Part shown: positions 1 to 64,000 of the stretch, in pieces
Layout: the number at the start of each line of letters is the position of its first letter
Numbering within the stretch: position 1 is the stretch's first letter
Source of the DNA: Macrostomum hystrix
Taxonomy: Eukaryota > Animalia > Platyhelminthes
NCBI GenBank assembly: GCA_950097015.1
Contig: CATNEN010000001.1
Coordinates: 12,462,001 to 12,526,000 of the forward strand
Direction of reading: 5' to 3'
DNA: 64,000 nucleotides
Program-made: the position numbers and the translations under genes
Notes under the pieces: model-generated
What the model was told of the DNA's origin: nothing
Databases searched by the model: none
Seen by the model: the letters and a program-made list of their open reading frames with translations, nothing else

Positions 1-1854
1 AATCTGGTTCTTCATTCTTGTCATTATGACTAAGACCTTTGCACAAAGAACTGTACAATCCCTCACAACCCTTCTGTTCACAGAATATCATTTAGTACAC
101 TTAGTGTATACAAACCCATGGCCCTTATCTCAACTAAACCGTAAAGAATTTTTGCACACTTTTTTCACAAGCGCGGATATTCTGGGCACCGAGAACTGGC
201 GAACAGGGCAAGGTGAGTTGTACATACCGATCGATATGATCTATACTTAAATTGGGGTGGTAGCTGTCAAAAAGAGCTAAAAATACACGGCACATCAGCG
301 AATGAGTCACGAATTAAAAATAGAAACTTTTTAAATTAACCACAAACTGAATTTGATTCTATTCCGTTATCTAGTTAGAAATCACTTCTATTAAAAACGA
401 ACTCATATGTACTACGAGTATACGAGTACGAGCTAGATATAGATAGCATAATCCAGTTGTGAAAAAATCACCCAGTTTATTCATTATGTTAGGCCTTCTA
501 CGTCGAGGCCCGTATCGGCCTGGTTGCTCAACGTTGGCTGGAAACAGAATTGAATTATATTTTTTTCCGCAACAAAAATACTTCAATAAGTGGCTCAGTC
601 GGGTGAGCGAGCGAACAATCATTTTTGTCTGCCAGATAAGATACCCTGCCTCTCTTGCTAGAACAATCCAAATTGCATTCCTAAAACAACAATAGGATTA
701 GCTGAGTTCTAGTTCTCAGTTTTCATCCCAAATTTGACAATTTCAACGAGCTAGTCTATCTTGGAGACTGCAAAATATCAGAAGCATCTATTTATTGCAC
801 TCCATTTAGGATGTTTGGAAGCTTACTAAGAAACTAAAATTGGGTATCCACAGTTATTTTTTTATTTCCAGAATCCATTGTTGTCTAATCCATTGGTTTG
901 CTCTCCAGTTCATTTAAAAATTAGCATATTCTTTTTGCGAGTACTAGCTCGTACGATGAAATTTGATGGCAAGCACTGATTTTTGTGGCACAATCAGGGC
1001 GTATAAAATAATGATAGAAAATTAAATACTCAGCTCGGTAAACCGACAAAGTTTAGAATAATTCAGCTCTTAGATCTTCAGATCGTATATCTTTAATTAA
1101 CTGTTCCAAACATACTACTTAGCAAAAGCAGCAGGAGTTATTAACATTCAACCATACAATAGGCAGTTAGAATGTCTGGCTTTATTTTTTCTCAAATTTA
1201 AAAAAAGTTAAATAAAAGTTTGAGAAGTACATGCGGCCGGGCAAGAAGTCTTACAAATGCACAAGTACAGTTTTCTACTCTACTGTTTAACGTCCGTGTG
1301 GATTCAAATAAATAAAGTCCTCAGGCACAAGCAACTCACTCTGCGACAAAAAATTTTTTTCGCGTGATCTGATCTCACTTGCTTTCAGTAGTTATTCAGT
1401 TTTTTGTTTGCATGCACTGTACCCATAAGAATTCTTATTTGAGAAAAATGACGGCCCTGCCAAAATTGGCTGGTGAAAACGTATTCTCTCTCAAACAAGA
1501 GACAGCTGTCAGTCGGGAGAACTTATCAGACAAGCCGACTCAAGTAATGCTCATTGAGTAGAATCGATAACTGACAATCTCATGGCAGCTGGGGCATTGC
1601 AGACACACAGCTATGCATACAGACCAACTGCAGGGTAGATTTGTATGACAAACTAAATACCTGTAAGTGTCAGCTACTCACTGTTTGATGAGTACTACAG
1701 AAAATGAGGCTTTAGGTAATATTTGTAATTGGGCAATGTGAAACGATACGATGATAAGATTGGATAAGAATAAGGATAAGGATAAGGATAAGAATTACGG
1801 CCAAATAAGAATGATAATAATTTTATATAATAATAATCATCGACTATACCTACC

Positions 1855-2196
1855 ACAATCGGGCCAAAATGTGCCGCCAGCAGGGGCGAAGTTATTGCGC
1901 AACGCATTTGAAAGCTGCGTACCGCTGTTCAGTCCATGGACTATTGAGACACTATACCCAACCTTAATTGCCCCAGCTGATGCTGGTACCAATTTACAGC
2001 TGAGTGAACTCAAGAAATGCCGAGTTAAAAGTCTTGCAAAAGGACACATATCGTTCCCATAGAGTCAGAAATAGGGGGTGAATGGACAGAGCGGTTAAGC
2101 CGTTTGCCTCTCGCACCAAGGTCCCTGAGCTCGATTCCGCGGCGAGGCCGCATTTATTCATTGTGAGTTCAATGCTCTAACCACTCGGCTACAACC
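1855..2196 (-). mobile_element. Degenerate SINE-A (CORE-like) copy with an embedded SINE-B head at ~2075-2155 (+)
   Basis: Reverse-complement similarity to 6356-6668; the embedded segment matches the SINE-B head. Confidence 0.6.
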
Positions 2197-2346
2197 CCTC
2201 AGGCTGTTAATGCGATAAACGCTGATTGGCTGTCAGAATAGAACAGAACAGAACCGGTGGCCTCTCTAACGTAAAAAGCTGCTCGAAAGTTAGAAGATGA
2301 AAATAAGAAAGCTTTGTCTGTACACGAACTGGTAAACTTGAGCGCA

Positions 2347-3172
2347 ATGTGCTCAATCTTACGTCTTCTAATTATTTTCGTCCCACTCGCGTTGTGCTCG
2401 AGTTTCAGTATGAATCTGACAAGCGTGAATGATTGTCCGAAGAGCACATTGAACCTGTCTCAACTGACTGGGGTCTTTGACATCCGCGCCTGCTGGGTTG
2501 AGTGCGCGCTGCGGATAAACTGCACGGCAGTGTACAAGCTGGGCTCCAGCTGCTATCTGGCCTCGAACAATCAGTACCCCAATCTGTGGTACCAGAACAA
2601 CTCCATGGACTGCTCAACTCAGGTTCTGGAGTTAATATTCTGTTCTCTAGCGTACTTTAGTGCATTTGAGTGTACTCTAGTGCATTTGAAGTGCATTCTA
2701 GTGCATTCGAGTGCATTTTAGTGCATTCTAGTGCATTCTAGTGCATTCTAGTGAATTGTAGGGTATTCTAGGGTATTCTATGGTATTCTACGGTATTCTA
2801 TGGTATTCTAGTGTATTCTAGTGTATTATAGTGTATTTTAAAGTATTCTAGTATATTCTATGGTATTGTAGGGTATTCTATGGTATTCTATAGTGCATTT
2901 TAGTGCATTCTAGTGCACTCTGTTGTATTTTAAGTATCTGCGGTACACGGACAACGAAATTATAGTATGTTAGTAGAGCACCTTTAACTTTACATGATGT
3001 GGATTTCGACTACAAGTGTGATGTCCTTGTACATTAGTATGATATAGTTTTAGCTTGACGCCTATTAACTCATTTAAAAAGTTGTCTCCTCAAGTAATTA
3101 TTCTATTTCAAACAAAAATTTCAGTTCATACCTGCTCGAGTTTCGAGTTTGGCCACATCGTTTGGCAAGTGA
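2347..3172 (+). CDS. Secreted PAN/Apple-domain protein, divergent copy (exons 2347-2622, 3125-3172)
   Basis: Hydrophobic signal peptide MCSILRLLIIFVPLALCSS and PAN-like Cys pattern C..ACWVECALRINCTAVYK..SCYL. Phase-0 donor CAG|GTTCTG and acceptor tttcag|TTC. Exon 2 (FIPARV...) resembles exon 2 of the 26689 copy (TVPARV). Confidence 0.7.
2670..2925. repeat. 10-bp tandem repeat (TAGTGCATTC / TAGTGTATTC) in intron
   Basis: Visible periodic repeat. Confidence 0.85.
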
Positions 3173-3484
3173 GGAAAATGGTCTTCAACAGAAACATTAA
3201 TGCTGGATGCGAGTAGCTGGTCACAAAGTCACCAAATGACAAATATTCAGCAAAAATGGAAATGGTCTACAAGTACTCGCTAATAGACAAGTTGCTTTTG
3301 TGAAAAAAAAATATGCAACTTAACAATTCGTGCGGCTTTTGATACGTAAAATTCAATATATTTTACGTCACGTCAGTTTTCGATGTGTTACGTATCATTG
3401 TCCAAGGCATCAATAAAATATATATTTATAATCTGAAAACTCAAAGATCACCTTTAGGTTAGAGCAATACTTAAGCCGATTCTA

Positions 3485-5252
3485 AGATCCGATACACAAA
3501 TTGTCGATACCCAAAGAGTCGATACCCAAAGAGTCGATACCCAAATTGTCGATACATAAAGAGTCGACACTCGGAGAGTCGATACCCAAAGAGTCGATTC
3601 CGAAAGAGTCAATACCGAAAGAGTCGATACCGAAAGAGTCGATACCCAAAGAGTCGATGCCTAAAGAGTCGATAACAAAAGAGTCGATACACAAAGAGTC
3701 GATACCCGAAGAGTCGATACCCAAAGAGACAATACCCAAAGAGTCGATGCCTAAAGAGTCGATAACAAAAGAGTCGATACACAAAGAGTCGATACCCGAA
3801 GAGTCGATACCCAAAGAGACAATACCCAAAAAGACAATACCCAAAGAGACAATACCCAAAGAGACAATACCCAAAGAGTCGATGCCTAAAGAGTCGATAA
3901 CAAAAGAGTCGATAACAAAAGAGTCGATAACAAAAGAGTCGATACCCAAAGAGTCGATACCCAAAGAGACAATACCCAAAGAGACAATACCCAAAGAGTC
4001 GATGCCTAAAGAGTCGATAACAAAAGAGTCGATACACAAAGAGTCGATACCCAAAGAGACAATACCCAAAGAGTCGATGCCTAAAGAGTCGATAACAAAA
4101 GAGTCGATAACAAAAGAGTCGATACACAAAGAGTCGATACCCGAATAGTCGATACCCAAAGAGACAATACCCAAAGAGTCGATGCCTAAAGAGTCGATAC
4201 CCAAAGAGTCGATACCCAAAGAGACAATACCCAAAGAGTCGATGCCTAAAGAGTCGATAACAAAAGAGTCGATAACAAAAGAGTCGATACACAAAGAGTC
4301 GATACCCGAATAGTCGATACCCAAAGAGACAATACCCAAAGAGTCGATGCCTAAAGAGTCGATACCCAAAGAGTCGATACCCAAAGAGACAATACCCAAA
4401 GAGTCGATGCCTAAAGAGTCGATAACAAAATAGTCGATAACAAAAGAGTCGATACCCAAAGAGTCGATACCCAAAGAGACAATACCCAAAGAGACAATAC
4501 CCAAAGAGTCGATGCCTAAAGAGTCGATAACAAAATAGTCGATAACAAAAGAGTCGATACCCAAAGAGTCGATACCCAAAGAGACAATACCCAAAGAGTC
4601 GATGCCTAAAGAGTCGATAACAAAAGAGTCGATAACAAAAGAGTCGATACCTAAAGAGTCGATACCCAAAGAGACAATACCCAAAGAGTCGATGCCTAAA
4701 GAGTCGATAACAAAAGAGTCAATACCCAAATTTTCGATACCCAAAGATTCGATACCCAAATTTTCGATACCCAAAGAGTCGATACCCAAATTGTCGATAC
4801 ATAAAGAGTCGACACTCGGAGAGTCGATACCCAAAGAGTCGATTCCGAAAGAGTCAATACCGAAAGAGTCAATGCCGAAAGAGTCAATACCGAAAGAGTC
4901 GATACCGAAAGAGTCGATACCCAAAGAGTCGATACCCAAAGAGCCGATTCCCAAAGAGTTGATACACAAAGAGTCGATACACAAAGAGTCGATACCCAAA
5001 GAGTCGATACCCAAAGAGTCGATACCCAAAGAGACAATACCCAAAGAGTCGATACCCAAAGAGTCGATGCCTAAAGAGTCGATAACAAAATAGTCGATAA
5101 CAAAAGAGTCGATACCCAAAGAGTCGATACCCAAAGAGTCGATACCCAAAGAGCCGATTCCCAAAGAGTCGATACCCAAAGAGCCGATTCCCAAAGAGTT
5201 GATACACAAAGAGTCGATACACAAAGAGTCGATACACAAAGAGTCGATCCCC
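3485..5252. repeat. 15-bp minisatellite (GAGTCGATACCCAAA)n
   Basis: Direct tandem array with recurring unit variants; explains the SLGID/ESIPK ORFs. Confidence 0.97.
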
Positions 5253-5647
5253 AATGAGCAGGTTTCATAGCTTTACTAATAAATGCTTGGATTTTTTATG
5301 CAAAAGCGTCTAATATTCGTACTAGAATTTATACAAGAGTTAAAACTAAATTTCCGTGTAGCATTTTCACAAGAAAACAATGCTTTGTATTCCGATACTA
5401 AAACTATAGAGCTGCGTGATAGTGAATATTTGGCTTTCCCAAAAACAATAAATCCGAAATCCGACTCTCAAATAAAAGCAGCGCATTTGGCAGGATTGCA
5501 TTTGGCACGAAATGGCCAGAAATCATACAGCGCAAACAAGACAAAAATATCCGAATTACGACCCATGCGAGAAAAACTAAGAATGAGGCAAATTTGTCGA
5601 AACCAAATTCGAATTCCAAAATCATTGACTGCTTCGTGACCACAAAA

Positions 5648-6054
5648 ATGATTTCATTCCAGATGCTCTGCAGCCTGCTGTGTCTGCAGTCCATTGTTTC
5701 TGGTGTCACCGTCCGCCTCAGCGTCGTCTCTGCCTGTCCCAGGAGCATCACCGACCTGTCGCTGGTCAAGGGAGTTCGAGATCCTCGGACCTGCTCGGTG
5801 GAGTGCGCTCTGAGACCGAACTGCACCGCCGTGTTCAAGCGAGACGACTCTTGCTACCTGGCCAATCTCACTCAGTATGAGGCTCTGTGGACACCTCAGG
5901 ACTGCGTAGGTTGTCCCAATTTCACCCGCAGGTTGTGCTACACAGGCTGCCAGCTGAAGCTGCTTCAAGCACCAATACAAATTCTGCGGCCGCAACTGGC
6001 ACACCTGCAAGGGCCTTGAATGAATGTACTCCACTGGGAGTACACTTTTATTAA
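5648..6054 (+). CDS. PAN-core gene with collapsed intron (type-A tail); either read-through frame ending 6019 or 26-nt intron 5906-5931
   Basis: Signal peptide MISFQMLCSLLCLQSIVSG and the shared core. Downstream sequence matches the intron end and exon 2 of the 9415 copy, but most of the intron and its donor are deleted. Confidence 0.6.
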
Positions 6055-6355
6055 ATGTTTTTTTTACTTTAATAAACACCGTGCGGTCCAGTCCGAGTAC
6101 GGATATTTGACTGTTACTTGCTTGGCAGTATTCGAATGACTATATTTAGTAAATTGCTTGTATTTAGTGAAAAAGTACATTAAATGATGGTTGGTCAACA
6201 ACTAAAACAAAGTGCAAGATAACTTGAATCTCAGTAGAAGTTTTTAACAGCAATATTTTGAGACGAATCTTTAATTTATTAGAATCAGAATCAGTGAAAT
6301 TTAAACAAACTATATCCGGAAAACCCGAAATATAGTTTTTAAACAAACTATATAG

Positions 6356-6668
6356 AGGTTGTAGCCTAGTGGTTAGGGCGTCGGACTCACGACTTGAAGG
6401 TCGGGGGTTTGATTCCCGACTCCCCTGAACAATTTGTGTCCTTTAGCAAGACACTTAACTCTGCATTGCTTCAGTTCACCCAGCTGTTAAATGGGTACCA
6501 GCATCAGCTGGGATAATTGAAGGTGGGTGTGGCGTCCCCCCAGTCGATGGACTGAACAGCTGTACGCAGCCTTCAGATGCGCCGCGCATTAGCTGCGGCT
6601 GTGCTGTCGGCTGCACATCTGGCCCAATTGGGGCAGGTGTAATCAATAAAATAAAAATACAATACAAT
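6356..6668 (+). mobile_element. tRNA-derived SINE-A with CORE-like domain, full length
   Basis: A-box TAGCCTAGTGG, B-box-like GGTTTGATTCCC, segment TGTGTCCTTTAGCAAGACACTTAAC...CTGTTAAATGGG resembling the MIR CORE, A-rich tail; several copies in the window. Confidence 0.8.
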
Positions 6669-7742
6669 ATCCGGAAACGTTTGTTTAAACGCTCAATGTC
6701 ATTGTTAAAGGAAATTGCAGTTTTTTGGTTCATCTGAAGCCACATCTGTACCGATTTAAACAAACGGATGCATGCTACCTATAGTAAAGTAGAATTGTTT
6801 GACAAAGTCTAAACTGTGGAAGTTAAGAATAGATGAACTGATATTGTAAAGCTAAGAATTTATAGAGTGAAATAAACTGTCAACATATACTTTTTGACTA
6901 AATATGTTTTTAACAGATATTTTTGTTTCTACCACAAGCTGTATTCTCTTATAGATGCGAATACCGTCATTACGTGCGCTGATGTAATGGGAAAATGCGA
7001 AAATTTCCCAAATGTGTTTAATAAATATTCTTAGAGAAATTTCGACATATGTTACTCATAAGTGTATAAAGTAATACGAGTATAATCGGGACATGGGTTT
7101 TATAATTTATCAAAAGATAAAGAAATCAAAAGCAAGTTACGTACATGCGCAATTGTACGGTAGGAAAGACATCTTGGTGCACTTATTTTTAAACCAGGAG
7201 GTACAGTACTGTATGAACTTAGTACTCGCGAACACTTAGCTGTGCGTCACAATGTCTCAGCAGGCAGCTCATATGCGACTTTTACGCTCATTGCTATTAG
7301 GGAAATCCGTGTCATGCGATCAAGAGTTGACCACTATGACCATTGCGATGACTGACGAAGCGAAACAATGTAACACCCATGTGTCTAGTTAAAATACACT
7401 GCGCGAATGGGAAACGGTTGTCTATATAAACGAGACACCTGGAAGGCACAATACTCAGACTTTTCCGGCGATAGGCCTATAAAGGAGACTCTCACGGGTC
7501 TGGGAGTTTGCTCAACCAGTGCAGACCTCCCCGGTGTGCGTGGCATACCCAGCCGAAAGCTTTCAACTAACGGTTCAGTCCTAACGGCCTCTGCAGTGGG
7601 CGACTCAAGTTGATCGTATAGTGAGCAATACTAAGAATACTTTGGCCAGATTAGAACTACTTCAATTAATATCGATTCTCTGACGAAACTATCTTGACCC
7701 TATCTGTCAGAGAGGTCGGAAGATTCAGATTGTGTGCATTCT

Positions 7743-8781
7743 AGCAACAACAACAACAACAACAACAAGAGACGCTAGCCCCAAAAGTCAGGGAGGCAGC
7801 GTCAGATGGCGCGCCGCAGAGCCAGCGCGCGAACATGGTCCGCGCCGGTGGCAGTGTCGGGCGCCCCGGCGTCGCTCAGCAAGCAGTCGACATAGCGGCG
7901 GGTCCGAGCCTGGCCGCGCCTGAACGGGCCCTGCAGGGTGAGCAGCAGGACGTCCTGGGCAGGCTGGCGGCAGTAGCTCTCGGCCCGAATAACGTGGCCC
8001 GCTAGCCGAAGTCGCCGCTGGCGCAGGATGGTGGACGGGCGTTGCAGCTGGGCTCTCTCGTACAGAGCCTCGGTCCCGACGCTCTCGTAGGCTTGAAAGG
8101 CCGCACGGAGCAGCCCCGAGTGCGCCGAGTCCAGCTGCCGCTCTAGAGTAGCTGTCAGCGTCCACGGCTCGGCGTTGTACAGCAGGACGGTCTCGACCAC
8201 CGCCTGCCACAGCCGAGCCCTCTGGCGTTCAGGCAGCGCTGTGGACTGGAGGACGGCCCGGATCGAACGGTAGGCCGCCCATGCGAGTCCTCTGCGCCGC
8301 CGGATGTCCTCTTCCACGTTGGGCACCAGACCGCCGAGGTAAGTGAACCGCTGGCAGCGTGCGAGCAAGATTCTCTGCCCGTCTGCGCCGCGGCACGTCA
8401 GGTTCGCTGGAATGTCGGCCGGCACGGTTAGCACCTCGGTCTAAAGCGTGTTGATCACTAGGCCGACGCTTGATGCCACCTCAGCCAACCTGTCAATCTG
8501 GCGCTGGGCACCTTCAACAGTCGAGGACAGGAGGGCGAGGTCGTCGGCGTAGCCAAGCACGCTAAGGCGCTTCTCATCGTGGCGGCGACCGATGCGTCTG
8601 CGCAGCAGGAAGCCGTCTTCAGCCGAGGGGAGAGCAGTCCGAAGCACCCAGTCCAGGAGAAGCACGAAGAGGAACGGGGCCAGCGTGTCGCCCTGCAGCA
8701 CTCCTGACGAGGTGGCAAACAGGTCGGACAGGCCGTCCGCCGTAACAACAGCAGCGCGCGTGTCGCGAGATTATAACGCGC
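7743..8781 (-). mobile_element. 5'-truncated RTE-like non-LTR retrotransposon (RT C-terminal part), inactive
   Basis: GVLQGDTLAPFLF, YADD, FTYLG and RRLRLAGHVIR motifs; one in-frame TAG at 8441-8443; (TTG)n 3' tail at ~7745-7768; candidate TSD GTGCATTCT at 7734-7742 and 8782-8790. Confidence 0.9.
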
Positions 8782-9414
8782 GTGCATTCTGCAAGAGCAG
8801 AAGGCCGAGAACCACACAAAAAATTAAGGCTGGATCTACCTGGACTGTCTATCTTATTTAGACTTTATCACAGCGTCTCCAGCACCAAGCACTACCTAAC
8901 TAGATCCCAGATCATACATATCATATCAACAAAGTAAAGTCGAACCAAACACTTTGCATACCTTCGATAATTAGTCCTGTTTTCTCAATCACATTTTTGT
9001 GAGTCCTTTCCCATTTCTTTATTATGAAGAGCAAGCAACGCTACTTAAAAGTTCGCAACTTCAAGCAAACAAACAATTTTTTTCTGCTTAGCTTTAGTCT
9101 TAAATACAAGCACCATTGTTTCTCTAAACAAGCTCTGATTGACGATTTTGAAAGTAGGCAGAAAAATGTATGCCTCAAGTCAAATGCGCTACCCTTAAAA
9201 GCAAGCTCCATTATTTTTACGCGAATGAACACACACAATGCATTTTCCATTGATGACCGTATAAATATTTCCAAAGCTTTTAAAACGGAAAAAAAGCATA
9301 AAAGGTTCCTTTCAGGCAACATATCCTTTCTGCTGACATCCGAGCTCCTGTTTAATGTCAGGAGCTCAAATTTTTAAACCGTCAGTTCAGCTCAAGTTTT
9401 TTTGCTAAGTACTG

Positions 9415-9885
9415 ATGAAGGCAGTCATTGCTTTTGTCAGCCTGCTAAGCCTGCTTCCCGATGCGAAGGGAGTCACCATCCGCCTCAGCGTCGTCTCCGC
9501 CTGTCCCAGGAGCATCACCGACCTGTCGCTGGTCAAGGGAGTTCGAGATGCTCGCTCCTGCTCGGTGGAGTGCGCTCTGAGGCCGAACTGCACCGCCGTG
9601 TTCAAGCGAGACGACTCTTGCTACCTGGCCAATCTCACTCAGTATGAGGCTCTGTGGACACCTCAGGACTGCGTCAGCGAGGTCTGTGACTGATAATTTA
9701 GGATTTGTACAGTTTATTTCCTCGTGCAGCTCTAATGCATGTTGTCGCCCCAATTCCACCCGCAGGTTGTGCTACACAGGCTGCCAGCTGAAGCTGCATC
9801 GAGCACCAATACAAATTCTGTGGCCGCAACTACCACACCTGCTGGTGGCTTGAATGAAGGCCGCCCGAAGCTTCTCTTGGATTAA
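9415..9885 (+). CDS. Secreted PAN-core protein with type-A Ala/Ser/Thr tail (exons 9415-9681, 9766-9885)
   Basis: Signal MKAVIAFVSLLSLL and shared core; phase-0 GAG|GTCTGT...CCGCAG|GTT; exon 2 VVLHRLPAEAASSTNTNSVAATTTPAGG...LD*. Confidence 0.8.
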
Positions 9886-10339
9886 ATTCCCTATTTAGAA
9901 TAGCTTAATTAGAACTAAGTCGACTTAAACGTGCAATTTTTGTGTCGAATCATACGTATTGGTCGATTGATAATCTGTTGTGATTTAGAGAAATAATTTA
10001 GACACCAATCCTATTTTAGAAAACTTTGAATGGCTGAAACGTCGATTCAATATTTCAAATGCCCTCGTGTTCTGAGGGAGAAAAACAGCGTGCTATTTTA
10101 ACTGTTATAGCTTTAGTTACTTCTTTAGTTGCCAGAACTTACCCAGAAAGTGGCTTCTGAAAAATTCACATAAAATCAGCTTTCTGTGATAGAACACATC
10201 ACAAGAGGGTATGCAATTTTACCACAGCTTCAAAATTCTCAAATTAAAAAATTGCGGAACATATAGGTCAACCAGCAGTATTAGCATCGATGCTAAAACC
10301 CAAACTATCGATTGTGCCAGTGTCAGAATGCGCTTTGAG

Positions 10340-10410
10340 ACTTGCTACCTGGCCAATCTCACTCAGTATGAGGCTCTGTGGACACCCCAGAACTGCGTCA
10401 GCGAGGTCTT
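10340..10410 (+). pseudogene. Fragment of the PAN core (3' third plus donor)
   Basis: CYLANLTQYEALWTPQNCVSE|GTCT, nearly identical at DNA level to the core; no upstream part. Confidence 0.8.
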
Positions 10411-10494
10411 TGTCTGCTTGTTTATAACTTAATGACTATTCTGAACTACGTGACTGCAACAATTGTATTCTTACTGTACCTATGCAAGACAGCA

Positions 10495-10743
10495 AGTTGT
10501 AGCCTAGTGGTTAGGGCGTCGTACTCACGACTTGAAGGTCAAGGGTTCGATTCCCGACTCGACTGGAACAACTGTGTCCTTTAGCAAGGCACTTAACTCT
10601 ACACTGCTTCCGTTTACCCAGCTGCTAAATGGGAGCCAGTACTAGCCGTGGTAACTGACGTGTAGATGTGGCGTCCGCCTAGTCCATGGACTGAACAGCT
10701 GTACGCAGCCTTCAGATGCAGCGCGCAATAGCTGTGGCTGTGC
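10495..10743 (+). mobile_element. SINE-A copy, 3'-truncated
   Basis: High similarity to 6356-6600. Confidence 0.8.
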
Positions 10744-11124
10744 CTATTTCTGTGCCTAGAAGGGATTTCATAACATTCTATTATTTTGGAATTCACTTTG
10801 CAAGTAGTGACTTGGGGTGTGAGTTTTCAAGCAGCGAAGTCAATGACTGGCCATTACCCCGCGAAACAAGGCTAGCTAATCACATTTATCACACAAGCCA
10901 CGAACATAATTATTGTACCTAACCCAAGCAGTTCTCGAACCAGTTAATCCATTCTAATTAATAGCTAAGGACAAACAAGATCTACTTCTGTGAATCGAGA
11001 AAGGCAAGGCAAGACAACCTACTTCCGTGAGTAGCGCCATGCGCAAATGATCCTGCAAATGACCCCTGGCTTTAAATGCGGAAAGGCAAAGTGCAAAGAT
11101 GAACTAGGGAAGCTACACCACCCA

Positions 11125-11380
11125 CCGCAGACATTTCACTGACTCCTGAGCACACACGCACACAGATACTGTACTCAGGTATACGCTCACACAGGTGTGT
11201 ACATCTGCCCTGACTTTCACATCGTCAGGCGGAGTACACTTTCACTGTGCCTTGGAGATTGGCCCTCTAGATTGTAAATTGCACGACAAGCGGCGTAGCC
11301 TTGACTGCGCCCCAAATAAATGTGACCGCGCCGCGGAATCGAGCTGCTCAGGTACCTGGTGCGACCACTCTGCCACTCAC
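11125..11380 (-). mobile_element. SINE-B copy, degenerate
   Basis: Similar to 17305-17606. Confidence 0.7.
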
Positions 11381-12845
11381 CTCCTTGAACATTAGATAGC
11401 TGAAATACCGATTCTGCGTAAGTGATCAGAGTTAGGAGATATTAAGAAGAATAACATTAGGTAGTCGTTCTCCCTGCCGTGACCGCCAAGTAAAGTAAAG
11501 TTTAAATCAATTCTGCCGGCTAATTCCACACCTTACTTGGTTCTCAGCGCGCACTTAGAAAGCATCAGTAAAGCTTTCAAAATTCAGGAACAATGAGCCA
11601 GCTGGCTTTGTTCTCTTGTTAGAGACTGGTAAATAAAAATGCTTCTCCCGTTTAAATCGCGAGCTGCAATTATCTTCCGTATTCTTTTGGTGCAATAACT
11701 GTATTTAAGATACGCCCTAATCCATTTATCATAATATATGGTTCTTCTAGACATTGTCTTTAGCTGTTCGTATAGTGTAGACTGTTTAATTACGAAGATA
11801 GAATTGCTGAAGGAAATTGCTCGTACGGGCCTACGTTTGAAACAATGAAATATTACTTTTTAGTTGCTAAAGTCTTCATTTTGGGCTTTCAAGCCTCCAA
11901 GCAACTGCTGTTTGCCCAGTTAAAATCGAGGAAGCGAAAATGGGCTTGCCTTTGAAAAAGCTTTCTGTTAAACCCAGGGTTTAGAAAATCGATTCATGCA
12001 AAAAATAAAAGCAATTTTTTTCTTATCAGGCCTACATCTAACCATTTTACTAGTTCCTCGTATCTAAGCCTTCTAATCTAGACGCCAAAACTCCAAAGGA
12101 AATTTGATACCTGATTCCGACGTCAAAAAATTATTGGGACCTAAAATATTCAAACTTATCGATATCAAAATATAGAACACGGACTAAAATTGTCCAGTTT
12201 TTGCTGACAAAAGGGAGATATCCCGTAGATGCATCATGCTATCATGCTATTCTCACAAGGGAATGTTGAGAACAGGGAAAAATGAACTTGAAATATTTCA
12301 CAAAATATATTGACAGAAATCGATGAAGTAGAGAAAATCATACAAAATGATCAGCCTTTGCTCCGCCTCCAATCACAGTTGTTTTAATTTTCCTTTTTCT
12401 GCGAAAACCAGCCTGCTAAACTTTTCTAAGAAACGTTCTTCTCCGCCATTCTACTCCTAGTGGACCTTGGAAATAAACTGGCTTTAGTTTGCTCTTGAAA
12501 TATCTATTCAGCAGAACAATTCAATGCAAGACGTTTAAGACAAAATGGGAAGCTAAGCATGAAGACGAGAACCAAAAGAACAAAACAAAAGGAGATATGC
12601 AGTATGCGAATCGAGTGCTAAGAATTGAAAGTTTTCCGCACTCGATCAATGAGCGACGTATTTGACATTATAGACACAAAATTGCATGCTTGGTTGCGAC
12701 ATTCATCAATAATAAACGCTTTCTGTTGCATCCTGAGACCAAACAGATGGCTTAATCTCGTCCCCATCGTGACTTGACAAGGGAATAGCGTGAGATACTT
12801 AGCAGACAGTGTGAAATTTCGAAAAAACAGTCCATGATATTGCCA

Positions 12846-13820
12846 TAGCATGATGCATCTAGGATTCTAGGGGATAGCATGGTGAATCTAGGGGATAGCA
12901 TGATGTGTCCAGGGGATAGCATGATGCATCTAGGGGATAGCATGATGCATCTAGGGGATAGCATGGTGCATCTAGGGGATAGCATGGTGCATCTAGGGGA
13001 CAGCATGGTGCATCTAGGGGACAGCATGGTGCATCTAGGGGATAGCATGGTGCATCTAGGGGATAGCATGGTGCATCTAGGGGATAGCATGGTGCATCTA
13101 GGGGATAGCATGGTGCATCTAGGGGATAGCATGATGAATCTAGGGGATAGCATGGTGCATCTAGGGGATAGCATGATGCATCTAGGGGATAGCATGATGA
13201 ATCTAGGGGATAGCATGGTGCATCTAGGGGATAGCATGGTGCATCTAGGGGATAGCATGGTGCATCTAGGGGACAGCATGGTGCATCTAGGGGATAGCAT
13301 GGTGCATCTAGGGGATAGCATGGTGCATCTAGGGGATAGCATGGTGCATCTAGGGGACAGCATGGTGCATCTAGGGGATAGCATGGTGCATCTAGGGGAT
13401 AGCATGATGTGTCCAGGGGACAGCATGGTGCATCTAGGGGATAGCATGGTGCATCTAGGGGATAGCATGGTGCATCCAGGGGATAGCATGGTGCATCTAG
13501 GGGATAGCATGGTGCATCTAGGGGATAGCATGATGAATCTAGGGGATAGCATGATGTGTCCAGGGGATAGCATGATGCATCTAGGGGATAGCATGATGAA
13601 TCTAGGGGATAGCATGATGTGTCCAGGGGATAGCATGATGTGTCCAGGGGATAGCATGATGTGTCCAGGGGATAGCATGATGTGTCCAGGGGATAGCATG
13701 ATGTGTCCAGGGGATAGCATGATGTGTCCAGGGGATAGCATGATGTGTCCAGGGGATAGCATGATGTGTCCAGGGGATAGCATGATGTGTCCAGGGGATA
13801 GCATGATGTGTCCAGGGGAT
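12846..13820. repeat. 21-bp minisatellite (GGGGATAGCATGGTGCATCTA)n
   Basis: Tandem array; explains the MLSPRCT/LGDSMVH ORFs. Confidence 0.97.
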
Positions 13821-14301
13821 GCACCATTCTTCCCCCAAAAGTGTAAAACTGGTAGTTTAATTTTAAAATATGAAATGGAATGACATACAAAGGCCACAAT
13901 AATTTAAATTGTATCACGTCTGCAAACAAAGAATATTTTCTTTCAAAAAAACCAAACGGCTCAAAGGCAGACGTCAAAGACCGAAAATGCTAATTGGCAC
14001 TTTCCTGACTTGATGAACAATGTGCCCTAACTTTCGAGTTTTAATTGAAAGTAGGAAAATAAAGAGAAATACGGGATACCTGTTGGTGCTGGTAGCCTAA
14101 TAAATCAGAAGCAATTCGTGTAGGCCGAAATTGGTTCCTTTGAGTCCTAAGTAGAACAGCGCTTAAAGAAAGCGGCCTGCTGATTGGACTACGGGTTGCT
14201 AGCAAAATATTCAAAAAGGAAGCCATTGCAAATATACTGCACATCTGTCTTGAAACACCTGAGAGAACCAAATAATTAAGACAAAAAACACTACAGATAA
14301 T

Positions 14302-15033
14302 ATGCTAAGGAGAACCAAGTCGATGCTGTCCGTCTGCATTTTGCTGTGTCTGCTTTCTAATTCGAAGGGCGTCACCGTCCACCTCAGCGTCGTCTCCGCC
14401 TGTCCCAGGAACATCACCGACCTGTCGCTGGTCAAGGGAGTTCGAGATGCTCGCTCCTGCTCGGTGGAGTGCGCTCTGAGACCGAACTGCACCGCCGTGT
14501 TCAAGCGAGACGACTCTTGCTACCTGGCCAATCTCACTCAGTATGAGGCTCTGTGGACACCTCAGGACTGCGTCAGCGAGGTCTGTGACATTGTGTTCCT
14601 ACTTTTACTAGTCAACGGGTGTCCAGTACACTAAAAATTAGCACGGCTTTTATATTTACTCATCTAGGATTCAGTCGTCATAGGCTTCAGTTGTGTCATG
14701 CTTTATTCACTTTTTTGTTACAATTAGTATTTAATCGTGCAGTTTTTCATTCACCCATTCGGTTTTCAGGTGGTATTTGAAAGATTGTCCTATACCTTTC
14801 TGAATCCACTGACTACCCTGAATAGAAACCCGACATCTAAAACTGGCACTGCTATGTCTCCAGTGCCCACAGCCTCTGGTCCTGTCTGCTACTCAAACTC
14901 ACAATCCTGCACCGTTGATTTCGTGCGCGAGTGCGGCAGTGACGTCACGTACCTGCGCTGCTCAAATGGAAGGTATGTTAGTATGCCGTGCTCACCAGGT
15001 ACCAGTTGGTCTGCTGGCAACTGTCCGACGTAA
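14302..15033 (+). CDS. Secreted PAN-core + Thr/Pro linker + CBM14/peritrophin-A-like six-Cys module (exons 14302-14580, 14770-15033)
   Basis: Signal MLSVCILLCLLSNSKG and core; phase-0 splice; C-terminus CYSNSQSC...ECGSDVTYLRCSNGRYVSMPCSPGTSWSAGNC fits the Y..C..G....pC.pGt.W...C chitin-binding type-2 pattern. Confidence 0.75.
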
Positions 15034-16213
15034 TTAACACCTGCAGTTTTGCATGATGCACTGATGACAAGAATTACACTTTTTTAACTTATCTTAACTG
15101 CTCGCGAAAAGAACTCGATAAAGCGAAAGTTTGAGCTTCGTAACGAAACAAGTACATATTCGCTAGTGAATTTGAAGAGGTCCTCATTACCCTAAGCACC
15201 GGCATTAAAAAAGGCTTAAAAAGCGTCAGCGTTTTTAGTTTTTATTGTCTTTTAGAAGTGTGAGCCGTTGTTTGATCTGCACAGTCTATCGAAAAAAGTG
15301 TCCTTCGTGTGAGTCTGCGATCATGTTATTCTGGGATTAAGCTAGTATTACATTTGTATTTAACTTCTTCGAAGCAATTACAGTAGGGTATATCAAAACG
15401 CATTGACCAAAGAGCATTGCATAAGTCTTGATTGAAATGACCCGGTGTCTCATTTAAACACGGTTTGTCATTATTGATTTGCTGCTGACTATTTTTCAGG
15501 CGAGATTTAGGCTAAGACGAAAGACGGAGTGTCGATTGGCGGGGCTCTTTTAATTTTAAAAAGGCCTGCTTGTACCTATTGACTTTCAGCTAGCAATGCC
15601 ACTATTTGAATTCCACTATACAAAAAATGATAATCTTGGTTGTGCTCAACCGATTTTTATTAGCTTTAGTGTTACTTCGAGTAGTATTGTCGAGAAATTC
15701 ACATCAAACTAATTCAAACACTCAAGTTTTAGAGGCTGATTTCAACTAAGTTCTTTTATACCCCCACAGTCAGACAAAGAAGCCACAGTGCTTATCCTCA
15801 TCAGTAAAAAACGCATCTTAAAATACGCGAGAAATTGAAGTCTTCCTCAAATGCTTAGCTGCAATTTCTAAATTAAAAAATATGCTTTGGACAAAACGTG
15901 CATTGTCGCTTTTGTGTTATTGAAATATTTAGCTAGAAAACAATAGGGGACGGTGGCCTGCCCTGCCGGATGAAGCAGCATGTGGTGAACAAATAAAATT
16001 AGAACTACTAGAGGCAGCGAACTAGCTCTCCGTTTCCATTCACGATGCTTGGCTGTTGAGAGTTCTGCCGACATTTCCTGCTCGTCAAATGAAAAGCTTT
16101 TAATTGACACGCACGGAGTACAAAAAGGGAACGAATTGTTAAAGCACTCGGTGCGGAGCTAATATTGTACAACAACGTCTACAGACAGCTCCTTTCATAG
16201 CCTGGGCCCTGAA

Positions 16214-17005
16214 ATGCACAAGCTAAACGGCCACGGCTTCATTATTTTAGCGGTCATAATAGCCACAGTGAGGGCTCAACATGATTGTCAGAAAATGCAA
16301 GGCTACACAATGGCGAATGAATCCGTGTTCTCGATGCCGATACATTATCAATCTCTGTCTTCAGTTGCATCCGAGCTGCAGTGCGCGCTAAAGTGCAGCG
16401 CCCAGCCCACCGTCTGCTTCGGCTTCTACAGGCTGGTCAGGGCGGCAGATTGCCGACTATTCAACACTTCGGCCTACTTCAGCCCAACACAATGGATTGC
16501 AAGCGACGAACGCGTCAATATCTACACAATGTCATCTAGTGGTAAATAAAAAGTGCAAACGTAATCTATCTAGTTTGCTACATGACTGTAAATACAGGTA
16601 ATGATGTTGTTTAAAATCACAGGGTCACCTCTCCGTATCATTGGATGCAGTCAATGCTCCACATACGACAATAAAACCTGCGACTTAGCCATTGACGGAA
16701 ATACGAATCAGGCGCACAACTCTTTATCATGTAGCCACACGTTTGACGGCGCAAGCCAATGGTGGGAGGCGCAGCTGGCCCAGGTGTCTCGCATCTCAGC
16801 TGTAAAGATCTACAACAGGCAGGACTGTTGCGCTGAACGACTCAACAATTTCACACTGTCCATTGATGGCATTGAGTGCGCCAGATTTGACACGGACGTG
16901 AGCTTCTCAGTGCGAACGTTCGACTGCGTCGGCTACGGCAGTCGGGTTCGCCTTACAAACTGCTTGCCAGCAGTGTTCAGCCTGTGCGAATTCCAGCTGT
17001 TCTGA
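16214..17005 (+). CDS. Secreted PAN/Apple + F-type lectin (fucolectin) protein (exons 16214-16541, 16623-17005)
   Basis: Signal peptide; PAN-like CALKC...CFGFY...CRLF; phase-1 intron G|GTAAAT...ACAG|GG; LAIDGN, CSHT, WW and YNRQDCCAERL (F-type lectin H...RxD....R fucose-binding motif). Confidence 0.88.
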
Positions 17006-17304
17006 GCATCACTTAGCTCGCTAGTTCATTCAGACTCGAAAATATAATGTGTTTTCTTCTTATGAAACTAAACTTTGCAGAATTCGGTTAAATATACAGC
17101 CAGTGGGACAGCCATGCTTCTGAAGGCCGTTCAGCTGTTTAGTCTGGGGAGGCCGCCTGAATTTCTGCCCTTATACAGCTGTGTAAACAGAAGGAAATTT
17201 ATCCAAGACATTTAAGAAGCGCTTCCTTTGTGTTGAGATACGAACTAGCGACCTCTCTTTCTGAAGCTCTAAACACAGGTCAACAAGATAATAACTGATA
17301 ATTA

Positions 17305-17606
17305 CAATTGCAGGAGGGCTGTGGGAACTGGCCCATCATCTGGTGACACTAGACCCGCAGCCAGCGAGGAGGCAATTCTGCCCATCTTGCTGACTCCTGA
17401 GCACACTCACACGGATACTGTACGCAGACACATCGTCAGGCAGAGTACACTTTCACTTTGCCTTGGAAATTGGCGCTCAAGAGTGTAAATTGCAAGCCCC
17501 CAAGCCTTCTCTCCACGGCTGCGCCCCAAATGAATGTGGCCTCGCTGCGGAATCGAGCTCAGGGACCTTGATGCGAGAGGCGAACGCAATCGACCGCTCT
17601 GCCACA
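17305..17606 (-). mobile_element. tRNA-derived SINE-B, near full length
   Basis: tRNA-like head TGGCAGAGCGG...GCTCGATTCC; at least 7 related copies in the window. Confidence 0.75.
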
Positions 17607-18259
17607 CAACATTGAAGCTTTCTTAGATCGTCCCGAAACTTAGATAAACCCTGTTTTTGTGGCTCTAAAATAACCATTAATTATTTTTTAACAAATTTTT
17701 ATTTTTATTTTGGTAATCAATTAAGAGAGAGCCTGACATTAGCATTAAAACAATACTTAAAAAAACTAGACAACCATGGTCAAATATTCAGATGGGACTG
17801 CGATTGTAGCCACCAATTCAAATGGAACATTTATTTACTTTCATTTTAAAGTCTTAAAGTAAGCAAGAAGTCTGCTGTTAAATAGATAACAAAATCCTCC
17901 ACTTCATATCAGAAAAAGAATGCCAACAAAGGTGCACACTACAAGCACCCCAAGCTCGTAGAATGCAACTCCCATGTCCGTCACATCAACAGCTGCCAGA
18001 TTCGATGATTTTTATGACTGACAGGTTGCACTGTATAGAAAATCAGTTTTTATCATCTAAAAGGTAGAACAATCATTTCATAATTTCATTTTAGCCCTTG
18101 TCAATCTACTCTCCAGAAGCTTGGCTCGAGAGCCGGACTTGGTTGGAATATGATTGGATGCCAGAAAATGAATAACATTTTTAGACCGAATGGAAACGAG
18201 AAAATTATCCAAAACTTTGTCAGCATCATTTTAGTGACTACAGTCCAACTCCTCGTGAA

Positions 18260-18786
18260 ATGCCCTTTAACCCGCATTCGCCACTGAGGGCTTTCACCGC
18301 CTTTTACCTGCTAAGCCTTCTGTCCGTGGTATCGGGCGTCACAGTCCGCCTCAGCGTCGTCTCCGCCTGTCCCAGGAGCATCACCGACCTGTCGCTGGTC
18401 AAGGGAGTTCGAGATGCTCGCTCCTGCTCGGTGGAGTGCGCTCTGAGACCGAACTGCACCGCCGTGTTCAAGCGAGACGACTCTTGCTACCTGGCCAATC
18501 TCACTCAGTATGAGGCTCTGTGGACACCTCACAACTGCGTCAGCGAGGTCTGTGTACGGTCATTCTTTTGAAACAGATATCAAATTATTTCGTTGGAACA
18601 GCTGCTTTCAAACTATCCAATCTGCAGGTTGTACTAGAACGTCTTTTATCTGCAGCTCCGACAGGCACCACGAGAGCTGCTTCAGGCTCCGTTAAAGGTT
18701 CGCCTGCTGCACCGGGCAAGGCTACCAGAAGCGAGGATACAAGTCCTATAAGGCCTTTTGTTGATTCTGTCCATTCACTTCTGTAA
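18260..18786 (+). CDS. Secreted PAN-core protein with type-C Ala/Pro/Ser tail (exons 18260-18547, 18628-18786)
   Basis: Signal ...FYLLSLLSVVSG and core; phase-0 splice; exon 2 VVLERLLSAAPTGTT...SLL*. Confidence 0.78.
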
Positions 18787-19497
18787 TCGTTCTGAAAAAA
18801 AGTTTTGTTGCTATGTGACACTGAAACATAAAATCTACAATTTTCGAGTAAAAAATCGAAATATTCGGCGATGCGGCCAATAAATAAGTACCTGTTATTT
18901 TCGTGCGATTAAAAGTATATGGCCTCTAAATGAATATAAGTCTGTCCGAATAAAATTTAGTTTTTGGTAGTACTTCAGTTTTTCCCTTTGTTCTGACAAC
19001 AAAGTCGGATGTTTTGAATATCCGGATTTTGGAAATACGCGCTCGTAGGACGAGTAAATTCTGTAATTTGTTTGCTTTTGGCAAGAATAATTTAAAGACA
19101 CCGCTAAGTTGATGTGAATGCTGCCTCGTTGCTTTTAAAAGGAGGGGTCTTTATAGATTCAAGATGGACGAAAAATGCATAACGGATAACCTAGTTGCCA
19201 GCAGTCAAAGCTCTGCATTACTGTTGATTGGTTAGAATTAAATCTAAATGCGCAGTCAGTTTGAAGCCAAATCAGATTTCTTTATAGATTAATCTACAGA
19301 ATAAATGCCGTCGAATTGAAATTGTCATGCAACGCGCTTGATAGCTAATGAACTCAAAGTTTTGTTTATTTGCATGCAAACGTAAATCAGGAAAAATTAT
19401 TACTCATTCCCATAAGTGGTACAGCCTTGTACAAACTGCTCGATCGGTTCGTCAATAATACATACCCCTTAATTTTCGTGAATCTAAGACATTGGGA

Positions 19498-19973
19498 ATG
19501 AGGAAAGCTTTTGTTTCCTCTGCTTTATTCTTAGCCTGATTTCGATTGGGTCAGGTTCCAGAATCCGCCTCAGCGTCGTCTCCGCCTGTCCCAGGAACAT
19601 CACCGACCTGTCGCTGGTCAAGGGAGTTCGAGATGCTCGCGCCTGCTCGGTGGAGTGCGCTCTGAGACCGAACTGCACCGCCGTGTTCAAGCGAGACGAC
19701 TCTTGCTACCTGGCCAATCTCACTCAATCTCGACTCTTGCTCACTACAGTTGACCAGCACTGTTGCAAAGTCTGACCTTCTGTATATCTTCGACTTTTTT
19801 ACTTGCAGGTTGTTCTCAGTAAATTGTCTTTTATCGGTGCTGCTGACACTACACTTGCTAATTCAGGGACATCAGTGTCGACTGAGACTAGAACAACAAC
19901 AAAAACAACAACAACAACAACAATAACACGTGTTGGCTATGTCCAGACGATTTTGGGAGGCATTTTGGGCTAG
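19498..19973 (+). pseudogene. PAN-core pseudogene with type-D tail
   Basis: ATG is out of frame with the signal peptide and core; the core is truncated after NLTQ so the donor is lost; the exon-2 remnant matches 21862-22155. Confidence 0.75.
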
Positions 19974-21494
19974 TTCAGCCGTGAAAAGTAACCTAAATTT
20001 AGGTTTTTGTAGCAAACCATTGCAAAATTCGAAGTTTATTGGAAAATATGTTGCGCAACGAATAATTTTTCCTACGACCCGAGAGTTGCTGATACGAGCG
20101 TACTAAACATGCCTGTACGAAAACTCTTTTCCTACACTTTAATATAGTTATCTCGCAAATTCGCAAGTGACAAAGTCCATATGTTAACAACTTGGAGTGC
20201 TTTTAGTTGAATGAATTCAACTAATGATATAATTTTTTCACATTAGAAAGCTTTTATCCGAATCATTTTTGCATTAGCTGGCATGCGGCGTGCAATCGTT
20301 TCATTTCAGATGAAACTATGAGAATGCAACACCTGTCAGTTCAGAGATGTCAGTTAATGAATGCTGGACAATTTGAACTGCTTGAATTTCGATGCAACTA
20401 CTTGAATCCGTCCTTCACTCTGAGCCAAATTGTTTCGAAAGCATTCAAATCTGGATATACATCAATAGGGGGGAATTTTCTGAAAACACCGGATATTCAC
20501 CTGCAAGTGCCATTGAAATTTGCGCTTCAAGTAAATTTGCGCCATTCATGCTCAAATAAAAACTAGATTTAGCTGAAATATGATAGCTGCTTTATAGACA
20601 AATTTTCAGATTTTTTCAGGACTGAAAAGTTTGCATCAGCTGTTGCAGATAATCTCGTATCTGCTAAGGGTTAAACTCATGACGGTGGTTGATGGATTGA
20701 GCGATAAAACGGCCTGTTCTCACACCAGAGTCCCTCATGTTTAATCTTAGCTTGACTCGAAGTCTGAGCTATATCTGACACCTGAGGACAAAGAAATATA
20801 CATAGTGGTGCAAAACAATAGAGAATTAACAGAAACACTTGCAAGTTATATTAAATTATAAGATTTCACACTTTTTAATCCTCGTTATTCACGCACCAGT
20901 AGTAGCTTTTCGTGGAATACAGCCAATAACGCGTCGTTTTTCAGATTCTTGATTAAAAATGACTAAAATATCAAGTTTTGTAGAAATATTTTTAAGAAGA
21001 GTAACCGATTTTTCGAGAATACGAGATAAGCTTATATAAAAAGTCACCACCCTACTGGCACGTATAGGATACTAACATTAACAACAGTAGGACAGTAGCA
21101 GTAGATGGCTCCTACAAAAAACTGCTTTGCATGTCGGTTATGGAATTTCATTGGGACAAATGCGCTTTAGCCAGAGCTTATTAATGAGCGAGACTTTTAT
21201 TTCTGGCATCGTGTGCTGACACGAGCTCATTGTTCTGGAGTTGGTAGACCATGAGTGATTGAAACGCATTAAAAAGCATTAATACCCAGATGGTTATGAA
21301 TTCGTTAACTTTGCCTTTCAACAACAACAATGATAAAAATCTCAATGAAATAGAGATTCAAACGATTGAAAAGCTAAGTTTTGTATCTGAAATGTTAATG
21401 AAGAATTTTTCAAAACCAAATGCATTTGCCGAACATCCCTGGTGAGAATTATGCTCGGTCCTGGATTTTGAAACAATAAAAATCTGCAAGCCTA

Positions 21495-22155
21495 ATGGAT
21501 TCGATTCTGGGAGTCTGCGTGTTGCTGGGCCTGCTGTCCGTCGTTTCGGGCGTCACCATCCGTCTCAGCGTCGTCTCCGACTCTCCCAACATCACCGACC
21601 TGTCGCTGGTCAAGGGTGTTCGAGATGCTCGCTCCTGCTCGGTGGAGTGCGCTCTGAGACCGAACTGCACCGCCGTGTTCAAGCGAGACGACTCTTGCTA
21701 CCTGGCCAATCTCACTCAGTATGAGGCTCTGTGGACACCTCAGGACTGCGTAGCGAGGTCTGTGACTGTTTTTTAATCCGTGATCTATCAAGCTCACTAC
21801 AGTTGACCTGCACTGTTGCAAAGTCTGATTTTCTGTCTATTTTCGACTTTTCAAATTGCAGGTTGTTCTCAGTAGATTGTCTTTCATCGGTGCTGCTGAC
21901 ACTACACTTGCTAATTCAAGGACATCAGTGTCGACTGAGTCGAATGCTTTAGTCACGACTGTGCCTTCGGAAAGTGAAACGACCGTTTCTCGGACCAGAA
22001 CGATTTCGACTGTTGGAGATGTCTCAACCACAGCACATCAGCTTGCTATGATCGGGTCGACGACTTCAAGAATTGAAGGTAAAGAAAGCTTCCAGAGTTT
22101 CTACTGCGGAGACAAGAACAAGAACAACAAGAACGACAACAAAAACACGTGTTGA
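21495..22155 (+). pseudogene. PAN-core gene with Ser/Thr-rich type-D tail (exon 2 21862-22155), probably defective
   Basis: First core Cys lost (SDSPNIT). A 1-nt deletion before the donor (GTAGCGAG vs GTCAGCGAG) shifts the splice phase. Confidence 0.6.
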
Positions 22156-22699
22156 CTTTGTCCAGGATTTTTAGGGAGGCGTTTTTGGCTAGTTTAGTCA
22201 TGAAAAGTAACCTAACTTTACGCGTTCGTTAACCTAAACTTGTCTTTTTGGAAGATATGTTGCGCAACGTATTATCTTTCCCGAGAGTTGTTGACTGTAA
22301 AAGTACATTTTTCCTTACGATGCGGGAAAGGATCTTGAAAATAGAACTTTTTTATTACGTAGCGAAATATAAACCTATTGGTGAATAATGCTTTGATAGA
22401 TGCTGAAAAGAGCTGGCAATCTTTTGATAATGCGAGTACCAACTCGGATCTTACAAAACGGCATATCAACAATAGCGAAAAGAGGCCCAGTACTTCCTTG
22501 CTGTTGTTGCCTGTCCTATAAATCTATAAGTCTTCTACGCCTTGTCACAATGTCAAGATGCGACTGTCGCAAAGAATATTCAGAATTTTTAATAGGAATC
22601 TTAAAGCCAAACAGAACGCTACTTGGAAATTCGCAACTTCAAGCAAAATAAACAAGGTATATATTGTCTGCTTAGCTTATTCCTAAATATAAGCAACAC

Positions 22700-24463
22700 A
22701 GTAGTGTTACTTTTGATTATATCTTTTGTTCTGATGGTTCAAATAATGTGATTTGACACAGTCTTATAGCGGCAAGTCTCTTCTTTATATTAATTCAAAT
22801 CTTTTTTCTAACAGACTAGGGAAAGAGAAGTTATCAACGAAAAACTAACAGGACCTCAAACATAGACTTACAGTAAATCAACAAGCAAGCAAAAATGACC
22901 AACAGTTGAGTGGTTGCGAATATGAAGTTTTCTCGTAGCAATTGAAACGCTCCTCTTCACTCGTCGGTGGGAATGCTTGACTTCTCAACGTAGTCACCGC
23001 CGAGCTGAAGGCATTTTTGCCACCGACTGAACAAACCGTCAATAGCGTTGGCATAACTCTCGCGTGGAATTTTGTGGAGCAGGACATTCCGCACTGCCTG
23101 TTCAAGGTTGTCACGGTTCTCATGAACCTTACCTCGCAGATGCGACTTCATTAGTGGAAATAAGGCGAAATCTGCTGGCGCCAGATCAGGCGAATACGGT
23201 GGATGAGGCAAAATATTAAACTTGAGTCTGCTGACAGCCTCGGAGGTCTTCTGTGCAGTATGGGGTCTGGCGTTGTCGTGGTGGAGAAGAAAGGGCTTGA
23301 TTCCAACCCGACGCTTGTTCCAGATTTCGAACTTCAATTTTTCAAGGGAAGCAATATAGCACTCGGCATTGATGCTCTTCCCTGGCTCAAGAAATTCGAT
23401 TGTAAGTGGTCCATTTCTGTCGAAGAACAAAGTCAGAAGCACCTTTTTGCAGTGAGGCTCTCGACGTGCCTTAACAGGGGGGTCTGAACCCCTGATTGTC
23501 CAAACCTTGGACTCCTGTTTGGTGGGGGGATCGAAGTGAGGCACCCACGTCTCGTCACCAGTAACAACGATTTGCCGAAACGTTTCCCATCCACCATGTT
23601 GCCTGACGAGCTCCAGATTCTCCTGGCACACTCGCTGCCGCTGCTCTTTCAGGTCTGGTGTCAGAAGGCGTGGAATCCAGCGAGCACTCAGCTTCACATA
23701 ATCCATGCTGGTGAGACTTCGATGAACCGTTGATCGCGGAGTATTCAGCCTGTCAGCAATCTCTCTGATCGTCATTCGTGCGTCCTCATCAAGAAGATCC
23801 AAGATAGCGTCAGCCAGGACGTCAGAGTCTCGAACATGAGGGCGACCTGTCCTGAGCTGATCAGCAAGGTCCGTCCTTCCCGCTCGAAACTGTTCTATCC
23901 AACGATAGATAGTCATTTTACTGACCGCGCAAGACCCATGAGCTGATGAAAGTTGCGCGTGAATCTCGGCTGCACTGTGCCCCGTCTTCCAAAGGGTGTA
24001 AATCACACTCCTCTGGGCAAAACTTGAATGCACATCCATGATCTTTAGCACAGCAAGAAATGAGAAAAAAAATTCTCGTACTGAAGCCAAGTCCAAGTGA
24101 GAGATATGAAGATTTCATTCCATCTTTTCCAGAGACAACTTTCAAATTATAACTTCATTATGATTTTTCCAGAGACATATCATTGTCACGGATTGAGAAA
24201 TTGAGAAATTTTGGTTGAAAGAGTGACCTCAGTCAAAAGCACTTTCGTAGCATTCCGATAGCTTGTTGATTTACTGTAAGTCTATGTTTGAGGTCCTGTT
24301 AGTTTTTCGTTGATAACTTCTCTTTCCCTAGTCTGTTAGAAAAAAGATTTGAATTAATATAAAGAAGAGACTTGCCGCTATAAGACTGTGTCAAATCACA
24401 TTATTTGAACCATCAGAACAAAAGATATAATCAAAAGTAACACTACTTTTGGGACAGCCCTCG
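22700..24463 (-). mobile_element. mariner element with ~200-bp TIRs (22700-22886 remnant; 24261-24463)
   Basis: Inverted repeat matching over ~187 bp; right end ...CAGCCCTCG|TA; left TIR lacks its outer 16 nt. Confidence 0.92.
22957..24039 (-). CDS. mariner (DD34D) transposase, intact ORF of 360 aa
   Basis: HTH region, WIPRLL, TGDETW, HHDNARPH, YSPDLAPADF; 34 residues between the second and third Asp. Confidence 0.95.
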   Translation of the reverse strand: MDVHSSFAQRSVIYTLWKTGHSAAEIHAQLSSAHGSCAVSKMTIYRWIEQFRAGRTDLADQLRTGRPHVRDSDVLADAILDLLDEDARMTIREIADRLNTPRSTVHRSLTSMDYVKLSARWIPRLLTPDLKEQRQRVCQENLELVRQHGGWETFRQIVVTGDETWVPHFDPPTKQESKVWTIRGSDPPVKARREPHCKKVLLTLFFDRNGPLTIEFLEPGKSINAECYIASLEKLKFEIWNKRRVGIKPFLLHHDNARPHTAQKTSEAVSRLKFNILPHPPYSPDLAPADFALFPLMKSHLRGKVHENRDNLEQAVRNVLLHKIPRESYANAIDGLFSRWQKCLQLGGDYVEKSSIPTDE

Positions 24464-24817
24464 TATAAGCAACACGGCTGCAGGTCCGGACAAGACCAAT
24501 GCGCAGCTATTAGTGCCATTGTTTCGCTGAACAAGCTTTGATGGACGATTCTGAAAGTAGGCAGAGAAATCGAAGTCTAAAGACAAATGCACTACCCTAA
24601 AAAGCTAGCTACATTTTTTTACGCGAATGAAACACACACTTTGCATTTTTTATCGATGACTTTAGAAATATTTCCAAAGCTTTTAAAACGGAAACAAAGC
24701 ATAAAAGACTCCTTTCAGGCAACATATCATTTCTGCTGACATCGGAGCTTAAGTTTAATGTCAGGAGCTCAAATTTTTAAACCGTAATTTGAGCTCAAGT
24801 TTTTTTGCTAAGTACTG

Positions 24818-25867
24818 ATGAAGGCAGTCATTGCTTTTGTCAGCCTTCTGAACCTGCTTCCCGATGCGAAGGGAGTCACCATCCGCCTCAGCGTCGTCTC
24901 CGCCTGTCCCAGGAGCATCACCGACCTGTCGCTGGTCAAGGGAGTTCGAGATGCTCGCGCCTGCTCGGTGGAGTGCGCTCTGAGACCGAACTGCACCGCC
25001 GTGTTCAAGCGAGACGACTCTTGCTACCTGGCCAATCTCACTCAGTATGAGGCTCTGTGGACACCTCAGGACTGCGTCAGCGAGGTCTGTAGCCCTGTGG
25101 TACTGCATATTCTTGTCAAGGGGTGTCCAATTTTCGAACTAATATGGATCCGCCACCGGAGTTTATACAGAGCAATTAGCTGTCCTCGTCCCCGAAGTCT
25201 TCAACGAGAATCGCTGACTATCTCGACGATGATGAGGTCGGACGGCTTTGAAAGTTGGTTCATCGCGTAAAGAGCAGACAATTTTGATTCATACGTTAGT
25301 CTTTCAAGAGAATCGGTCATTCAGTTTGGGAGCTTTCGTGAAGTAGGCATTGAATATATAGCGTTTCCTTGTCTTTCCCCAGGGGGCAAATAGCTTGGTC
25401 GTTTTGCTGTTTACTGTTTTTTCTTGAAAAAATCTGAGCCATGATCGTACAATAAGTTTAGAATTATTAACTGCATTTCTTTCTTCATAAAGTGTATTTG
25501 TAAACAGTCGCCGTAGGCTTTAGTTGCGTCATGTTTTATTTAGTTTTTTTATTTTATCGTACAGTTGTTCATTCACGTCTTTGGTTTTCAGGTGGTATCC
25601 GAAAGATTGTCATCAACATTTTTGAATCTAACAGTGCTGACTACCCTGAATAGAAACCCGACAACATCTAAAACTGGCACTGCTGTGTCTCCAGTGCCCA
25701 CAGCCTCTGGTCCTGTCTGCTACTCAAACTCACAATCCTGCACCGTTGATTACGCGCGCGAGTGCGGCAGTGACGTCACGTACCTGCGCTGCTCAAATGG
25801 AAAGTATGTGCGCGTGTCATGCTTTCTGGGTACCAGTTGGTCTGCTGGCATCGTCCGATGTAATTAA
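24818..25867 (+). CDS. Secreted PAN-core + CBM14-like protein, chimera of the 9415-type 5' end and the 14302-type 3' exon (exons 24818-25084, 25592-25867)
   Basis: Upstream region and signal peptide nearly identical to the 9415 copy; exon 2 and 3' flank nearly identical to the 14770 exon; a small indel changes the last residues (GIVRCN). Confidence 0.78.
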
Positions 25868-26189
25868 CACCTGCAGTTTTGTGCATGATGCACTGATGGC
25901 GAATAAAAGTACATTTTTAACAAATCCTAACGATGCAGAAAGGATTTTAATAAAACGAACTTTAAAATTGCGTAGCGAAACAAATACGTTTTAGCGATTA
26001 CTGCTTTTAATAGAGTGGATGTGGACAAAAAATTAGTTAGTAATCTTTTGAAAATATATCAACTCGGATCTCATAGATCAGCAAATCAACAGTAACGGTC
26101 TCGTCTTCTTTGTCAAGCGGAACGAATAAAGTATTGTTTAACCATGAGTTGCAAAATTTTCAAAAAATATTCCGCTGGCGCACAATCAG

Positions 26190-26380
26190 ACAGATGAGTA
26201 CACCTGCCCTGAGTACACTTTCCATGTGCATTGAGGGTTGGCCCTCAAGGACAAAAATGCACGAAAAGCCACCCAATATATTTATATCCGTGGCTGCGCC
26301 AAAAATGAGTGTAGCCTCGACGTGGAATCGAGCTCATGGACCTTGATGCGAGAGGCAAACGTGCTAACTGCTCTGCCACT
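26190..26380 (-). mobile_element. SINE-B fragment
   Basis: Similar to 17440-17606. Confidence 0.65.
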
Positions 26381-26688
26381 GACTCTTACAAATGAACATC
26401 TTGATTAGTTTATTGTGTCGAGTTCTCACCTCGTGATAGCTTTTCTGATAAATCAGTTCGAAGAAAAATTAAAATTATTCAAATTCTTGAATTGAGCACG
26501 AGTCAACAAATTAGATTGATGTTACTGTCAGTAGTGTTACGTAAATTGAACAATCTGCTTTGGAAGCATTTTGCATTCGCTAATTGGCTAGAAACATTTC
26601 TCAAGAGAAATTTGGCTAGATAAAGTGTAGCATACACACACTCAGTTTAGAAGTGACTCGCTTTCTAAGAATCAATCTGACGTCTGCA

Positions 26689-27526
26689 ATGCTGATCGCG
26701 GTAGTGGCAGCGGCATTGTCCGTCAGTTTTCTGCTCGGACCGCTGTCTGGGACCTTCGGTCACACAGTCCGGCTGAGCATCACCGCCGGTTGTCCGAGTA
26801 GCCCCAGCGATTTTCCGCAAATTTCTGGCGTCATAGACAGCCGCTCCTGTTCCGTAGAGTGCGCCGTGCGACTCAACTGCACCGCTGTTTTCAAACAGGG
26901 CGAAGTGTGCTACTTCGCGTCTGGCGATCAGTACCCGCGGCTATGGACTGCCGGCGGCTGCAGCAGCGAGGTAAGACAAAGGACAAAGGAGAGGGGGCAG
27001 AGTGGCAGAGCCACTGTACAGTATGTACGTGTACAGATTTACACACCTGTGTGAGCGTGTGCCTGCGTTAGGTATCTTCGAGCGGGTGTGCTCAGGAATG
27101 GGCGGAATTTCCTTCTTGCTGGCTGCGGGTCTCCGACTAAAACTGAAGAGCTTGATTCTGAGCGGTAAATCCTGAGCGGTAAATCCTGAGCGGTAAATCC
27201 TGAGCGGTAAATCCTGAGCGGTAAATCCTGAGTTGTAAATCTGCGGAGCGAAGGCTCGCAGGCTTCTAGGGAAATTTTCAGTAATAAAGGCCAAACTAAA
27301 AAGTACTATGATAGTGTACGGCGTTCATTTTCGAACCCCGCACCTCCAGACGGTGCCAGCCAGAGTCGGCTGCGCAGTTCCCAACGAAAACTGCACCGGC
27401 CTGGCGCCAATGCGCAAGCACTGCGCCAAGAACGACTACTACCTCACCTGCTCTGTCTCGAGTGTCTACATTGAGATGCCCTGCGCACCGGGTACATCAC
27501 GCGACGCTGGCACCTGTCCATCGTAG
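26689..27526 (+). CDS. Divergent secreted PAN + six-Cys CBM14-like protein (exons 26689-26970, 27350-27526)
   Basis: Signal MLIAVVAAALSVSFLLG; SRSCSVECAVRLNCTAVFK...CYF; donor GAG|GTAAGA; exon 2 C...YYLTC...EMPCAPGTSRDAGTC. Confidence 0.78.
27157..27243. repeat. 14-bp tandem repeat (CTGAGCGGTAAATC)n in intron, next to an internally deleted SINE-B (26993-27133)
   Basis: Visible array. Confidence 0.85.
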
Positions 27527-27754
27527 GGTGGACTCGGACAGGGCAACCAATCATTTGACTAAGCGTGTCTCAAAACATTTTCCAATAACAATCAGAACAA
27601 TGTGGACTTTTCTGTCTGTACGCGCTCGTAATTCTTCTGTTTTAAAGTTACGAAGCACAAACTATAAATATGATATCAAAAGGTTGATATTGTACGCAGT
27701 GTCCTTTTAGTAAAAGAAATTTTTAAGAGGCTGAGAATGAGAATAAAAATATAC

Positions 27755-28928
27755 TTGAAGTCTCACGTTGAAGATACCTGAAGTCTCACGTTGAAGATAC
27801 CTGAAGTCTCACGTTGAAGATACCTGAAGTCTCACGTTGAAGATACCTGAAGTCTCACGTTGAAGATACCTGAAGTCTCACGTTGAAGATACCTGAAGTC
27901 TCACGTTGAAGATACCTGAAGTCTCACGTTGAAGATACCTGAAGTCTCACGTTGAAGATACCTGAAGTCTCACGTTGAAGATACCTGAAGTCTCACGTTG
28001 AAGATACCTGAAGTCTCACGTTGAAGATACCTGAAGTCTCACGTTGAAGATACCTGAAGTCTCACGTTGAAGATACCTGAAGTCTCACGTAGAAGATACC
28101 TGAAGTCTCATGTAGAAGATACCTGAAGTCTCACGTTGAAGATACCTGAAGTCTCAAGAAGGCCTGAAGTCTCATGTAGAAGACACCTAAAGTCTCATAT
28201 AGAAGACACCTGAAGTCTCATGTATAAGTGACCAGAAGTCTCAAGAAGGCCTGAAGTCTCAAGTAGAAGAGGCCTGAAGTCTCATGTAAAAAGGCCTGAA
28301 GTCTCATTCAGAAGTGACCTGAAGTATCATGTTGAATGGACCTATAGTCTCATGTAGAATATACCTGAAGTCTCATGCAGAAGACACCTGAAGTCTCATA
28401 TAGAAGACACCTGAAGTCTCATATAGAAGACACCTGAAGTCTCATATAGAAGACACCTGAAGTCTCATATAGAAGACACCTGAAGTCTCATATAGAAGAC
28501 ACCTGAAGTCTCATATAGAAGATACCTGAAGTCTCATGTAGAAGACACCTGAAGTCTCATGTAGAAGACACCTGAAGTCTCATGTAGAAGACACCTGAAG
28601 TCTCATGTAGAAGACACCTCAAGTCTCACATAGAAGACACCTGAAGTCTCATGTAGAAGACACCTGAAGTCTCATGTAGAAGACACCTGAAGTCTCATAT
28701 AGAAGACACCTCAAGTCTCATATAGAAGACACCTCAAGTCTCATATAGAAGACACCTGAAGTCTCATGTAGAAGACACCTGAAGTCTCATATAGAAGACA
28801 CCTGAAGTCTCATGTAGAAGATACCTGAAGTCTCACATAGAAGACACCTGAAGTCTCATGTAAAAGACACCTGAAGTCTCATATAGAAGACACCTGAAGT
28901 CTCATATAGAAGATACCTGAGGTCTCAC
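27755..28928. repeat. 23-bp minisatellite (GAAGTCTCACGTTGAAGATACCT)n
   Basis: Tandem array with two homogenised sub-blocks. Confidence 0.95.
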
Positions 28929-29334
28929 TAAGAAGAGACCCGAAGTAGGAAAGCGCACGAAAGGGTTAGTGCAAAGCAGCAGTGCAAGGGTTTTAAAAAA
29001 ATTGCTTCATCCCTGTTTTTCAAGTGCATCAAACAGCATCCGAGATAGACCAAACATACTGCGACGCCATTGCAGATGTTGACAAGAACAATGTTAACCC
29101 GCCATCGCTTCCTGAAAACCAAATTCCTTGCTACCCAATCCTGTCTCATCTATATTTCAGCCAGCCAGCATGTCTTGCCTAATGACAAGCTTTTGTCTAT
29201 CGGTTTTTTCATTGATCTTCACTTAGTCGCTTGACTGCCTACTTTTTTCTGCGTCATTGGAATTCATAAAGGGTGGAAATTTTTTTCAGCAACGCAAATG
29301 CCATCATCCATCAGTACTTTTACAGCAATTTAGC

Positions 29335-30296
29335 TTTAGCATTTGCCTCTCGCGCCAAGGTCCCTGAGCTTGATTCCGAGGAGAGGCCACATTCATTTGG
29401 GGCGCAGCCGCGGAGAGAAGGCTTTGGGGCTTGTAGTGCAATTTACGCCCTAGAGGGTCAAACTCCAAGGTACAGTTCAGTGTACACTGCCTGACGATGG
29501 GAAAGTCAGGGCAGATGTACACACCTGTGTGAGTTTGTGCTCAGGAGTCAGCGAAATGGGCAGAATTGCCTCCTCGCTGGCTGCGAGTCTAGTGAATGAA
29601 TGAATAGAATGGATTGCTATTCTGTCTCTGGCTATTTTCGTTTTTGACTCTTTTGCATCCGGTTCCCCCCCGTGCCTTTTCATTGGTTGATGATTGCCAT
29701 AGACAAGTTTCGGTCTTCGCCCCTTTCTTTCGATGCACAAGCGCAAAGAACTGAGAATGTAGAACACAATACTGAGCTCTTTGTCAAGACAAAATGCGAT
29801 GCCATCTTCACATTGCTCATCCATTCGGTCAGTTGAAGTGGAGATTTGACAGGAAAAGAAAAGAAGCTGATATTCACTCCAGTGTCGTCCCGCATCCCTG
29901 ACTTGGATAGACATTCTAGTGCAGCACAGTAGTGCTTTGAGCCATTAGGCATGGCAGTGATAAAAGTCTCTAAGCACGAATCAGTCGATTTGTCTACTTT
30001 AAATTCTCAGTTGCTTTCGCTCGTGTTTTGAAATAAAGGGGGAAGACCTACAAGCACGATTCGAGAGTCGATTCGTCTACAATAAAATCTGTTCTTTGCG
30101 CTTGTGCATCGAAACAAAGAGGCGAAGGCCGAAAATTGTCTATGGCAATCATCAACCAATGAAAAGGCACGGGGGGAACCGGATGCAAAAGAGTCAAAAA
30201 CGAAAATAGCCAGAGCGAGAATAGCAATCCATTCTATTCATTCATCCATGGTCTAGTGTCACAAAATGATGTGCCATTGCCTGCAGTCCCCCTTAT
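29335..30296 (+). mobile_element. SINE-B copy split by a MITE insertion
   Basis: The SINE-B body stops at GTCTAGTG (29594) and resumes at 30251. Confidence 0.75.
29595..30250. mobile_element. Non-autonomous DNA transposon with ~170-bp TIRs and 8-bp TSD, P-superfamily-like
   Basis: TSD GTCTAGTG at 29587-29594 and 30251-30258; the right terminus reads CATGGATGAA inward; long imperfect inverted repeats. Confidence 0.8.
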
Positions 30297-30702
30297 AATA
30301 AAAATAATAATAATTATCTACTGAACTATCTAATTCAGCCATCATCTACTATACCATATATTATTTATATCAGCCAGTAAAGCATTCTGGTGACATACAA
30401 AGCTAACAGATTCAAGGCAAGCTAGGCGAACTGAAGTTCTTTGTCACATCTTAGCCAACCAGAAAACTGTTTGTCAAGTGGACACTAGAAAGCGGCAGTC
30501 GCTATGGAAATATTTTTTCAATGCTAACAGACATTTAATTTCATTAGTATGAGTGCATCAAAAATAATAGAATATTTATTACAGTCACGCAACTTCATGC
30601 AAATCAAGTAGTAGCTTTTACTGAATGCTAATTAATTTGCACTTTTCAAACCCCGGCTTTCGGGTCATTATCTACTGAATGAAGTATCCTGGGTATACGA
30701 TT

Positions 30703-32184
30703 ATGACCAATTGAATGAGGCATCATGGACTGGTGTAATGACCAATTGAATGAAGGATCATGGCTTGGTGTAATGACCAATTGAATGAAGGATCATGGCC
30801 TGGTGTAATGACCAATTGAATAAAGCATCATGGCCTGGTGTAATGACCAATTGAATAAAGCTTCATGGCTTGGTGTAATGACCAGTTGAATGAAGGATCA
30901 TGGCTTGGTGTAATGACCAATTGAATAAAGCATCATGGCCTCGTGTAATGACTAATTGAATGAAGGATCATGGCCTGGTGTAATGACCAATTGAATGAGG
31001 CATCATGGCTTGGTGTAATGACCAGTTGAATGAAGGATCATGGCCTGGTGTAATGACCAATTGAATGAGGCATCATGGCTTGGTGTAATGACCAGTTGAA
31101 TGAAGGATCATGGCTTGGTGTAATGACCAATTGAATAAAGCATCATGGCTTGGTGTAATGACCAATTGAAGAAGGATCATGGCTTGGTTTAATGACCAAT
31201 TAAGCATCATGGCCTGGTGTAATGACCAATTAAATGAAGGATCATGGCCTGGTGTAATGACCAATTGAGTGAAGCATCATCGCCTGGTGTAATGACCAAT
31301 TGAATGAAGCATCATCGCCTGGTGTAATGACCAATTGAATGAAGGATCATGGCTTGGTGTAATGACCAATTGAGTGAAGCATCATCGCCTGGTGTAATGA
31401 CCAATTGAGTGAAGCATCATCGCCTGGTGTAATGACCAATTGAGTGAAGCATCATCGCCTGGTGTAATGACCAATTGAATGAAGCATCATCGCCTGGTGT
31501 AATGACCAATTGAATGAAGGATCATGGCTTGGTGTAATGACCAATTGAATGAAGGATCATGGCCTGGTGTAATGACCAATTGAATGAAGCATCATCGCCT
31601 GGTGTAATGACCAATTGAATGAAGGATCATGGCTTGGTGTAATGACCAATTGAGTGAAGCATCATCGCCTGGTGTAATGACCAATTGAGTGAAGCATCAT
31701 CGCCTGGTGTAATGACCAATTGAGTGAAGCATCATCGCCTGGTGTAATGACCAATTGAATGAAGCATCATCGCCTGGTGTAATGACCAATTGAATGAAGG
31801 ATCATGGCTTGGTGTAATGACCAATTGAATGAAGGATCATGGCCTGGTGTAATGACCAATTGAATGAGGCATCATGGCTTGGTGTAATGACCAATTGAAT
31901 GAAGGATCATGGCTTGGTGTAATGACCAATTGAATGAAGGATCATGGCCTGGTGTAATGACCAATTGAATGAGGCATCATGGCTTGGTGTAATGACCAGT
32001 TGAATGAAGGATCATGGCTTGGTGTAATGACCAATTGAATAAAGCATCATGGCTTGGTGTAATGACCAATTGAGTGAAGCATCATCGCCTGGTGTAATGA
32101 CCAATTGAATGAAGCATCATCGCCTGGTGTAATGACCAATTGAATGAAGCATCATGGCTTGGTGTAATGACCAATTGACCAATT
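30703..32184. repeat. 34/35-bp minisatellite (TGGTGTAATGACCAATTGAATGAAGGATCATGGCT)n
   Basis: Tandem array. Confidence 0.96.
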
Positions 32185-33057
32185 GTTAATAGCGGTAAAT
32201 TTGCACCGAAATACAACCAAAAGCTAAACAAGATCGCACACACTTAACATGGCGCTGTCTCATGTATATATATATAATATTTAAACAAATTTTGTTACGA
32301 AAACCAGACTTCCCAAAAGTTAAACAAAACAAAATCGAATCAATACAAAATTTACCGCGAGCTAATAAAACCAAAACATAGATAAATCAATCAATCAGAT
32401 TTTTTACTTTTAAAAGCAGAAAAAACACAAAGCAATATTGTGATTATGAAAATCAGGCATCTAGAAAGTGAACAATAAATTAATAATTTTTTTGGTAAAA
32501 TTAAATTGAAATCGTTTTTACTGGCAAATTGATCCGAGTTAGAATAATATATAGGCTAAAGATTTCTCTATAAAACTGCAAAAGTTAAATATGAAATTTT
32601 TGTAAAAAACACAAATTTAGTTTCTGTTATTAAAAAAGCAAGGAACCGTTTTTTTTCAACCGGCGAATTTCTAATTCTCAAATTCGACGTCTCAAAAACA
32701 TGAATTGTTGAGCAGTAGAAATCTAAAAAAAAAGTAACTTAAAAAAAATCTGCAATGCAAAACAGGAAAAATTGGGAGAAAACTACAGTTAAAATTCTGT
32801 GATTGCTAATGCACACAGACGCATGGGCCCGACAATAACAGGCATTGTTTACTGAGCTCACAGAATCAATGAGTGGAGTGTCTGACAGCTTTCTGTCTAC
32901 CTGTGAACGATAAAATTCGCACCATAAAATAGAAATCTTTATTTATTTATTTTCTTTGAAACTTAAAATGATTGAAAAGTTCCTATTTTAAATTGCCAAA
33001 TGACTTCGGGGGGGATTAATTACCGAATCTTATGACCCGGGAGGGTGTAATTGACTG

Positions 33058-35080
33058 ATGACCGATTTCCTCATATGACCAGGATTAGAGTAATGACCGA
33101 TTTCCTGATATGACCAGGATGAGAGTAATGACCGATTTCCTGATATGACCAGGATGAGAGTAATGACCGATTTCCTAATATGACCAGGATGAGAGTAATG
33201 ACCGATTTCCTAATATGACCAGGATGAGGAGTAATGACCGATTTCCTAATATGACCAGGATGAGAGTAATGACCGATTTCCTAATAAGACCAGGACAAGA
33301 GTAATGACCGATTTCCTAATATGACCAGGATGAGAGTAATGACCGGTTTCCTAATATGACCAGGATGAGAGTAATGACCGATTTCCTAATATGACCAGGA
33401 TGAGAGTAATGACCGATTTCCTAATATGACCAGGATGAGAGTAATGACCGATTTCCTAATATGACCAGGATGAGAGTAATGACCAATTTCCTAATAAGAC
33501 CAGGACAAGAGTAATGACCGATTTCCTAATATGACCAGGATGAGAGTAATGACCGATTTCCTAATATGACCAGGATGAGGAGTAATGACCGATTTCCTAA
33601 TATGACCAGGATGAGAGTAATGACCGATTTCCTAATAAGACCAGGACAAGAGTAATGACCGATTTCCTAATATGACCAGGATGAGAGTAATGACCGGTTT
33701 CCTAATATGACCAGGATGAGAGTAATGACCGATTTCCTAATATGACCAGGATGAGAGTAATGACCGATTTCCTAATATGACCAGGATGAGGAGTAATGAC
33801 CGATTTCCTAATATGACCAGGATGAGAGTAATGACCGATTTCCTAATAAGACCAGGACAAGAGTAATGACCGATTTCCTAATATGACCAGGATGAGAGTA
33901 ATGACCGGTTTCCTAATATGACCAGGATGAGAGTAATGACCGATTTCCTAATATGACCAGGATGAGAGTAATGACCGATTTCCTAATATGACCAGGATGA
34001 GAGTAATGACCGATTTCCTAATATGACCAGGATGAGAGTAATGACCAATTTCCTAATAAGACCAGGACAAGAGTAATGACCGATTTCCTAATATGACCAG
34101 GATGAGAGTAATGACCAATTTCCTAATAAGACCAGGACAAGAGTAATGACCGATTTCCTAATAAGACCAGGACAAGAGTAATGACCGATTTCCTAATATG
34201 ACCAGGATGAGAGTAATGACCGGTTTCCTAATATGACCAGGATGAGAGTAATGACCGGTTTCCTAATTTGACCAGGATGAGAGTAATGACCGATTTCCTA
34301 ATAAGACCAGGACAAGAGTAATGACCGATTTCCTAATATGACCAGGATGAGAGTAATGACCGATTTCCTAATAAGACCAGGACAAGAGTAATGACCGATT
34401 TCCTAATATGACCAGGATGAGAGTAATGACCGGTTTCCTAATATGACCAGGATGAGAGTAATGACCGGTTTCCTAATTTGACCAGGATGAGAGTAATGAC
34501 CGATTTCCTAATAAGACCAGGACAAGAGTAATGACCGATTTCCTAATATGACCAGGATGAGAGTAATGACCGGTTTCCTAATATGACCAGGATGAGAGTA
34601 ATGACCGATTTCCTAATATGACCAGGATGAGAGTAATGACCGGTTTCCTAATATGACCAGGATGAGAGTAATGACCGATTTCCTAATATGACCAGGATGA
34701 GAGTAATGACCGATTTCCTAATATGACCAGGATGAGAGTAATAACCGATTTCCTAATATGACCAGGATGAGAGTAATGACCGGTTTCCTAATATGACCAG
34801 GATGAGAGTAATGACCGGTTTCCTAATATGACCAGGATGAGAGTAATGACCGATTTCCTAATATGACCAGGATGAGAGTAATGACCGGTTTCCTAATATG
34901 ACCAGGATGAGAGTAATGACCGGTTTCCTAATATGACCAGGATGAGAGTAATGACCGATTTCCTAATATGACCAGGATGAGAGTAATGACCGATTTCCTA
35001 ATATGACCAGGATGAGAGTAATGACCGGTTTCCTAATATGACCAGGATGAGAGTAATGACCGGTTTCCTAATATGACCAC
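33058..35080. repeat. 35-bp minisatellite (ATGACCGATTTCCTAATATGACCAGGATGAGAGTA)n
   Basis: Tandem array. Confidence 0.96.
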
Positions 35081-35574
35081 CTGTTGAGGACAATTGTCTC
35101 GTTGTTGTTAGTACATGAGACATGATTAGCGGCAGAAGTCTAACGTTTTTAATCAGAAAAATTAATTTGCCATTGCTGTGAATTACTCTGACTAAAATAC
35201 CTTACTTTACTAGAATTTATTATTTTCCATAGGGATAAGCAACATTTTTACAGCAAAGTCATGGAGTCCACTTTTGGCACTACGCAGAAAATCACACGCC
35301 ATGATTGATTGACTTGTAAAAACTAACAACAATTAACCAATAAACTTTATTTGACCACAAAATTGACATTACGAGCTATTAGTTTTTTAGTTTTCTCTGC
35401 TTGTGTGTACTTTCGTCAAATTGAACTGACAATGATAAGAAAAATTTTAAATAGACAAAATATTCAACTTGATGCACATAAATCCAAACACATAAAAGTA
35501 CATTTCACATGCTATGAGACACAGAAAATAACTTGGAATCTATTTTTGAGTACAATTGGGAACATACTTTAAAG

Positions 35575-36599
35575 TAGATTTGAGAATATATTTCAAAGTA
35601 GATATGAGAATAGATGAGATAATAGACATGAGAATAGATGTGAGAGGAGACATGAGAATATATGTGAGAGGAGACATGAGAATAGATGTGAGAGTAGACA
35701 GGAGAATAGATGTGAGAGTAGACATGAGAATAGATGTGAGAGTAGACAGGAGAATAGATGTGAGAGTAGACATGAGAATAGATGTGAGAGGAGACATGAG
35801 AATATATGTGAGAGGAGACATGAGAATAGATGTGAGAGTAGACAGGAGAATAGATGTGAGAGTAGACATGAGAATAGATGTGAGAGGAGACATGAGAATA
35901 GATGTGAGAGGAGACATGAGAATAGATGTGAGAGTAGACAGGAGAATAGATGTCAGTGGAGACATGCGAATAGATGTCAGAGTAGACATGAGAATAGATG
36001 TGAGAGGAGACATGAGATTATATGTGAGAGTAGACAGGAGAATAGATGTGAGAGTAGACATGAGAATAGATGTGAGAGTAGACAGGAGAATAGATGTGAG
36101 AGTAGACATGAGAATAGATGTGAGAGTAGACAGGAGAATGGATGTGAGAGTAGACATGAGAATAGATGTGAGAGTAGACAGGAGAATAGATGTGAGAGTA
36201 GACAGGAGAATAGATGTGAGAGTAGACAGGAGAATAGATGTGAGAGTAGACAGGAGAATAGATGTGAGAGTAGACAGGAGAATAGATGTCAGTGGAGACA
36301 TGAGAATAGATGTGAGAGGAGACATGAGAATAGATGTGAGAGGAGACATGAGAATAGATGTGAGAGGAGACATGAGAATAGATGTGAGAGTAGACAGGAG
36401 AATAGATGTCAGTGGAGACATGCGAATAGATGTCAGAGTAGATATGAGAATAGATGTGAGAGGAGACATGAGATTATATGTGAGAGTAGACAGGAGAATA
36501 GATGTGAGAGTAGACATGAGAATAGATGTGAGAATAGACATGAGAATAGATGTCAGAGTAGACATGAGAATAGATGTGAGAGTAGACATGAGAATAGAC
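35575..36599. repeat. 24-bp minisatellite (GAGAATAGATGTGAGAGTAGACAT)n
   Basis: Tandem array just 3' of the nuclear receptor stop codon; explains the STLTSILM ORFs. Confidence 0.96.
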
Positions 36600-36779
36600 T
36601 ACAGGCTCGGTACATTTGAGAAGCAAAGATCTGATAAAGAAAAACGGGAAACATTAGAGAAAATAAATAGCAGCAAATAGAAAGCAAAGCAAGTTTAAAC
36701 AGAAAAACAAAGAATGAAAAGAAGTTCAAAACAGATTCGATAATGGATAACACACGCACGAGTTTGTTCAGAGGAAAAT

Positions 36780-39700
36780 CTACAAATCCCCTCTGTTGCT
36801 ACCGCCGCTGCCGCGTCGGCTCTGTTTAGCCGAAGCGGCGCCCTCCTGCAAGTCCAGAAACTCCGTCATTAGCGGCGGCACGAAGCGCGGATTGGACATG
36901 TTGGCCAAATCGGCAAAGTCCTTCTCAAGGCCGCGCAGCTCGGCTAGCTGGGACAACAGCTGGGGATAAACTTTTCGGGCGTGGGAGACGGCGAAGCGAG
37001 TGCGCAACAGTCGATCTAAGAGCAGGCAGTACTTCACCTGCGACTCTTCCACCTGCGGAATGCGAATGGGGATGCTTTTAGAGAGGATCTGGGAGCAAGA
37101 GTGCTCAAACTTGAGGATCTGGGAGCAAGAGTGCTGAAACTTGAGGATCTGGGAGCAAGAGTGCTCAAACTTGAGGATCTGGGAGCAAGAGTGCTGAAAC
37201 TTGAGGATCTGGGAGCAAGAGTGCTCAAACTTGAGGATCTGGGAGCAAGAGTGCTCAAACTTGAGGATCTGGGAGCAAGAGTGCTCAAACTTGAGGATCT
37301 GGGAGCAAGAGTGCTCAAACTTGAGGATCTGGAAGCAAGAGTGCTCAAACTTGAGGATCTGGAAGCATGAGTGCTCAAACTTGAGGATCTGGGAGCATGA
37401 GTGCTCAAACTTGAGGATCTGGAAGCAATAAATCTAACTTATTGTTGCAGCTAAAAGTACAAAAAGTATTACCGAAGCACAAAAAATGCTAGTGCCTGTC
37501 AGAAGGAAAATTCAGCACAGTAAAAAAGTTAGGAATGTCAATACAGCTGACAAACATCACTGCTAGCTGTCTGTAACGGCCTAAGACAAATGCGATTGCA
37601 TTAGGTGGTAAGCTAAACTAAGGGATTGGGGGATAGGTCATTTTGACTTTGAAGACGGAAGACTTTGGAATCGATGTTTGCATTACATAAGAAAGCAAAT
37701 AAAACGTCTCAGATAGGGAATGTTGAGATTGACACAGCAAAATTTAGTAAGATTGAGTCGGGGTGAGATTCAGTCAGTTTGAGATTGAGTCAGGTTGAGA
37801 TTGAGTCAGGTTGAGATTGAGTCAGGTTGAGATTGAGTCAGGTTGAGATTGAGTCAGGTTGAGATTGTGTCAGGGCGAGATTGATTTGGGGTGAGATTGA
37901 GTCAGGGTGAGATTGAGTCAGGGTGAGATTGAGTCAGGGTGAGATTGAGTCAGGTTGAGATTGAGTCAGGTTGAGATTGAGTCAGGTTGAGATTGAGTCA
38001 GGTTGAGATTGAGTCAGGTTGAGATTGAGTCAGGTTGAGATTGTGTCAGGGTGAGATTGATTTGGGGTGAGATTGAGTCAGGGTGAGATTGAGTCAGGGT
38101 GAGATTGAGTCAGGGTGAGATTGAGTCAGGTTGAGATTGTGTCAGGGTGAGATTGATTTGGGGTGAGATTGAGTCAGGGTGAGATTGAGTCAGGTTGAGA
38201 TTGAGACAGGTTGAGATTGAGTCAGGTTGAGATTGTGTCAGGGTGAGATTGTGTCAGGGTGAGATTGATTTGGGGTGAGATTGAGTCAGGGTGAAATTGA
38301 GTCAGGTTGAGATTGAGTCAGGTTGAGATTGAGTCAGGTTGAGATTGAGTCAGGTTGAGATTGAGTCAGGTTGAGATTGAGTCAGGTTGAGATTGTGTCA
38401 GGGTGAGATTGATTTGGGGTGAGATTGAGTCAGGGTGAGATTGAGTCAGGGTGAGATTGAGTCAGGTTGAGATTGAGTCAGGTTGAGATTGTGTCAGGGT
38501 GAGATTGATTTGGGGTGAGATTGAGTCAGGGTGAGATTGAGTCAGGGTGAGATTGATTTGGGGTGAGATTGAGTCAGGGTGAGATTGAGTCAGGGTGAGA
38601 TTGAGTCAGGTTGAGATTGAGTCAGGTTGAGATTGTGTCAGGGTGAGATTGATTTGGGGTGAGATTGAGTCAGGGTGAGATTGAGTCAGGGTGAGATTGA
38701 GTCAGGTTGAGATTGAGTCAGGCTGTGAGTTGGCTCAGGGTGTGAGTAGGCTCAGGGTGTGAGTAGGCTCAGGGTGTGAGTAGGCTCAGGGTGTGAGTAG
38801 GCTCAGGGTGTGAGTAGGCTCAGGGTGTGAGTTGGCTCAGGGTGTGAGTAGGCTCACCAGGTCGCGGCCCTCAGGTGTCAGTCCGGCCCTGTCGGGGCTG
38901 AACAGGCAGCAGATAAGCAGCAGCACCAGTGTGTGGTGATCGCACTGCAGGTTGCTACGCAGTGTCCTGGCCAGCTGAAAGAAGGCGTGCCCAGCATTGG
39001 GCCCAGCAGCGCGCAGGAAGTCCTGGCCCTGCATGGAGTCGGCGTCGGCGCTGTCCGTGGCGTCGAGAAACCTGGCGTTGTCCGGATCGAAGCTGATGAC
39101 GCCCCTGAGCAGGATGAGCTCCAGGGCGCCACCCTTGAGCAGGCAGACCTTGTCAGGCTGGCTGAGCTGACGAAACTCTGCCAGCTTCTTGCTCAGATCG
39201 ATGACCCGCATAACCGATAGCTCGGCGAAGTTGATCAGGTCTTCAACATTGGCTGCCCGCTGGCCGTGACGCTCGGCTACGCGGACCTCGGCAGACAGGC
39301 GATAGTACTCGGCTAGCTGGGCCACTTCCTGGGCATCGGCTTCGGACATGAGATCCCGCTCAGCCAGCTCAGCGGGTGTGAGCTCCTTGGCGATCAGCCC
39401 GATGGTCTCAAGGGTGCGGAGTAGCCTGGGGAGGGTTGGGACAAGCCATGTGACTTCAGTTAAAGCATCCATCAGGGACTGAAAACATTCATATGGGTGA
39501 AAGGTGAGCAGTTCTCACGACTCACGACCGGAAGGTCTGGGGTTCGATTCTGGACTCTAGTCACACCGTTTAGACACAGCCAGCGATGAGGCAATTCTGC
39601 CCATTTCGCTGACTCCTGAGCAAACACTCAACACAGATACCGTACGCAGGTACATGCCCTGCGCCCCAAAATGAATTTGCGGCTGCGCCCCAAATGAATG

Positions 39701-42700
39701 TGGCCTCACCGCGAAATCGAGCTCAGGGACATTGGCGCGAGAGGCAAACGCGTTGACAGCTCTGCCACTCACCCCCATGTCCTTGAGCAAGACACTTAAC
39801 AGGGGATTTTAGCCTAGTGGTTATGGCGTCGGACTCACGACTTGAAGGTCGGGGGTTCGATTCCCGACTCCACTGGAACAATTTGTGTCCTTTAATTCTG
39901 AGTTGCCCTAGCTGTGAAATGGGTAAAGGGGTAATTGAGGGTGGGTATGGCGTCCCAGTCTTACCTGGCTTACCAGGCTTACGAGAAACAGACAAAGCGG
40001 AAATCAAAAGAAAATAGGAGAAAAATCTACACGATTGAACCTTGGCTCTCGCGCATGCCTGTCTTCTTGTGTTTGCTTAGGCCAAGATGACTTGCTTTAC
40101 AAACACGATTCTGTCCATCACCTAAGTTAGAATGCTGGAAAAATAACAACTTGATATCCAGGAATGAAAAAGGGATGATGTACAAGTATTTACATAATCG
40201 ATATCAACCTTTTTGTCACGGGTTTTAAGAATCGTTTTTTGTCAGGGGTCGACTCCTAGCGGCTTTAAGGTAGAATACGGCAAAATACAACAGAGAGTAG
40301 CACTGACTGCGGAGTAATGAGACAATGATGAGACAAGACACGGGACAGATAAGACACGGGACAGATAAGACACGGGACAGATAAGACACGGGACAGATAA
40401 GACACGGGACAGATAAGACACGGGACAGATAAGACACGGGAGATATGAGACACGGCGGAGATGAGTCACGAGAGATGATGAGCACTGGAGAAATAAGGCA
40501 AGGGATGAGACGGGGAGAGTTGAGACGGGGAGAGTTGAGACGGGGAGAGATGAAACAGGGGAGAGATGAGACAGGGGAGAGATGAGACAGGGGAGATATG
40601 AGACAGGGGAGAGATGAGACAGAGGAGAGATGAGACAGAGGAGAGATGAGACACGGGAGAGATGAGACACGGGAGAGATGAGACACGGGAGAGATGAGAC
40701 ACGGGAGAGATGAGACAGAGGAGAGATGAGACACGGGAGAGATGAGACACGAGAGAGATGAGACGAGGAGAGATGAGACAGGGAAGAGATGAGACAGGGG
40801 AGAGATGAGACACGGGAGAGATGAGACGCGGGAGAGATGAGACACGAGAGAGATGAGACACGAGAGAGATGAGACACGGGAGAGATGAGACGCGGGAGAG
40901 ATGAGACAGTAATCTCTTTTCTAATCGAATCAAAGAGATCAGACAGGCTACGCATATAGAGTATAGGCTGCAAGGAAAAACGAAGATTTTGCACCCCTGA
41001 TTAAATGGATTCTGTATATGATAAATTTTCGCAACACAGTACTGCCTTAAAGCCTTGGAAGTAGAGTGTATATGTTTTATAACCGTAAATGAGAAAAATC
41101 CTACATTCCATTTTTAGCTTGTTTCGATACAAAGCGTCATTAAATCAGTTTTCTAAATATATCGGCGCAGTAGAAAGTGACTATAGCTTTTATAAACACA
41201 TTCTTTCAAAACATATCGGGCATAAAAGTTACTAAAAGAAACTTGCTTATTCTGATCAATCTTCTTTCTCTTCTCGGTCTTCTCCTCCTCGGTGAGTATG
41301 TACTCTTTCTTCATGCCGATTTCGAAGCACTTTTTCAGACGGCACCGCTTGCAGAAGCGTCGATTAGAAACATCGATTTGGCAGCTGCCTTCGTAGGGGC
41401 ATTTCAAGGCCTCCTGGACATTGTTCAGTTGTAAATTTTTCTTTTATTACCAAAAAATTAGGAATAGGTGATATTTGGTAAGGGTGAGCTTTGGAATAAG
41501 TGAGATTTGGAATAAGTGAGATTTGGGAGGGGTGAGATTTGGTATGGTTGAGATTTGGGATGGGTGAGATTTGGGAGGGGTGAGATTTGGAATAAATGAG
41601 ATTTGGAAGAGGTGAGGTTTGGAAGGGTTGAGATTTGGAATAAATGAGATTTGGAAGGGGTGAGATTTGGAAGGGTTGAGATTTTGAATAAATTAGATTT
41701 GGAAGAGTTGCGATTTGGGAGAAGTGAGATTTAGGAGGGGTGAGATTTGGAAGGGTTGAGATTTTGAATAAATGAGATTTGGAAGAGTTGAGATTTTGGA
41801 GAAGTGAGATTTGGGAGGGGTGAGATTTGGAAGGGGTGAGATTTGGAAGGGGTGAGATTTGAAAGGGGTGGGATTTGGAAGGGGTGAGATTTGGGAGAGG
41901 TGAGATTTGGAAGGGGTGAAATTTGGGATGGGTGAGATTTGGAAGGGGTGAGATTTGGGAGGTGTGAGATTTGGAAGGGGTGAAATTTGGGATGGTTGAG
42001 ATTTGGAAGGGGTGAGATTTGGGATGGGTGAGATTTAGAAGGGGTGATATTTGGAAGGGGTGAGATTTGGAATAAATGAGATTTGGAAGGGGTGAGATTT
42101 GGAAGGGTTGAGATTTTGAATAAATGAGATTTGGAAGAGTTAAGATTTGGGAGAAGTGAGATTTGGGAGGGGTAGGATTTGGAAGGGGTGAGATTTGGAA
42201 GGGGTGAGATTTGAAAGGGGTGGGATTTGGAAGGGGTGAGATTTGGGAGAGGTGAGATTTGGAAGGGGTGAAATTTGGGATGGGTGAGATTTGGAAGGGG
42301 TGAGATTTGGGAGGTGTGAGATTTGGAAGGGGTGAGATTTGGAAGGGGTGAAATTTGGGATGGTTGAGATTTGGAAGGGGTGAGATTTGGAAGGGGTGAG
42401 ATTTGAAAGGAGTGGGATTTGGAAGGGGTGAGATTTGGGAGAGGTGAGATTTGGAAGGGGTGAAATTTGGGATGGGTGAGATTTGGAAGGGGTGAGATTT
42501 GGGAGGTGTGAGATTTGGAAGGGGTGAGATTTGGAAGGGGTGAAATTTGGGATGGTTGAGATTTGGAAGGGGTGAGATTTGGGATGGGTGAGATTTAGAA
42601 GGGGTGATATTTGGAAGGGGTGAGATTTGGAATAAATGAGATTTGGAAGGGGTGAGATTTGGAAGGGTTGAGATTTTGAATAAATGAGATTTGGAAGAGT

Positions 42701-45700
42701 TAAGATTTGGGAGAAGTGAGATTTGGGAGGGGTAGGATTTGGAAGGGGTGAAATTTGGGATGGTTGAGATTTGGAAGGGGTGAGATTTGGGATGGGTGAG
42801 ATTTGGAAGGGGTGATATTTGGAAGGGGTGAGATTTGGAATAAATGAGATTTGGAAGGGGTGAGATTTGGAAGGGTTGAGATTTGGGAGGGATGAGATTT
42901 GGAAGGGTTGAGATTTGGGAGGGGTGAGATTTGGGAGGGTGAGATTTGGAAGGGTTGAGATTTGGAAGGGGTGAAATTTGGGAGGGGTGAGATTTGGAAG
43001 GGGTGAAATTTGGGAGGGGTGAGATTTGGAAGGGGTGAGATTTGGGATGGGTGAGATTTGGAAGGGGTGAGATTTGGGAGGGGTGAGATTTGGAAGGGGT
43101 GAGATTTGGGATGGGTGAGATTTGGAAGGGGTGAGATTTGGAAGGGGTGAGATTTGGGAGGGGTGAGATTAGGAAGGGGTGAGATTTGGAAGGGTTGAGA
43201 TTTGGGAGGGGTGAGATTTGGAAGGGGTGAGATTTGGAATGGGTGAGATTTGGAAGGGGTGAGATTTGGGATGGGTGAGATTTGGAAGGGGTGAGATTTG
43301 GAAGAGGTGAGATTTGGGAGGGGTGAGATTTGGAAGGGTTGAGATTTGGGAGGGGTGAGATTTGGAAGGGGTGAGATTTGGAATGGGTGAGATTTGGAAG
43401 GGGTGAGATTTGGAAGGGGTGAGATTTGGAAGGGGTGAGATTTGGGAGGGGTGAGATTTAGAAGGGGTGAAATTTGGGATGGGTGAGATTTGGAAGGGGT
43501 GAGATTTGGAAGGGGTGAGATTTGGGAGGGGTGAGATTTGGAAGGGGTGAGATTTGGAAGGGTTGAGATTTGGGAGGGGTGAGATTTGGAAGGGGTGAGA
43601 TTTGGAATGGGTGAGATTTGGAAGGGGTGAGATTTGGAAGGGGTGAGATTTGGAAGGGGTGAGATTTGGGAGGTGTGAGATTTAGAAGGGGTGAGATTTG
43701 GAAGGGGTGAGATTTGGGAGGGGTGAGATTTGGGAGGGGTGAGATTTAGAAGGGGAGAGATTTGGAAGGGGTGAGATTTGGGAGGGGTGAGATTTAGAAG
43801 GGGTGAGAATCTCACCACGCCTTTGGATGCATTCCGCCTAAAGAAGGCCTTGCACGACTCGCAGCTAACAGCATCGAAATTAAATCCCAAAGCTTTATCG
43901 CCGCATACGCCGCAGACTTTGTCTTCGCGAGCTTTGCCACGCCTGGACGAAGCCCCTGCGGCACTGGCTCCGCCTGTAGATGAGCCGCCGCCGCCGCCAC
44001 CGCCTGTGGCAGTCGTGGCTTCGCTGGAAACAGCCGAACCAACGGAGTGAGGCGGCGGTGAATAGCAGCTGCTGGGGTGGGAGGCGAGTTGCTGTTTCTG
44101 TTGCTGCTGCTGCTCGCCAAAAGAGAGCGCCTGAAAATATTACAATGGACTTTAAATCTACTTTTAAATGTACTTTAAATGTACTTTTAAATGTACTTCA
44201 AATGTACTTCAAATGTACTTCAAATGTACTTTAAATGTACTTTTAAATATACTTTCCCAGTCAGAGAAAAACTTCTATTGATTTTCAATTTAGACTTACC
44301 TGAAAAGCTTCAAGGTCGGCTGAAGGCACGCTACTGAAAGTTGCATTCGAGTGGTCAATGAGGCCAGGCTGCTGCTGCTGCATTGGCATGGTACCGGCAT
44401 AGCTTTGAGCTGGCATAGGGCTATATGAGCTGGTAGACAGGGGACTGAGTGTCGCGCCGCACAAACTGAAGGACGTATCACTCGCGGAATCGTCTACTGG
44501 GACAAATTGCTCAGTCTTTGACGGCTGCTGCTGCTGCTGATGCTGCAGCCCCTGCTGATTGAACATGTCCATGCTGGCTAGATTTTGTTCTTCAGCTTCT
44601 AGTGGCAGATTATTCCTATCGGTGCGCTGTGAAGCCTGTTTGGCAACGACAGAAAATTGTTCTTGGCTGTTGCAGCTGCTGTTGCTGTTGCCGAAGCAGC
44701 AATAATTGGTGTTACCCTGACTCTCTGAAGTCTTGGATTGGAATTCGGCTGGGTTGTTTGATGATACACCCTGTTCCTCAGGGCTGCAATAGAAAATGCG
44801 TGAGAAGCAGATGGTGCAATTAGGAGCTGAAATTGTTCCGATTCGTTTTGCTTTCCGACTCAAGATTAGCCACGCCAAGAAAGAAAGGGTTAATTGGGAC
44901 AACTGTGAATTAGAGAAAATATAAATTTGGCTTTTTGTGATGATTTTGAGAATCGACGATTCTGCCGAGTAGAAATTTGTGATTATTCTGAAATACACGA
45001 TACAGCCATGGGCAAAAGCATTTAGGTAAATGGTCTCACTAGTTCTAATAATTAAAATGGCCCTACTCAAACAGTCTCAAAAGGAGTGACAATGGTCCTA
45101 CTCAAACAGTCACAAATAGAGTGACAATGGTCCTATTGAAACAGACTCAAATAAAGTGACAATGGTTCTACTAAAACAGACTCGAATGGAGTGACAATGG
45201 CCCTACTAAAACAGACTCGAATGGAGTGACAATGGCCCTACTAAAACAGACTCGAATGGAGTGACAATGGCCCTACTAAAACAGACTCGAATGGAGTGAC
45301 AATGGTCCTACTGAAACAGACTCAAATGGAGTGACAATGGTCCTACTAAAACAGACTCAAATGGAGTGACAATGGTCCTACTCAAACAGTCTCAAATGGA
45401 GTGACAATGGTCCTACTAAAACAGACTCAAATGGAGTGACAATGGTCCTACTAAAACAAACTCGAATGGAGTGACAATGGTCCTACTGAAACAGACTCAA
45501 ATGGAGTGACAATGGTCCTACTAAAACAGACTCAAATGGAGTGACAATGGTCCTACTGAAACAGACTCAAATGGAGTGACAATGGTCCTACTGGAACAGA
45601 CTCAAATGGAGTGACAATGGTCCTACTAAAACAAACTCGAATGGAGTGACAATGGTCCTATTGAAACAGACTCAAATAAAGTGACAATGGTTCTACTAAA

Positions 45701-48700
45701 ACAGACTCGAATGGAGTGACAATGGCCCTACTAAAACAGACTCGAATGGAGTGACAATGGCCCTACTAAAACAGACTCGAATGGAGTGACAATGGCCCTA
45801 CTAAAACAGACTCGAATGGAGTGACAATGGTCCTACTGAAACAGACTCAAATGGAGTGACAATGGTCCTACTAAAACAGACTCAAATGGAGTGACAATGG
45901 TCCTACTCAAACAGTCTCAAATGGAGTGACAATGGTCCTACTAAAACAGACTCAAATGGAGTGACAATGGTCCTACTAAAACAAACTCGAATGGAGTGAC
46001 AATGGTCCTACTGAAACAGACTCAAATGGAGTGACAATGGTCCTACTAAAACAGACTCAAATGGAGTGACAATGGTCCTACTGAAACAGACTCAAATGGA
46101 GTGACAATGGTCCTACTGGAACAGACTCAAATGGAGTGACAATGGTCCTACTAAAACAAACTCGAATGGAGTGACAATGGTCCTACTGAAACAGACTCAA
46201 ATGGAGTGACAATGGTTCTACTAAAACAGACTCAAATGGAGTGACAATGGTCCTACTGAAACAGACTCAAATGGAGTGACAATGGTCCTACTAAAACAGA
46301 CTCAAATGGAGTGACAATGGTCCTACTCAAACAGTCTCAAATGGAGTGACAATGGTCCTACTAAAACAGACTCAAATGGAGTGACAATGGTCCTACTAAA
46401 ACAAACTCGAATGGAGTGACAATGGTCCTACTGAAACAGACTCAAATGGAGTGACAATGGTCCTACTAAAACAGACTCAAATGGAGTGACAATGGTCCTA
46501 CTGAAACAGACTCAAATGGAGTGACAATGGTCCTACTAAAACAGACTCAAATGGAGTGACAGTGGTCCTACTCAAACAGTCTCCAATCGAGTGACAATGG
46601 TCCTACTCAAACAGTCTCAAATGGAGTGACAATGGTCCTACTCAAACAGACTCAAATGGAGTGACAATGGTCCTACTCAAACAGTCTCAAATGGAGTGAC
46701 AATGGTCCTACTCAAACAGACTCAAATGGAGTGACAATGGTCCTACTGAAACAGTCTCAAATGGAGTGACAATGGTCCTACTCAAACAGTCTCCAATCGA
46801 GTGACAATGGTCCTAATCAAACAGTCTCAAATGGAGTGACAATGGTCCTAATCAAACAGTCTCAAATGGAGTGACAATGGTCCTAATCAAACAGTCTCAA
46901 ATGGAGTGACAATGGTCCAACTGAAGCCGACTCAAATGGAGTGACAATGGTCCTACTAAAACAGACTCAAATGGAGTGACAATGGTCCTACTCAAACAGT
47001 CTCCAATGGAGTGACAATGGTCCAACTGAAACAGACTCAAATGGAGTGACAATGGTGCAACTAAAGCAGACTCAAATGGAGTGACAATGGTCCTAATCAA
47101 ACAGACTCAAATGGAGTGACAATGGTCCTACTCAAACAGTCTCAAATGGAGTGACAATGGTCCTACTGAAACAGACTCAAATGGAGTGACAATGGTCCTA
47201 CTGGAACAGACTCAAATGGAGTGACAATGGTCCTACTAAAACAAACTCGAATGGAGTGACAATGGTCCTACTGAAACAGACTCAAATGGAGTGACAATGG
47301 TTCTACTAAAACAGACTCAAATGGAGTGACAATGGTCCTACTGAAACAGACTCAAATGGAGTGACAATGGTCCTACTAAAACAGACTCAAATGGAGTGAC
47401 AATGGTCCTACTCAAACAGTCTCAAATGGAGTGACAATGGTCCTACTAAAACAGACTCAAATGGAGTGACAATGGTCCTACTAAAACAAACTCGAATGGA
47501 GTGACAATGGTCCTACTGAAACAGACTCAAATGGAGTGACAATGGTCCTACTAAAACAGACTCAAATGGAGTGACAATGGTCCTACTGAAACAGACTCAA
47601 ATGGAGTGACAATGGTCCTACTGGAACAGACTCAAATGGAGTGACAATGGTCCTACTAAAACAAACTCGAATGGAGTGACAATGGTCCTACTGAAACAGA
47701 CTCAAATGGAGTGACAATGGTTCTACTAAAACAGACTCAAATGGAGTGACAATGGTCCTACTGAAACAGACTCAAATGGAGTGACAATGGTCCTACTAAA
47801 ACAGACTCAAATGGAGTGACAATGGTCCTACTCAAACAGTCTCAAATGGAGTGACAATGGTCCTACTAAAACAGACTCAAATGGAGTGACAATGGTCCTA
47901 CTAAAACAAACTCGAATGGAGTGACAATGGTCCTACTGAAACAGACTCAAATGGAGTGACAATGGTCCTACTAAAACAGACTCAAATGGAGTGACAATGG
48001 TCCTACTGAAACAGACTCAAATGGAGTGACAATGGTCCTACTAAAACAGACTCAAATGGAGTGACAGTGGTCCTACTCAAACAGTCTCCAATCGAGTGAC
48101 AATGGTCCTACTCAAACAGTCTCAAATGGAGTGACAATGGTCCTACTCAAACAGACTCAAATGGAGTGACAATGGTCCTACTCAAACAGTCTCAAATGGA
48201 GTGACAATGGTCCTACTCAAACAGACTCAAATGGAGTGACAATGGTCCTACTGAAACAGTCTCAAATGGAGTGACAATGGTCCTACTCAAACAGTCTCCA
48301 ATCGAGTGACAATGGTCCTAATCAAACAGTCTCAAATGGAGTGACAATGGTCCTAATCAAACAGTCTCAAATGGAGTGACAATGGTCCTAATCAAACAGT
48401 CTCAAATGGAGTGACAATGGTCCAACTGAAGCCGACTCAAATGGAGTGACAATGGTCCTACTAAAACAGACTCAAATGGAGTGACAATGGTCCTACTCAA
48501 ACAGTCTCCAATGGAGTGACAATGGTCCAACTGAAACAGACTCAAATGGAGTGACAATGGTGCAACTAAAGCAGACTCAAATGGAGTGACAATGGTCCTA
48601 ATCAAACAGACTCAAATGGAGTGACAATGGTCCTACTGAAACAGACTCAAATGGAGTGAAAATGGTCCAACTGAAACAGACTCAAATGGAGTGACAATGG

Positions 48701-50515
48701 TCCTACTCAAACAGTCTCCAATCGAGTGACAATGGTCCAACTGAAACAGACTCAAATGGAGTGACAATGGTCCAACTAAAACAGTCTCAAATGGAGTGAC
48801 AATGGTTCTACTAAAACAGACTCAAATGGAGTGACAATGGTCCTACTGAAACAGACTCAAATGGAGTGACAATGGTCCTACTAAAACAGACTCAAATGGA
48901 GTGACAATGGTCCTACTCAAACAGTCTCAAATGGAGTGACAATGGTCCTACTAAAACAGACTCAAATGGAGTGACAATGGTCCTACTAAAACAAACTCGA
49001 ATGGAGTGACAATGGTCCTACTGAAACAGACTCAAATGGAGTGACAATGGTCCTACTAAAACAGACTCAAATGGAGTGACAATGGTCCTACTGAAACAGA
49101 CTCAAATGGAGTGACAATGGTCCTACTAAAACAAACTCAAATGGAGTGACAATGGTCCTACTGAAACAGACTCAAATGGAGTGACAATGGTCCTACTAAA
49201 ACAGACTCAAATGGAGTGACAATGGTCCTACTCAAACAGTCTCAAATGGAGTGACAATGGTCCTACTAAAACAGACTCAAATGGAGTGACAATGGTCCTA
49301 CTAAAACAAACTCGAATGGAGTGACAATGGTCCAACTGAAACAGACTCAAATGGAGTGACAATGGTCCAACTAAAACAGTCTCAAATGGAGTGACAATGG
49401 TTCTACTAAAACAGACTCAAATGGAGTGACAATGGTCCTACTGAAACAGACTCAAATGGAGTGACAATGGTCCTACTAAAACAGACTCAAATGGAGTGAC
49501 AATGGTCCTACTGAAACAGACTCAAATGGAGTGACAATGGTCCTACTAAAACAGACTCAAATGGAGTGACAGTGGTCCTACTCAAACAGTCTCCAATCGA
49601 GTGACAATGGTCCTACTCAAACAGTCTCAAATGGAGTGACAATGGTCCTACTCAAACAGACTCAAATGGAGTGACAATGGTCCTACTCAAACAGTCTCAA
49701 ATGGAGTGACAATGGTCCTACTCAAACAGACTCAAATGGAGTGACAATGGTCCTACTGAAACAGTCTCAAATGGAGTGACAATGGTCCTACTAAAACAGT
49801 CTCCAATCGAGTGACAATGGTCCTAATCAAACAGTCTCAAATGGAGTGACAATGGTCCAACTGAAGCCGACTCAAATGGAGTGACAATGGTCCTACTAAA
49901 ACAGACTCAAATGGAGTGACAATGGTCCTACTCAAACAGTCTCCAATGGAGTGACAATGGTCCAACTGAAACAGACTCAAATGGAGTGACAATGGTGCAA
50001 CTAAAGCAGACTCAAATGGAGTGACAATGGTCCTAATCAAACAGACTCAAATGGAGTGACAATGGTCCTACTGAAACAGACTCAAATGGAGTGAAAATGG
50101 TCCTAATCAAACAGTCTCAAATAGAGTGACAATGGTCCTACTCAAACAGTCTCAAATAGATTTCTGATGTCAGGTCGTCCTTGATATCAGGACACATTGA
50201 ACTTCAATATTTTACACTGATAACTAGCAGCTATGCAGTTAGAGGAATCATATAAAAGTACAGACTGGGGGGTGAAACAGAAAGTCTGCCTTAGATTTAA
50301 TATCCTGCACAACAGACTCGTATCACGTGTTCAGTTTAGGAGAAAAATGATACACTTGTAGTTGATGCATGTCTCGAAAAAGTCTGCCACACTGACGAAA
50401 TAACAGAAAAAAAAATTTTTTTAGAACAACTTAAAAAAATGAATGAGAATGAATGTTTGATGTAAACTTACATTTGCCAAAATGTCCACCTATCTGAATA
50501 GCCTCCGTTGAACAT
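36780..50515 (-). CDS. Nuclear hormone receptor, NR1J/HR96 (DAF-12/VDR-related) type; exons 50515-50472, 44783-44300, 44130-43816, 41413-41247, 39425-38858, 37052-36780 (~616 aa)
   Basis: C4 zinc fingers CGVCGDKALGFNFDAVSCESCKAFFRR / CPYEGSC...CKRCRLKKCFEIGM; CESCKA P-box typical of NR1J; LBD signature F..L...D...LLKG; AF-2-like PLMTEFL; all splice phases reconcile. Exon 1 is the least certain. Confidence 0.9.
37083..37428. repeat. 30-bp minisatellite next to the acceptor of the last NR exon
   Basis: (GAGGATCTGGGAGCAAGAGTGCTCAAACTT)n. Confidence 0.95.
37750..38856. repeat. 16-bp (GAGATTGAGTCAGGKT)n array followed by 17-bp (GGCTCAGGGTGTGAGTA)n abutting the exon-5 donor
   Basis: Visible arrays. 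Confidence 0.95.
39560..39957. mobile_element. SINE-B (-) 39560-39775 and SINE-A (+) 39808-39957 fragments
   Basis: Similarity to the other copies. Confidence 0.7.
40318..40908. repeat. 16-bp minisatellite (GAGACACGGGAGAGAT / GACACGGGACAGATAA)n
   Basis: Tandem array in NR intron 4. Confidence 0.92.
41465..43810. repeat. 16-bp G-rich minisatellite (GGTGAGATTTGGAAGG)n filling NR intron 3
   Basis: About 145 units running up to the splice donor at 43815. Confidence 0.96.
44150..44255. repeat. 10/11-bp repeat (AAATGTACTTY)n in NR intron 2
   Basis: Visible array. Confidence 0.85.
45055..50160. repeat. 35-bp minisatellite (AATGGAGTGACAATGGTCCTACTAAAACAGACTCA)n with higher-order blocks, NR intron 1
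   Basis: 5.1-kb array; an identical variant block recurs at 46897, 48402 and 49837. Confidence 0.97.
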
Positions 50516-51743
50516 CTCTTTGAGATTTATAACAGATTTTTTTCTTCAACAAAAATCAATGCAATGTACGTGACACGCAATGAATTTGAAAGATTGCGAA
50601 ATTGAAAAAACAAGACAGGCAAAAAATCCGAAAATGTGTAGGCTTTGGCAGGCTTTTATGTAAAAATGTTGAAGTATATATTTAGCCAGACGTAAGCCGA
50701 GACGCGCATAACACTAGACTGTTTTAGTGGCTAAAATCGCGGACCAATGGCGGCACTGAGGCCTCTTCATGGCCTTCATGGACGATACGCAAGTTAGAGA
50801 AATTACAAGTGCAGTCTGTATGGAACTGATATGAAATACACTGCATGGGCTAGGTCATAATTCGTCTCACAGCTATCCTAATGAGTGAGGTGCAACTCAA
50901 TAAGATGGAATTGAGGATAACACAGATCAGCACTTGTCAAAGAGTTTTACACCCGCTGTCAAGAGAAACAGTTAAAATAACTAATAAATTTTGTGATAAT
51001 TAAAATAATTCATCTAAGTGAGATGGGTGAATATGGTAGAACACAAATGCCAACTCACAAACTTTTTTATGGTTTTGAACAATGGCAGATAAAATCTATT
51101 GAACTTGGGGTAACTCCATTGTCAAACTAATTAATAATTTATCTGTCAGAATTCAGTACCGTATAGACGCTGGCAGACTAGGCGAAAAAAATGATTGAGA
51201 AGACTCACTCATACCTAGTAAGGCTAGCTGGATGGCTGTGATGAGCAGAACAAAAGCTACTAGCGGGAATTTAAACTAAATTCACAAGCTAAAAATGCTT
51301 GTATGTTTAACAAAAATAAAAAAAATTTTTTTCGCCACACCTGGGATATTTTCTACCTGCAGCTAATTCTGATGAAATTTTACTGCTTGATAAACCGAAG
51401 CTTGCTCAAAGTTGTCTCAAAATTGTCCCTTTTGGGCTGAGAGCTGAGAAGCTGAGCTGAGGTCGCACTCCCAAAGCGCTAACCTAGTGGGCTACACTAA
51501 AAGCTACCTAATTTAGAAACCTAGAAAAAACCGATGGTAAGTTTGGCAGGCTCGTTGTCTCGTCTCTGTCCCTGAATTACTAAATTCAGGACTCTATGGC
51601 CAGGCCCTCGAAATGCCAGTGACCTGGATTTGATAGTCCATAAAATGCCGGTCCAAAACTGGAACAATCCGAGCTGTTAAGAGACGCAAACCAGATCCGA
51701 TTGTGAAAAACTAACAAAGCAAGCCTATATAAATCAAGTGTTG

Positions 51744-52263
51744 CAGAGGTCGGCAAACTCCGGCCCGCGGGCCAGACGCGGCCCTCAAAGCTCTCAAATC
51801 CGGCCCGTTGCCCCTTCCGACAGCTATAGTTTCATCTTTCCCCTGTCTCATCTCCCCCGTGTCTCGTCTCTCCCGTGCCTAATCTCTCCTTTGTCTCACC
51901 TCTCCCGTGTCTCGTCTCTCCCGTGCCTAATCTCTCCTTTGTCTCACCTCTCCCGCGTCTAATCTCTCCCGTGTCTCGTATCTCCCGTGCCTTATCTCTC
52001 CTTTGTCTCACCTCTCCCGTGTCTCGTCTCTCGCGTGCCCTATCTCTCCTTTGTCTCACCTCTCCCGTGTCTTATCTCTCTTGTCTCATCTCTCCCGTGC
52101 GTCATCTTTACCGTGTCTCGTCTCGCCCTGTCTCATCTCCCCTGTGTCTTATCTCTTCCCTATCTCTGATATATTTCTCTCATATTTCTACCGTCAATGC
52201 GGCCCGCTGTCGTCTTTTAGGTTCTCTTTTTCGCCCTCTAGCTAATAAGTTTGCCGACCCCTG
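51744..52263. mobile_element. hAT-like MITE with internal pyrimidine-rich repeat
   Basis: TIR CAGAGGTCGGCAAACT / AGTTTGCCGACCCCTG with GGCCC subterminal motifs; no intact TSD seen. Confidence 0.7.
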
Positions 52264-53622
52264 GCATGCTCTAAACGTTTTTAAAGCATTTCTGTCGAAA
52301 CGGGTCGTGAGTTATTGAGGAAAATGATTACGACTTAAATGAACAGTAGAATTACCAAGAAATTTTGTGCTGCACCCGAACGTCCAGATTTCTCCCCGTA
52401 AGCGTTTGTGTTTATCATTCACCTCAATACAAAAATTAGCACTGCGCCTCAGTGCCGCCATGTCAGGCCTTTGAAATTTACAGCATGTCACCCGAATGTG
52501 CCTGGATCATCTCCATATTCGGTGGTCACCTACCTTTATCTAGACGGATTTGCTGGACCTTCAATGGCTACAACACGAGGAAATATGCTACCCTGACGCC
52601 AAATTCTCCAATTTCACTGATCAAGCCAAAATACTAGGCGCAGCTCTACCACCGTACACCATCGCCTAGTCTGTCAACCAATCAGTCACCACCCAACGCT
52701 GTTTAGGCGCTAAAAACGGGCGGCAAAATGGCTTGGTATTCCTACTGTTAACCTAACAATTGAAGTGCCATTGAATGGATAATTTGATTAAAAGCTGTTT
52801 TAAGTATAGATTAGAATTGCTCCTATTTTATAACTGTTGAAACCCTGGTAGCTAGAACAGGGTGATTGCACAACCACCAATTAAAAAATCCTCAAAATGT
52901 CATATACACCAGATTTCTTATATCCCTATATTTGGGATGAAATATTTGGGAAAGGGAGAGCTGGGATTGGGAAGTACGAGACACAAAGAGCCTCATAGCC
53001 AGACACAGCTAAAGTTCCCATGCACCGAATGAGGGGTCTAGTTGGGGTGGGTAGGTAGCCTACCCCAATTAGTCACCTGACTGCTATCTGCTGGTCTTTT
53101 AGAAGCAGAAAAAACACTACAAAGTTTGTTAGGCTTTTTAGACAGTAATTTAGCAAAGAGACTTAAAAATGAACGAAAATAAATGATCAAGTGGATTCAA
53201 TTTACTCTAGAGATTCTTTACTTAACGAAATGCCATGTAGTGTGTAACACCCAACAGTAATAAATCTAAAAGTTATATATTTAAGCGATTGAAGCAACAA
53301 ATAGTTATTTTCTATTTCAATTCATCTGCCTTTGAAGTAGATCGTGATGTTGTCTGCAAAACGAGAAACCACAGACAGGAGACACACAGACGTCTAGACC
53401 AAGATATGGGGCCTCGATAATAGCTTCATTCTGAAGCCCACCTCAATCCCTGTCTCTCTTTATTCGACACCGAAGTCCTATAAAAATATGGCAACAACAT
53501 TCCTAACCCTTTAACCTTGGAGCCAAGTTCGCAGAAACCCAGACCCAGAAATACCGCAGACCGTTGCAAAGTGCATAACTTGACAACTGTTCCATTCTTG
53601 AATGTTGAATCTAAAGTTCCCG

Positions 53623-54476
53623 TAGGGAGGTGAAGCTGAGAGTGTGGTAGTTTGCAGTTTAGGGAGGTGAAGCTGACAGTGTGGTAGTTTGCAGTTAAGG
53701 GAGGTGAAGCTGAGAGTGTGGTAGTTTGCAGTTTAGGGAGGTGAAGCTGACAGTGTGGTAGTTTGCAGTTAAGGGAGGTGAAGCTGAGAGTGTGGTAGTT
53801 TGCAGTCAAGGGAGGTGAAGCTGAGAGTGTGGTAGTTTGCAGTTTAGGGAGGTGAAGCTGACAGTGTGGTAGTTTGCAGTTTAGGGAGGTGAAGCTGACA
53901 GTGTGGTAGTTTGCAGTTTATGGAGGTGAAGCTGAGAGTGTGGTAGTTTGCAGTTTAGGGAGGTGAAGCTGAGAGTGTGGTAGTTTGCAGTTTAGGGATG
54001 TGAAGCTGAGAGTGTGGTAGTTTGCAGTTTATGGAGGTGAAGCTGACAGTGTGGTAGTTTGCAGTTTATGGAGGTGAAGCTGACAGTGTGGTAGTTTGCA
54101 GTTTAGGGAGGTGAAGCTGAGTGTGTGGTAGTTTGCAGTTTATGGAGGTGAAGCTGACAGTGTGGTAGTTTGCAGTTTAGGGAGGTGAAGCTGACAGTGT
54201 GGTAGTTTGCAGTTTAGGGAGGTGAAGCTGACAGTGTGGTAGTTTGCAGTTTAGGGACGTGAAGCTGACAGTGTGGTAGTTTGCAGTTTATGGAGGTGAA
54301 GCTGAGAGTGTGGTAGTTTGCAGTTTAGGGAGGTGAAGCTGAGAGTGTGGTAGTTTGCAGTTTATGGAGGTGAAGCTGAGAGTGTGGTAGTTTGCAGTTT
54401 AGGGAGGTGAAGCTGACAGTGTGGTAGTTTGCAGTTTAGGGAGGTGAAGCTGACTGTGGTAGTTTGCCATTTAGGG
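53623..54476. repeat. 37-bp minisatellite (GGGAGGTGAAGCTGASAGTGTGGTAGTTTGCAGTTTA)n
   Basis: Tandem array. Confidence 0.96.
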
Positions 54477-56140
54477 AAGGGAAACTGATGCTGGTAGAAA
54501 GTAGTTTGAAGTTAAGATGTAAAGTTGAAAGTAATTAGTCAATAAACTGAAAATATCTAATGATTTAGAAAAAAGCACATAACAAAGCTATATTATTTAC
54601 ATTGCCTAAAGTTACAATTAAATTTTTTAAATATTGCATGTACAATTAGCTACATGTGTGCAACTGTGTTATTGTAATACATAGATAAATTAAAATACAA
54701 GTTAGTGTTATAAATATATATTGTGCTTGGTTCTTTATGATTTATTAGCGACTTTATATTTAAAATAGTAACTATTGCAAGCTTTTAATTTTACACATAT
54801 TAATGAAAAATAAAATTGTTAAGAAGCAGATAAATGTAGATACTTTTTGTGCTTTTTAAAGTAGTATTTAATAATAAGTAGACAGAATAACAAGTTTATT
54901 TTGTTATTACAACATAAGAACTTGAATTTTTTTAATTGTAGTTTTGATATATAGAACTTAAAGGCAATAGTGCACTTTAAGGACAATGTCTAAATTGTCT
55001 TTCTATGACTATGGCTATCAAATGCAGCCATTTAAATTAGACACAAAAAGATAGACAAAAAGTAAATTTATATTTCTATATGGACAATAGTCAGTCATTT
55101 AAATAGGCTATTCAGGCTAATATCTAAATATTACAAGGAATTTTTTCATTATGGGGAATAGTAATGTGAAATCAAAAAGACATTCGAACAATGGCCTTTG
55201 TCTTTCCTCATCAGCTATGCGATAAAAATGAGGTAAATTAAAAACAAATTCATTCGACATCATCATAAAAGATATTTTTTATAATTACTGATACGTTTCT
55301 TTTTTCGTAACTATATATTTTTCACATATACATATGGTATGGGTAGGTATAACCGAATGGCGAATTGCAATGACAGTTTGTAGCATAAAAATATAAAAAT
55401 ATGTCATGTGATTCTAGCTATGCCGTATAAATTCATCTTTAAAAAATCAGAGCTTCGTGCTTTACGTGTCTCCTATTTAGTTAAATCGTAGAAAAAGTTG
55501 TTTGAAGAGTAACGAGTTGTACTTTTCAATTTCGCTTTATAGAAAAGAGAGTTTTAAACCACATGTGACAAAAAAAGAATATAATATAATACTTTTCAAT
55601 TTTAAACTTTTTTACAAAAAATTAAAAAAAAACTGCCATTGCCATTTTCATTGCTTCTAATTACACAAAAAATATGTCTATAATTTTCGCAGTTGTTATA
55701 AATATGTAAGTTTCTAGAAACACATATTTCAAAAGTAAATATTTCAAGAAACAATTCCAATAACAAAGTTATTCGACGTTATAAGAGATAATTTTAGGGC
55801 TACATTGTACTTTACTTTGCGCATTCTTCTGTGAAAATTTTTTATGCATAATTATTTATTTTTATAACTAAATCTGTTATACTTAAGGCGTATGCCTATG
55901 TGCACTGAAATTACCTGTAATATTATTCGCCTGCAGCCCAAGAATAGTCAACTTAGTTCAATTGACAATTTTTGCAGGCCAATTTAAAATAATACTTTTA
56001 GCCCTATAATATATCGAATATATCATTGATTGTCTATATTGTGCATAATGATAATATAATGTTTTAAATGTTTTTTTCACTATTAGGCCTATGTAATGTT
56101 CAACTGCCTTGCCGGCTTGATGCTTTGATGACTTATTTTG

Positions 56141-56724
56141 GTAGCAGGACAATTCGGTAACAGACAGTTCGGTAACACCACAGGACAGTTCGGTAACACC
56201 ACAGGACAGTTCGGTAACATATCAAGGGACAGTTCGGTAACAATTGATTAAACTGGATTGGAAGGGTTTTTTGCGAAATTATTTTATATTTAGTTCGGAT
56301 AAAATACAATTCTTGTATATTGATATCAATGCTACAATAAATCGTATTTCAGCAGCCAACTAGCACACTTAAGGCCCATTCATACAGTCATCAAGTGAGG
56401 CCAAATTTCGTGTGATCACACAATTTGCACTAATTTTTCATCCCTTTGTACATCCCTTTGAACGAGCCTTTACCCTACTTACACACTCTAAATGACGTGT
56501 TAGTTTCAGATACATCAGTAACATCAGTCAGTTGTGTCCTAGCAACAATAGTAGATACATTGTTAAAACAAACCTAGATTGATTTTATTGACTTTCAATT
56601 GTTACCGAACTGTCCCCGGTGTGTTACTGAACTGTCTCCTGTATGTTACCGAACTGTCTCCTGTATGTTACCGAACTGTCCTTGAGTGTTACCGAACTGT
56701 CTGTTACCGAACTGTCCTGTATTC
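56141..56724. mobile_element. MULE/foldback-type MITE with repeat-built inverted arms
   Basis: 9-bp TSD CTTATTTTG (56132-56140, 56725-56733); G...C termini; GACAGTTCGGTAAC repeats on the left and their complement on the right. Confidence 0.88.
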
Positions 56725-58622
56725 CTTATTTTGTAGTTTAGCTTATCAAATTATGATAGGCCTACTATTACCATTAATACACCCTAGCTAATATATAGCA
56801 TAGGCCTAATAAAATGTTCTTTATGGAATAGTAGGCCTATCCATAATAACTCTAATTTTATTATTTTCTTTATTGATATTCTTTCTTAATATTAATTATT
56901 ATTATTTATTCTTTTAGAGTTTTTATAGTTGTGGCTGAAAGATAAAGACTTCGCTAAAACACTTTGCTGAAAGCTGGGTGCTTTGCAAAAATTTGCTTTG
57001 CAAAATGGTTTTCTACTTTTAATAATTTAATGCATTTTCTACAATATGTAGGGCTTAATAGAGATGGACAGCACCTCTCTACAGCAAATGGCTATAGTTC
57101 CTAGCAGGTCTGCTAACAGTATGATTCTGATTTTTAATGAGACTGTAATCCCAAGCACATACTAATTAATGGGCAGCCAACAACATACTAGCAAATCACC
57201 TGATGATTTACCATTTGCTAGGCCTAGCTATACATTAGATACCCTAACAACCCAGAGGCCCACAAAAAAAGACTGAATTTCATTATTAGCACCAAAATGT
57301 GGCTTTTTAATGTTAATCCTGTAAAATAGTTTTAGTTTTTGTTGATTAATAAATTCTTTACATAGTTTTATGTTTTTGAGTGAGTTGTTTTATTAATGAG
57401 AGAAAAATAAATAGGATTAAATATTAGGAGTTTAAGAAGACCTCATAAAAAATTCATTTTATTATCAGTTTGGCCATAGGGCTTTTGTTAGTATCCCAAT
57501 ATATAGGAATCACACACCATTTATTTTATTATCATATCATACTCTCAATATCACACGCTAAAGTACAGGTAAGCTACAGACAATAGGTCAAAAACTTGAG
57601 TGGTTGAGGGTGATAGCGTGGTCTGACTAACCCAGTGGTGTGAGGTAAATGCATGTCTGTCTGATGTTTGTTTGATGTCTAGTTTCAGGTAACAATCAAA
57701 TGATATTTTACACAAATACTTTTTTAGTTTCAGATGGAATTATTCTTTTGTGAGCAAAAGTTTAATTTTAAACTGTACTGATTATGATTTTTTCTGCCAA
57801 GAATCAATATAAGTGTAGGCATACACATTTTTTAAACATAAATAAAAGACAGGCTAGCAAGGATTTATATAATACTGAATTCTCTGAATATATAGACAGG
57901 TAGCTACATACTAGCTAGTTTGTTGTCCACACTTAACTACTGAACATAAGGTGACTGATAGAAATCAACAAGGTAATCAAATAGTTAAATAATTAATCTT
58001 AAAAGCATATATCTATATATATAAAAGTGAAAACTCTGTCTGTCTGTCTGTCTGTCTGTGTGCAACCTTTTGTCTTTATAGACGCCGAAACCGCTGAACC
58101 AAATCGCACCAAACTTTGCACATACCTTAAACCACCTACGCTGAGTGCAATAGGCTACTCAAATTCCCGAAAAATCATTTCCTTCCTGCTCAAAAGTGCA
58201 AAAAACTGCTCAAAAATCGTCAAAAAATCACTCAATTCGACATATCGTCGCCCCACTTTGTCAGATTTTCTCCAAATTTGATCCACTTACACTTTACATG
58301 TTTTCCAACAATGCTGTCAATTTTGAACATCTCTACTCAATCCAGAGCAAAGCTGCATCATCTCAAAGTGAGTCACTTTTTGTTTTCCGAGGACAGCCAC
58401 CCCAACTCCCCTCCGCCACTCTGCGGGCCAAATTTTATAACAGCCACCCCCTCCCTTCCCCGGGCGCCGAAGCCCCAGACTGTACATTGTATTTCAAGCC
58501 GTGAATGTACACAGCCCAAACCCCTAGACTGTCTACTGGCCCCCAAGCAGCACTGAGACTGAGTGCGGTGAGTGCGGTGGCGTCCCAGTGCGCAGGGCTC
58601 TCCGGTTTATATTTCTCTCCAG

Positions 58623-59267
58623 CCAGCCTATTTCTCTCGATATGCTGACGTTGACTGGCTGTCAGAGAGGGCAATTCTGTGTCCTAGAAATGATGCCGCC
58701 AACGAAATTAACTACCAACTGCTTCAGGAGTTGCCAGGTGCAGTTTTCACCTACAAGTCAATTGATACAACGTTGACTGATGACACCGCTGTGGAGTATC
58801 CTGTTGAGTTTCTGAACTCTCTAGATCCTCCTGGAACTCCATCGCACAACTTGCAGCTGAAAGTTGGGGCACCAATTATGCTCCTCCGCAACCTGAATGC
58901 GCCAAGGCTGTGTAACGGCACCAGACTGATAGTCAGGCGGCTCTTCCCACACGTGATTGAGGCCACGATAATGACTGGATCTGGCAGAGGAGAGTCTGTG
59001 TTCGTTCCCCGGATTCCAATTATCCCCACGGACCTGCCATTTCAGTTCAAGCGACTGCAGTTCCCTGTGAGAGTGTGCTTTGCGATGACTATTAACAAGG
59101 CTCAGGGACAGTCGCTGAAGGTGGCTGGCATCAACCTGGAGACTCCTTGCTTCTCGCATGGGCAGCTTTATGTCGCCTGCTCCCGTGTTGGAACTCCAGC
59201 TGGCCTATTCATTTTCGCACCAAGGGGAAGAACGAAGAATGTGGTGTATCCCCAGGCCTTGAGGTGA
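58623..59267 (+). pseudogene. Helitron RepHel PIF1-like helicase C-terminal fragment
   Basis: RAILCPRN, LKVGAPIMLLRNL, LCNGTRL, FAMTINKAQGQSL and FSHGQLYVACSRV are present; Rep domain and Walker A are absent. Confidence 0.9.
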
Positions 59268-59419
59268 CTCGCAAGCAATTAATAGAAAAGTAGTCACGAA
59301 TTGACCTTGACCTGTCTAACTCTGAACTCTGAAACAGTTTAATTTTGTTTCTTTGACATTGTTATTGTTATGCCATGGCTATTTTCCTTATGTATACGCG
59401 TGTACATGCATACTGTATA

Positions 59420-59699
59420 CAGAGGCAGATTTAGGGGGGGGGGGGCGGGGGGCAGTCGCCCCCCCCCCAAAATTTTAATCATGGGAATAAGATGCCCCCA
59501 CCAGGGGCGCCAGTCGCAGCACTGGCGCCCCTTTTCGGCCGCTGGCGCCCCTTTTTCAGCCGCTGGCTCCCGTTTTTCAGCCGCTGGCGCCCTTTCTTGG
59601 CTCCTGGCGCCCTTTTTCGGCTGCTGGCACCCCCTCTGTGATTCTCATGGCGCTCCCCTGACAGACCGCCCCAAAACAAAATTCCTGGATCTGCCACTG
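59420..59699. mobile_element. hAT-type MITE nested in the Helitron
   Basis: 8-bp TSD ACTGTATA (59412-59419, 59700-59707); TIR CAGAGGCAGATTTAGG / CCTGGATCTGCCACTG. Confidence 0.88.
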
Positions 59700-60042
59700 A
59701 CTGTATAGAGGAGTGGCTAAGAGACATGTTTCTAAAGAAGTAATCAAGAGGGGGCTGTTAGGACAAACTTTTCACTTATTTTTTACTTAAAACGCCCTTA
59801 AACAAACTCTTCACTTTTCATTAATGCAGTAAATAAATAAATGGTGACCTTCACTATAAAGTTAATACAGAGACGTGAATTGCTTACTGCTTTGCTTTAA
59901 ATTTCTGCCCCAAAAACAACGGGCAAAAAAAGCTAGTAAGTAAATATACAAATCTATTTACTATTATAAATTATCTAAATAATCTACATAGATGATGACA
60001 ATATATTCAATCAGGCAATTTATATTAGAATTCTATTTCCAG

Positions 60043-62369
60043 GAAGCTGTTCTACTCGCCTCAGAGGCTGAAGGCTTCATCCAAGGCCTGAAGTCTCTTG
60101 AACTAACCCGCATCGGCGATCCACAATGGCAAAGACAGCACCAGTACCTAGAGAAGCTGAACATGCAAGCTGTGCTTTCAGTTGCTAAGCAGCAAGACGA
60201 ATTCGTGCCTGAGTTTGTTGTCAATCATGGCAAATTAGACATGCTGATGCACGACCTCCTGGTTACAGAAGTTTGGAAAGAGAAAATCTTTCCATTGATG
60301 ATGTCTGCTAAAGACTTTAAACCTCAAGTCACTTTTCCTATTTACCTGGCACTATATCACGAGACTACCGTTCTCAATCTACTTGAAACATTGAGTTTTC
60401 ATTCCGATGTTGTCGAAAGTCTAGGCGAAGTTGCTCTAGACTTAATCGACTATTGTCATCGCAAACTGGTCTGCCTGACTGAGTCTGGCAGTCTGCAGGA
60501 AGATGCCCTGATGTCTATTCGCAGTAAAACTAACAGCGGCTTGACTGTTGACGCTGAAGGTGACGACAATGATAGCGGAGCTGATGCTGCGCCTCGGCAA
60601 TCTGAGTTGGAGAGGCAGCGGCGCTGCCTGGAATTTGAACTGGCATTGAAGTGCATCACGGTGTCCAGCAACTTGTTGACCAACGCCAAATCTTTGTCAT
60701 TGTCCGCTCTCACCAGAGCGCTCAATGTAAACGATTTTCCGCTGCTGTTTGCCAGCCTGATCGAATTGAAACCTTGGAAATTGCGTCACCCGTCTACCAG
60801 GCAGTGCTATCAGTATGTTGACAATGGTTGGCAGACTGTCTCAGAGGACGAGTATAATTCCGGCATTGTCAAACTTGAAGGCTGCGTCTGGCTAGCCCTG
60901 TACGAGATGCTAACTAACTCCGAGTGCCAGCGAAAATACGAGATGACTAATCATCGCAAGAATTTCTTGCTCAAGTTGCGCTCACATCTACACGAAACTG
61001 TGCTAGACCAGTTGGCATTTCTAGTGCCACTGCGTCAGGGCTTGGAGCACATGGCACTGATGGAACCGGCGCCATATAAGAAGGAACTGCTTCTGGAACA
61101 GCTGCCCCTAGTTAGAGCTGGAATCATTCAGAAGTACAAAGGTTAGTCGTGTATCTGCCTATAGATATGTACAATTTAAGATACATATCGTGAAGAGGGT
61201 TAAAGACGTCGTAACTTTAAATCGCAGTCCGAGAGAAACTATTTGTGTCCTTGAGCAAGACACAATTAATTGATTGATTACAGCTGTCCCAATGGGGCCA
61301 GATGTGCAGCCGACAGCACAGCCGCAGCTATTGCGCGGCGCATCTGAAGACTGCGTACAGCTGTTCAGTCCATGGACTGGGGGGACGCCAAACCCACCTT
61401 CAAATATCCCAGCTGATGCTGGTACCCATTTAACAGCTGGGTGAACTGAAGCAATACAGAGTTAAGTGTCTTCCTGGAATCGAAACCCCGACCTTCAAGT
61501 CGTGAGTTCGACGCCCTAACCACTAGGCTACAACCTCTTAACACAATAAGATACCAACAAGGGTACCATATTTAGTAGCATATAGCCTCACAAGGCAGTA
61601 ATCTTAACAGATGTACGCTTGGCCTTTGGAAAGAGCTGAGCAATAGCTTTTCATTTGGCACAACTGCTTTATCTGTGTTTTTATCTAGTTATCTAATTAA
61701 TACATTTTTGTAGTAATTCTGTGAGCCTTGGCCATCTAGGGCGTAAATTGCACGACAAGCCACCAAGCCTTTCCAAATTGAAATTGGCCTCGCCGCGGGA
61801 ATCGAGCTCAGGGACCTTCTGCTCTAACAAGATTCTTGAAATCTTTCGAGAAATAAAATCTGAACCATCATAAGAATTGGAGTGAAATAAATAATTCTCG
61901 TTTTTTCTCATGCTTTTTGAGGACGCTTGAAAAATGTACCAACACGTCACTAATTAGATAGCAATGACAGTATTTGTACCGCAAGCCGCAGGTGTTGTGA
62001 GACACTGACTAATAAATCTCATTTCCTGTAGGCAAGTGGTCGGAGATCGCCCGCATCCAGATGGGCGCCGTATTCAACATTAGCCAGTCAGAGTTCAAAG
62101 CTCAGGCTAGTCTATGGTCGGATACTTACAATCTAGACGTGCTGGAGTCTATGCTAGCCGAGCCGCCAAAGTGTGCAGCCTGCGGCGCGCCGGCTGTTAA
62201 ACGCTGTTCGCGCTGTCAGAACGAATGGTATTGCCGGCGGGAGTGCCAGGTGGGGCATTGGTCTAGGCATAAGCCGGCCTGCGACCTGATGGCCGCCGCT
62301 AGCTCGTCGTCGAAGGTCACAACGACAACGCCAGCTAAGGCGAAGATTGTTGAACAGGGCGACAATTGA
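60043..62369 (+). CDS. ZMYND10: Zinc finger MYND domain-containing protein 10 (BLU), dynein-arm assembly factor; exons 60043-61141, 62032-62369; start exon upstream (candidate ATG 51534-51536)
   Basis: [34 protein letters not shown]....LDQL and C-terminal MYND finger CAACG...[27 protein letters not shown]; phase-1 intron G|GTTAGT...TAG|GC. Confidence 0.93.
61265..61537 (-). mobile_element. SINE-A copy in ZMYND10 intron (SINE-B fragment at ~61735-61818)
   Basis: Reverse complement of 6356-6650 with an internal deletion. Confidence 0.8.
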
Positions 62370-62717
62370 TTGATCGATTGACAGTTTTCAATATAATTCC
62401 CTATTTATTCTTCTAAGTGATGTTTTTTAGTGGCTTTTAATGATTGTTATCCGTCCAATGCTTTGTTTTACTTTTTTTTCACTCAAACTCTACAATAGCT
62501 TGGAATGAAGTTTTTATTAGTAAAATATACGATTGGCTGTGTGTTATTTGTAATTATAGTGTACCTGGTTAATAATTTTACTACATTGCTTGAACTAAAT
62601 AACTAGTAAGAACCAATTGACGTTTTTAACAATGAACAGTAGCTTTTTGTGTGATGACTTGAGATAAGCTATTTAGAGCTAGTTAATTGGTCTTCACAGC
62701 TAAATTATAGATCATTT

Positions 62718-63213
62718 CGAACTAGATAATTGGTCATTCACAACTAGATCATTGGTCATGTAGAACTAGATCATTGGTCATTCACAACTAGATAATTGGT
62801 CATTCACAACTAGATCATTGGTCATGTAGAACTAGATCATTGGTCATGTAGAACTAGATCATTGGTCATTCACAACTAGATCATTGGTCATTCACAACTA
62901 GATCATTGGTCATGTAGAACTAGATCATTGGTCATTCACAACTAGATCATTGGTCATTCACAACTAGATCATTGGTCATTCAGAACTAGATCATTGGTCA
63001 TTCACAACTAGATCATTGGTCATTCACAACTAGATCATTGGTCATGTAGAACTAGATCATTGGTCATTCACAACTAGATCATTGGTCATTCACAACTAGA
63101 TCATTGGTCATTCAGAACTAGATCATTGGTCATTCACAACTAGATCATTGGTCATTCACAACTAGATCATTGGTCATTCACAACTAGATCATTGGTCATT
63201 CACAACTAGATCA
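62718..63213. repeat. 22-bp minisatellite (ATTGGTCATTCACAACTAGATC)n
   Basis: Tandem array. Confidence 0.95.
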
Positions 63214-63365
63214 GGAGAAATTAAGGGTCAGGATTTGTCATATATTATTTGGAAGGCCATTATACACCTATAGTTGTCACATAAAATTTAGCTGGTTGAA
63301 TCTGATGCAGTCTATCACGCTGATGATTTTTCAGTTTTTTCACTTCAACAGTTGAAATAATTAGA

Positions 63366-64000
63366 ATGCAACAAGAAACCGCCGAGCAGCAGCAGCAGCA
63401 GCAGCAGCAAATTGACGACAATCTAATTTCTACTAGTTGGCGATTAGAGAAAAGGCGACAGGAGAAACAAAGACGGCGAGAACGGCACAGAGCGGCTGTC
63501 AGACTGATAGGTGATTCTTTGATATGAAATTAAAATTTGTTTTCTTACATTTCTACTGACAAGTAGTGCAGTGCTAACATTTGATTTCTTTTTTGTTATC
63601 TTTCGCTAGTTGACTCCGGCCAGGATCACGTGACCAAGCGGGATGCCAGAGCCATCCTGGATGCCAGGCTGCAGTCAGCTTTGACCACTGGCCAGCCAAC
63701 TGTCTGTCTGGACTTGGCCTACGAGCATCGAATGTCTGACAAAGAGGTTGACAAATTGGCGAAACAATTGAACCGACTCTATGGCATTCATAGGGCCTCC
63801 CAGCCTAACATGGCTCGACTCTGTCTCACTAACTACCAGCCGGATTCGCGCCTAGCAACGGTTGCTAAGCGGAAATACTCGATAAATTCCTATCGCATAG
63901 GTTTATTTCCCGGTTCGCCAGCTGAAACATTCCCCGATGGACAGATTGTTTATTTATCTCCCGATGCTCAGCAATGCCTAAATGAGGTGTCTCCAAGCGC
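63366..64000 (+). CDS. TRMT10: tRNA m1G9 methyltransferase, TRMT10 family (TRMT10B-like), 5' part; exons 63366-63510, 63610->64000
   Basis: Manual translation gives VCLDLAYEHRMSDKEVDKLAKQLNRLYG...IVYLSPDA (Trm10 SPOUT motifs); phase-1 intron; runs off the window end so it is absent from the ORF track. Confidence 0.85.

What the first reader, a model, noticed from the sequence alone, without database searches (positions are those of the whole stretch)
5648..25867. Tandem secreted PAN-domain family with an invariant core and shuffled 5' and 3' modules
Seen: seven copies (5648, 9415, 14302, 18260, 19498, 21495, 24818) plus a fragment (10340) share ~190 bp (RLSVVSACP...LWTPQDCVSE). The stretch is almost identical even at synonymous sites, and identity collapses abruptly on both sides. 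Signal peptides and upstream regions are mostly unrelated, and second exons fall into classes: A (5648, 9415), B CBM14-like (14302, 24818), C (18260), D (19498, 21495). Inference: the core is homogenised by gene conversion and acts as a crossover point that recombines promoters and leaders with tails. This gives a constant domain with variable appendages, the reverse of usual receptor diversification. The products could be mucus, adhesive, reproductive or glycan-recognition proteins.
Basis: partly seen in the sequence, partly recalled or inferred. Interest (0 to 1): 0.85.

Follow-up and report, generated by a model that had tools for sequence, protein, structure and literature searches.

The report
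Gene conversion keeps PAN-domain exons identical
A cluster of about nine flatworm (Macrostomum hystrix) genes for small secreted PAN/apple-headed proteins keeps a 220-base stretch almost letter-identical by copying between genes while everything around it has drifted apart. This is a clean case of a known process in an unstudied gene family.

Summary
Seven copies and a fragment lie in the window. Two more copies lie on the minus strand just upstream. All share a ~220-nt block that is 94-99% identical, running from 4 nt before the mature N-terminus to ~8 nt into intron 1. The signal-peptide codes differ by 29-55%, and introns and flanks are mostly unalignable.

The genome is Macrostomum hystrix. 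The block encodes a 6-Cys PAN/apple domain. Exon 2 always starts VVxxRL and encodes an S/T-rich or mucin-like tail, with a CBM_19/14-like domain in three of the nine copies (and in one diverged paralogue).

Gene conversion limited to the still-homologous block is the best explanation:
- Where flanks align, K is 0.14-0.33, against 0.01-0.04 in the core.
- Nearest neighbours in the core disagree with those in the flanks.
- Six of 15 informative site pairs fail the four-gamete test.
- Three broken copies and a fragment carry the same core.
- Core differences are mostly non-synonymous.

Independent DNA contigs confirm the junctions and the copy-specific letters, so polishing collapse is unlikely. 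Spliced contigs show that at least two copies are expressed.

"Module shuffling" is shown for one chimera only (24818). The other tail classes look like decay or expansion of one ancestral exon.

The scan had already found the same pattern in other families of this genome. This is a known kind of process, and the proteins' function is unknown.

The parts
5648..6022 (+). Copy c5648 (core 5701-5907). Defective: the last 5 nt of exon 1, the splice donor and the 5' part of the intron are deleted. The frame therefore reads through into a class-A exon 2 out of frame.
   Evidence: Alignments; translation. The core is 2-10 mismatches of 170 from the others.
9415..9885 (+). Copy c9415, intact. Exon 1 is 9415-9681 (signal peptide + PAN core 9468-9689), the intron is 84 nt (GT..AG), and exon 2 is 9766-9885 (class A, a 39-aa S/T-rich tail).
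   Evidence: Its 5' flank and leader match c24818 from -475.
10341..10412 (+). Core fragment. It holds only the last ~65 nt of the core plus the donor, at 96-97% identity, in a non-coding setting. Upstream similarity is weak at best.
   Evidence: (family D7).
14302..15033 (+). Copy c14302, intact. Exon 1 is 14302-14580 (core 14367-14588), the intron is 189 nt, and exon 2 is 14770-15033 (class B: S/T linker + 6-Cys CBM_19/CBM_14-like domain).
   Evidence: Pfam CBM_19 scores 21.4 bits against a cut-off of 20.1. DNA contigs of run X1 confirm both flank/core junctions and the copy-specific letters.
18260..18786 (+). Copy c18260, intact and expressed. Exon 1 is 18260-18547 (core 18334-18555), the intron is 80 nt, and exon 2 is 18628-18786 (class C, a 52-aa S/T/P-rich tail).
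   Evidence: A contig of run X2 (record 14) joins 18545 to 18626, skipping the predicted intron. In run X4, two separate contigs end at 18545 (record 28) and begin at 18626 (record 29).
19498..19970 (+). Copy c19498, a pseudogene. The ATG is out of frame with the core. The core ends at +169, because a deletion removes the end of exon 1, the donor and part of the intron. A class-D exon 2 follows. The core stretch 19563-19726 is still 95-99% identical to the other copies.
21495..22155 (+). Copy c21495, probably a pseudogene. A 3-nt deletion and substitutions remove Cys1, and a 1-nt deletion 8 nt before the donor shifts the phase. Exon 2 is class D (21862-22155). The core is 21548-21765.
   Evidence: An X1 contig carries the same deletion and the A>T change.
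24818..25867 (+). Copy c24818, intact, expressed and chimeric. Its 5' flank, leader and core are 9415-like (24516-25090), and it is 14302-like from the core onward. Exon 1 is 24818-25084, the intron is 507 nt, and exon 2 is 25592-25867 (class B).
   Evidence: Contigs of runs X2-X4 that carry c24818-type letters lie on exon 1 and on class-B exon 2.
2347..2622 (+). Diverged paralogue of the PAN exon (52% amino-acid identity). It lies inside the cluster but does not take part in the homogenisation.
26689..27526 (+). Diverged paralogue (55% amino-acid identity). Exon 1 is 26689-26970 and a CBM-like exon is 27350-27526. It is the orthologue type of M. lignano A0A1I8GJG2.

Best explanation
This is a lineage-specific tandem family of two-exon genes in Macrostomum hystrix.

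**Gene structure.** Exon 1 encodes a signal peptide and a 70-residue, 6-Cys PAN/apple domain. Exon 2 encodes an S/T-rich or mucin-like tail. Three of the nine converted copies (m6210, c14302, c24818) also carry a C-terminal CBM_19/CBM_14-like 6-Cys domain, and one diverged paralogue (p26653) does too.

**What is shown.** The copies are old. Their introns, flanks and tails have diverged to K = 0.14-0.33, or beyond alignment. Repeated non-reciprocal copying (gene conversion) among nine copies, in both orientations, keeps the PAN-coding block 94-99% identical.

**What is inferred.** The block boundaries sit where homology has run out. On the 5' side that is the fast-evolving signal-peptide code, where identity falls off gradually. 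On the 3' side it is the indel-ridden intron, where it falls off sharply. Conversion tracts therefore cannot extend, and the constrained domain, which diverges most slowly, stays within reach of recombination. This feeds back on itself.

At least one exchange with an endpoint in the core made a chimeric gene (24818).

**Function (inferred only).** These are secreted, glycosylated matrix, mucus or glycan-binding proteins. The PAN head is the common binding module. The tails differ in mucin length and in whether a chitin-binding-like domain is present.
For: **Block against flanks**
- 9415/24818: K is 0.146 in the 5' flank, 0.055 in the leader and 0.010 in the core.
- 14302/24818: K is 0.019 in the core, 0.18-0.33 in the intron, 0.094 in exon 2 and 0.20 in the 3' flank.
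- m6210/14302: K is 0.019 in the core and 0.27 in the CBM exon.
- Fisher tests of core against flank give p = 1e-9, 2e-8 and 1e-4.
- All other flank pairs give no BLAST match at all.

**Incongruence**
- c5648 is closest in the core to m6210, which lies on the opposite strand 12 kb away and has a different tail (2 mismatches). It is 6 mismatches from its tail partner 9415.
- 19498 and 21495 share a tail but are 9 mismatches apart in the core.
- Six of 15 informative site pairs show all four haplotypes.

**Not purifying selection**
- About 8 non-synonymous and 4 synonymous differences separate the intact copies.
- Three defective copies and a non-coding fragment carry the same block.

**Age of the copies**
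- In the CBM-like domain, the paralogues m6210 and 14302 are 79% identical, and each is 62-67% identical to M. lignano.
- In the PAN domain the paralogues are 97% identical, and each is 73% identical to M. lignano.

**Assembly check**
- Independent DNA contigs of run X1 cross each flank/core junction with no differences.
- They carry the copy-specific letters at single-copy depth (for example 14381 A at about 77x).
- Among the differences that were listed, the only ones inside a core are letters of other assembled copies.

**Expression**
- A contig of run X2 skips exactly the predicted intron of c18260. Two contigs of run X4 end and begin at the same exon boundaries.
- Contigs of X2-X4 carry c24818-type letters on exon 1 and on class-B exon 2.

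**PAN identity**
- The cysteine pattern is C-x3-C-x5-C-x9-C.
- A phmmer hit (E = 2.6e-10) lands on a stretch that Pfam calls PAN_4.
- The ten nearest ESM Atlas clusters are all PAN.
- The AlphaFold model has pLDDT 82.6, and almost all of the top ~22 structural matches are PAN/apple, MANEC or WSC folds at Z 3.9-6.6.
- UniProt names the M. lignano orthologues 'Apple domain-containing protein'.
Against: - No conversion event is observed directly. There are no haplotype or population data.
- I have no orthologous cluster from a close relative, so the age of the duplications rests on flank divergence and on one domain comparison.
- GC3 of the core (0.71-0.79) is higher than that of exon 2 (0.31-0.52). 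But the non-converting paralogues are equally GC-rich (0.65-0.77), so there is no clear signature of biased conversion.
- Summed word depth over the core in run X1 (roughly 1050-1200, against ~80 for single copy) is rough. It does not exclude a few extra collapsed copies.
- 14 differences were left off the read laying list, so hidden core variants are not fully excluded.
- The Pfam PAN models stay below their curated cut-offs.
- Runs X2-X4 are on record as 'DNA?'. I take them for RNA only because their contigs cover exons and skip introns.
Confidence: 0.85

Rival explanations
1. Module shuffling is the main process. Reciprocal crossovers inside the core repeatedly recombine unrelated promoters and leaders with unrelated tails, and this accounts for the classes.
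For: c24818 is 9415-like on the 5' side and 14302-like on the 3' side, and the switch falls inside the core. The pairs that share a tail (5648/9415, 14302/24818, 19498/21495) have unalignable 5' flanks.
Against: - All tails start with the same VVxxRL motif behind a homologous acceptor and are S/T-rich. The M. lignano orthologues have a single architecture. So the classes are diverged versions of one exon, not unrelated modules.
- Unequal crossover should leave collinear duplicated intergenic DNA. None is seen.
- Two copies are inverted relative to the rest. A crossover with them would invert the region between, so exchange with them must be non-reciprocal.
Confidence: 0.2
2. There is no conversion. 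The block is held constant by selection at the nucleotide level, for example on codon usage, an RNA element or an embedded regulatory sequence.
For: The block is GC- and CpG-rich (17 CpG in 210 nt; GC3 about 0.75) and coincides with the mature domain.
Against: - Frameshifted and truncated copies and a non-coding fragment keep the block.
- The few differences are mostly non-synonymous.
- Four-gamete failures occur within 34-80 nt.
- The diverged paralogues in the same cluster encode the same fold at only 74-81% nucleotide identity, and only over 53-81-nt stretches.
Confidence: 0.03
3. It is an assembly artefact. Short-read (Pilon) or Arrow polishing of a Canu assembly averaged similar copies into one consensus.
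For: The published assembly was polished in several rounds with Arrow and Pilon (PMC10468722). Such polishing can over-correct repeats.
Against: - The block (220 nt) is shorter than a read pair's span, so mates anchor in unique flanks.
- The copies keep private letters and indels.
- Independent k-mer contigs of DNA run X1 reproduce the junctions, the private letters at single-copy depth and the 21495 deletion. Among the differences that were listed, they add no unassembled core variants.
- Contigs of other runs carry the same core.
Confidence: 0.03
4. The core spread recently as an inserted unit, for example as a mobile or captured exon, into genes that were otherwise unrelated.
For: Identity is abrupt at both ends of the block. 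TEs are abundant in the cluster: a mariner element, a high-copy repeat and an RT fragment.
Against: - Leaders, donor, acceptor and the start of exon 2 are homologous in all copies, only diverged.
- There are no repeats or target-site duplications at the block ends.
- The M. lignano orthologues have the same exon architecture.
Confidence: 0.03

Closest known systems
Segment-restricted concerted evolution in tandem gene families. From my own knowledge, not checked here: primate gamma-globin genes, Drosophila amylase duplicates, SIGLEC11/SIGLEC16.
   Same: Non-reciprocal copying keeps one block of paralogues near-identical, including silent sites, while the flanks diverge. Tract ends fall where homology stops. 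Pseudogenes can take part.
   Different: Here nine copies in both orientations share a very short block (~220 nt) that covers just one domain within an exon. The leader in the same exon has escaped.
Schistosoma mansoni polymorphic mucins, SmPoMuc (PMC2576457)
   Same: A flatworm multigene family of secreted mucin-like proteins whose members recombine often, with a conserved domain joined to a variable tandem-repeat part.
   Different: - SmPoMuc has the variable repeats at the N-terminus and a conserved C-terminal part.
- Its diversity is tied to host-parasite compatibility and also arises through expression and splicing.
- There is no sequence relationship to the family here.
- Individual-specific expression was not tested here.
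Other M. hystrix secreted families noted by this scan: PAN-LamG arrays (s1-842787, s1-398627), fibrinogen-type lectins (s1-300439) and the HHAT pair (s1-402520)
   Same: They are in the same genome and, according to those notes, show the same mosaic: near-identical internal blocks inside old, diverged tandem paralogues, often with PAN/apple heads.
   Different: They have different tail domains and different loci. Those notes are unchecked by me.
Macrostomum lignano 'Apple domain-containing proteins': UniProt A0A1I8GKV4 and five cluster mates, and A0A1I8GJG2
   Same: They are the only close relatives among 1.84 billion representative proteins (69% and 54% identity). They have the same architecture: SP, PAN, VVEGRL, S/T linker, CBM_19-like domain.
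   Different: The M. lignano copies are 88-98% alike along their whole length, which fits that species' recent genome duplication. No mucin-repeat or tail-less classes are seen among them. They are unstudied.
Apicomplexan microneme PAN/apple lectins (Sarcocystis SML-2, Toxoplasma MIC4) and other PAN modules (HGF N domain, plasminogen, factor XI apple)
   Same: The predicted fold matches: Z 5.2-6.6 over 61-67 of 70 residues. Several of these bind carbohydrates.
   Different: Sequence identity is only 10-19%. Ligand binding is untested here, so the resemblance is one of fold only.

Membership tests
PAN/apple domain superfamily | Cysteine framework with the C-x3-C-x5-C motif, a following Cys in a 'C[YFW]L' strand, and an outer Cys pair | tested here: met
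   C11, C30-x3-C34-x5-C40-x9-C50(YL) and C67 are present in all intact copies. C30, C34, C40 and C50 are invariant across the alignment that includes bona fide PAN proteins.
PAN/apple domain superfamily | A match to a curated family profile above its gathering score | tested here: not met
   PAN_3 scores 15.3-15.9 bits against a cut-off of 21.1. KIAA0319_N (a MANSC-type PAN relative) scores 20.3-21.3 against 27.
PAN/apple domain superfamily | Significant sequence similarity to domains that do pass the profiles | tested here: met
   phmmer E = 2.6e-10 to P0003 residues 308-348, which Pfam calls PAN_4 (303-347). Hits on P0006 and P0010 also fall inside PAN_1 stretches. ESM Atlas: all ten best named clusters are PAN.
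PAN/apple domain superfamily | Fold: an antiparallel sheet cradling one helix | tested here: met
   The AlphaFold model (pLDDT 82.6) has the order strand-strand-helix-strand-strand-helix-strand. In the VIA-align search, almost all of ranks 1-22 are PAN, apple, MANEC, WSC or AMA1 folds, at Z 3.9-6.6 with 61-69 residues aligned. Z under 8 is modest, so the weight lies in how uniform the list is.
Chitin-binding modules CBM_19 / CBM_14 (class-B tail) | A profile match above the gathering score | tested here: inconclusive
   CBM_19 scores 21.4 bits (cut-off 20.1) for c14302 but 18.6 for c24818, and there is no hit for the 27350 exon. CBM_14 is below its cut-off in all. UniProt names one M. lignano orthologue 'CBM_19 domain-containing'.
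Chitin-binding modules CBM_19 / CBM_14 (class-B tail) | Binds chitin or another glycan | not testable with these tools
   This needs recombinant protein and binding assays.
Concerted evolution by gene conversion | Paralogues are far more alike in one block, silent sites included, than in adjacent homologous sequence | tested here: met
   Core K is 0.01-0.04 against 0.14-0.33 in alignable flanks, with Fisher p from 1e-4 to 1e-9.
Concerted evolution by gene conversion | Reticulate, incongruent relationships between the block and the flanks | tested here: met
   Nearest neighbours in the core differ from the flank partners, and 6 of 15 site pairs fail the four-gamete test.
Concerted evolution by gene conversion | Paralogues are older than the block's similarity implies (outgroup comparison) | tested here: inconclusive
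   The ratio of paralogue distance to M. lignano distance is about 0.6 in the CBM domain and about 0.1 in the PAN domain. That is one domain and one distant outgroup. No close sister-species locus was available.
Concerted evolution by gene conversion | Conversion tracts seen segregating or arising | not testable with these tools
   This needs population or pedigree long-read data.
Secreted mucin-like proteins | A signal peptide plus S/T/P-rich tandem repeats | tested here: met
   All copies have hydrophobic leaders ending in small residues before VT(V/I)RLS (judged by eye, no predictor was run). The upstream copy m3753 has a 305-aa T/S/P repeat exon, and m6210 has about 130 aa of T/S/G/P-rich (TTSAPTTAGG-type) repeats before its CBM domain. 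O-glycosylation is untested.

The most novel reading that the evidence does not exclude
The identical PAN head is not just a by-product. In Macrostomum, many secreted families would keep a common PAN 'constant region' by conversion because all paralogues must dock to the same partner, such as a shared glycan or matrix component. Exchanges inside that block would then create new combinations of promoter/leader and tail (mucin length, presence of a chitin-binding module). That would be a genome-wide, recombination-based way of diversifying a secreted matrix or recognition repertoire around a fixed head.
Probability: 0.1. Interest if true: 0.7.

Novelty: new member of a known kind. Interest (0 to 1): 0.35.

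Why it matters
This is a compact and unusually clean example of how gene conversion and flank divergence carve a "constant" domain out of a tandem family. Nine copies in both orientations take part, including pseudogenes and a fragment.

It also defines an unstudied, Macrostomum-restricted family of secreted PAN-mucin-(CBM-like) proteins. At least two members are expressed.

Other notes of this scan report the same mosaic in further secreted families of this genome. It may therefore be a general feature of how M. hystrix evolves its secreted lectin-like repertoire. That matters for orthology calls, for dN/dS scans of "rapidly evolving" secreted or reproductive genes, and for short-read mapping in this model genus.

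It does not reveal a new mechanism.

Tried and rejected
- **First structure model.** The AlphaFold run with an 11-sequence alignment gave pLDDT 50 and was unusable. A second alignment that added distant PAN proteins gave 82.6.
- **PDB by sequence.** A profile search found nothing. Foldseek gave no E-value at or below 0.001, although PAN proteins led the list.
- **The look-up of encoding contigs.** I therefore could not fetch M. lignano genomic loci, and could not test whether the mosaic exists in a second species.
- **Literature.** Searches for Macrostomum with apple, PAN or chitin found nothing on this family.
- **Sequencing runs.** The search listed no run recorded as RNA. Expression rests on runs X2-X4, labelled 'DNA?', whose contigs behave like transcripts.
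- **GC-biased conversion.** The test was inconclusive, because the non-converting paralogues are equally GC3-rich.
- **Copy number from contig depth.** Inconclusive, because the depths of overlapping contigs are summed.
- **CBM remnants.** tblastn found no remains of the CBM domain downstream of the class A, C, D or mucin-only genes. Their tails have truly lost it and do not hide it in another frame.
- **Mobile-exon idea.** Rejected. The block has no terminal repeats and no copies outside the cluster.
- **Spliced proteins.** Each exon was translated and searched on its own, by reference.

Full report
**What is there**

Repeat finding and alignment confirm seven copies in the window, with ATGs at 5648, 9415, 14302, 18260, 19498, 21495 and 24818. 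They also confirm a fragment at 10341-10412.

The window is G000:C1:12462001-12526000 of a 220-Mb, 42-contig genome. A DNA search of the whole genome finds two further near-identical copies on the minus strand just upstream, at 12455581-12455790 and 12458038-12458247. I call these m6210 and m3753. There are none elsewhere.

A protein search adds three diverged paralogues inside the same cluster, at 52-58% identity. It then finds only distant PAN-domain genes elsewhere in the genome.

The shared block runs from about 4 nt before the first codon of the mature peptide to 5-9 nt past the splice donor, about 220 nt in all. Mean pairwise identity along it:
- about 0.25-0.36 upstream
- 0.51-0.62 in the last 40 nt of the leader
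- 0.86 to 1.00 in the block, with positions 117-156 invariant in all nine copies
- 0.32 and then 0.15 in the intron

Core mismatches are 2-10 of 170. Leader mismatches are 13-25 of 45, except for the pair 9415/24818.

**Organism and relatives**

Among 1.84 billion representative proteins, the only close relatives are two clusters of Macrostomum lignano proteins. UniProt calls them 'Apple domain-containing', and one 'CBM_19 domain-containing'.

That assembly was built with Canu from PacBio reads, polished with Arrow and Pilon, from inbred line SR1 (PMC10468722).

The M. lignano proteins have the order signal peptide, PAN, 'VVEGRL', short S/T linker, 6-Cys C-terminal domain.

**Gene structure**

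Exon 1 holds the leader and the PAN domain. It ends in phase 0 at GAG|GTCTGT. Exon 2 follows a canonical acceptor after 80-507 nt, and in every class it begins VV(L/F/S)x(R/K)L.

Tails:
- Class A: 39 aa, S/T-rich.
- Class B: linker plus a CBM_19/CBM_14-like domain. CBM_19 scores 21.4 bits against a cut-off of 20.1 for c14302, and lower for c24818.
- Class C: 52 aa.
- Class D: S/T-rich.
- m3753: a 305-aa T/S/P tandem-repeat mucin exon.
- m6210: mucin repeats plus the CBM-like domain.

No CBM remnants lie downstream of the other classes.

Six copies look intact: m6210, m3753, 9415, 14302, 18260 and 24818. Three are defective:
- c5648 lost the donor and the 5' part of the intron, and reads on out of frame.
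- c19498 has its ATG out of frame and a deletion from core position +170 into the intron.
- c21495 lost Cys1 and has a 1-nt deletion before the donor.

Each exon was handled separately, by reference.

**The domain is PAN/apple-like**

- Pfam PAN_3 and the MANSC-type KIAA0319_N model hit below their cut-offs.
- The cysteine framework C-x3-C-x5-C-x9-C(YL) is present.
- phmmer links the domain (E = 2.6e-10) to stretches that Pfam calls PAN_4 or PAN_1.
- All ten best named ESM Atlas clusters are PAN.
- A second AlphaFold model reached pLDDT 82.6. Its best structural matches are almost all PAN modules, at Z 3.9-6.6 with 61-69 of 70 residues aligned. They include the plasminogen and HGF N domains, plant SRK, TgMIC4, SML-2, factor XI and kallikrein apple domains, the MANEC domain of HAI-1, WSC domains and AMA1.

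**Why gene conversion**

1. *Flank against core.* Where flanks can be aligned at all, they are much more diverged than the core.

| Pair | Region | K |
|---|---|---|
| 9415 / 24818 | 5' flank | 0.146 |
| 9415 / 24818 | leader | 0.055 |
| 9415 / 24818 | core | 0.010 |
| 14302 / 24818 | core | 0.019 |
| 14302 / 24818 | intron | 0.18-0.33 |
| 14302 / 24818 | exon 2 | 0.094 |
| 14302 / 24818 | 3' flank | 0.20 |
| 5648 / 9415 | core | 0.030 |
| 5648 / 9415 | tail and downstream | 0.097-0.143 |
| m6210 / 14302 | core | 0.019 |
| m6210 / 14302 | CBM exon | 0.27 |

   Fisher tests of core against flank give p = 1e-9, 2e-8 and 1e-4. All other flank pairs give no match.

2. *Core and flank relationships disagree*. 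c5648 is closest in the core to m6210, which has the opposite orientation and a different tail. 19498 and 21495 share a tail but are among the most different pairs in the core. Six of 15 informative site pairs fail the four-gamete test.

3. *The identity is not due to protein-level selection.* The few core differences among intact copies are about 8 non-synonymous to 4 synonymous. One of them makes or removes an N-I-T sequon. The three broken copies and the non-coding fragment carry the same block.

4. *The paralogues look old*. In the CBM-like domain, m6210 and 14302 are 79% identical, against 62-67% to M. lignano. In the PAN domain they are 97% identical, against 73% to M. lignano.

5. *Participation follows similarity, not position.* The diverged paralogues at 2347, at 26689 and just before the window sit inside or beside the array but are not homogenised. 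One of them has its own M. lignano orthologue, A0A1I8GJG2.

**Boundaries (inferred)**

The 5' edge is a gradient through the leader. The 3' edge is sharp, at the indel-rich intron. In c19498 and in the fragment, the identical stretch stops at a deletion breakpoint. This is what homology-limited tracts would give. No special sequence element was found at the edges.

**Artefact check**

I laid contigs of four public runs on 14200-20100. Run X1 is genomic DNA at about 80x.
- Its contigs cross the unique-flank/core junctions of 14302, 18260 and 19498 with zero differences.
- They carry 14302's private A at 14381 at single-copy depth, and 18260's private letters.
- A contig running into the 5' part of c21495's core carries its 3-nt deletion.
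- Among the differences listed, they add no core variants that the assembly lacks. Fourteen further differences were not shown.
- The contigs break inside the core, as k-mer assemblies must.

Summed depth there is too rough to exclude a few extra copies. Because the block is shorter than a read pair's span, polishing collapse is unlikely.

**Expression**

Runs X2-X4 are labelled 'DNA?'. But their contigs cover only exons.
- X2 record 14 joins 18545 to 18626, skipping the predicted intron of c18260. X4 records 28 and 29 are separate contigs that end at 18545 and begin at 18626.
- X3 record 17 splices the neighbouring PAN_1-F5/8C gene.
- X2, X3 and X4 carry c24818-type letters on class-B exon 2, and X3 carries them on exon 1 as well.
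- X4 matches c14302's 3' UTR exactly.

So c18260 and c24818 at least are transcribed and spliced as predicted.

**Shuffling**

c24818 is a true chimera. It is 9415-like from -475 into the core and 14302-like from the core on.

Beyond this one event, the tail classes are better read as decay or expansion of one ancestral exon. No collinear intergenic duplications expected from unequal crossover are seen.

**Comparison and novelty**

Segment-restricted concerted evolution is well known. The flatworm SmPoMuc family is a recombining mucin family with a constant part and a variable part (PMC2576457).

This scan's earlier notes report the same mosaic in other M. hystrix secreted families, among them PAN-LamG arrays, fibrinogen-type lectins and an HHAT pair. 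I did not check those notes.

The present locus is therefore a new and clean member of a known kind, in an unstudied, genus-restricted family whose function is unknown.

Noticed in passing
window 22700-24447: A mariner/Tc1-type element with 187-nt terminal inverted repeats that are 100% identical (22700-22886 and 24261-24447). It has an open 379-aa transposase ORF at 22957-24096 on the minus strand (Transposase_1, HTH_48, DDE_3). It sits between copies 21495 and 24818 and looks young and possibly active.
   Followed up: partly
window ~17155-17745 (relatives at 11186-11364, 26211-26379, 29339-29594): A very high-copy dispersed repeat. In DNA run X1, summed contig word depth reaches about 1.3 million, against about 80 for single-copy sequence. 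Hundreds of contigs end or rearrange there.
   Followed up: no
window 16214-17005 (+): A separate two-exon gene lies inside the array. It has a PAN_1-like head (below cut-off) followed by an F5/8 type C / NedA-like galactose-binding domain (E = 6e-13). Its intron, 16541-16621, is spliced out in a contig of run X3.
   Followed up: partly
window 3490-5258, 12866-13820, 27756-28946, 30703-36598, 41467-43808, 45056-50157 and others: The window is packed with long minisatellite arrays of 15-37-nt units, up to 146 copies each. Some lie between family members. A G-rich array lies inside a nuclear-receptor gene whose ligand-binding-domain ORF is at 38837-39472 on the minus strand.
   Followed up: no
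core position 40 of each copy (e.g. window 14411, 9512): Paralogues differ by N-I-T versus S-I-T, so one N-glycosylation sequon is present in five copies and absent in four. The NCT and NLT sequons are constant.
   Followed up: no
window 58572-59267 (+) and 7802-8434 (-): Two likely remnants of mobile elements: a Pif1-type helicase fragment (Pif1_2B domain, probably Helitron-derived), and an ORF that looks like a reverse-transcriptase remnant but has no Pfam hit.
   Followed up: no
window 18493 (core of c18260), seen in run X2: A G>A difference lies inside the stretch that is invariant among all nine assembled copies. Three further differences lie outside the core in the same contig. This is probably strain polymorphism in a non-reference worm.
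   Followed up: no
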